DNA of 45,041 bases from Phycisphaerae bacterium. GTDB taxonomy: Bacteria; Planctomycetota; Phycisphaerae; UBA1845; Fen-1342. Below the pieces are notes generated by a model, which worked only from the letters and a program-made list of their open reading frames with translations, ran no database searches and was not told the origin of the DNA. How positions within the stretch are numbered: the first letter of the stretch is position 1; each line of letters starts with the position of its first letter. This document shows, piece by piece, positions 1-45,041 of this stretch. The translations under genes were made by a program, and so were the position numbers. The stretch covers positions 1-45,041 of the forward strand of contig CAXXWX010000020.1 in assembly GCA_963675745.2 (NCBI GenBank), given 5' to 3'.

Positions 1-958
1 CCACCGCACAGATCCAGCACGTACGGATCACTCAGGATCGTGTCCCAGACCAGCACGTCGTCCAGGTCGATGAAGCCGTCCTGCGTGACCTGGTCCAGGC
101 ACCACTTCGCGTGGCCGGTTCCCGCGATATCGAGCGTTTGACCATACTCGCCCAGCACATACAGGAAGTCCTCTTCGGCTACGCCGTTCGGCGGGCCGAA
201 GTCACCGCAGTCATCGGTGCTCGAGCAGACGATCTGCGGATCCCAGTTGTCGATCTGCACCACCGCGTCACTGCCGCGCAGCTTCAGCTCCACGTACGTC
301 CCCCGGCGGAAGTTCAAGCCATTACGCGGGAAGCGACCGAAGAACGTGGCGAACCGATTGCTGCCAACCGCACCGGGCAAACCGGGTTGGGCCGGGTACA
401 GCCGGGCGATCTCAACCAGGTTCTCGCTGACGTCGGGCGCGCCGCTGAGGTAGACGATCAGCACCGCGTTGGGATCTGGCGCCGCTGTGAAGCGGTAGTC
501 GAACGCCACGATGATCTGATCCTCGCCCGCCCGGGCGAAGGCGCCTTTCGCAGCCACCGAGCTGGCTGGCTGCGCATTCGGATCACGCGTGCGCATCTCC
601 ATGGCGTGGTTGTTGGGATCGTTGGGCAGCGGGACAGCTATGCGCTCGATCTGGCCCTCCAAGGGTGGATCCGGTGACGTCGGGTCGGGCTGCACGTCGT
701 TGGGATCACGCAAACGCCGGCGTACGCGGATGCGGAACTCGTCGTCATCCTCCATCGGAATGACCTTCAGCGAGAAGCCCAGCAGCGGCACGTCCACGAT
801 CCGGCTGCCGTTGGCCAGCAGACCATGCGGATTGTTGGGATCACGCACCAGCACCTGGTCGTTCTCGTCTACCAGGTCCTCGTAGTACAGCGTCTGCAAC
901 GCCGTGTTCAGAACGGCGCCCGGGTGCAGCTTCAGCGTGCGAACATAAACGGTCTCCG
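1..958 (-). CDS. Frameshifted continuation of beta-helix protein copy 1 (conserved C-terminal region, truncated by the window edge)
   Basis: Reverse complement aligns with 29980-30944. Copy 1 reads AACCACCGGAG where copy 2 reads AACCATCCGGAG (1-nt loss). After correction it reads PETVYVRTLKLHPGAVLNT...RDPNDVQPDPTSPDPPLEGQIER. Confidence 0.85.
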
Positions 959-3900
959 GTGGTTCGGGTCCTGTTGGAAGTCGAAGTGCTGGCGGTTGGT
1001 CAGGCTGAGCTTGCAGTCAGGCAGGATCTCCAGCGTCTTGAGTACCCAGTTCTCTGAGGGGTCGTCGGTGAAGCCGGGGCTGCCGATGGCCTGGAAAGCA
1101 CCTGAGGTGCAATCGGGGTTGTGGGGCCCGCCGCAGTCGTAGTCCTGAGCCCGCAATTCGAGCAGCTCGCCGCGCTCACCACCGGCGCCTTGTGTGATCA
1201 GCACGTGGATCGTGTTGTACTCCAGCGTCGGACGCTGGTCTTCCGGGACGTTCGGGTCGGGATCGAGGTCCAGGTAGCGGTCACCCTCGGAGACGATGTA
1301 GTTGCAGCGGATCAGCGAGTTACCCTCAACCCAGAACTCGCCGCCGAAGCCCTCGCTCGACTCCAGCAGGGAGATGTTGTTGTTGACGATGTCGTTGTGA
1401 CCCTCAAAGTCGGCCAGCTTGACATCAACGTTCGTGTTCTGGATCGTGGCATCGCGGACGACCAAGGCCCCCTCGATCGTGATCGTCCCCCACTGGTCGG
1501 CCTGGTTCGGATCGGCACAACCGCTGCCGGTGTGGCCGCTCAGGTCGACCGTCGCCCCCTGCTCGATCCGCAACTCCGCGTCTTCCTCGATCCAGATGTC
1601 ACCCTTGCCGCTGATGTCCGTGCGGAAGACGGTTGCTGGTGCATCAGCAGACTGAGCCACGAGCATCAGCGTACCATAGGCCAGGCTCAATTCGCCCGGA
1701 CCGGTGAACCAGCTCGACTCGACCAGCAGCTCACCAGTCTCCACCCGCAACCGGTCGGCCAGATACGCGTGGCTGGACACCATACGAGCAGCGCTTCCGT
1801 CCGGGGCGGCGTTGTTGCGCAATGTCATGTTGTGCAGCCCTGGCAAAGCATACGAGCACGCAAACCCACCCCCTGCACTGAACGCGGCGCTTTGTTCGAG
1901 CGCGCAGTTGCGCAACTGCACGCGGTTGGTGTTCAGGTTGACTGCGCCGCCCGTATCCGCAGCGCCATTACGAACGTCGAAACCGTCAAGGACCACGGTC
2001 GCCGTGCCCAGCGAGTTGGCCCCAACTGCCTGCCCCGTCCAGCCACAGTCGATCACAGTCGGGCCAGGCTGCTCGTAAGCGCGAACAGCAATTGATCGTT
2101 CGTGGAAGTCCAACTCGAAGTTGCCGGCGCCCGCGTACGTCCCAGCAGCGACGAGCACCGAGTCGCCACTCGCCGCGATGTCCAGAGCTGCCTGGATCGT
2201 CCGTTTGGGGCCGGTGTTTCCCCCGACGTAGAACGGAGAGGAGCCGTCCCACACATCGTCTCCACTGATCACGCTTACGTACAATACGCCACCCAGTGGA
2301 TTGCTGGCGTAAACGACGTACTCGTCATGGTTGGGCACCAGATCGCCATCGGAATCCGCCATCGAATCGGCCGCGGTCGCATCGCCATAGTGCTTTCGTT
2401 CCCACCAATCCGGTAGATCATCACCATCGCTGTCCAGGAACTCGTCGGCTCCCATGTCTACTTGTGCGCCGAGCAAGCGCGGATCGCCATCGATGTCGAA
2501 TGGGATTGGCTCAGTCACATCGCCGTTGCTATCGAGGTCGAGCCAGTCCGGCGGCAACGCGGCATCGCTGCCCGCATCAATGCACGGCGAATTGGCCATC
2601 ACATGCCCGTCGGGCGCGAGCAGCGGATCGACGTCGAGGCAGCCCTCACCGAACCATGGTTGGCCTGTGCCACCTTCGATGTTGCAGTATGCTGCCACCG
2701 GCGTGCCGCCGTATGCGTAGATTGCCTGCGGCGCGTTGCTCCAGACCACGCAGTTAGTCAGCGTCGGGCTGCTGACCCAGTAGCAGCAAAAGCCGCCGCC
2801 GTAGTAGGCCGAGTTCCCGCTGATCGTGCAGTTGATCAGTGTCGGGCTGCTGTAGGCGCAGCAGAAGCCGCCGCCGCCATCGTAGGCCGAGTTCCCACTG
2901 ATCGTGCAGTTGGTCAGCGTCGGGTTGCTGGCCCCGTCACAATATACGCCGCCGCCGTCGTCGTAGGCCGAGTTCCCGCTGATCGTGCAGTTGGTCAGCG
3001 TCGGGCTGCTATACGACTCGCAGTAGACTCCCCCGCCGTCGCGGGCCGAGTTCCCACTGATCGTGCAGTTGGTTAGTGTCGGAGTGCCGGCGTGGCAGAA
3101 GACGCCGCCACCGTAGTAGGCCGAGTGCCCGCTGATTGTGCAATTGGCCAGCGTCGGGCTGCTCCCGTAGCAGAAGACGGCGCCACCTGAGGCACTACCA
3201 TTCGTGATCATCAGGCCCTCGACGACCGAGTCCGTGCCCTCGCCACTGTGAAAGAAGAACCCGCGACCCTCTCCCTCGCAATCGATGACGCACGCGGCAG
3301 CGTCGCCCGATGCGCTGCGCACCGTGATGGCCTTCCCACGGAAGTCCAGGTCGCGGTTGCCGTCACCGGTGTAGGTGCCGTCGGCGATGACCACCTCATC
3401 GCCCTCGGACGGAAGGCATGCATCGATCGCAGCCTGGATCGTCGCCTTTGGGCCATGCTGCCCATCCCACACGGGCGCCAAACCGTCCCACGCATCATCT
3501 CCCAGAAGATTCACGTATAGCGTGCGATAAGCGACGAGTGGATCCGTGCCGCCCTCGTACTCCTCGAGATTGCTCCGACCGTCGCTATCGTCATCCACGA
3601 ACGGCTGGGCGATCAGCGGATCGCCAAAGTGAAGTTGCTCCCACCAGTCCGGCAGGCCGTCCACATCCGTATCCAGCCATTCGTCCGATCCCATATCCAC
3701 GCTGCCACCGATCGCGCGCGGCTCGCCGTCCCTGTCGGTCTGACCGCTGTAGTCGCCAGCAGGATCGGCGGCGCCGATGCAGGGCGAACCGCCCGTCAGG
3801 TGACCGTCAGGTGTCAGCAGCGGAGCGACGTCGACGCAGCCCTCGCCGAACCAGGGCTGGCCCGTGCCACCCTCGATGTTGCAGAACGCCGCAAACGGGA

Positions 3901-5935
3901 TGCCACCGTTCGCGTTGACGTAGACTGCCTGCGGTGCGTTGCTCCAGACCACGCAGTTTGTCAGCGTCGGGCTGCTCTCATAGCAGTAGACGCCGCCGCC
4001 GTAGGCGTAGGCCAAGTTCCCGCTGATCGTGCAGTTGGTCAGTGTCGGGCTGCTGTAGGCGCAGCAGATGCCGCCGCCGCCATCGTAGGCCGAGTTCCCG
4101 CTGATCGTGCAGTTGGTCAGCGTCGGGCTGCTGTACCAGTCACAGTAGACTCCGCCGCCGACGTTGTAGGCCGAGTTCTCGCTGATCTTGCAGTTGGTGA
4201 GCATCGGGCTGCTTCTGTAGCAGTAGACTCCGCCGCCATCGCGCCTGGCTGAGTTCCCCGTGATCGTGCAGTTGGCCAGGGTTGGGCTGCTGGCATAGCA
4301 GTAGACGCCGGCGCCGTCGTCGGCCGAGTTCCCACTGATCGTGCAGTTGGTCAGTGTCGGGCTGCCGGAGTAGCAGTAGACGCCGCCCCCGTCGTCGGCC
4401 GAGTTCCCGCTGATTGTGCAATTGGCCAGCGTCGGGCTGCTCCCGTAGCAGAAGACGGCGCCACCTGAGGCACTACCATTCGTGATCATCAGGCCCTCGA
4501 CGACCGAGTCCGTGCCCTCGCCACTGTGAAAGAAGAACCCGCGACCCTCTCCCTCGCAATCGATGACGCACGCGGCAGCGTCGCCCGATGCGCTGCGCAC
4601 CGTGATGGCCTTCCCACGGAAGTCCAGGTCGCGGTTGCCGTCACCGGTGTAGGTGCCGTCGGCGATGACCACCTCATCGCCCTCGGACGGAAGGCATGCA
4701 TCGATCGCAGCCTGGATCGTCGCCTTGGGGCCATGCTGGCCATCCCACACCGGCGCCAAACCGTCCCACGCATCGTCTCCCAGAAGATCCACATACAGCG
4801 TACGAGGACTGACGAGGGGGTCTGTGCCGCGCTCGTATTCCTCCAGATTGCTCCGACCGTCGCTATCGTCATCCACGAACGGCTCGGCGATCAGCGGATC
4901 GCCAAAGTGAAGTTGCTCCCACCAGTCCGGCAGGCCGTCCACGTCCGTATCCAGCCATTCGTCCGATCCCATATCCACGCTGCCGCCGATCGCGCGCGGC
5001 TCGCCGTCCCTGTCGGTCTGACCGCTGTAGTCGCCAGCAGGATCGGCGGCGCCGATGCAGGGTGAAACGACGGTCAGGTGACCATCAGGTGTCAGCAGCG
5101 GGTCAATGTCAAGGCAGCCGTCACCGAACCACGGCTGGCCCGTGCTACCCTCGATGTTGCAGTATGCCGCAAACGGATTGCCGCCGCTCGCGTAGACTGC
5201 CTGCGGTGCGTTGCTCCAGACCACGCAGTTTGTCAGCGTCGGGCTGCTGTACCAGTCGCAGTAGACGCCGCCCCCGTAGGCGTAGGCCGAGTTCCCGCTG
5301 ATCGTGCAGTTTGTCAGCGTCGGGGTGCTGCGGTTGCAGTAAACGCCGCCGCCGCGGCTGGCCAAGTTCCCACTGATCGTGCAATTGGTCAGCGTCGGGC
5401 TGCTGTACCAGTCGCAGTAGACGCCGCCCCCGTCGTCGGCCGAGTTCCCGCTCATCGTGCAATTGGCCAGCGTCGGGCTACTCCCGTAGCAGAAGACGGC
5501 GCCACCTGAGGCACTACCGTTCGTGATCATCAGGCCCTCGACGACCGAGTCCGTGCCCTCGCCACTGTGAAAGAAGAACCCGCGACCCTCTCCCTCGCAA
5601 TCGATGACGCACGCGGCAGCGTCGCCCGATGCGCTGCGCACCGTGATGGCCTTCCCACTGAAGTCCAGGTCGCGGTTGCCGTCACCGGTGTAGGCGCCAT
5701 CGGCGAGTTCGACGACGTCGTTCGGATCGGCGGCGTCGGTGGCTTCCTGGACCGCATCGAACGGATGTGCGGCCGAACCGTCCTCGTTCGGATCGCTGAT
5801 CAGCGAATCACCCGGCCCGGGGTCGTTCGGGGCGTCATCATCGACATACCACACGCCACCGAGTGCCACCCCAGCCGCCAGACCGCTCAGCCAGATCGCC
5901 ACGGCGTACCGCCATCTGTTTCGTCGTCCGGACAT
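932..5935 (-). CDS. Giant secreted right-handed parallel beta-helix (pectin-lyase-fold/Pmp-like) repeat protein, copy 1, N-terminal part (continues past a frameshift at ~958 to the window edge)
   Basis: Signal peptide MSGRRNRWRYAVAIWLSGLAAGVALG. Many GGGVYCxxxSSPTLTNCTISGNSA repeats, choice-of-anchor-Q-like SPCIxA...DMG motifs and DxDGLPDWWE repeats in three near-identical modules. RBS-like GAAGGTGG upstream. Confidence 0.9.
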   Translation of the reverse strand: MSGRRNRWRYAVAIWLSGLAAGVALGGVWYVDDDAPNDPGPGDSLISDPNEDGSAAHPFDAVQEATDAADPNDVVELADGAYTGDGNRDLDFSGKAITVRSASGDAAACVIDCEGEGRGFFFHSGEGTDSVVEGLMITNGSASGGAVFCYGSSPTLANCTMSGNSADDGGGVYCDWYSSPTLTNCTISGNLASRGGGVYCNRSTPTLTNCTISGNSAYAYGGGVYCDWYSSPTLTNCVVWSNAPQAVYASGGNPFAAYCNIEGSTGQPWFGDGCLDIDPLLTPDGHLTVVSPCIGAADPAGDYSGQTDRDGEPRAIGGSVDMGSDEWLDTDVDGLPDWWEQLHFGDPLIAEPFVDDDSDGRSNLEEYERGTDPLVSPRTLYVDLLGDDAWDGLAPVWDGQHGPKATIQAAIDACLPSEGDEVVIADGTYTGDGNRDLDFRGKAITVRSASGDAAACVIDCEGEGRGFFFHSGEGTDSVVEGLMITNGSASGGAVFCYGSSPTLANCTISGNSADDGGGVYCYSGSPTLTNCTISGNSADDGAGVYCYASSPTLANCTITGNSARRDGGGVYCYRSSPMLTNCKISENSAYNVGGGVYCDWYSSPTLTNCTISGNSAYDGGGGICCAYSSPTLTNCTISGNLAYAYGGGVYCYESSPTLTNCVVWSNAPQAVYVNANGGIPFAAFCNIEGGTGQPWFGEGCVDVAPLLTPDGHLTGGSPCIGAADPAGDYSGQTDRDGEPRAIGGSVDMGSDEWLDTDVDGLPDWWEQLHFGDPLIAQPFVDDDSDGRSNLEEYEGGTDPLVAYRTLYVNLLGDDAWDGLAPVWDGQHGPKATIQAAIDACLPSEGDEVVIADGTYTGDGNRDLDFRGKAITVRSASGDAAACVIDCEGEGRGFFFHSGEGTDSVVEGLMITNGSASGGAVFCYGSSPTLANCTISGHSAYYGGGVFCHAGTPTLTNCTISGNSARDGGGVYCESYSSPTLTNCTISGNSAYDDGGGVYCDGASNPTLTNCTISGNSAYDGGGGFCCAYSSPTLINCTISGNSAYYGGGFCCYWVSSPTLTNCVVWSNAPQAIYAYGGTPVAAYCNIEGGTGQPWFGEGCLDVDPLLAPDGHVMANSPCIDAGSDAALPPDWLDLDSNGDVTEPIPFDIDGDPRLLGAQVDMGADEFLDSDGDDLPDWWERKHYGDATAADSMADSDGDLVPNHDEYVVYASNPLGGVLYVSVISGDDVWDGSSPFYVGGNTGPKRTIQAALDIAASGDSVLVAAGTYAGAGNFELDFHERSIAVRAYEQPGPTVIDCGWTGQAVGANSLGTATVVLDGFDVRNGAADTGGAVNLNTNRVQLRNCALEQSAAFSAGGGFACSYALPGLHNMTLRNNAAPDGSAARMVSSHAYLADRLRVETGELLVESSWFTGPGELSLAYGTLMLVAQSADAPATVFRTDISGKGDIWIEEDAELRIEQGATVDLSGHTGSGCADPNQADQWGTITIEGALVVRDATIQNTNVDVKLADFEGHNDIVNNNISLLESSEGFGGEFWVEGNSLIRCNYIVSEGDRYLDLDPDPNVPEDQRPTLEYNTIHVLITQGAGGERGELLELRAQDYDCGGPHNPDCTSGAFQAIGSPGFTDDPSENWVLKTLEILPDCKLSLTNRQHFDFQQDPNHRRPFMFAR
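1026..1873. repeat. Left arm of a ~850-bp apparently identical inverted repeat (partner ~29068-29916)
   Basis: Both paralogues encode the identical peptide from GGGFACSYALPGLHNM to ENWVLKTLEI. No nucleotide differences seen by eye, whereas the flanks show synonymous differences. Confidence 0.88.
3125..5695. repeat. Intragenic tandem module duplications: ~3125-3975 matches ~4400-5247 (offset ~1278 nt), and ~4400-4650 matches ~5440-5695 (offset ~1041 nt)
   Basis: Near-identical DNA. GAAGACGGCGCCACCTGAGGCACTACC occurs at ~3173, ~4451 and ~5492. The peptide AITVRSASGDAAACVIDCEGEGRGFFFHSGEGTDSVVEGLMITNGSASGGAVFCYGSSPTLANCT occurs three times. Confidence 0.92.
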
Positions 5936-5985
5936 TGCCCACCTTCCTGCTTGCTTGGTCCTGGATCAGCTAAGCCTGTGGAAGC

Positions 5986-6027
5986 GACCACCACTGACGC
6001 GGCGCGGACCACCACTGACGCGGCGCG
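5986..6027. repeat. Perfect 21-bp tandem duplication GACCACCACTGACGCGGCGCG x2 in the leader of copy 1
   Basis: Read directly. Only one copy is present in the paralogous leader (~25670-25690). Confidence 0.92.
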
Positions 6028-6157
6028 ATGCACGCACCGACGTCCTATTGCAGACCGCCCCAGCGATCTTGCACCAATTGCCCCAGAATTCTCCAGCAAG
6101 CCAGCATGGACGACCATTGTGGCCACGGCTCCCCTAACCGGAGCGGTCTACACGTTC

Positions 6158-6187
6158 AATATACCCCCTCAGCGACTGGATCAGAAA
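6158..6187 (-). promoter_or_regulatory. Putative sigma70-type promoter of beta-helix gene copy 1 (TTTCTG-N18-TATATT)
   Basis: Positionally conserved with TTCCTG-N18-TATACT at 25508-25537 upstream of copy 2. Confidence 0.45.
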
Positions 6188-6348
6188 GGACAATGTCGCT
6201 GGCGCAGTCCACGCCCACACACCATCAACCGCCGCGGCTGGCACAGCCAATCAGGCACCGCGTTGCAAGTCATGCGTCGTCGCCTGTTTACGTAATCGCA
6301 CGGATTTCCCGCGAGTCCCCCGCCAGTCAGCAGAAACGTCGACGTTTT

Positions 6349-6376
6349 TGACGGTCATCTCCGGAGCCCGCCGCAG
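6349..6376 (+). promoter_or_regulatory. Putative ECF promoter TGACGG-N17-CGCAG upstream of the collagen-Kelch lipoprotein
   Basis: Exact match to a motif found five times intergenically, ~80 nt before ATG 6458. Confidence 0.7.
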
Positions 6377-6457
6377 TCTTATGCAAGCGCGTCGGCGAGC
6401 GACGCATGACGGCTTCACGATTGGCTGCCCGTGTGGGCCGGATCAAGGAGATTAAGA

Positions 6458-7888
6458 ATGGAGATGCTAATGACTGGGCGACCGCTGTTTGCACTTGGGG
6501 CGATTCGGCGTGTATCTGTGTCCGGCATCGTGCTGGCTGCGTACATGGGGCTGGTTGGTTGCATATCAGTCGACGAAGCCCCCGTTACGGGTGACGACTC
6601 CAGCATGGCGGCCAAGATCACCACCGGGCCAGCAGGAGAAAAGGGTGAACCGGGCCAACAAGGACCACCCGGCGAGGAGGGCCCACAGGGACCGACGGGC
6701 GAGGACGGACCAATCGGTCTGGCCGGCCCGGCGGGGCCAAAGGGTGATACCGGCCCGCAGGGTCTACCCGGCGTTGCAGGGCCAGAGGGGGCCAAGGGTG
6801 ACACCGGGCCCGAAGGGGTGGCCGGTGCGGCGGGGCCGACCGGACCGCAGGGCGCCGTTGGCCCAGTGGGCCCGGCGGGGGCACCTGGTGAGCCGGGGGA
6901 GGACGCTACCGTCCCACCAGGTACACTGATTATGTCGCTCTCGCCGGAGCCGCCGGACGGCTATGCAGCGACGGGCCTGCTCGTTGAAAGCGATGACTAC
7001 TGGACACAGCGCCCGGCGATGCCGACCGTACGCTGGGACCCGGCTGTGACCGCGGTTGGCGGAACCGTCTATGCCATCGGCGGCGGAAACTGGCTGTCAG
7101 GTGCCCTGCGGCACGTTGAGGCCTTCGATTCGGCAACCGGCGTCTGGTCGACGCTCGCTGCCATGCCAACCGGACGGGCTGAGTTCGGTGTCGCGGAACT
7201 GGATGGAAAGATCATCGCAGTCGGCGGCCTGCGCCCGTTTGACGAGATCCTCGATACCGCCGAGCGGTACGATCCGAGCACGGACGCATGGACCGATCTA
7301 GCGCCGCTCACGGTGGCACGTTGTGGCCTGGGTGCAGCGAGCATGGACGGACTGGTCTACGCAGTCGGCGGCCTGGATTGGATGGGTTGGACGGTCGATA
7401 CCTTGGAGGCGTATGACCCGGCGCTGAACCGCTGGGAGCCTAAGGCACCTATGCCGACGCCGCGCATGGGGTTGGTGCTGGTTCCGCTGAACGGCCGGCT
7501 CTACGCCATTGGCGGCTACGATCTGGACAGCGGCTTATGGGCCTGCGACGTCGTCGAGGCGTATAACCCGGTCAACAACACGTGGTCGTTGCGGAGCCCG
7601 TTGCCGATCCCGCTGGCGGACTCCGGTGCGGCGGTCGTGGACGGCAAGATCTACGTGTTTGGCGGCGACGATGGAGACTCGATTAGAGGTGAGGTCTTCA
7701 TCTATGACCCCATCGCGGATGAGTGGGCGGAAGGCGAGCCGATGTTGACGCCTCGGGTGGGACTCGGTGCCACCGCCGTCGGCACGCGGATTTTCGCGAT
7801 CGGCGGGGCAGACAGCTTCGCAGAACCGGTTGACACTGTTGAGGAATACGACCCGGCACTGAGTTTCCATGTGTTCATAAAGGAGTAA
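6458..7888 (+). CDS. Lipoprotein with a collagen-like stalk (31 G-X-Y triplets) and a 6-bladed Kelch beta-propeller
   Basis: RBS AAGGAG 7 nt before ATG 6458, lipobox LVGC, uninterrupted GXY run, six Kelch repeats (xYAIGG...VEAYDP...W). Confidence 0.9.
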
Positions 7889-8041
7889 GGCGCCTGGCCG
7901 TGCCAAGCAACGACCGCCCCCCGAGTCAGCCGTTGGCGTGCGGAGGTTAGATACCCTGCCGAACACCGCCACCCGCCCAAGCTGGATTGGGCGGTCGGGC
8001 AAGCCCCAAACAGAACGACCACGGAGGCTAACCACGCATTA

Positions 8042-8080
8042 AGCGGAGCGGAGCCGGCTCCAACCCGGCTTCGCTCTGCT
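8042..8080 (+). terminator. 16-bp stem hairpin between convergent genes (possible terminator or processing structure)
   Basis: AGCGGAGCGGAGCCGG-7 nt-CCGGCTTCGCTCTGCT pairs fully, with two G-U pairs, on the + strand. No U-tract. Confidence 0.45.
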
Positions 8081-8110
8081 CGTGCATGCGCGGGCGGCGG
8101 GCTTGCCGCT

Positions 8111-8191
8111 AGAGCGGTTTCACTATTGGTTGGGTGCCACTGGCGGCTTGTCCGCCAGTGGCACCCATCGGAGCGTTAATGAAAGCGCTCT
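8111..8191. repeat. REP/MITE-like palindromic element
   Basis: Outer inverted repeat AGAGCGGTTTCA/TGAAAGCGCTCT (1 mismatch) encloses the perfect 16-bp stem TGGGTGCCACTGGCGG-CTTGT-CCGCCAGTGGCACCCA. Confidence 0.7.
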
Positions 8192-8213
8192 GGTTGCAAG
8201 CCGCGTGTGCGCG

Positions 8214-11200
8214 TCACGGCACTTCCGGTTGCGTTGTTGGCTGAGTGATGGGGCGAGTTGCCGGTTTGGTCGTTGACTGAGTGGTGGCCCCCCAAGCTTC
8301 GAGCTTCGTTTGCCACTCGGCAGCCTGCTCAGGCTTGTTGCAGGATTCGTAGAGCCCCACGATACGCTGGAGCGCCTCGCGCTTGCGAATGTCCAGCGCC
8401 AGTGGATTGTCGCGCATGCCAGCGTAGCCCGCCAGCAACAGCGGCTCGGCTTCTGCGAACTTGCTTTGTCCCGCTAACGCGCCCCCCAACAAACTCCTTG
8501 CGTTCGCGAGCAGCCAATGGTCGACGGGGAATTCCTTCTCACGAATCGCCAGGCACTCGCGCAGCGCCAGCTCGGCTTCCTCGTACTTTCCCTGCTGAAC
8601 CAGACATGTACTGAGCAGGGCGAGGTCGCCAGCGATGTCGATGTGGTCCTTCGGAAGCAATCTCCGGTGGATATCGAGAAGCTGCTTGCTCAACGCCTCG
8701 CCCGCGGTGTAATCCCCCTTGTTTACTAAGCACGCCGCCAGGTTGCTCATTGACGCCAGTGTCAACGGGTCTTCATCGCCGAGCAGTTCTTTCCGCGTAA
8801 CCAGTGCTTGACGGAAGAGCTGTTCAGCTTCTTTTGCCTTGCCTTCGGCGCTGAGCACCCAGGCGAGGGCATCCTGGCTGGCGGCCACGTCTTTGTGCTT
8901 ATCGCCCAGCAGCAGTCGACGGATCGTCAGGGCTTCCCGTAACAGCGGCTCGGCTTCGGCACGTCTTCCCTGGTTACGTAGCAGCCAGCCCAGATTAGAC
9001 AGATCAATTGCCACGGAAAGGTGCTCATCACCATGGAGCTTACGGTCCATTGCCAATGCTTCGAGGTACAGTGGCTCGGCTTCGGCAGGCTTTCCGTCTG
9101 TGTTCAATAGGACGGCGAAGTTATTCAGATGCACGGCTAGATCACGGTGTCCATTCGGGTGCGCGTTTCGCAGAGCCACAAGGGCCTCTCGATAAAGCGG
9201 CTTGGCCTCAGCTCGTTTGCCCTGAGCGCCAAGCACCGACGCGAGGCTGCGCATCGCCGCCACCGTGTCGGGGTGTTGGGTGCCAAGCACACGACGACGC
9301 CCGGCTAGTACGTCGCGGTAGCACCCTTCTGCTACGGCCAAGTCACCTTGGGCATTGCGCAGCCAAGCCACATATGTCAAGGCACTGAGGGTGGCTGGGT
9401 GCGCGTCACCCAGGGCGCGCCTGTAGGTTTCCAGGGCCGTAACAAACAATGGCTCGGCATCCGAGTGCCGCCCCTGCCGCATGTATATCGCGCCGAGATC
9501 GAGCATCGTGCTTGCTGTGCCAATGTGTTCGTCGCCCAGATTGCGACGGCAAACCTCCAACGCTGCTCTCGCGAGCGGTTCGGCAGCGTCGTAGCGCGCT
9601 TGTTGTGTGTACAGCCGGACCAGATTGCCCATTGAAGCCAGCGTCTTCGGGTGCTCATCGCCCAGCAAGCGACGCAACGACTCGTACGACATGAGCTGAA
9701 GTGGTTCGGCTTCCTCATAGCGCCCTTGGTCCTGGTAGAGTCGTGCCAGCATATTCATGACGACGAGCGTTTGTTGATGCTCCTCGCCGAGGACCTTGCG
9801 GTTCAACGCCAGCGCCTCGCGTAGCAAGGGCTCTGCCTCGGCATAGCGGCCTTGTTCCTGATACACGCAGCCCAGGTTCGAGATAAGGACCCGCGTGTGT
9901 GGATGTTCGTCGGTAAGGGTCCTTCGGCTGGCCTCAAGCGCCGGAAGGAGCAGGGTCTCTGCCTCATCATAGCGGCCCTGATCGCGGTAGAGTGTCGCCA
10001 GCGAGCCTGTCGCACTGAGTGTGCGCGGGTGCTCTTTGCCGAAGATCTTGTGATTAGACGCCAGCGCCTCACGCAGCAAGGGCTCCGCCGCAGCCGGTTT
10101 GCCCTGCGTCTGAAGCAAAGCGCCCATGTTACTTACCGAGGTGATTGTCACCGGGTGCTCGTCACCAAGGACGCGGCGGCTGGACTCGAGCGCTTCGCGG
10201 AAGTACTGCTCAGCCTGTGTCAGCTTGCCCTGTGCTTGGAGCAATGAACCCATGTTGTTGATCGAGGCCAGCGTGTCGCTGTGCTCGTCACCCAGGACAC
10301 GGCGTCTGGAATCTAGCGCTTCACTTAAGAGCGCTTCTGCTTTGGCCCACTTCCCCTGTGATTGGAGCAGGACGCCCAAGTTGCTGATCGACTTCAGTGT
10401 GTCCCGGTGGTCATCACCGAGCAGGCGCCGCCTGGATTCTGCCGCCTCACGTGAATAGACCTCAGCCTCAGTCAGTCTCCCCTTGGTATGCATCAGTGCC
10501 CCCAAGCTGCTGATGGAGTCCAGCGTGTCCGGGTGGTCGCCACCCAAGACGCTGCGGCGGCGTTCCAGCGCCTCGCGATAAAGCGCCTCGGCCTGCTCCG
10601 GCTTGCCCTGCCAATAGAGCAGATCGCCCATGTCAGCAATCGAACTCAGCGTGTCTGGGTGATCGTTTCCCAGAACGCGCCGTCGCGATGTGAGCGCCTC
10701 CTGGAGGTACGGTTCTGCGTCGGCTAATTCGCCCTGGCTACTGAGCACGCGCCCCATCGTGCTGATCGCCGTCAGCGTGCCAGGGTGCGCGGCGCCCAGT
10801 GCCGTGCGCCATTCCTCCAGGGCATCCATAAGCAGTGACTCAGCCTCGGCGTAGTGCCCTTGGGTCCATGACACCATGGCCAGGACGGTCTGGGTTCTCA
10901 ACGTCGCGATGTGCTCGTCGCCCAGAACACGCTGCATAGACTCGAGCGTGTCAGTCAGAATGGCTCCGGCCTGGTCGAGTTGTTGCTGAGAGTACCTGAG
11001 TGCCCCTAGGGCGTACATCGATGCCAACGTGTCCGGGTGCTCATTGCCCAGGAGACGCCGCCGCGCATCAAGCACCTTGACGCACAACAGCTCGGCGTCG
11101 TCATAGCGACACTGGCTGCTGCGTAGGTCTGCCAGGCAAGCGAGCGAGTCGAGCGTGTCCTGATGCTCATCTCCCAGCAATTTCTGCCGGCATTCCAATG

Positions 11201-14200
11201 CAGCCAGCACGAGCGTCTCGGCCTCAGCGAATCGGGCCTGCTGCCCAAGCGCCCACGCGAGCTGATTGGCAACGTGTAGCGTGTGCGGATGTTGCTCGCC
11301 AAGGACCCGGCGCCGGCCCTCCAGTGCTTGTCGGTAATATGACTCCGCCACCGGGAAATCCCCCTGGTCCCCGCGCAACCATGCAACGTCGGCCAGCGCG
11401 CCGAGTGTCTTGGGGTGTTCGTCGCCGAGCTTGCGCTGGCAAATCTCAAGTGCCTCTTCGAACAGTGGTTGCGCCAGTTCATGGCGACCACGGTACATGA
11501 GCACTTCTCCCAACCAGCGCAAACTCACTGCGTACTCGGGATGCTGCTCGCCGAGCATCTCGCGGTTGAGCGCCAGCGCCTCCCGGCACAGGCGCTCGGC
11601 AGCGTCATAATTGCCAGTCTCCCGGAGCAGCAGCGCGAGACTCTGTAAGCTGCGCACCGTGTCCGCGTGCGCGTCGCCCAGCGCCTGGCGTCTGATCGCC
11701 AGTGATTCGCGATAGAGCGGCTCGGCGGCCGCAAAATCGCCCGTATCCCGCAGCAGATCCGCCAGGTTGCACATGATCATCCCGACGGTGGGGTGCGCGT
11801 CACCCAGTATGCGGCGATCGATTGCGAGCGCCTCACGGTACAGTGGCTCCGCAGCGTCGTATTCGTGTTGGTCATGAAGGAACACTGCCAGGCTGTTCAT
11901 ACTCGACACCGTCGTCGGGTGCTCGTCACCGAGCGATGTGCGACGCATCTCCAGCGCCTTGCGATATAACGGCTTAGCGGCAACATAGTCACCTTGATCG
12001 TGCACTAAGGCAGCAAGCGCTGCCATGCTGTCGGCGACGCTTGGATGTGCATCACCGAGCCCTTTTCGGCAGATCGTCAGGGCCTCGCGGTACAGCGTGT
12101 CAGCAGTCTCGTAATCACCCTTGTCTTGCGCCACTGCGGCCAGATTGTGCAAGCTCGTCGCAAGAGCGGGATGATCGCCGGGCAATGCGTCGCGGCGGAT
12201 GGCCAGCGCTTCGCGATACAGTGGTTCGGCGCCACCGATGTCGTTCTGGTCGTGTAGAATCACGGCCAGATTGTTCAGACTCGAGGCCACGCTCGGATGC
12301 TTGTCACCCAGCAGACTACGCCTGATCGCGAGCGCCTCACGACAGAGCTGCTCGGCTTCGACGTACTCGCGTTTGCTGCACAGCAGCATCGCAAGGCTGT
12401 CCAGGGCTTGTGCGACATCTAGGTGCTGGCTCCCCAGCGTGTTGCGATACGCTGGCAGAGCCTCGCGGTACAGACGCTCGGCCTCATCGTAATCGGCCAG
12501 AGCGTGCAGCAGGTTCGCCAGGTTGTGCAGGCTCTCGGCGACAGCCGGATGGTCACCGTCTGCCAATGTGCGCCGCATGGCCAGCGCCTCGCGGTACAAG
12601 CGCTCGGCCTCATCGTACTCTGCTTCTGTCAGCAGCAGATTCGCGAGGTTGTTTATACTCTCGGCGAGGTCCAGATGCTCGTCACCCAACAGCGTGCGGC
12701 GCAGCGCCAGCGCCTCGCGGTACAGCGGCTCGGCCTTGCTGTAGCGGCCCTGGGCTTGGTATAGCGCAGCCAGGTCGTTCATCGACTTTGGCGTGTTGGG
12801 ATGTGTGTTGCCTAAGCAATCCTGCCAAAGCCCGAGGGCCACCTTGAGGTGCGGTTCGGCAAGGCTATATTCCCCGATCGCCCGGTACGTGTTGCCGATC
12901 GTGCCGCGGATCGACGCTTCGACCTCCGGTTGATCACTCAGCTCAGTCTCGATGCGCTCGGAGGCCCGGTCGAGGATCATGCGCATGAGCGCTTTGTCAA
13001 GCGTACCCGCAACTTCGGGGTCGACCCCCGCGAGCATCTCCTTTGTGAAGCGGACAACTGCGTCCGACTCGGCGGCGGCGATTCTCGCACGCTCGGCTTC
13101 ATCTTCGGCCCGGACGCGCTGACGGACGGCCTGTCGCCAGAAGGCCGAGGACAACACAAACCCGACTGCGATGAGCAAGGTAAACAAGACGCCGATCGTG
13201 GCTGGTACGCGATAGCGGTGAAGCTGCTTGCGCAGCACGTACATGGCACTGTCGCGCTTGGCCTCGATCGGCTCGCCGTCCAGGTAGTGACCGATGTCGC
13301 GGGCCAGCTCACCGGCGGTCTGATAGCGCCGCTCACGCTCCTTGCTGAGGCACTTCAGGACGATTGTCTCAACTTCGTCGTTGACCTGCCGGCGGATGGT
13401 GCTCGGGCGGGTTGGCGAGGCGTTTATGATCCGGTCCAACACGTCGCGCATGTTCCCGGCGACCTCGTAGGGGAATCTACCGGTGAGCATTTGGTACAGC
13501 ATTACACCCAGCGAGTACACGTCGGTGCGGATATCGATCTTGGCGGGAATCGCCTCGGCCTGCTCGGGCGAGGCCCATGGCAGACTACCCATGAACTGGC
13601 CGGTCAGCGTCATCATCTCCGGCCGCGAGCCGTCAGTGACCTGCCCCACCGTGATCTTGGCCAAGCCGAAGTCCAGGATGTGCGGCATGCCCTCAGCATC
13701 GATGCGGATGTTGCCAGGCTTTAGATCGCGGTGGATCACGCCATGGAGGTGCGCCGCGTTCACGGCCTCGCAAATGCGGATGAAAAGGCGCAGAGTGTCC
13801 TCTACGGAGTGCGCACTGCCGCTCATCCAGGTGCTGAGCGACATGCCGGCGATGTAGTCCATCACGAAGTAGAAGCTGCCACTGACGCTGCCGCTGTCGT
13901 GGATCGTGACAATGCTGGGGTGATTGAGCTGTCCGAGGACTTCGATTTCGCGTTCGAAGCGCGCCGTGTCGCGCTGACCGGCGAACGGCCCCTCCTTCAT
14001 GACTTTGATGGCGACCTTGCGTCGCGTGGATTTCTGGATTGCTTGATAGACGACTCCCTGCCCACCACGGTGCAGTTCGCGCACGATCTCGTAGCCGGGG
14101 ATTGAGTCAGCTTGCACGGGGGACGGCGGCTCCATCGTGTCGCCAACCTCGCTCGTCTCCCGATCCGCAGCCAACGTCATCGCGTCCTCCATGTAGTGCT

Positions 14201-14381
14201 CGACGTCGGCAGCGCTCGGTGTCTTGGCTTCCTGCTCAGCCCGAGCGAGCATTTCCTCAACGTTCCGCAACAATTCGCTGTCACCGGCGCAGGCTTCACG
14301 CAGAAACACAATCCGGTGCGCGGCGGGCTGCTCCAACGCCGCCCGGTAGAGCTGATAGATCTTTACGCGGTCCTCAGCCAT
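8214..14381 (-). CDS. Hanks-type Ser/Thr protein kinase with a TM helix and a very long array (~35) of 42-aa TPR repeats
   Basis: Motifs RGGQGVVY, VAIK, HRDLKPGN, DFG, SPE. TM IGVLFTLLIAVGFVLSSAFW. LGxxHPxT...AEPLYREAL repeats. Start set at MAEDRV (14381) by homology to 23904. Confidence 0.95.
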   Translation of the reverse strand: MAEDRVKIYQLYRAALEQPAAHRIVFLREACAGDSELLRNVEEMLARAEQEAKTPSAADVEHYMEDAMTLAADRETSEVGDTMEPPSPVQADSIPGYEIVRELHRGGQGVVYQAIQKSTRRKVAIKVMKEGPFAGQRDTARFEREIEVLGQLNHPSIVTIHDSGSVSGSFYFVMDYIAGMSLSTWMSGSAHSVEDTLRLFIRICEAVNAAHLHGVIHRDLKPGNIRIDAEGMPHILDFGLAKITVGQVTDGSRPEMMTLTGQFMGSLPWASPEQAEAIPAKIDIRTDVYSLGVMLYQMLTGRFPYEVAGNMRDVLDRIINASPTRPSTIRRQVNDEVETIVLKCLSKERERRYQTAGELARDIGHYLDGEPIEAKRDSAMYVLRKQLHRYRVPATIGVLFTLLIAVGFVLSSAFWRQAVRQRVRAEDEAERARIAAAESDAVVRFTKEMLAGVDPEVAGTLDKALMRMILDRASERIETELSDQPEVEASIRGTIGNTYRAIGEYSLAEPHLKVALGLWQDCLGNTHPNTPKSMNDLAALYQAQGRYSKAEPLYREALALRRTLLGDEHLDLAESINNLANLLLTEAEYDEAERLYREALAMRRTLADGDHPAVAESLHNLANLLHALADYDEAERLYREALPAYRNTLGSQHLDVAQALDSLAMLLCSKREYVEAEQLCREALAIRRSLLGDKHPSVASSLNNLAVILHDQNDIGGAEPLYREALAIRRDALPGDHPALATSLHNLAAVAQDKGDYETADTLYREALTICRKGLGDAHPSVADSMAALAALVHDQGDYVAAKPLYRKALEMRRTSLGDEHPTTVSSMNSLAVFLHDQHEYDAAEPLYREALAIDRRILGDAHPTVGMIMCNLADLLRDTGDFAAAEPLYRESLAIRRQALGDAHADTVRSLQSLALLLRETGNYDAAERLCREALALNREMLGEQHPEYAVSLRWLGEVLMYRGRHELAQPLFEEALEICQRKLGDEHPKTLGALADVAWLRGDQGDFPVAESYYRQALEGRRRVLGEQHPHTLHVANQLAWALGQQARFAEAETLVLAALECRQKLLGDEHQDTLDSLACLADLRSSQCRYDDAELLCVKVLDARRRLLGNEHPDTLASMYALGALRYSQQQLDQAGAILTDTLESMQRVLGDEHIATLRTQTVLAMVSWTQGHYAEAESLLMDALEEWRTALGAAHPGTLTAISTMGRVLSSQGELADAEPYLQEALTSRRRVLGNDHPDTLSSIADMGDLLYWQGKPEQAEALYREALERRRSVLGGDHPDTLDSISSLGALMHTKGRLTEAEVYSREAAESRRRLLGDDHRDTLKSISNLGVLLQSQGKWAKAEALLSEALDSRRRVLGDEHSDTLASINNMGSLLQAQGKLTQAEQYFREALESSRRVLGDEHPVTITSVSNMGALLQTQGKPAAAEPLLREALASNHKIFGKEHPRTLSATGSLATLYRDQGRYDEAETLLLPALEASRRTLTDEHPHTRVLISNLGCVYQEQGRYAEAEPLLREALALNRKVLGEEHQQTLVVMNMLARLYQDQGRYEEAEPLQLMSYESLRRLLGDEHPKTLASMGNLVRLYTQQARYDAAEPLARAALEVCRRNLGDEHIGTASTMLDLGAIYMRQGRHSDAEPLFVTALETYRRALGDAHPATLSALTYVAWLRNAQGDLAVAEGCYRDVLAGRRRVLGTQHPDTVAAMRSLASVLGAQGKRAEAKPLYREALVALRNAHPNGHRDLAVHLNNFAVLLNTDGKPAEAEPLYLEALAMDRKLHGDEHLSVAIDLSNLGWLLRNQGRRAEAEPLLREALTIRRLLLGDKHKDVAASQDALAWVLSAEGKAKEAEQLFRQALVTRKELLGDEDPLTLASMSNLAACLVNKGDYTAGEALSKQLLDIHRRLLPKDHIDIAGDLALLSTCLVQQGKYEEAELALRECLAIREKEFPVDHWLLANARSLLGGALAGQSKFAEAEPLLLAGYAGMRDNPLALDIRKREALQRIVGLYESCNKPEQAAEWQTKLEAWGATTQSTTKPATRPITQPTTQPEVP

Positions 14382-14463
14382 GCTCAATCCTCTTCGGCGA
14401 GGAACTGCCTCGGCCAATCCGGGCTTGGCGAGCACACCAGCAAGCGCAGTGTGAGCACACCCT
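14374..14463 (-). pseudogene. Scar of a deleted ECF sigma gene (RBS plus the last ~15-20 codons)
   Basis: Retains the AGGGTGTG RBS (14456-14463), as at 24475-24482. Decayed DWPRQFLA/RIEHG* matches NWLRQCLVRRIEDG* of the ECF at 23897-24472, with the same ATGGCTGA overlap onto the kinase start. Confidence 0.7.
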
Positions 14464-14486
14464 GGTTGACAAAAGCGTGTCGTTTC

Positions 14487-14514
14487 TGACGGGGCACCAA
14501 GGAGATTCTCGCAG
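14487..14514 (+). promoter_or_regulatory. Putative ECF promoter TGACGG-N17-CGCAG
   Basis: Exact motif 50 nt before ATG 14565. The context CGTTTCTGACGG...GATTCTCGCA is shared with 24506-24538. Confidence 0.7.
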
Positions 14515-14564
14515 GGTGGTTTGGACGCGGCAAGTGGTCAGGTGGGCCCTGGGAGCTGTAAACG

Positions 14565-14750
14565 ATGCTGGCAAGACTCGTATACAACGCGGTGATGGCC
14601 ATTATCATCGTTCTAATCAGCGCGGTGGCGACGGGTTGCATCCCCAACAAACCCCACAACACTGCAAAACAGCTCCTCTCCGAGCCGGCGTCGATGTTGC
14701 GCTATGACGTGGCGCCCGAAGTCGCCAAGATCGAACTGCCCGGCGCATAG
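14565..14750 (+). CDS. Small (61 aa) putative lipoprotein, possibly truncated
   Basis: GGAG RBS, hydrophobic stretch AIIIVLISAVATGC ending in a lipobox-like Cys, located downstream of the promoter motif. Confidence 0.5.
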   Translation: MLARLVYNAVMAIIIVLISAVATGCIPNKPHNTAKQLLSEPASMLRYDVAPEVAKIELPGA

Positions 14751-14895
14751 AAATAGAAATCGAACGTCCGGCTTGGTGGCAGCGAGCTGGAAGTTCGCCA
14801 CCTCGCAGTCGCTACGACAGTCACACACATACGCAGCGGGAGCGCGCCTGACCCACGCAGGTCTCATGACGCACTCCCGCATTGACGCGGCGAGG

Positions 14896-16716
14896 CTAGT
14901 CGATCTGGGCAGTCAGCTCGAAGGGCTCCGTCACAGCCTTGCTACCGACCCTGACAACCAGGTCTCCGGCGACCACATACCGCCCCGCGCTGACGCGCGG
15001 ATACGTGGCGTCGGCCTCCACGTTGATGTAGCCCGTGCTGGCACCCGTTCCGAGGCCGGCGAAGGCCGCCTTGAGCCCCGCGGCGTCGGAGCTGGGTGTG
15101 AAGGTGCCGCCGGTCTCAGATGCGACACGCATCAGCTCGCTGAAGTCGGGATCGGTGCCGAGCCCGACCGCGAGGATGCGGCTACCCTGGGAAAGCGCGT
15201 GCGAAATCAACTCGTCCGTTCCCCGTGAGCCGCCATCATCCTCGCCGTCGGTCAGCAGAACCACGTAGCCGCGTCCGGCCGACGAGGTTGCCAGTCGATC
15301 CAGTGCATCCTCGGCCGCGCGCCAAAGCCCGGTCGCACCGCCGTCGTCAAAGGCCTGAATCGCGGCGCGCAGCGCGGTGCGGCTGTCAGTGAAGTCCTGC
15401 AGCAACCTGGGGCTGCTGTCAAATTCGGTGATCGCCACTTCGTCACCCGCGACCACCTGGTCGATGAACGCGTTGCCGCCCGCGCGCCGGCCTGAACTGT
15501 CGGCGTCATTGCCGCCTCCCCACCATCCAGGCCCCATGCTGCCGCTTGTGTCAAACACAAGCACGGCCGTCAGCCGTCCACCCGCCGAAGCCCCCACCAC
15601 GGAGATGCCAGTCGGTACGGCGTCGGCGCTGATGTCCGCACCGCCACTGCTGGGCCGCAGCGTGACGTTACGGAAGGTGAAGTTGGCCGTAGTGAGGCCG
15701 GAACTGACCAGGTCGCCATCATCATCGCGGACCGTGACACTGAGCGTGAGCTTCCCACCGGTCTCGTCAAGATCGGTCACTCCGCCAATGAGGACGGCGT
15801 CATGGAATCCTCCGGTGTCGTCCCCACCGGAGACCCCGAGGAACTCGAATCGGGTCGTCGTGCCGATGACGCGCGCATACAGATCGCGCTCACCCAGGCT
15901 GCCGCAGGTGCGCTCTGCAACCAGAGCCCCATCGTTGATGACTATGGACAGTTCGGCGCCGTCGCGTTCGAATTCGACCTTGTTCATACCGTCGCAGAGC
16001 TCGACCGTACCCAGGTGCTCGTCGTCGAAGGCGGTACCGTCGAGGTCAACCCAGTATTGGCCACCCTCGTCGTGGCTGATGAAGAGCACCACGCTCTTGT
16101 CGTCGAGATAGAACGCCAACGAGTTAGCCCACTTCCCATCCGGCGTGTCAATGGCGAGCACCTCGAAATAGGCTGTCGCTGTTGCATCGCCAGGCAGAGG
16201 CGCACTCAGCGTCGAGTTTCGATAGTGCCCGCTCGGCGCCGTCAGGTCGAAGGCACCGCTCCCGAAGCTGCGGCTCGGACACTCGCCGGTCTCCACCGTC
16301 GGATCCGAGTCACCGCCGCTGTCGTCGGCGTCGTCAGCGTTGTCATCCTCGTCAGATGAGGCGTCCGAGTCGTCAGCGCTTTCATCGCCATCCGACCCAG
16401 CGGCGATGTCATCCGCACCCGCCTCGTCTTTACCGGCATCACCGTCGTCGGGCGCTGTGTGGGTGGCGCTGCCGGAATCCCCATCATCGCCCGGGTTGCT
16501 GCTGATGTCTGCTCCGTCAGTGGCCGCGACATTGTTCGATGACTGTTCCGTTTGTGACTGTGTGTCGAATTGCTGGCTGAACTGGACGTCGTTGGTAACC
16601 GTCTGGACTGGCGTAACGGCTGGGCACCCGGCGATGGCCAGAATAGCGCTGAGGAGACCAGGAACCAGGATGAGCGTACGGCCCGACTGACGCAGGTTTC
16701 GGTGATATCGTGACAT
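14896..16716 (-). CDS. Lipoprotein with an acidic low-complexity linker, a beta-rich domain and a C-terminal von Willebrand A domain
   Basis: Lipobox IAGC, D/S/G-rich linker, MIDAS motifs FDTSGSM...GATGLW...LLTDG. Confidence 0.88.
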   Translation of the reverse strand: MSRYHRNLRQSGRTLILVPGLLSAILAIAGCPAVTPVQTVTNDVQFSQQFDTQSQTEQSSNNVAATDGADISSNPGDDGDSGSATHTAPDDGDAGKDEAGADDIAAGSDGDESADDSDASSDEDDNADDADDSGGDSDPTVETGECPSRSFGSGAFDLTAPSGHYRNSTLSAPLPGDATATAYFEVLAIDTPDGKWANSLAFYLDDKSVVLFISHDEGGQYWVDLDGTAFDDEHLGTVELCDGMNKVEFERDGAELSIVINDGALVAERTCGSLGERDLYARVIGTTTRFEFLGVSGGDDTGGFHDAVLIGGVTDLDETGGKLTLSVTVRDDDGDLVSSGLTTANFTFRNVTLRPSSGGADISADAVPTGISVVGASAGGRLTAVLVFDTSGSMGPGWWGGGNDADSSGRRAGGNAFIDQVVAGDEVAITEFDSSPRLLQDFTDSRTALRAAIQAFDDGGATGLWRAAEDALDRLATSSAGRGYVVLLTDGEDDGGSRGTDELISHALSQGSRILAVGLGTDPDFSELMRVASETGGTFTPSSDAAGLKAAFAGLGTGASTGYINVEADATYPRVSAGRYVVAGDLVVRVGSKAVTEPFELTAQID

Positions 16717-16796
16717 GACAAGCACCCTTTCTGAAAAAACCCACTCGAGATCGATTGCTGGTGAGGCGGTCGAGGTTCCGCCTCAGCCACGGATAC

Positions 16797-16824
16797 TTGC
16801 GTGGCTCGTCGCTGTCGGCCGTCA
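16797..16824 (-). promoter_or_regulatory. Putative ECF promoter TGACGG-N17-CGCAA for the vWA lipoprotein
   Basis: The minus strand reads TTGACGG CCGACAGCGACGAGCCA CGCAA, ~80 nt before ATG 16716. Confidence 0.7.
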
Positions 16825-16902
16825 ATTTTCTTATACTTTTTCTGGGCCGACGGCCGCAGATGAAACAGTCGCGCACGACGGACGAAAAAAACCGCGCGGA
16901 TT

Positions 16903-16930
16903 TGACGGTTGCTCGGCCGATCAACCGCAG
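16903..16930 (+). promoter_or_regulatory. Putative autoregulatory ECF promoter TGACGG-N17-CGCAG
   Basis: Exact motif ending 13 nt before ATG 16944 of the ECF gene. Confidence 0.7.
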
Positions 16931-16943
16931 GATCGGGCGTGAG

Positions 16944-17594
16944 ATGCCGGGTGGCAAAAAACCGCAGGTTGAGTTGACGGCGCTTCTGAGGCGGATGCGC
17001 GGGGGCGACTCCGCGGCCGGACAGGTGTTCGCGCGCGAGGTCTACCACGAATTGCGCCAGATGGCCGCAAACCTGATGTGGCGCGAACGCCGGAATCACA
17101 CATACCAACCGACCGACCTGGTGAACGAAGTGCTCGGCCGCTTTCTGGGTGATGGCACAATCGAGCACGCTGCGGACCGACGGTACTTCTTTGCGTCCGC
17201 GGCGCGAGCCATGCGACGCATTCTGATCGACCACGCACGACAGCGGCAGGCGCAACGGCGTGGGGGTGGCTTGCGGCGCGTACCGCTCGATGAGATGGTC
17301 GAGGTGTTTGAATCGGAGCGAATCGACCTGGTTGCCCTGGACGAGGCACTCGACGCACTGCGCGAGGTGGACCAGCAGGCAGCAGAGTGCATCGCGCTAC
17401 GGCTCTTCTGTGGTCTAACGAATGCGGAGATCGCCGCGCAGCAAGGCGTGTCACTGAGCACCATCGAACGCGAGCACCGCTTCGCCCGCGCTTTTCTGAA
17501 TCGGGCGCTGTCGGGAGGAAGGCAGGATGACACCGCAGCAATGGGAACGCGCCCGAAGACTGTTCTCGACGATCACCCAGAGGCCGACACCTGA
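16944..17594 (+). CDS. ECF sigma-70 factor, Ser/Thr-kinase-associated (TIGR02999-like)
   Basis: Motifs VYHELRQMA, HTYQPTDLVNE, YFFASAARAMRRILIDHAR and region 4 LRLFCGLTNAEIA. Start inferred at MPGGKK. The 68-nt overlap with the kinase may reflect a lost stop at the ATGA junction (17527-17530). Confidence 0.92.
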   Translation: MPGGKKPQVELTALLRRMRGGDSAAGQVFAREVYHELRQMAANLMWRERRNHTYQPTDLVNEVLGRFLGDGTIEHAADRRYFFASAARAMRRILIDHARQRQAQRRGGGLRRVPLDEMVEVFESERIDLVALDEALDALREVDQQAAECIALRLFCGLTNAEIAAQQGVSLSTIEREHRFARAFLNRALSGGRQDDTAAMGTRPKTVLDDHPEADT

Positions 17595-20220
17595 CCGGCA
17601 GCGCCATCTCGTCGCCGCGTGCAGCGATGACCCGGAGGTGCGCCGCGTGGTTGCCGAGCTTCTCGCGGCGGACGACGCGGCGGTCGCCGAAGAGTCGCCC
17701 CTGGATCGCTTCGAGCGCGTCTCGGCCGCAGTGCATCCGGGGTTGAGCGACCCGCTCATTGGCCGCCAGATCGGACATTATCGCGTGCTGCGACTGGTCG
17801 GGCGCGGTGCCATGGGGGTGGTCTATGAGGCGGAGCAACAGCAGCCCAGGCGGCGTGTGGCGCTGAAACTGATGCAGGCGGCGCTGCTGCCGGAGTTCGG
17901 CCTGCGCTTCAAACTCGAGACCGACGCGCTCTCGCGCCTGCAGCATCCGGGTATCGCTCATATCTACGAAGCCGGCGTGGCCAATGTGGACGGGCTCGAA
18001 CGCCCCTTCATCGCGATGGAGTTGATCGCGGGGTGTCCGGTGACCCAATACGTACAGACACACGCACTGGACCGCGGCGCGCGTCTCGACCTGTTTCGGG
18101 CAATCTGCGCCGGCGTGGAGCACGCGCACCAGCGCGGAGTGATTCACCGCGATCTGAAGCCGGCCAACGTGTTGGTCACCGAGGACGCCGTACCCAAGAT
18201 CGTCGACTTCGGCGTGGCGCGTCTGCTGGATGAGTCACAGGACCATTCAACCCTCACCGAACCGGGACAGATACTGGGTACGATCGCGTACATGTCGCCC
18301 GAACAGGCACGTGGGGCGGCCGCCGAGGTGGACACGCGCAGCGACGTATACAGCCTCGGCGTGATGCTGTACGAGTTACTGACGGCAAGATTGCCTTATG
18401 ACCTGGAGGGCCGCCCCGCGGTCGAGGCATTGCGGATGGTTGAGGAGTCGCCGCCCGATTTCCGCAGCGTGCGGCATCTGCTAACTGGCGATCTGGCCAC
18501 GTTGGTGGGCAAGGCGCTCCAGAAGGAGAAGGAACGCCGCTATGCCGGGGCATCGGCGCTGGCCGAAGATGTGCGCCGGCTGCGCGAGCACGAGCCGATT
18601 GTCGCGCGTCCCAGCACCGCGATGTACAAGCTACGCAAATTCGCCCAGCGCCATCGCGGGCTGGTGGGCGGCATCGCGACCGCGGCCATCTCGCTGGCCG
18701 TCGCGAGCATCCTCTCGATCAGCTGGGCGCTCGAGGCCACACAGCAGCGGGACGTGGCCGAGACGGAACGCGATCACGCGCGCATCGCCACCGGGGAGAG
18801 CTACTACCAGAGCGCCGAGCGCCTGTTTGCCCGGGGCGCTTGGGATGCCGCACGCGTGTCGTTTGAGCGCGCGATCGAGATCGGGCACCCAGAGAGCGGC
18901 AAGGCGCGGCTGCGCTCTCTCGAGGCGCTGATTTTTGCCGGCGGCATTGCGCGCGCGGACGCGGAGATCGCCGCACTGCCGAGTTTCACTGATCCCCGGC
19001 TCCAGGGATACGCAACATACCTCAAGGCGCAAAGGGCGATTTACTCAGACCCTCTTGGCGACGATAGCCTCGACTTTCTGGAAAAGGCGCTGACCTACCC
19101 GCTCGAACCGGAGCACGAGGCGCTGGCCCGAGCCTGCTTTGCCGAATCACTGACGGAGATGCAGGAGCACGTGCGTATGGCACTGAGTCATTCGCCGGTC
19201 TACCCCCCCGCCACGAACCTGCATGTGTTCCTGCTCTGTCTGTCGGGTGAACACGCTGCGGCGGCCGCGTTCCTCGAACAGATGAGTCTGCTCACGCCGG
19301 ATGACCCCGGGATCGCGCTCTGGCTGGCGATCGTGCGCGCCTTTCAGGGCGCTGATGGCGATGCCGAGAATATGTTGGCGCAGCTACCTGCCAATGGTCG
19401 CACCGTGGGCCGCTTTGCAACACATTCCATCGCGGCGGCGCGCGACTTTTTCGCTGGCGACGAAGCTGCGGCCACGCCGACGGCACTTGCGCAGCTGCTC
19501 AGCGAATGGGCGGAAGGTATGGCTGCGCTGCGCCGTGTACCGCCGGAATCGACTGACGTTGCTGCGGTAGTCGATAACCTTTTTGCGCCCCCACCGATCA
19601 GACGCTACGCATTGAACATGCTCGGCGGCATCGCCTGGGGGGATGTTGAGCGCCTGACCGCAGCCATCCAGTTTCACCCTGATGGCCTGCTACTCTTGCG
19701 GCGGGCGCAGGTCCGTGTGCAAGCCGAGGATTGGGCGGCCGCAGAGGCCGATCTCGATCAGGCGCTATCGGGGCCGTGGACTCTGGGCGGCAAGTGCCGG
19801 GCCGCGCGCCTGCTGGCATACGTGAAGCTGACGCGGCTGTTTGCGGGCGAGGCGCCAGCTTCGCGAACAGAGCGGGCGCGCTTGCTCAATCGCGCGCTGG
19901 AGTCAATCGAGACTCACGGCTGCGCGTTGGATGATGACCTGCGTTTGCTCGTGGTCGGAGTATTCCTGAAGCTCGGAGATGAGCTGGGTGCCGCCGCATA
20001 CGCATACCCTTGGCGGATCACCCCACCCGCTGATGACAAGCTCGCGCTGAAAGCTGCGAGCCACCTGGCGGCAATGGGTGATGGCAATCACGCGCTTCAG
20101 ATCATCGACGCCATCGCGGCTCGTTCTGGAGAAAGCGATGCGCTCGACAAGCTGCGCCAGCAAATCGCGGCTGACCGGGGAATGCCTGAGACTGCCCCCA
20201 ACCCGCGTGGACCACAGTAG
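17527..20220 (+). CDS. Ser/Thr protein kinase with a TM helix and a helical/TPR-like C-terminus
   Basis: N-terminal MTPQQWERARRLF...ACSDDPEVRRVV leader typical of ECF-coupled kinases. Motifs GRGAMGVVY, HRDLKPAN, DFG, YMSPEQ. Confidence 0.95.
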   Translation: MTPQQWERARRLFSTITQRPTPDRQRHLVAACSDDPEVRRVVAELLAADDAAVAEESPLDRFERVSAAVHPGLSDPLIGRQIGHYRVLRLVGRGAMGVVYEAEQQQPRRRVALKLMQAALLPEFGLRFKLETDALSRLQHPGIAHIYEAGVANVDGLERPFIAMELIAGCPVTQYVQTHALDRGARLDLFRAICAGVEHAHQRGVIHRDLKPANVLVTEDAVPKIVDFGVARLLDESQDHSTLTEPGQILGTIAYMSPEQARGAAAEVDTRSDVYSLGVMLYELLTARLPYDLEGRPAVEALRMVEESPPDFRSVRHLLTGDLATLVGKALQKEKERRYAGASALAEDVRRLREHEPIVARPSTAMYKLRKFAQRHRGLVGGIATAAISLAVASILSISWALEATQQRDVAETERDHARIATGESYYQSAERLFARGAWDAARVSFERAIEIGHPESGKARLRSLEALIFAGGIARADAEIAALPSFTDPRLQGYATYLKAQRAIYSDPLGDDSLDFLEKALTYPLEPEHEALARACFAESLTEMQEHVRMALSHSPVYPPATNLHVFLLCLSGEHAAAAAFLEQMSLLTPDDPGIALWLAIVRAFQGADGDAENMLAQLPANGRTVGRFATHSIAAARDFFAGDEAAATPTALAQLLSEWAEGMAALRRVPPESTDVAAVVDNLFAPPPIRRYALNMLGGIAWGDVERLTAAIQFHPDGLLLLRRAQVRVQAEDWAAAEADLDQALSGPWTLGGKCRAARLLAYVKLTRLFAGEAPASRTERARLLNRALESIETHGCALDDDLRLLVVGVFLKLGDELGAAAYAYPWRITPPADDKLALKAASHLAAMGDGNHALQIIDAIAARSGESDALDKLRQQIAADRGMPETAPNPRGPQ

Positions 20221-20502
20221 ACGAAGCGCCCCGAGCGCACCTGCCACGTGATCCCATATAAACTCGGACTCCAATCCCGGCGGAACTCCTGTGCCTTGTG
20301 AATGCCTGCACAAAGGGGACACATAAGTACCGTTCGCTCGCGCTCAAGATCGGAGGGTCCGGCGTTTGTTTCGCGATCGACATCCTATTCGGGACCGGCG
20401 CGCGGCCCCTGCTGATCATCGGGTTGAGGCCCTGGATGTCGAGGACGTTGGTGACTGGTCCCGCGGTGAGCACGTCGTCTTCACGTGAAACGGAGTCGCA
20501 TG

Positions 20503-23500
20503 CTACTCGCCTGGCTGCGAGGTTGGCTGACTGGACGCGTGTTGGGTTGGAGGCCGCGGTGTGGCCTGCCACACCTCCAACTTCGCCCGCCACTCGGCCG
20601 CCTTCGCGCCGTAGCCCTGGTCCGGCTCGGCAGCGTGCCAGGCGTCATAGAGGCCGATCAGCAGATCGACAGCATCGATAGTTTCCTGATGATCAGCACC
20701 AAATCGCGTTCGGCCACGCTCCACGCACTCCAGACACAGTTGTTCCGCCTCTGCGTAACAAGCCGTTTTGCGGAGCAGATAGGCGAGGTTGCCGAGCGCG
20801 TGCATGATGTCAGGGTGGTCGTCGTTCAGCACCCGGCGACGACGCTCCAATACCTCCCGGTAGCACGACTCGGCCTCCGCGTGCTTGCCTTGTCTCATGA
20901 GCAAGCCGCCCATGTTGCTGATTGAGGTCAAGGTATTTGGGTGGTCCTCACCCAGCACCCGGCGCAGACCCTCCAATGCCTCGCGGAGGAGAGGTTCAGC
21001 CTCAGATAGCTTTCCACTTGCTTCGAGCAGGTTTCCCAGGTTGCTTATCGCGGCCAGGGTGCTTTGGTGCTCACTCCCCAGGATGCGGCGTGCTTTCTCG
21101 ACGGTTTCGCGCATGTACGGCTCGGCCTCTGCAAGCTTCCCCTGCGCCTGGAGCAATGCGCTCATGTCGTTCAGCCAGACCAGAAGGTACGGGTGATCAT
21201 CACCGAAAACGCGGCGGCCCGTGGCGAGCGCTTCCTCGAACAGAACTTTCGCCTCTTCCAGCTTGCCCTGCGCCTTCAGCAGGCCACCGAAGTTGCCAGC
21301 CGCAATCAGTGTATTCGCATGGTCGCTACCCAGGTCGCGACGCAAGCCCTCCAGCCCCTCCCGCAGAAGCGGCTCAGCCTCGGGCAGCTTACCCAATCTT
21401 CTGAGCAGGTTACCCAGCCCGGTAATCGAGATCAGCGTTTCGTGGTGGTCGTTCCCGAGCACGCGGCGTTTGGCGTCCAGTGCTTCGCGGTAGTACGCCG
21501 CGGCTTCTGCGAATTCGCCCTGCGACTCGAGTAAGGCACCCATGTTGTGAATAGAGCTCAGCGTCTCAGCGTGGTTGTTACCCAGTATGCGACGCCTCTT
21601 CTCCAGAGCTTCGCGAATACAAACCTCCGCCTCGTTCAGTTTGCCCAGTGACACCAGCACACCACCTACATTGCTCAGCGATCTCAATGTGTCAGGGTGA
21701 TCATCGCCGAGCACGCGACGGCGACGTTCGAGCGACTCGTGCCAGTACTTTTCTGCACCAGCCAAATCGCCTTTTTGGTACAGGAGGCCACCCATGTTGT
21801 TGATTGAGACCAACGTGAGCGGATCGTCATTCCCCAGCTCGCGCCGGCTACCTTCCAGCGCCTCGCGATAGTACAGCTCGGCCTCGTCCAGCTTTCCTTG
21901 GTCGTAGAGCAGACCGCCGACATTGTTCAGTGATCTCAACGTGTCAGAGTGATCATCACCCAGCACGCGGCGGCGACGTTCGAGGATCTCGCGATAGCAC
22001 TGTTCAGATTGGGCCAGCTTGCCTTTTAGTTCGAGCAACCGACCGATATGACCCGCCGTGGCCAGCACGCGGGAGTCATCCTCGCCCAGCAAGCGACGCA
22101 GCCCTGCCAACGCCTCGTTGAGGTGCTCCTCAGATTGATCGAGCTTACCGCGTAGTTGCAGCAGGAATCCCATGTTGCTGATCGCAGACAGTGTGTCCAC
22201 ATGATCGTCGCCGAGTTGCGCGCGGTAGATGCGCAGTGACTCTTCACGCGGCGCGGTGGCACGTTCCAGCAAGCCAAGGTCTTGCAGAGCAGAAGCAATG
22301 GTCTGAAGCAGACGGGCCTTGACGACCGGCTGATCGGCGAATTGCCTCTCAATCGCTGCTATTGCCCGCTTGAAGAGACTCTCATCCAGCAGCTCAAGTG
22401 ATAGACCGGTCAGGTCTGCGCCCGCCAGCAACTCCTCAACCGCGTCAACGCGCTCGGCGAGCGCCGCTTCGTCGAGTCGTGAGCGTTCGCCTGCAGCGCG
22501 CACGCGGTCGATCAGGCCGCGCCGCAAACGTAGTGCCATCATTGGCACATCGACGCCCGAGAGCTGCTCAGCCTGGAATTCTACCACCGCGCTCAGCTCC
22601 GCGGCGCGCCGTTGTTCCGCCACACGGGCCACATCGGCGGCATCGCGGGCCTGCATCGCGTCACTCAGCCGCTGCTCCGCCAGCTTCTCGGCGGCCAGCG
22701 CCCGGCTCAGACCGATGCTGGTGCCGATCACTCCGGCCACCAGCACAACAAACACCGCCGCAATGCCACCGACCAGGGTCTTGTTGCGCCGGGCAAACTT
22801 GCGGAGCTGATAGGTGGCACTCGGTGGTCGGGCGACGATCGGCTCGTCGGCGAGGTAGCGCCGGATGTCGCTGCCCAGGTCGCTGGCTGACTGGTAACGC
22901 CGCTCTTTCTCCTTCGCCAGCGCCTTGGCGACGATCGTCTCCACGTCGCCGCGGAACACGCGGTTGACGTTGCTCAAAGGCGTAGGCTCGTCGTCGCGGA
23001 TGACCCGCACTGCTTCATGGACCATCTTCTGCCGAATGTCATATGGCAGGCGGCCGGCCAGCAGCTCGTAGAGCACAACGCCCAGCGCGTACACGTCGCT
23101 GCGCGTGTCCAGTTCCGTTGGGTCACCGCCGGCCTGCTCCGGCGACATGTAGGGCACGGTGCCGATGAGCTGGCCGATGTCGGTGCGCAGCGTGGTCGCC
23201 TGGATGTCGGCGTCGGTCGCCCGCGCCACGCCGAAGTCGAGGATCTTCGGCTGGCCATCGCTCGTGACGAGGATGTTGCCCGGCTTGAGATCACGGTGGA
23301 TGATGCCCTTCTGGTGAGCGTGATGCACGGCGTCGCAGATGCGGGCGGCGAGATCGAGTCGGGCGCGTGTGCCGAGTTTGTGCGCGCTGACGAACTGCGT
23401 CAGCGATTGACCGTGGACGAGCTCCATCGCGAAGTAGGGCTGCGGGCCGTGGCCGGTATCCGCCGTGCCGGCTTCGTAGATCTGCGCAATTCCCGGGTGC

Positions 23501-23904
23501 TGGAGCCGGCCGAGCACCTCTGCCTCGTGGCGGAAGCGCTCAAGCAGCGTAGGCGTGGTCACGCCGGCGCTGATGACCTTCAGGGCGACCTCGCGTTGCG
23601 GGTGCTCCTGCTGCGCGACGTAGACCACACCCATGCCGCCCTGACCCAGGATGCGGAGAATGCGGTATGAGCCGATTCGCTCAGGCAGCCATTGAGCGGC
23701 CCCCAGCGTGGCTGATTCGGTTGCGGCCGGCTCTGGCGATGGCAACGTGGTTCGGTGCTCAGCCCGGACGAGCATTTCCTCAACGTTCCGCAACAACTCG
23801 CTGTCACCGGCGCAGGCTTCGCACAGAAAGGCCGTCCGTTGCTCGGCGGGCTGCTCCAACGCCGCCCGGTAGAGCTGATAGACTCTTACGCGGTCCTCAG
23901 CCAT
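20503..23904 (-). CDS. Ser/Thr protein kinase with a TM helix and 42-aa TPR repeats
   Basis: Motifs GQGGMGVVY, HRDLKPGN, DFG, YMSPEQ. TM LVGGIAAVFVVLVAGVIGTSIGL. LGDDHxDTL repeats. Start overlaps the ECF stop (ATGGCTGA). Confidence 0.95.
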   Translation of the reverse strand: MAEDRVRVYQLYRAALEQPAEQRTAFLCEACAGDSELLRNVEEMLVRAEHRTTLPSPEPAATESATLGAAQWLPERIGSYRILRILGQGGMGVVYVAQQEHPQREVALKVISAGVTTPTLLERFRHEAEVLGRLQHPGIAQIYEAGTADTGHGPQPYFAMELVHGQSLTQFVSAHKLGTRARLDLAARICDAVHHAHQKGIIHRDLKPGNILVTSDGQPKILDFGVARATDADIQATTLRTDIGQLIGTVPYMSPEQAGGDPTELDTRSDVYALGVVLYELLAGRLPYDIRQKMVHEAVRVIRDDEPTPLSNVNRVFRGDVETIVAKALAKEKERRYQSASDLGSDIRRYLADEPIVARPPSATYQLRKFARRNKTLVGGIAAVFVVLVAGVIGTSIGLSRALAAEKLAEQRLSDAMQARDAADVARVAEQRRAAELSAVVEFQAEQLSGVDVPMMALRLRRGLIDRVRAAGERSRLDEAALAERVDAVEELLAGADLTGLSLELLDESLFKRAIAAIERQFADQPVVKARLLQTIASALQDLGLLERATAPREESLRIYRAQLGDDHVDTLSAISNMGFLLQLRGKLDQSEEHLNEALAGLRRLLGEDDSRVLATAGHIGRLLELKGKLAQSEQCYREILERRRRVLGDDHSDTLRSLNNVGGLLYDQGKLDEAELYYREALEGSRRELGNDDPLTLVSINNMGGLLYQKGDLAGAEKYWHESLERRRRVLGDDHPDTLRSLSNVGGVLVSLGKLNEAEVCIREALEKRRRILGNNHAETLSSIHNMGALLESQGEFAEAAAYYREALDAKRRVLGNDHHETLISITGLGNLLRRLGKLPEAEPLLREGLEGLRRDLGSDHANTLIAAGNFGGLLKAQGKLEEAKVLFEEALATGRRVFGDDHPYLLVWLNDMSALLQAQGKLAEAEPYMRETVEKARRILGSEHQSTLAAISNLGNLLEASGKLSEAEPLLREALEGLRRVLGEDHPNTLTSISNMGGLLMRQGKHAEAESCYREVLERRRRVLNDDHPDIMHALGNLAYLLRKTACYAEAEQLCLECVERGRTRFGADHQETIDAVDLLIGLYDAWHAAEPDQGYGAKAAEWRAKLEVWQATPRPPTQHASSQPTSQPGE

Positions 23905-24472
23905 CCTCAATCCTCCGCACGAGGCATTGCCTCAGCCAGTTCTTGACGTGCGACCAGGCGCGCTCTGCCGTTCGCACCGACATGCCGAGCTGTTCCGCCA
24001 CTTCCTGCATGGAGAGCCCGCCGAAGAAATGCAGCGTCACGATGTCGCTATCGGTGGGGTAGACCTGACTTAGCTCATCGAGCGCTTCTGCCAGATCAAG
24101 GGCACTTACGATCCGGTCGTCAAACTCGATCCGCGCCAGCTCCGGGGGTATCTCAACGCGATGGGGGCGTCCGCGCCGTTTGCGGCCGTGCTCGGCCAGA
24201 ATCTGCCGCATGGCGCGGGCGGCGGCGGCAAAGAGATAGGCCCGGTCGGGTGCTTTCTGCGGCACCTGCCCCTGCGTCAGTCGGAGAAACACCTCGTGCA
24301 CAAGGGCGGTCGGGGCGAGCGTGTGATCGGGCCGCTCATGACGCATTCGCCGCCCGGCCATCGCGCGCAGCTCATCGTACATCAGTGCAATGAGTCTGTC
24401 GTTGGCACCCGTCTCGCCACGGCGAATCGCGGCCAGCAACGTGGTAACATCGCGCCCATCGCCGACTGACAT
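23897..24472 (-). CDS. ECF sigma-70 factor, Ser/Thr-kinase-associated (TIGR02999-like), 191 aa
   Basis: MSVGDGRDVTTLL..., YDELRAMA, HTLAPTALVHE, YLFAAAARAMRQIL, LHFFGGLSMQEVA. RBS GAGGGTG before ATG 24472. Confidence 0.93.
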   Translation of the reverse strand: MSVGDGRDVTTLLAAIRRGETGANDRLIALMYDELRAMAGRRMRHERPDHTLAPTALVHEVFLRLTQGQVPQKAPDRAYLFAAAARAMRQILAEHGRKRRGRPHRVEIPPELARIEFDDRIVSALDLAEALDELSQVYPTDSDIVTLHFFGGLSMQEVAEQLGMSVRTAERAWSHVKNWLRQCLVRRIEDG

Positions 24473-24511
24473 GCCACACCCTCTGAAATCCGCAAGAAAA
24501 CCAAACGTTTC

Positions 24512-24539
24512 TGACGGCCTACCGGGCGGATTCTCGCAA
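24512..24539 (+). promoter_or_regulatory. Putative ECF promoter TGACGG-N17-CGCAA, divergent from the ECF gene
   Basis: Exact motif. The downstream target is unclear (ATGs at 24565 and 24582, no convincing protein). Confidence 0.62.
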
Positions 24540-25507
24540 GAAGCATCAAGAGCAACAAGTGGCAATGTACGCGTCGCGGCTATGCTAAACCAGGTTGCCG
24601 TGGCGGCCGCCAACTGGCGGATCTGTCTGATCAGGCTCTCGGCCGGAGTGGCGAACGTGATGCAGGTATCCCAGGTCGCATCAGCGCAGCGTGAAGTGAA
24701 CGATGTTAAGCGCAAAGCATCGGTGCACGAGCTAGCGGCTCTATCGGAACCTGGACCCGGTCTAAGCGCGCTGCTGACCCAATACCGCAAGTACCTCGCC
24801 CCCCTGACGAATGACGCGGCTTGCATCTCCGTGATGGGGCCAATCGTGCTTCCAACGTCATCGACGGCGCGTTGCGACGACGTACCCCGCGCGGGCGAGT
24901 CTGCGCTCGCTGGCCCCTCGGTGATACCCCGAGAGCTTCTTGTTGTGCTCGTGGCCGTCATTCGGTGGAGCGACCCATAGGATGGAAACAGCAAGCGCCC
25001 CTCAAAGCGTCTGGCGCGCAGAGGTCGTAATACAGCGCTCGACGTCAACACCGGCCGCCCCTCCGGCGATCTGTAGTGCGTGGCATATCGTCGGCGGCGT
25101 TCGGCAGTGCCCTGGATCGACACGTGACGCGTCAGGAGCGTCGAACGCGGCTTAATGTGACCACCGGGAACACCACGCCATTCGTAGGCAACCTCAGCCG
25201 TCTGGCCACCGGCGGGATTCACCAACGCTTCCGTCAGACCGTCGAATAGGCCGAGCCGGTGCGTTCGCATGGCCGACGTCGACGCTGATGCATTCACCCT
25301 GGGCTGGTCCCGGCAAGTGCGGCAAACATGCTTCTGGCGAACCCGGACCGTGCTCACCGACTCTGTGCCGCGAGCAATCTCATAGAGATTGGAACCGAAC
25401 CTGGCGGGCTCAGCGCCTGAGACGGTACCGTACTGGAAACGCGCAAGTCCCTTGCCAGCAAGAAGGACAAAACAGACCGGACAGACGGCGCATGGGCGAC
25501 ACGTTTA

Positions 25508-25537
25508 TTCCTGATCCATCTGCCGAGGGGGTATACT
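25508..25537 (+). promoter_or_regulatory. Putative sigma70-type promoter of beta-helix gene copy 2 (TTCCTG-N18-TATACT)
   Basis: Near-consensus -10 element, conserved in the paralogous leader at 6158-6187. Confidence 0.45.
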
Positions 25538-25741
25538 GGACGTGTGGACCGCTCCGGTGGAGGGGAGCCGCGGCCGCCGCTGGCGGGGTGTGCCAGCCCG
25601 TGGCACAAATCTGGGGCAATTAGTGCAAGATCCCTGGGGCGGTCTGCAATAGGACGTCGATGCGTGAATCGCGCCGCGTCAGTGGTGGTCGCTGCCGCAG
25701 GCTTAGCTGATCCAGGACAAAGTCAAGCAGGAAGGTGGGCA

Positions 25742-28700
25742 ATGTCCGAACCACGAAACAGGAATGGCGGTACGCCGCGGCGATCTGGCTGAGCTGTCTG
25801 GTCGGCCGGGGTGGCACTCGGTGGCGTGTGGTATGTCGATGACGACGCGCCGAATGACCCCGGGCCGGGGGATCCACTGATCAGCGATCCGAATGAAGAC
25901 GGTTCGGCCACGCACCCGTTCGATGCGATTCAGGATGCGATAGATGTCGCGGTCGATGGCGATGAGGTCGTGCTACTCGATGGCACGTACACCGGCGACG
26001 ACAACCGCGATCTCGACTTCCACGGTAGAGCCGTCACTGTACGTAGTGCGTCCGGCAATCCGGCAACGTGCATCATCGACTGCGAAGGCGCTGGTCGCGG
26101 GTTTTACTTCCACAACGGCGAGGGGCCGGGCTCAATCGTTCAGGGCCTGACGGTAACGCGCGGGCGGAGCACCTTGGGCGGTGGCATCCACTGCGACGAC
26201 AGCAGCCCGACACTCGCCAATTGCACGATCGCTGGAAACTCGGCCGAGTACGATGGCGGCGGCGTGTATTGCCGAGAGAGCAACGTAACAGTATCGAGCT
26301 GCACGATTATCGAGAATTCCGCCAATCAGGGTGGTGGCGGCGTCTACTGCGATGGCGGCAGCCCAACGCTGACCAATTGCGCGATCGGCGGCAACTCGGC
26401 CGTATACAGTGGCGGCGGTGTCCTCTGCAACGACGGCAGCCCGACGATGACTAACTGCGCGATCAGCGGCAACGTGGCCAGCTTCGCCGGCGGAGGAGTC
26501 ATCTGCCTCGGCAGCCCAACGCTGGCCAATTGCACGATTAGCGGCAACTCGGTCCGCCTCTACGGCGGCGGCGTGTATTGCGCCGACAGCAGCACGATGG
26601 TGACCAACTGTATTCTCTGGGGTAACACGCCGGAGCAATTCTACGTTTACTCTGGCGATGACCCGGTTGTGACCTACTGTGACATCCAGGATGGCATGGG
26701 TGAGTCCTGGTTCGGCGTAGGCTGCATTGACATCGATCCTCTATTCGCCTTCGCAGACGATCTGCATCTGATGTCCGGCTCACCGTGTATCGATGTGGGC
26801 ACCAACGCACTACCCGGCGGGCTCCCGGCCGATGACCTGGATGGGAGTCCGCGTGCGCTGGATGGCGACGGAGACACGCTCGCCATCGCCGACATGGGCG
26901 CCTACGAGTTCAATCCGGCTGTTCCCTCGATCGCTTTAAGCCCGACAGATTTCGAGTTCTTCGCGCGAATCGGAGACGACGATCCGAACGTGCAGACGCT
27001 GATGCTGCGCAACGCCGGTGGGGAAACGCTGGCTTGGGAGATCAACGGCGAGCCCGCCTGGTTGTCGGTCTCGCCGTCCACTGGAGCGTCAGACGGGCAG
27101 GTGGAGGAAGTGATTCTGGGCGTGGACATCAGCGGCCTGGCCGCAGGCATGTACCGCGCTGTATTGGAGATATCCGACCCACAGGCGGTGAACTCGCCGC
27201 GTCACATTGTCGTTACGCTTCAAATCGCCTCAGCGAATGCGCTTCATGTGCCAAGCGAGTACCCTACGATTCAGGCGGCAATTGACGCGGCGACCTTGGG
27301 AGACGAGATCGTCATCGCCGACGGGACCTACACCGGCGTGGGGAACAAGAACCTGGACTTCGGCGGCAAGGCGATCACGGTCCGCAGCGCCAGCGGTGAC
27401 CCGGCCAGTTGCATCGTTGATTGCGAGGGCGATGGTCGGGGATTCCGCTTTCATACTGGCGAGGGGCTGGACTCGGTTGTCAACGGCTTGACCATAACGC
27501 GCGGGAACGGCAGGGGCGGCGGCGTCTATTGCTCCCGCAGCAGCCCGACGCTGACTGATTGCAGGATCATCGGAAACTCGGGTAGTAACAGCGGCGGCGG
27601 CGTAATGTGCGACGATGCCAGCCGCCCAGCTCTCACAAACTGCACGATCAGTGCCAACTCATGTACCAATTGGGGCGGCGGGGTCTTTTGCAGCAACAGT
27701 GCCCCGACGCTGATCAACTGCACAATCAGCGAGAATTCGTCCACGTACTATCAGGGTGGAGGTGTCTTTTGCTCGAGTAGCAATGCGACACTGATCAACT
27801 GCACAATCAGCGGAAACTCGGCCAACGACCATGGCGGCGGCGTGTACTGCGGCGGCGGCATCCCGATACTGATTGACTGCGCGATTACCGGCAACACTGC
27901 GGACTACGGCGGTGGCGTCTTCTGCTCAACCTCCGCACCATTCCTAATCAACTGCAGGATCACCGCGAACTCAGTCAGCAGCAGCGGCGGCGGCGTTATG
28001 TGCTCCCTCTACAGTGGCCCGACACTCACCAACTGCACGATTTGTGCGAATTCGGCCGAGTACGGCGGCGGTGTCGTCTGCAGTGCAGCCAGCAACCCGG
28101 TACTGCCCACCACGCTGACCAACTGCACGATCGGCGGGAACTGGGCCAGGAGCTTTGGCGGCGGTATTGCCTGTTACAACAGCAACACGAGACTGACCAA
28201 TTGTATTGTCTGGGGCAGTGTCCCTGAGGAGATGTACATCGGGGAAGAAGGCGATCCAACCCTGGCGTATTGCTGCATCCTTGGCGGCTGGTCGGGCGAG
28301 GGCAACATCGACCTGGATCCGCTACTGACACCAGACGGTCATCTGACGGCCGAATCTCCGTGCATCGATCTGGGCAGTGATTCAGCCCTGCCACAGGATT
28401 GGCTCGACTTGGACGGTGACGGCGACACAACTGAGCCGAGCCCGTTCGACATCGATGGTGACGATCGCGTCCTCGATGCGCAGGTGGATATGGGGGCTGA
28501 TGAGTTCCTGGACAGCGATGGCGATATGCTGCCCGGTTGGTGGGAGCAGAAGTACAGCGGGTCGCCAACCGGCGTGGACCCGTGGCGAGATTCAGACGGT
28601 GACCTGCTGTGCGCTGCTGATGAGTACCGCGTCTACGGCAGCAACCCGATGGGCGGGGCCTGGTATGTCAGCACAAGCGGAGACGATGCCTTTGACGGCA

Positions 28701-31700
28701 CTGCGCCGCTGCATGGCGGTGGTGATATCGGGCCCAAGAGGACGATCCAGGCAGCCCTGGATATTGCCGCAAGCGGCGACTCGGTGCTCGTCGCGGCGGG
28801 GACGTACTCAAGCGCGGGCAACTTCGGGTTGGACTTTCACGGTCAGTCGATTGTCGTTCGAGCCTACGAGCAGCCCGGCCCAACGGTGGTCGACTGCGGC
28901 GGCGCCGGCCGGGTAATCGATCCCAATTCACTCGGACCTGGACTAAGCACGCTCGAGGGTTTTGTGGTGCGCTACGGCGCTGCCGACTCCGGCGGTGCGG
29001 TCCTTCTGAGCTTCTGCCGCTTGCTGCTGCGCAACTGCACGCTCGAGGACAACGCCGCAACGAGTTCGGGGGGTGGGTTTGCGTGCTCGTATGCTTTGCC
29101 AGGGCTGCACAACATGACATTGCGCAACAACGCCGCCCCGGACGGAAGCGCTGCTCGTATGGTGTCCAGCCACGCGTATCTGGCCGACCGGTTGCGGGTG
29201 GAGACTGGTGAGCTGCTGGTCGAGTCGAGCTGGTTCACCGGTCCGGGCGAATTGAGCCTGGCCTATGGTACGCTGATGCTCGTGGCTCAGTCTGCTGATG
29301 CACCAGCAACCGTCTTCCGCACGGACATCAGCGGCAAGGGTGACATCTGGATCGAGGAAGACGCGGAGTTGCGGATCGAGCAGGGGGCGACGGTCGACCT
29401 GAGCGGCCACACCGGCAGCGGTTGTGCCGATCCGAACCAGGCCGACCAGTGGGGGACGATCACGATCGAGGGGGCCTTGGTCGTCCGCGATGCCACGATC
29501 CAGAACACGAACGTTGATGTCAAGCTGGCCGACTTTGAGGGTCACAACGACATCGTCAACAACAACATCTCCCTGCTGGAGTCGAGCGAGGGCTTCGGCG
29601 GCGAGTTCTGGGTTGAGGGTAACTCGCTGATCCGCTGCAACTACATCGTCTCCGAGGGTGACCGCTACCTGGACCTCGATCCCGACCCGAACGTCCCGGA
29701 AGACCAGCGTCCGACGCTGGAGTACAACACGATCCACGTGCTGATCACACAAGGCGCCGGTGGTGAGCGCGGCGAGCTGCTCGAATTGCGGGCTCAGGAC
29801 TACGACTGCGGCGGGCCCCACAACCCCGATTGCACCTCAGGTGCTTTCCAGGCCATCGGCAGCCCCGGCTTCACCGACGACCCCTCAGAGAACTGGGTAC
29901 TCAAGACGCTGGAGATTCTGCCCGACTGCAAGCTCAGTCTGACGAACCGGCAGCATTTCGACTTCCAACTGGACCCGAACCATCCGGAGACGGTCTATGT
30001 CCACACGCTGAAGCTGCACCCGGGCGCGGTTCTGAACACGGCGTTGCAGACGCTGTACTACGAGGACCTGGTAGACGAGAACGACCAGGTGCTGGTGCGT
30101 GATCCGAACGATCCACATGGTTTGCTGGCCAACGGCAGCCGGATCGTGGACGTGCCGCTGCTGGGCTTCTCGCTGAAGGTCATTCCGATGGAGGATGACG
30201 AGGAGTTCCGCGTCCGCGTCCGCCGGCGCCTGCGTGATCCCAACGATGTGCAGCCCGATCCGACGTCGTCAGATCCACGCCGTTGGAGGGTCTGATCGAG
30301 CGCGTATCGGTCCCGCTGCCGGGTGATCCCAACAACCACGCCATGGAGATGCGCACGCGCGACCCGAATGCGCAACCAGCCAGCTCGGTCGCGGCCAAAG
30401 GTGCCTTCGCCCGGGCGGGCGAGGATCAGATCATCGTGGCATTCGACTACCGCTTCACAGCAGCACCCGATCCCAACACGGTGCTGATTGTCCACCTCAG
30501 CGACGCACCGGACGTCAGCGAGAACCTGGTCGAGATCGCCCGGCTTTACCCGGCCCAACCCGGTTTGCCCGGTGCGGTTGGCAGCAATAGGTTCGCCACG
30601 TTCTTCGGTCGCTTCCCGCGTAATGGCTTGAACTTCCGCCGGGGGACTTACGTGGAGTTGAAGCTGCGCGGCAGTGACGCGGTGGTGCAGATCGACAACT
30701 GGGACCCGCAGATCGTCTGTTCGAGCACCGATGACTGCGGTGACTTCGGGCCGCCGAACGGCGTGGCCGAAGAGGACTTCCTGTACGTGCTGGGCGAGTA
30801 TGGTCAAACGCTCGATATCGCGGGAACCGGCCACGCGAAGTGGTGCCTGGACCAGGTCACGCAGGACGGCTTCATCGACCTGGACGACGTGCTGGTCTGG
30901 GACACGATCCTGAGTGATCCGTACGTGCTGGATCTGTGCGGTGGTGGTGAGCAGCGATCGCCAGGGCGGCGTTCCACGCGTGGTCCGGTGAATATCGCGC
31001 CGAATCGGCTGGTGATCGCCGGCAAGCCGAGCGGGGTCGACCCCTGGCAACTTCAGCCTCCAGGAGGACTTCCTCTACACCATCGACGCGCGCAACCAGA
31101 GTGCGGATGCGCGCTTGACGCCGGCCAGTGCACCGGGCGGGCCATTCAATCAGTATCGTGGCAATGGCCGGCTACTCGTCGATCCTGTCGGTCGGGTGCA
31201 CCAGTTGCACGGTGTGCAGGGGCTGATCCGGCTGGCAGATGCCCACACGGTGTTGGCGCCGACGGTCACCCCGCTGCCGTACGGCGACAGCCAGGTGCGG
31301 GTGGGACTGGCCGTGATCAGCAATGTGCCATACGGCGAGTCACTGCGGGACGCGGCGTTCGATATGCATGATCCGAACGTGCTGTACGTAGTGCCGGTGG
31401 AGGTGCAGCCGGCCACCGGGAACAGCTACCGGGCGGCCGCACGTCTGAGGCTGAGCGGCAGCACGTACACCGTGGAGCAGCTCTACGGTCTGAACCCGGC
31501 GAATGACCCGACCCAGAACGGTGATCCGCTGGAAACCTCGGTGGTCGACGTGCAGCGACTGAAGGAAATCGAGGTAGATGCGTACGGCAACGCGTTCGTG
31601 ATCAGCGGCCAGCGCCTGAACGACAACAGCTGGCTGCTGATCTATGACGCGGCCGGGAACGAGCAACGCATCCGGATATCCGATCCGAACTTCGGCGGCG

Positions 31701-32326
31701 TTCAGGGCCCGACGGCGTTGACGCTCTCCCGGGACGGCACACGCGCATACCTGGCCGCGTCGGCGACCTCGTACGGGGCGACCAGCACAACCGTGCGGCG
31801 TTACTGGATCCAGCGGGGTGTCAACCACGTGGTGACCGGCGTGCTGCATGATGCGCTGTCCGATGCGATCGTGATCGACAACATGCGGGACGTGACGAGC
31901 ATAGTTGAGCATCCCTGCACGGGGCGCTTGTGGGTGCTGGGCGTGATGCTGGAAGAACCACCGCAGGGCTGGGACTGGTGGGGTGAGTTTGCGACGTTCG
32001 GCAGCGACGATGAGATCTTCACGCAGGCGGTGCTGGCGGTGGTTGAGCCCAATGACACGCTCGTGACGGCCACGCCCCTGATCTGTCACGATCTGGCGTT
32101 GCCGATCGCCGCAGCGTTCCACGAGGCCGCGTGCGGGATTGGTGACCTCAACTGCGACGGCTGGGTGAACAACGGCGACATCGACGCTTTCGTCTACGCG
32201 CTGTCCTACCCCGAGCAGTATCCCAACGAGTACCCAGGTTGCGACATCATGCTCGGCGACGTCAACGGTGACGGCTGGGTCAACAACGGCGATATCGAGG
32301 CATTTGTCACGCTTGTCAGCGGATAA
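25742..32326 (+). CDS. Giant secreted beta-helix repeat protein, copy 2 (~2190 aa if repaired): beta-helix, BACON-like domain, beta-helix, conserved core, C-terminal dockerin-like repeats. Split by indels at ~25760-25803, ~30277 and ~31042
   Basis: ORFs 25811-30295, 30283-~31042 and ~31043-32326 join into one protein after single-base corrections, and the part that can be compared is collinear with copy 1. The signal peptide is homologous to copy 1 from ATG 25742. It ends GDLNCDGWVNNGDIDAF...GDVNGDGWVNNGDIEAF. Confidence 0.85.
29068..29916. repeat. Right arm of the ~850-bp inverted repeat (partner ~1026-1873)
   Basis: Reverse complement of the copy 1 segment. Confidence 0.88.
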
Positions 32327-32904
32327 TTGAACAGATACGCTCACCTGAGCGCGCCGGGGCCATCCCGCACGGGTGGTCCCGGCACCTCCTTGCGTCCACC
32401 GGGCATTCAACGGCATCGGCCGATGGGCGTGGTGGAGCAAGCGCAAACCCAACCGACCCGGTAGCGGTACCTTGCACGTCGTGGGTCGGTTGTGTCGGTG
32501 CATGCGCCTGCCCTGGGTGTTGTCCTGGCCGCCGACCCATCTCTCCCGCAATTCGCATGTCGCTGCCGGTGCGAGTGGCCGACGTTTGGTGTCACGCCCC
32601 AGGATTGGTCGCGTCCCGGTATGCGGCGTCCCAATACACGTCCCGACCGCCAATCTCTATTTGCTGGGGAGCATCGGTCCCGTGACCCTGCCAGCATGGA
32701 TCACGCGCCCGAGCACACGCCAATTAGAGCAATTACCAGCTCCGAACTGCGCTTGCACTGGTGGATCGATCTCCGGCGTGGGCAACGCCGCGAAGTGGGT
32801 GCAAGGCCCGACCAGCTGTGGCGGCAAAGGTGCCCGTTGCTTTGCGGCCCCGCGGAACTGAGGCATAATACGGTGAAGCCACATCCGAAGATCAAGGGAG
32901 CCGG

Positions 32905-35900
32905 GTGATGAGCCCCGATCCACCAGTTTCGTCGAGTGACTCTGCGGACGAGCGCAATCCCACGATCCCGTTAGCGTCGGAGGACGCCACTCAGGCGAGT
33001 CCCAGCGGCCGGCATCCTGATTCTGTCCCGCGCGGCTCGATCGCGGGCTATGAGCTTGTTCGCGAACTGCACCGCGGCGGGCAAGGCGTGGTCTATCAGG
33101 CCATCCAAGATGCCACCAAGCGCAAGGTGGCGATAAAGGTACTGCTAGAGGGCCCGTACGCATCACCCGCCGCAAAGCGGCGCTTCGAGCGCGAGATCGA
33201 ACTGGCCGCCAGCCTCAAGCATGCGAACATCATCTCCGTCTTTCACTCGGGCCAAACGGACGAAGGACGCCAGTTCTGTGCCATGGAGTATGTCCGCGGC
33301 GTACCGATCTGCGAGTACGTCCGACACAAGACGCTGACGCTCGAGGAGACGCTCGGGCTTTTCCAGGATGTTTGCGACGCCGTCAACTACGCGCATCAAA
33401 AGGGCGTGATCCATCGCGACCTGAAGCCCTCGAACATCCTCGTGGACACCGAAGGCGCGCCCAAACTGCTGGATTTCGGCCTGTCCAAGATGGTCGGCGG
33501 GGCCGAGCAGACGCTGATCTCGATGACCGGGCAGGTCATGGGGACGCTGCCATACATGTCGCCCGAGCAGACGCGCGGCAATCCGGATGAGATCGACATC
33601 CGCACCGACGTCTACGCCCTGGGCGTGATCCTCTACCAGATGCTGACGGGCGAGTATCCGTACCCGGTCGTCGGGCAGATGAGCGAGGTGCTCAAGCACA
33701 TCGCCGAGACACCACCGACGCCGCCCAGCCGCGTGTGGCGGGCCGAGGGGGGTGTGGCCAAACGCTCGGTCAGACGGCTGCGGCCCGGCGAATGCCCTAT
33801 CGACGACGAGTTGGAAACCGTTGTTTTGAAGGCCCTCTCGAAGGAACGCGAGCGCCGCTACCAGAGCGCCGGTGACCTGAGCCGGGATCTCGGGCACTAT
33901 CTGTCCGGGGAGCCGATCGAGGCCCGGCGCGACAGCAGCTGGTATCTGCTGAAAAAGACGCTCTCGTTGCACCGCCGCGCCGTTGGGGTGGCGGTCGGGC
34001 TCGTGGCGGTGATCGTCGCAGCCCTGATTGTGTCAACCGTTTTCTGGCGGCAGGCGGTCGACGAGCGGAATCACGCACAGCAGGCGGCAGACGATGCGCA
34101 ACAAGCACAAGCCGCCGAGGCGACCCAGCGCGCCGAGGCGGAGCGCCTGGCCGAGCTGAGCCGCCGGCGGATGGTGCAACTGCTTCAGGCCGAGGGGACA
34201 CGGCTGATGATGGCCGGCGACCTGATCGGGTCGTTGCACCCATTTGTCGAAGCACTACGGCTGGATCAGGGCGATCCCGAGCGTGAGGAGATGCACCGCA
34301 TTCGGCTGGGAACAATCCTCCGTCAATGCCCGAAGCTGGCGGCAATCCACGTGTTTGACGATCCGCCGTTCTTCACCGATGGCGAGCACATCGTCACGCG
34401 GAATGACGAATCCGTGCGGGTTTGGGACGCGCTCGACGGCCGACCATTGAGTCCGCCCATCCAGCACGCGCAGGTTGTTCATGTTTCCTTCAGCCCGGAC
34501 GGCCACTTGCTCGCAACGTCGGGCAAAGACAACACGGCGCGCGTGTGGGTGGTGGCGACGGGCGCGCTCCGCGGAGCGCCGCTTGCGCATAGTGCGACCG
34601 TCGCGCGGACCATGTTTAGCCCGGATGGAACGCGCGTCGTGACCGCCAGTGAGGACTCCACGGCGCGCGTATGGGATGTCGCTACAGGCAGCGCGATCAC
34701 ACCCCCGCTAACGCACGATGGAGAAGTCCGTCATGCTGAATTCAGCCCAGACGGGCGCGTGATTGCGACGGGGAGCAGTGATAACACTGCCCGCTTGTGG
34801 AATGCAGCGACCGGAGAGCCAATTGGTGCATTGATGCAGTGCGAGCACAGTGTTCACGGCGCCGTCTTTAGCCCGGACGGTCAGTTCCTGGCAACGGCCG
34901 ATGCGAATGGTCATCTGCGAATCTGGGATTCGGCAACAGGTGAGCCGCTGTGTTCGCCGTTCGATGCGTACTCAAGCCAATGGGGAGGCCACGTGGGACC
35001 CGAGCCGCGTTTCAGCCCGGACGGCGAACGTGTGGCGATGCGCCGGACCGGCCCAATAACACTCCTCAGCGTTCCAGATGGTTCGCCATGCAACTGGACA
35101 ATCACGCACAATGCGCGCCACGACCCTGTAAACTGCTTGTCGTTTAGCACGGATGGTCGGTTGGTTGCGACCGCTGGCGTTGATCGCACCGTCCGCATTT
35201 GGGATGCCCACACTGGGATGCTACGAATGCCGGTCCTCGGAGACGCTGCGTTCGTAAGCCAAGTGGCCTTCCATCCGAACGGCCACCACGTGGTTACGTT
35301 GTCACGCGGGGGCGCACGAGTCTGGGATCTGATAACACAGCATGCAGGTGCATCACCACCGGGTTCAAAGTGGCATTGGTGGGCAAGGGTGTTTGGCCCC
35401 GATGGCAAGTGGAAAGACGTTCCCGTCCTGCAATCTGAGCCAGGCCGCGACCAAGCCGTTGCTATCGTGGGCCCGGCGTCACCTACATACGGCGACTTCT
35501 TTCCTGACGCTTATCTCCGCCGCTTTAGCAACCGCGTTGTCACGAGAGGCCCAGGAACCGACGTGACAGTGCGCGATGCACTCACACATGAGCCAATTAC
35601 GCCGCCGCTGACACACGCGGCCGACGTGCGGTATGCGCGGTTCAGCCCGGACGGCGCTTACCTGGTGACCGTAACCACGGGCGCCGTCAGGGTATGGGAT
35701 GCGACAACAGGACTACCGGTGACCTCTCGGTTACGTCCTCGAGAGCGGGTGCAAGAAGCGCACTTCAGCCCCGATGGTCGACTGCTGCTGACAATAGGAC
35801 GCGAAACCGCCCAGCTTTGGAAGACCACGACTGGCGCGGTTGCGGCCCCCCCATTTAAGCCGGACGGAGAGATCAAACTTGCCTGGTATGGTGACCAAGG

Positions 35901-37503
35901 AGCGCGCATTGTGAGCGTCGCCGGCCCTGTTGTACAAGTGTCGGACGTCATCGAGCGCATCCCCCTTCACCCCGCACTGACCATGTCAGGTTCGGTAAGT
36001 CAGTGCGCGCTCAGCCCAGACGCTGCGCGCATTTTTGTCGTCAGCGACAACGGGGACGCCCGGCTGATCGATGCGGGGACAGGCAATCCGTTAGCCCAGC
36101 CGATATACCACGGGTTAGGAGTCCGCCTCGTGGAGTTCAGTCCGCTCGGCACGTGCGTCGCCACGTCGGACTACGATCACACGCTGAGGATCTGGGACGT
36201 CGCCACCGGTGCGCTCGTCGCACGCCCTATTAGGCACGACAGTTACCTTGTGGGCGTCGCGTTCAGTGCAGACGGACGTCGTATTCTGGTGACAGCTGAC
36301 GATGCTGACTACCTGTATGATGTATCCACCGGAGAGCTACTGATACCGCCCTGCGCGAACCAGCAGCCGTCGACGTGCGTCCCCGTGTTATCGAAGGATG
36401 TGCGCTGGCTGATCAGGATAGACGACTATCGCCGACTCACGTGCGTCTTCGATCTCACGGCACTCGACTGGCCTCTAGACGATCTGGTTCTGATGACACA
36501 GGTGCTCAGCAGCCATGAGAGACGGGAGTTCGGCGACCTGCGCCCGTTGCCTGCAGACAGGACAATAAACGCCTGGAACGTGCTCCGATCGAAGTACCCT
36601 GACTTCTTCACCGCAACGCCGCAGCAGATCACAGCGTGGCGCGTGGCCGCGGAGTCTGAGGTTTACGCTCAACACGAACGCGCAGCATCCGATTGCTTTT
36701 ATGCGCAAGACTGGGTGGGCACTCTTCGACATTTAAACGCCGTGATCGACATGGAACTTACGTCAGCCCAGCATTACTGCCGTCGAGCTCACGCGCTATG
36801 TGAAACTGGCGATTGGCAATCGGCGAAGCGTGATTTTTACAAAGCGCTTGAGCTGACGAATGGCGAGCGACTTCCGTGGGGGCATGACCGGTGGTTGGCC
36901 AGAATAGAAGCGAGCGACGATGAGACCTTTCAGCGCGCCAAAGACTTGGTGGCAAAGCTATTTCGCGAACTACCGCTGCGCGTCGACGTAATCGCGGAAC
37001 TGCGCTCTGCCACCGACCTGGACGAGCACATGCGGGCAGCCGCCTTGCGCTTGGCCATCGGCAGCGAGGACCGGGCGGAGACACTGAACGAGCATGCCTG
37101 GGAAATCGTGCGCTCGCCCGAGCGAACGGCGCAGGAATACAAGCTCGCGTTGCGCAAAGCAGAGGCGATGATCGAGCGCGAACCCTATAACGGATACTAC
37201 CTGAACACGCTCGGCGTTGCTCAATACCGTGTGGGCGACTACGCCGCCGCACTCGAAACGCTCCACTGGGCCGACGAAGTCAACTCGGTGGCGCAGGAGG
37301 GCGGCATTCCGGCCGATGTGGCCTTCATTGCGATGGCGCTGCACCGCCTCGGCAAGCAGGCGGAGGCCCTGGACGCGCTGGAGCGGCTCCGCGCACTCGT
37401 GCAGGCGCCCGGCGACGCCGACAACGAGGAGTCGCGAGGTTTTCTGCACGAGGCGGAGTCACTGATCATGCGACCGGGCTCGCAGCAAGGCCTCTCACCT
37501 TGA
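32905..37503 (+). CDS. Ser/Thr protein kinase with a TM helix, WD40 beta-propellers and C-terminal TPRs
   Basis: Motifs RGGQGVVY, HRDLKPSN, DFG, YMSPEQ. TM AVGVAVGLVAVIVAALIVSTVFW. More than 12 FSPDG...D.TARVWD-type repeats. TPR YLNTLGVAQYR. RBS AGGGAG. Confidence 0.95.
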   Translation: MMSPDPPVSSSDSADERNPTIPLASEDATQASPSGRHPDSVPRGSIAGYELVRELHRGGQGVVYQAIQDATKRKVAIKVLLEGPYASPAAKRRFEREIELAASLKHANIISVFHSGQTDEGRQFCAMEYVRGVPICEYVRHKTLTLEETLGLFQDVCDAVNYAHQKGVIHRDLKPSNILVDTEGAPKLLDFGLSKMVGGAEQTLISMTGQVMGTLPYMSPEQTRGNPDEIDIRTDVYALGVILYQMLTGEYPYPVVGQMSEVLKHIAETPPTPPSRVWRAEGGVAKRSVRRLRPGECPIDDELETVVLKALSKERERRYQSAGDLSRDLGHYLSGEPIEARRDSSWYLLKKTLSLHRRAVGVAVGLVAVIVAALIVSTVFWRQAVDERNHAQQAADDAQQAQAAEATQRAEAERLAELSRRRMVQLLQAEGTRLMMAGDLIGSLHPFVEALRLDQGDPEREEMHRIRLGTILRQCPKLAAIHVFDDPPFFTDGEHIVTRNDESVRVWDALDGRPLSPPIQHAQVVHVSFSPDGHLLATSGKDNTARVWVVATGALRGAPLAHSATVARTMFSPDGTRVVTASEDSTARVWDVATGSAITPPLTHDGEVRHAEFSPDGRVIATGSSDNTARLWNAATGEPIGALMQCEHSVHGAVFSPDGQFLATADANGHLRIWDSATGEPLCSPFDAYSSQWGGHVGPEPRFSPDGERVAMRRTGPITLLSVPDGSPCNWTITHNARHDPVNCLSFSTDGRLVATAGVDRTVRIWDAHTGMLRMPVLGDAAFVSQVAFHPNGHHVVTLSRGGARVWDLITQHAGASPPGSKWHWWARVFGPDGKWKDVPVLQSEPGRDQAVAIVGPASPTYGDFFPDAYLRRFSNRVVTRGPGTDVTVRDALTHEPITPPLTHAADVRYARFSPDGAYLVTVTTGAVRVWDATTGLPVTSRLRPRERVQEAHFSPDGRLLLTIGRETAQLWKTTTGAVAAPPFKPDGEIKLAWYGDQGARIVSVAGPVVQVSDVIERIPLHPALTMSGSVSQCALSPDAARIFVVSDNGDARLIDAGTGNPLAQPIYHGLGVRLVEFSPLGTCVATSDYDHTLRIWDVATGALVARPIRHDSYLVGVAFSADGRRILVTADDADYLYDVSTGELLIPPCANQQPSTCVPVLSKDVRWLIRIDDYRRLTCVFDLTALDWPLDDLVLMTQVLSSHERREFGDLRPLPADRTINAWNVLRSKYPDFFTATPQQITAWRVAAESEVYAQHERAASDCFYAQDWVGTLRHLNAVIDMELTSAQHYCRRAHALCETGDWQSAKRDFYKALELTNGERLPWGHDRWLARIEASDDETFQRAKDLVAKLFRELPLRVDVIAELRSATDLDEHMRAAALRLAIGSEDRAETLNEHAWEIVRSPERTAQEYKLALRKAEAMIEREPYNGYYLNTLGVAQYRVGDYAAALETLHWADEVNSVAQEGGIPADVAFIAMALHRLGKQAEALDALERLRALVQAPGDADNEESRGFLHEAESLIMRPGSQQGLSP

Positions 37504-37706
37504 AGCACAGGGGCCAACGCCGATGCGGCGCGCGGGCTGCCCTCTTTCCTAGCGAAGCCAAGGAACAGGAACGGCAACTAACGGTCGGACCGCTATGGCG
37601 ATTCCCTGCCCAAACCGGGCCGAGGCCGAGGGGCGGCGGCCCGACATTGGGACCAACCCGCTTTGAGAACGAGACGATGGCGTCCAGCGCTCGGCCGCGC
37701 CCAAGA

Positions 37707-37757
37707 GTGACCAACTCTGACCAGACGCCGGACCGAGTGACCAACTACTGACCAACT
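37707..37757 (+). repeat. Cluster of TGACCAACT direct repeats (37708, 37738, 37749; variant at 37718)
   Basis: Read directly. Inverted copies at 44997-45018. Confidence 0.8.
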
Positions 37758-37967
37758 ACCGAAGCCTCGAACGGAGTGCTTGCACCTAAACAGTTTCTGA
37801 TAAAGGGATTACGTCTATCGTGGGCTTGAGCCCCGACACGACTGTCGTACTACGGGGCAGGACGTCATGAATCGCCGTTTTTGGGCCAGAAATGCGGTTT
37901 CAGCAATAGGCGGGCCTCGGCGGCCGCTTCGCCAAGATACACGTAAAGTATTACAAAATAAAAAGAT

Positions 37968-38009
37968 AGCGGGCGATCGGATTCGAACCGACGACGTCCA
38001 GCTTGGGAA
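37968..38009 (-). mobile_element. 3' half of tRNA-Gly(CCC), probable att-site duplication of an integrated element
   Basis: Minus strand TTCCCAAGCTGGACGTCGTCGGTTCGAATCCGATCGCCCGCT gives an anticodon loop, a T-arm (GTTCGAATC) and the 3' acceptor strand. No matching 5' half or D-arm upstream. Confidence 0.85.
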
Positions 38010-38210
38010 ACTAGGATCGGCCCTGGCCGATTGGCTCTCAAAGCCTGTGTTTCCAGTATCTTAGCGTGATTCGCAGTTTTCGCAATCCGGCGCATTTCGA
38101 CGCGTTTTCACGCGTTTTGTGGTAGTACTACCACCTTTACGAACGACTACCGCAGCAACGACGCCGCGGCCGCGTTGCCATGCCCCCACTATTGCCCCGC
38201 GGAACCCAGC

Positions 38211-38954
38211 TCACCTGTTTGGTGACTCATCCCCCGAATCATCGCCAAACACGGCGCGGTACAGCACGCCTGCAATCAGAGCGCCCACCAGCGGCGCGAC
38301 CCAGAACAGCCAGAGCTGGCCCAGCGCCCAGCCGCCGACAAAGAGGGCCGGCGCCGTACTGCGCGCAGGGTTCACCGAGAGATTCGTCACCGGGATGCCG
38401 ATGAGGTGGATCAATGTCAACGCCAGACCGATCGCCAGCGGCGCGAAGCCCTGCGGGGCGCGCTTGTCGGTCGAGCCGAGGATGATCATCAGGAACATGA
38501 AGGTCAGCACGACCTCGGCGACTAGGCACGCCATGAGCGAGTAACCGCCCGGCGAATGGTCGGCGTAGCCGTTGGCGGCGAACCCGTCGGCCAGAGCGAA
38601 GCCTTCCCGGCCGGACGCGATCACATACAGCACGGCCGCCGCGGCGATGCCGCCGACGAGCTGCGCGATCACGTACGGCACGAAGTCGGCGGCCTTGAAC
38701 CGCCCCCCCGCGAGCAGCCCCAACGACACGGCGGGGTTGAGATGACAGCCGGAGATGTGGCCGATGGCGTAGGCCATGGTCAGGACAGTGAGGCCGAAGG
38801 CCAAGGCGACTCCGACGAACCCGATGCCGAGGTTCAGCGGCGTGCTGCCCTCGGCCGCGATGAACTTGGCCGCGAGCACCGCGCTGCCGCAGCCTCCGAA
38901 GACGAGCCAGAACGTGCCGATGCCCTCGGCAACGGATCGTTTCCAAAGGACCAT
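38211..38954 (-). CDS. aqpZ: Aquaporin Z (MIP channel)
   Basis: [31 protein letters not shown] and [11 protein letters not shown] (two NPA motifs), GFAANGY. Confidence 0.97.
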
Positions 38955-39403
38955 GCTGCACCTGCTTTCTGAACGAAGACCCGGAGAGAAGGCCTGACGT
39001 CTTCACCCACAGTGACGAGCCATGGGCGGGAGCAGTCCGACGTCCCCGCAGGATTCTTGGCCGCGGGAGGGCTTGCCAGCTGCATCCGATTATTCGGGCG
39101 TATCTGGTACGTTGCCGGACCTTTTATCCGAACGCTGCCCTGCGTCAACCCCTCGTTAGCTGAGTCATCCCCAGTTTCGTGAAGGTCGCGAGGCGTGGGG
39201 CGGCTCTCAGCACCATACCGCAAGGGTGGCACGGTTTCGAGCGTACGCTCGGCGCAAGCAGAGCAAGGGAACCGCCAGCTGAGTCATCCTCCATTTGGAG
39301 CGGCGTTGGTGATGGCAAAGGCTGTCTGGCCACGGGTGCCGCACCAGCAGGTGCTTGAAAGGTTGCTGAAGTCTGCCCGACCCGCTCATGCGGGAACTCG
39401 TGG

Positions 39404-39580
39404 TTACCAGCGCCCGCTCGGTTTGCCTTCTGCCCGCGCCAGGCGGACAAGGCGCACGTACAACACCAGCAGCGCGAGCGGCGGAACGACGAGACCGGCG
39501 ATCATCCACATCAACTGTCGCCATTGCCGGAAGCCGAGTTCCAGCGCCCACTTCCCGCAGATGATCGCGGTGATCACGCC
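39404..39580 (-). pseudogene. 5'-truncated small membrane protein fragment
   Basis: Reads GVITAIICGKWALELGFRQWRQLMWMIAGLVVPPLALLVLYVRLVRLARAEGKPSGRW*. Upstream in-frame sequence is unrelated and hits a stop. Absent from the ORF track. Confidence 0.5.
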
Positions 39581-39894
39581 AGGCGGACTATTTCGAGGCG
39601 GCGGAGGGCCAGCTCATAGAGAAGGCGGACGATAGCCCGGTCCCGGAGGCCCTTCGCGTCCGTGCAGTGGTCCAGCTCGTCCAGGAGGCGACGGTAGCCC
39701 GGCGGTGAGATTGTCGCTCACGCCGACCTCGACGAACCACCGCCCGGCCCGGATGCCTCGCGCGGCGGCGATGTTCAGGACTCCCACTGCGATGGAGGCG
39801 CGGTAAAGTATGGATGGTCGCTGACCGTGCGGGTGTCTACAGCGTCGCTCACTTCGGAAGGAGCGCTCCAGTGCTCAGCGATGTCGTCACCGAG

Positions 39895-40596
39895 ATGATG
39901 TCGAGCGAGCTCATTCTCTGGCGCTGCCTTCACGGGGGTCCGCTCACCTCGGAATCCACCGAGCGACCCCAGCCCGACCCGCGCCTGCCGTGGGCGCAAT
40001 TCCGGGCTCGGAACGTGCCGTTCCTGTCCAAGCTGACTGAGGTGTACGGGGCCTGCGCGGTAATCGCACGGGATGGGGAGCAAGTCGTCGGCCACTTGCG
40101 CTTCTATCCCAAAGCGGTCTGTCAGCTGGCCGCGCCCGGGCCGGGACTGTGCCTGCAGCAGGCCTTTCCGTGCGGTCCTGCGGACGACCTCGTGGAAAGG
40201 ACCTTTCCGCCGCTGGCCCAAATGTCCGACAAGACGCTCTTCGCTCATTGCATGATGACCGGATCGTCGCTGCGGGAGGAGAACCCCTACCAGCGGAAAG
40301 GGATCGGCTCGCGTTTGGTCCGGACGCTGATCGAGTGGGCTCGACCAAGGGGATGGCGTGCCATCGAGGCGACCGCCTACGCCGACCTGCCGTGCGTGTA
40401 TGCCATCACCGGACAGGCCGGCAAGACGTTCTGGGAGAAGCTGGGATTCCACGTGGTAGAGGCGGCCATCGAGCCCGCTTTCCTCGAAGCAGACAACGAT
40501 GGCTTTGTTCGTACACTTCTGAACGAAGCGGCTGGTTGGGGAATGGACGCCACGGCCGCCAAGACCAGGTACACCATGAGACTGGACCTAGCTTGA
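39895..40596 (+). CDS. GNAT-family N-acetyltransferase
   Basis: Motif A YQRKGIGSRLV and FWEKLGF. Start MMSSELILWRC inferred (the ORF is open from 39814). Confidence 0.8.
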   Translation: MMSSELILWRCLHGGPLTSESTERPQPDPRLPWAQFRARNVPFLSKLTEVYGACAVIARDGEQVVGHLRFYPKAVCQLAAPGPGLCLQQAFPCGPADDLVERTFPPLAQMSDKTLFAHCMMTGSSLREENPYQRKGIGSRLVRTLIEWARPRGWRAIEATAYADLPCVYAITGQAGKTFWEKLGFHVVEAAIEPAFLEADNDGFVRTLLNEAAGWGMDATAAKTRYTMRLDLA

Positions 40597-40749
40597 AGCC
40601 GACTTTCCGCCGTGGCCGGCGGCGGCGAACCGCTCATTGAATATTCGTCCGGCGCGGATGCCACGCGTGTGCGTCATCGGCTACCCGTCGGTCTTGATTA
40701 AAGGTCCAATCGCTAGAATCTGGAAGCACGACTAACGGCGGAGATTCCC

Positions 40750-41511
40750 ATGGATCTTGAAGCTCTTTTCATCCTGCATCGTGACATTCCCCGCGAGGGT
40801 CCGGGCAGCGACGAGGCCACCAGGGACGCGATTCGGCGGCTGCCGCCCCTGCCGCCGACACCACGCATCCTCGACCTGGGTTGCGGTCCGGGCAAGCAGA
40901 CACTTGTTCTCGCCCGACACTATCAAACTCCGATCATCGCCGTGGATTTCCACGCTCCTTACCTGGCCGATCTCCGACGATCTGCCGAAGCCGAAGGATT
41001 ATCCGAGCTGGTCAGAACCCGGCTTGGTCGCATGGAAGAGCTGGACGAGCAGCCCGATACCGTAGACCTGATCTGGATCGAAGGCGCCATCTTCGTCGTC
41101 GGGTTTGCGGCAGGCCTGCGCCTTTGGCGCCCGCTCCTACGTGACGGCGGCCTGCTGGTCGCGAGCGACGCGACCTGGCTGACCGACGACCCACCGGAGG
41201 AAGCCCGAACCTACTGGCGCGACTGGTATCCGGCCATGGCAACGGCGGAGGAGAACATCGAAACCGCGGCAGATTGCGGATACGAGACCCTCGACCACTT
41301 CACGCTTCCGCCGTCGGCCTGGTGGGATGAATACTACACGCCTCTGAAAGAGCGGGTGCCCCGTTTGCGTCAGGAGGCCGAAAAGAACGCGGCCCTGGCC
41401 GAGATTCTGGACATTACCGAGCGAGAGATGGCCATGTACGACCGCTACGGTGATTACTACGGCTACGTGTTCTACCTCATGCGGAAACCCACTCAGCTTT
41501 CAATGGAGTAG
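40750..41511 (+). CDS. Class I SAM-dependent methyltransferase
   Basis: PREGPGS, ILDLGCGPG, DLIWIEGAI, YGYVFY. GGAG RBS. Confidence 0.92.
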   Translation: MDLEALFILHRDIPREGPGSDEATRDAIRRLPPLPPTPRILDLGCGPGKQTLVLARHYQTPIIAVDFHAPYLADLRRSAEAEGLSELVRTRLGRMEELDEQPDTVDLIWIEGAIFVVGFAAGLRLWRPLLRDGGLLVASDATWLTDDPPEEARTYWRDWYPAMATAEENIETAADCGYETLDHFTLPPSAWWDEYYTPLKERVPRLRQEAEKNAALAEILDITEREMAMYDRYGDYYGYVFYLMRKPTQLSME

Positions 41512-41713
41512 CCGGAACGCTGGGAGCCCCAAGAGCTCGACCAAACCGCCAATTCAGACTCGCGTAGAGGCACGGCGCAGGACTTCGAAATCCCCAGTGG
41601 TGACACGTAGCCCGCGGCACGAACGACGCGACCCGGATGATCCAGCGTAAAACGTGGCTCCATTTGCTACTGTCAGTCCTTTGACGCCTTCGCAGCAATG
41701 CTGCGAGCTCTGA

Positions 41714-42166
41714 TCAGGATGACGACTGTTTAGAGGAGGCCGAAGGCAAGGCCGTGATCAATGCGTCCGGCTCATCTGTTCCGAGGCGGAACTTCTTACC
41801 GTTTTTGAGTGTGATGAGAACCGCTTCAAACCCCGAAACTCGGTAGAGCCAGCCATCTGGAACACCACGAAAGCCGTACCCCCAGAACCACGGGGTGTAC
41901 TTCTTCTCTGCATTCTTGATGTCGGTAAGGGGAATCTCTCTCTTGAGCAGTCCGGGACCGAACCAGAACCGAAGCACTTGGCCCTCAACCTCGACCGTCA
42001 TCGAGTGAAACAGCAGGACGAAGATTCCCCCCACGACGGCCACGGTCAGCCAGACGCTCGTGCTGTTTGCGAACAAAACGATGAAGGGAGCCACGACGGC
42101 TGTGACCAACGCCAACTGAATCAAGAAGCCTCGACCGAAGACTATGTGTTTGTATCCACAACCCAA
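41714..42166 (-). CDS. Small membrane protein, two TM helices plus a bacterial PH-like domain
   Basis: GAGGAG RBS 7 nt before TTG 42166. LFHSMTVEV...FGPGLLKREIPL...WGYGFR...FRLGTDEP. Confidence 0.75.
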   Translation of the reverse strand: MGCGYKHIVFGRGFLIQLALVTAVVAPFIVLFANSTSVWLTVAVVGGIFVLLFHSMTVEVEGQVLRFWFGPGLLKREIPLTDIKNAEKKYTPWFWGYGFRGVPDGWLYRVSGFEAVLITLKNGKKFRLGTDEPDALITALPSASSKQSSS

Positions 42167-42210
42167 TGCCCCACTCCTCTTTGTCCGACATTTCCCATTT
42201 GACGTGAGCG

Positions 42211-42732
42211 TCATTTGCCGCGCAGGCCCTCTCGGCGGGCGTTGATTGTCGCCGCCAGCTCTTCGGCCTGTTGCGAGCCGATCAGCACGCGCTTGTTGCC
42301 GGTGAGGACGAGTTGCACGCCTTGGTTGCCGCGCACGTTGTAGGCCCACCCGTTCCAGCCCCACCGCAGGCCCCAGCCGCCGTAATTCCGGATCGGGCGA
42401 TACTGCAGCGCCTCGCACTGCTCGATGTCCTGGAGCGAGATGCGACGCTTGCAGAAGGGCTGGAAGTTGATCGTGATGCCCTCATCGTCAACGCGTGTCT
42501 CCATCTTGAGCAGCAGGAACAGCAATAGTAGCGCTGGCCCCGTTGTGAGCATGGTGATCAGCACGATGACCAGCCCGACCGGCATTTCGCCGGACGATTG
42601 CGCCCGCATAATCAGCGGGATCAGCGCCGCCAAGCACCCGGCCTCGACAATGATCAGGAGCACCCAGAGCCACGGCTGCCGAAACTGCTGCACTTCGACG
42701 AATGGCCGGTTGATCTCGCCGCCACTGTGCAT
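42211..42732 (-). CDS. DUF6141-like membrane protein (2 TM plus PH-like domain)
   Basis: EVQQFRQPWLW, two TMs, YRPIRNYGGWGLR, AYNVRGNQG, LIGSQ. RBS GAGGTG. Confidence 0.8.
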   Translation of the reverse strand: MHSGGEINRPFVEVQQFRQPWLWVLLIIVEAGCLAALIPLIMRAQSSGEMPVGLVIVLITMLTTGPALLLLFLLLKMETRVDDEGITINFQPFCKRRISLQDIEQCEALQYRPIRNYGGWGLRWGWNGWAYNVRGNQGVQLVLTGNKRVLIGSQQAEELAATINARREGLRGK

Positions 42733-42977
42733 CACCACACCTCGTCGCCCACTACGGCGCAGCATGCCACACCTGGAGCATCAAGGCCATTCCAATCCCG
42801 TCCGAAGTTTGGAATCGGTGGTTATGCGGCAATGGTCGCCAGTACTGGAAGTCCAGTCCCCGATCCTGCCGCGCGCCCCGTTTGGCGATGATTCGTGGGA
42901 GAACGATCTGCTGGGATCGGCGGCGGCGATGCAGCGGTTCGTCGCGTTGTGGTACCGTTCGTTGCACAATGCCACTC

Positions 42978-43430
42978 TCACTCGGTCTCGGCTCTTGTCA
43001 CCGCCGCGCGAATAGTGCCACACTCCGGGCAGCGCTCGATTTTGTCAGCGAGCCCCCGTAGCCAGTACCCACACTTGGCACATACGTCGTAGCCATGCTG
43101 ACGCGTGGCCCGATAGATGCAAGGTGCAAAGCGATAGCGTCCAAGCACGGCTCGAATAAAGACGGCGGCAGCGATCATCACAAGCAGCAATGACGCGGCT
43201 CGACACGCCTTGTGCGGGAGACCGCCGATGCCCATCGAGCCTGCTACCCAGCCGCCAAAATCAGCGGCGTTCAACAGCGCGAGGAAGCCGACGAGGCAGA
43301 ACGCCAAGTGGAGCGCCAGGTTCCATTTGTTTTCCCACCACAGCTTCCACGCGTCACGGTGGATCGCCTTCCGCTCCTGCTTCGTCAGCGGGAGGTCACG
43401 GTGGATGTACTCCGGCCAGATCCAGCTCAT
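42978..43430 (-). CDS. Membrane protein with a C-terminal Zn ribbon
   Basis: Two hydrophobic segments followed by CAKCGYWLRGL...RCPECG. GGAG RBS before ATG 43430. Confidence 0.8.
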   Translation of the reverse strand: MSWIWPEYIHRDLPLTKQERKAIHRDAWKLWWENKWNLALHLAFCLVGFLALLNAADFGGWVAGSMGIGGLPHKACRAASLLLVMIAAAVFIRAVLGRYRFAPCIYRATRQHGYDVCAKCGYWLRGLADKIERCPECGTIRAAVTRAETE

Positions 43431-43493
43431 TGCATCTCCGGCTCCAATCACGCTACGGAGACGATCATGAAATCACGGCGAATCGGCTTGCGT

Positions 43494-44458
43494 TCACTTA
43501 CCGACGAGGGTCGTGACAGCGCGACCAGCGGCGGTTAGGCGATCAACTGTGGCTGCGAATCCGTGGGATATCTCGGCATCCGGGGCGGCAAGCGCATCCC
43601 CAAGAAATGCCCCGACCAGCTCCTGATACGCGGCGCGGGCCCGCTCATTGCTGCCGCCACAGGCGATCCGACACAGAAGGGTCGGTTGGGTTTTCAAGGG
43701 GTCACAGTGGGACCCGCCCACAACCAGAACGTCCTCCGTTGCGAACGGCAGGCGGGCCAACACGTCGCGAATCGCACCGTCGGCGTTGCAGGGCGGTCGG
43801 CTCGGATCGCACGCTGGCGAACGCCAGTTCCGGCAATTCGCCAGCTCGATCAACCGTCCGTGCCCAGGGCACACCGTCCAGCAACATGAGAGCAAAAACG
43901 TTCTCGCCTGCTTCGGCCAGTTCAATCGCGGCTTCAAGCGAGATTGCTCCGCCCGCGCTGTGCCCGACCAAGCCGATGCGTTCTGGATCGAGCAGGCCGA
44001 ACAGTGGATCCCCTTCCGCTGTTGCGCGGATACGCAGCCAACGCACATGATCGATCAGATTCTCGATGTTTCGCAATTGGGCCTCTTCGCCGCCCAGCAG
44101 GCTGACCAAATCCGGCGTCAGCACGACGATCCCGCGCTCGGCCAGCCCGCAGGCGGTGTTAGCGTGGAACCGTTTGCTGCGTGCGAAGCCGTGGGAGACG
44201 GCGACCGCAGGATAAGGAGGTGCCGCCAACGACTCGCTGGGCTGCGGCATGAACAGGCTGTACGCGACCTGATCACCCGATGGCGTGCGCCGCGTGCCGT
44301 GCTCCACGCGCACTCCAAACTCCTGCTGAACGGGCTCATGCGTGCAGGTATCGCAAACAAAGCGGATGGCAACCGGCGATTGCGAAGGCACCGATGGCTG
44401 ATGCGGCTATCGGCAAGCAGACCGCCAATCGAAGATGCAGTTTCCCGGTGGATAGCAC
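43494..44458 (-). CDS. Lipoprotein alpha/beta hydrolase (chlorophyllase/cutinase/dienelactone-hydrolase-like), frameshifted at ~44360 and ~43792
   Basis: AGGAGG then GTG 44458 gives MLSTGKLHLRLAVCLPIAASAIGAFAIAGC (lipobox). The core has HGF, GHSAGG and LLDGV. The C-terminal part CNADG...GGSHCDP is in another frame and ends at 43494. Confidence 0.8.
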
Positions 44459-44996
44459 GGCGCACCTCCTGGCGGCAACAGGCTCAGGCTTGTCAGCATT
44501 CGTCGTCAAGATGCCATTCTACTTGGGGGTGCAACGCATCGCCATCGGGCGGCGCTCGGGCTCGCGATGATAATGGGGCCACAAGCTGGCGGGAGGCGAC
44601 GATCTCGGATACGGGGGGAGGAGTGAGACGGTCAACCGAGCGGCTTGGGCTCAGTCGCCGGTGGCCGTTGGAGATGACATAGGCGGAATCCTGTTGACGG
44701 TACCTCTCCGTCTGACCCACACGGTCGTTTCGCTCTGCAGTGCGTGTGCCGGGTTCTCTGCACTCGTTCCGGGCGTGCGCATCCGGCTTCTTCATTTACC
44801 GCGTGGCCGCCCCTCCTTGCCGCGGACGAACCTCCCGGCGGCCGATCTCAACAGGAACGATGTCCAGCCCGCCGGGCTGGACGTCGCCTGAGAAGCGGCA
44901 TTCGCCTGCCCGGGGTTCGAATGTTGTCAGGAATCGCCGCGGTGGCGGGGAGAGGGCATAGATTTGGGTGATCTTCGGGTCGAACCGGCCTTCAGC

Positions 44997-45018
44997 AGTT
45001 GGTCACTGACTTGGTCAG
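44997..45018 (-). repeat. Inverted copies of the TGACCAACT motif (GTGACCAACT, CTGACCAAGT)
   Basis: AGTTGGTCAC at 44997-45006 is the exact reverse complement of GTGACCAACT at 37707 and 37737. Confidence 0.7.
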
Positions 45019-45041
45019 TCGCCACTTGGTGCTAGTTATCG

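Follow-up and report, generated by a model that had tools for sequence, protein, structure and literature searches.

Organization of the locus

The window, that is the whole 45,041-nt stretch of contig CAXXWX010000020.1 from a Phycisphaerae bacterium (assembly GCA_963675745.2), carries two sigma-factor genes of the TIGR02999/PF07638 type, ECF1 (16944..17594, + strand) and ECF2 (23897..24472, - strand). Their products score 162 and 150 bits, respectively, against PF07638 and 174.7 and 163.4 bits against TIGR02999, all above the cut-offs. We call them ECF43-like from their domain and features, group ECF43 itself being described as restricted to Proteobacteria in the ECF Hub.

Three genes encode Ser/Thr kinases with a single transmembrane segment. 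K2 (17527..20220, +) overlaps the 3' end of ECF1 and is the predicted activator of its product, K3 (20503..23904, -) is coupled to ECF2, and K1 (8214..14381, -) is an orphan. As judged from alignment with the ECF2/K3 junction, the K1 leader retains at 14384..14420 (-) a 3'-terminal vestige of an ECF gene that has been deleted. The N-termini of K1 and K3 are 77% identical, and these kinases bear about 30 and 12 TPR repeats, respectively. K2 and K3 both display the HRDLKP.N and DFG motifs followed by one hydrophobic segment past the kinase domain, the outer TPRs being strong in K3 and weak in K2. In both sigmas a Thr replaces the acidic motif of region sigma2.2 (QPTD in ECF1, APTA in ECF2); of 188 sigmas aligned, 187 retain this Thr. 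The sigma-kinase pairing proposed in a preliminary description of this DNA is thus borne out, since ECF1 and ECF2 keep the phospho-acceptor Thr and are each followed by a kinase of this kind. A Pfam scan of the 27 larger ORFs of the window revealed no anti-sigma gene.

Five copies of a candidate promoter

The motif TGACGG-N17-CGCA is present in five intergenic copies: at 6349..6375 (+) before a gene for a collagen-Kelch lipoprotein, at 14487..14513 (+) before a 61-aa lipoprotein ORF, at 16798..16824 (-) before a vWA gene, at 16903..16929 (+) toward ECF1 itself, where positive feedback is predicted, and at 24512..24538 (+), divergent from ECF2. Places, strands and the 17-nt spacer are as first described, each copy does point at a nearby start codon (14-82 nt downstream), and the common ancestry of the 14487 and 24512 copies was confirmed. 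The contig carries other duplications besides this one.

Shuffled windows contain on average 0.84 copies with spacers of 16-18 nt, and at least five copies in 0 of 100 shuffles. From the rate in the rest of the genome, 0.26 copies are expected per 45 kb, which gives P(>=5) = 8e-6 and P(>=4) = 1.6e-4, with the caveat that the motif had been defined on the same five sites. The 25 nt upstream provide a criterion independent of this definition: by their A+T content, the window copies rank 1-4 and joint fifth among the 35 matches of the genome. The five copies lie between genes, are beyond chance and most probably constitute the promoter that an ECF43-like sigma targets. The genome-wide enrichment check suggested beforehand was negative: spacer 17 shows no excess (35 matches versus 17-40 at spacers 10-25), and oriented intergenic matches outside the window, as delimited by a rough gene caller, are at background (6 versus 1-6). 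Contigs of run X1 are identical to the window across all five sites, an agreement that is not independent because X1 is probably the source sample.

Three further sites deserve mention. A weaker one with an identical -35, a 17-nt spacer and CGTG shares the leader of the 6349 copy (6407..6433, +) and may be due to chance. A lone sigma70-like -10 (16832..16837, +; five bases of six, without a TTG -35) could be a basal ECF1 promoter. A site at 16975, within codons 11-19 of ECF1, was discarded as a probable coding coincidence.

Predicted target genes

Lipobox-like signal sequences were observed in three predicted targets, namely the collagen-repeat protein with six Kelch motifs (6458..7888, +), the 61-aa ORF (14565..14750, +) and the vWA-domain protein (14896..16716, -). 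The idea that the motif serves lipoprotein genes stands for these three but not for the 24512 copy, which lacks a credible target: the first ATG downstream opens a frame of 7 codons only and the next one a 132-aa ORF (24582..24980, +), a doubtful gene devoid of Pfam match, homologue and signal sequence. Searches at near lengths found no homologue of either the 61-aa or the 132-aa ORF. Homologues of the vWA protein are present in 8 of 71 family genomes, and no ECF43-like gene lies within 1.5 kb of any of the five best ones, so that the content of the regulon is not conserved. In relatives, a hydrophobicity heuristic scored 20/47 targets as secreted versus 1186/3739 (p = 0.12); by eye, many of their N-termini resemble signal peptides.

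Recognition helix and -35 element in related sigmas

The recognition helix reads S-T-I-E-R-E in ECF1 and R-T-A-E-R-A in ECF2. With an S/A-x-x-E-R class fixed beforehand from the ECF1 residues, a divergent TGAnGG-N17-CG was found at 15 of 19 loci possessing such a helix versus 7 of 166 other loci. For [S/P]-x-x-E-R loci the counts peak at spacer 17 (18/22 versus 0-7 at spacers 12-22, and 12/15 in later loci), although these do not constitute a clean held-out test because the class was adjusted after the S/A-x-x-E-R result. When 33 sites were anchored only on sigma70-type elements, covariation with the helix peaked at the six bases located 17 nt before CG; one value outside this hexamer, at position -26, was high as well. 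We matched the helix residues by eye to what we take to be R171 and S172 of RpoE.

Sigmas with Arg at the helix position of ECF2 show A at the third base of the -35 in 0 of 20 anchored sites, and a TGAAGG site was seen at only 1 of 21 such relatives. Judging from these residues, ECF1 alone would fit the -35 of the motif and ECF2 would not; the suggestion that TIGR02999-type sigmas drive the five promoters thus survives for the former only. Such loci are kin rather than independent observations. In a FastTree phylogeny only three independent pairs lie on well-supported branches, none of them contrary but too few for significance, and outside the order the motif is found at one of four distinct S/A-x-x-E-R sigmas. 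A search for the window motif itself in the 29 top TIGR02999 loci turned up nothing consistent, as the -35 varies along with the helix. An unseeded EM search mixed two motifs and was dominated by coding bias; its likelihoods were dropped because control regions scored equally high.

In related loci the site and the sigma gene are nearly always on opposite strands. Among 22 like sigmas, one has a motif facing the same direction as the sigma gene, where it overlaps the start, so that the autoregulation presented as frequent in the preliminary description is here an exception. The regulon had also been called self-contained. This is unproven because a further sigma, at position 202183 of contig C15, has a like helix (S-T-V-E-R-E) and an interlocked TGACGG-N17-CGCG site at its own gene.

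A candidate sigma70-type promoter interlocked with the motif

At 14487 and 24512, the ECF -10 interlocks with the -10 of a sigma70-type promoter located on the opposite strand, at 14505..14533 (-) for K1 and at 24530..24558 (-) for ECF2-K3. In each, a -35 beginning with TTG is followed by a 17-nt spacer that ends in TGC and by GAGAAT; the first base of the -10 is G instead of T, the extended TG is present, and A and T occupy positions 2 and 6. A strict sigma70 consensus scan did not list these two promoters, which the preliminary description had also missed. The pattern TTG-N20-GAnAAT occurs only twice in the window, precisely at the two interlocks. In the leaders of ECF43-like sigmas it is found in 33 of 185 cases, versus 0-3 at other spacings, 0-2 on the other strand and 28 of 2339 ordinary leaders. 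Housekeeping promoters of the genome are likewise shaped, with 259 at the 17-nt spacer versus 34-62 away from the peak, and a strong TAnAAT-type -10 is rarer in interlocked leaders (6/33) than in the others (77/152).

The register of the interlock is conserved across the order, in 3 families and 25 genera. Most loci (152/185) do without it, and among 15 rows from Acidobacteria it appears at no locus. Starting from DNA only, the combined interlock pattern gave 12 matches in 278 other genomes and a control pattern none. Eleven of the 12 face an ECF43-like gene 18-81 nt away, which in every case is of the S/A-x-x-E-R class; so do 8 of the 9 loci not previously seen. Together with the divergent sites at S/A-x-x-E-R loci, this result upholds the initial view that the motif behaves as a promoter of a TIGR02999-type sigma. 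Searched in a further 400 genomes of the phylum, the S-type combined pattern gave no match, and of 44 matches in metagenomes 40 lacked a sigma in the vicinity. A match to the sigma family is present in 167 of the 201 planctomycete genomes searched.

Proposed mechanism and alternatives

We consider it probable that ECF1, activated by K2, reads the motif and that the interlocked sigma70-type promoters at 14487 and 24512 drive the operons on the opposite strand. K2, the coupled membrane kinase, would phosphorylate the conserved Thr and thereby turn ECF1 on, and active ECF1 would transcribe the three lipoprotein genes together with its own sigma-kinase operon. One stretch of DNA would thus support weak basal transcription of kinase or sigma-kinase genes one way and induced transcription of targets the other way. 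Given that both polymerases share one footprint, binding of the induced holoenzyme would keep the housekeeping one out, and activation of target genes would possibly block transcription of the opposite-strand sigma and kinase genes. Whether this mutual exclusion amounts to a negative feedback is something we would put at somewhat below an even chance. In systems of the MerR/SoxR type, divergent promoters that overlap serve the regulator and its target genes, and autoregulation is negative, the DNA-bound activator acting as a repressor. Overlapping divergent promoters for regulator and target are predicted here too, whereas a separate repressor would not be needed and the two promoters would use different sigmas.

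It is almost as conceivable as not that both promoters are real and that their overlap is mere sequence economy, with no interference or even mutual stimulation. GC precedes -10 boxes in this genome more often than any other dinucleotide, and the G-form promoter also precedes ordinary genes, so that the overlap can arise easily and need not regulate anything: a G-form promoter preceded by GC spells CGC on the other strand, where a target promoter can evolve cheaply. Reciprocal stimulation at bidirectional sigma70-sigma70 promoters (bioRxiv 2020.01.31.928960) and the many loci without interlock are in keeping with this reading. Against it, sigma leaders are enriched 18-fold for the pattern, and the register stays exactly the same over those families and genera whereas the ECF -35 varies with the helix. 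Enrichment and kept register suggest selection, without revealing the sign of its effect.

Alternatively, ECF2 could read the motif as well, K1 and K3 acting via ECF2 and K2 via ECF1 on one set of promoters. The 24512 site occupies the position, relative to ECF2, of the family's usual own target; ECF1 and ECF2 belong to a common clade of 12 rows, in which CGCA is present at 4/4 anchored sites versus 4/43 elsewhere; and K1 and K3 have their N-terminus in common. One Arg-helix relative even has the TGAAGG site. We nevertheless find this unlikely, given that helix Arg never accompanies A at the third base in the anchored sites and occurs in 0 of the 11 sigmas from the reverse search. A regulon read in trans, mainly by the C15 sigma, seems quite improbable: helix class and interlocked site would suit it, but the five window sites all end in CGCA, the form of the ECF1/ECF2 clade, and cluster within 11 kb of ECF1. 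We give very little credit to the idea that the copies are chance matches or relics of local duplication rather than promoters. The lack of a genome-wide excess, the shared ancestry of two copies and the other duplications on the contig would agree with it; however, the copies include four unrelated spacers and have A+T-rich flanks, and conservation and covariation are observed in independent genomes.

Relation to known systems

Pairs of an ECF43 sigma and a Hanks kinase have been reported, namely EcfP-PknT of Vibrio parahaemolyticus and EcfK-PknS of Xanthomonas citri (PMC8999054, PMC13147305, PMC8103513). According to the available text of these papers, our pairs resemble them in the Sigma70_ECF domain, the downstream gene for a kinase with one transmembrane segment and outer TPRs, and the Thr replacing the acidic sigma2.2 motif; ECF1 (QPTD) even retains an acidic neighbour, as EcfK does (QATE). 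They differ in the planctomycete host, the local lipoprotein targets and the combination of two sigmas with three kinases at a single locus. For neither EcfP nor EcfK does that text give the sequence of a promoter. Supplement part 13 of Casas-Pastor et al. (PMC7826278) gives a sigma group description that is alike, but its predicted ECF43 promoter, GTC at -35 and CAG at -10, differs from TGACGG/CGCA. A promoter search on the same strand would probably miss sites such as those of our set, which nearly always sit opposite the sigma gene.

The general ECF residue-base code of Todor et al. (PMC7776599) was built from autoregulatory promoters, and its main text contains no occurrence of ECF43, kinase or Planctomycetes. 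As in that code, so far as its text could be compared, residues at the RpoE R171/S172 positions covary with -35 bases; in our set, by contrast, the third base goes with a helix position located three residues before these. Warman et al. (bioRxiv 2020.01.31.928960) described bidirectional promoters, defined by mapped divergent start sites 7-29 nt apart, whose -10 elements coincide on opposite strands in a preferred register. The -10s coincide here too, and from the geometry the starts would be about 20-25 nt apart. Their promoters use sigma70 on both strands, while ours would pair the housekeeping sigma with a signal-activated alternative one, and one of our predicted transcripts encodes the sigma or its kinase.

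In the literature searched we found neither this promoter nor a sigma70/ECF43 interlock described, though a prior description is possible, and the literature examined held no validated promoter for phosphorylation-activated planctomycete sigmas. The opposite-strand sigma70/ECF43 interlock is the new element here. A broader and more tentative hypothesis is that ECF43 modules of Phycisphaerae are hybrid bidirectional promoter switches, in which the housekeeping polymerase would keep sigma and kinase low until the holoenzyme with phosphorylated sigma occupies the shared DNA, drives expression of the secreted output and stops its own supply. ECF1 would then also silence K1 and ECF2-K3, the target-less 24512 site being a promoter that works as an operator.

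These planctomycetes are rich in phosphorylation-activated sigmas, and an opposite-strand promoter keyed to helix residues makes the targets of ECF43-like sigmas predictable from sequence. The interlocked element comprises 47 bases and is amenable to tests in vitro or in E. coli reporters. It suggests, in a form open to test, how a sigma that lacks an anti-sigma may limit its own response.

A clustered, predicted promoter motif

The pattern TGACGG-N16..18-CGCA matched the window five times (6349, 14487, 16824 on the minus strand, 16903 and 24512), always with a 17-nt spacer and at the coordinates reported in the preliminary description. Its estimate that chance was an improbable origin also held, as shuffling gave a mean of 0.84 matches and 0/100 shuffles with five. 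However, the genome-wide scan that it proposed gave no excess for spacer 17, with 35 matches in the 5.2-Mb genome against 17-40 at other spacers. Since this count is no higher than its neighbors, the signal is the local cluster, five copies being observed on the window contig for 0.26 expected. Among the 35 genome matches, the five copies rank 1-4 and joint 5th for A+T content of the upstream flank, and such A+T-rich flanks fit the expectation for real promoters. A start codon had been claimed near every copy. That holds for the Kelch gene (82 nt past its copy), the 61-aa ORF (51 nt), the vWA gene (81 nt) and ECF1 (14 nt past the 16903 copy), but the 24512 copy precedes only a 7-codon frame (26 nt) or a 132-aa ORF (43 nt) for which a homologue search found none. 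Lipobox-like signals are present, as judged by eye, in the Kelch, vWA and 61-aa proteins. Altogether, the five-copy motif is a real and well-supported predicted promoter.

Both sigma factors of the locus, ECF1 (16944-17594, plus strand) and ECF2 (24472-23897, minus strand), pass TIGR02999 and PF07638, possess a Thr in sigma2.2 (QPTD and APTA, respectively), and are each followed by the gene of a one-TM Ser/Thr kinase, K2 and K3. These features fit the ECF43 description in PMC7826278, PMC13147305 and PMC8999054. The leader of the orphan kinase K1 aligns first with that of ECF2 and, further on, with the 3' end of ECF2, and K1 is thus a copy of the module whose sigma gene has been lost. A fourth orphan Ser/Thr kinase (32905-37503, plus strand), with one TM and WD40 propellers, has its own TAnnnT-type -10 and no motif copy upstream.

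Two paralogous secreted beta-helix genes (932-5935, minus strand, and 25743-32326, plus strand) are 75-85% identical, and their upstream regions are homologous as well. The second gene shows a frameshift near its start and two more near 30280 and 31050; sequencing-run contigs display single-base differences at these positions, and the frameshifts could stem from assembly errors or from reads of the paralogue. An element of about 140 nt upstream of a beta-helix gene (6150-6293) recurs on two other contigs of this genome (C26:41449, C26:51201 and C24:8362), one copy adjoining transposase- and integrase-like genes as judged by eye, which suggests island-borne duplication.

The sigma factor predicted to read the motif

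We compared 186 sigma loci outside the window, of which 178 came from further genomes in the order and 8 from this genome; they were the top scorers among more than 1000 matches, and 185 had sufficient upstream DNA. With the recognition-helix class S/A-x-x-E-R set from ECF1 before counting, TGAnGG-N17-CG facing away from the sigma gene was found at 15/19 loci of the class versus 7/166 others. Post hoc refinement to S/P gave 18/22 versus 2/163, with a spacer peak at 17. Other helices pair with other -35 elements, for instance TTGCG for R-T-x-D-G and TGGCGG for R-T-x-E-R-D. A tree computed with the helix columns excluded has 12 changes of the class and 13 of the motif; the independent pairs on well-supported branches, none contrary, number three, which is too small a sample for a test. 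Beyond the order, the exact window motif is found with one Acidobacteria sigma (S-V-V-E-R) but not with three other S/A-x-x-E-R sigmas. Some relatives (loci L095, L142 and L041) carry a second copy of their own motif between sigma and kinase genes, which is absent from the ECF1/K2 and ECF2/K3 junctions. An identical ECF43-like gene occurs at C15:63451 and C27:6585, each with a divergent TGACAG-N17-CGTC site, through duplication or bin redundancy.

Among 33 sites anchored independently of the -35, Ser or Ala at the first position of the helix goes with A at the third base in 8/8 and Arg at this position in 0/20. As ECF1 has Ser and ECF2 Arg, all five sites are predicted to be read by ECF1, and the proposal that TIGR02999-type sigmas drive the motif would stand for ECF1 rather than for ECF2. 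The CGCA form of the -10, present at 4/4 anchored sites in the clade of ECF1 and ECF2 versus 4/43 elsewhere, favors this local reader over the sigma encoded at C15:202183, though the latter has the same -35. Oriented intergenic matches outside the window are at background (by a rough gene caller, which overlooked ECF1), suggesting a local regulon, the membership of which is not conserved. As for autoregulation, the 16903 copy does point at ECF1 itself, but such a same-direction site is unusual in the family (1/22 S/P-class loci).

A predicted, interlocked sigma70-type promoter

On the strand opposite the 14487 and 24512 copies lies a predicted sigma70-type promoter (14533-14505 and 24558-24530, both minus strand) made of a hexamer starting with TTG, a 17-nt spacer whose last bases are TGC, and GAGAAT, these being the only two matches of this pattern in the window. 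Its -10 begins with a base that is paired to the leading C of the ECF -10. In the operon leaders of this genome, the housekeeping shape TTG-N19..21-TAnnnT occurs 120, 259 and 144 times versus 34-62 away from the peak, and the G-form (-10 GAnAAT) occurs in 28/2339. Sigma leaders contain the G-form in 33/185 cases at the 17-nt spacer (19/86 and 14/99 by batch) versus 0-3 at other spacings. The arrangement, noticed in S- and R-class loci and then counted across all loci, occurs in 25 genera of 3 families and changes 15 times on the tree. In the 33 interlocked loci, residues of the sigma helix covary with the bases located 17 nt before CG, although one value beyond the hexamer is high too; the two promoters thus seem to be maintained together. 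Loci L061, L062 and L175 (helix R-x-x-x-Y-E-W) have the same interlock with an ECF -10 beginning with T, and their housekeeping -10 consequently begins with A.

Across 278 further genomes in the order, the combined pattern gave 12 matches (reversed control, 0). Of these, 11 face an ECF43-like gene at a distance of 18-81 nt, including 8/9 previously unseen loci; all 11 sigmas are S/A-x-x-E-R. There was no match in 400 other genomes of the phylum. In metagenomes, 4/44 matches (3 distinct) face an ECF43-like gene and both distinct readable helices fit; the remaining 40 are probably due to chance.

Proposed mechanism and significance

By comparison with EcfP/PknT and EcfK/PknS, ligand binding to the outer domain of K2 would activate the kinase, which would phosphorylate the sigma2.2 Thr of ECF1 and allow the latter to bind core polymerase. 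The holoenzyme would then transcribe the three lipoprotein genes and, from 16903, its own operon, a positive loop unusual in the family. An acidic residue beside this Thr, found in 5/188 aligned sigmas, could confer a basal activity seeding the loop. The G imposed by the ECF -10 would weaken the interlocked housekeeping promoter, while its optimal spacer and extended TG would prop it up, ensuring basal expression of K1 and ECF2-K3.

The overlap could be mere economy. Opposed promoters can also stimulate instead of exclude each other, as in the precedent of sigma70 bidirectional promoters (bioRxiv 2020.01.31.928960). On the other hand, the two holoenzymes would occupy one and the same stretch of DNA and could not bind it simultaneously; an active sigma may thus lower this basal transcription.

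The sigma-kinase system is of an already known kind, and a general ECF residue-base code is described in PMC7776599. The ECF43 promoter prediction in PMC7826278 is unlike this motif, and a literature search, with key papers outside its reach, found no earlier description of the promoter or of the interlock. What adds most beyond the known system is the conserved interlock, as predicted from sequence: exclusion between holoenzymes would act as negative autoregulation in the usual family layout, and as cross-repression by ECF1 in this locus.
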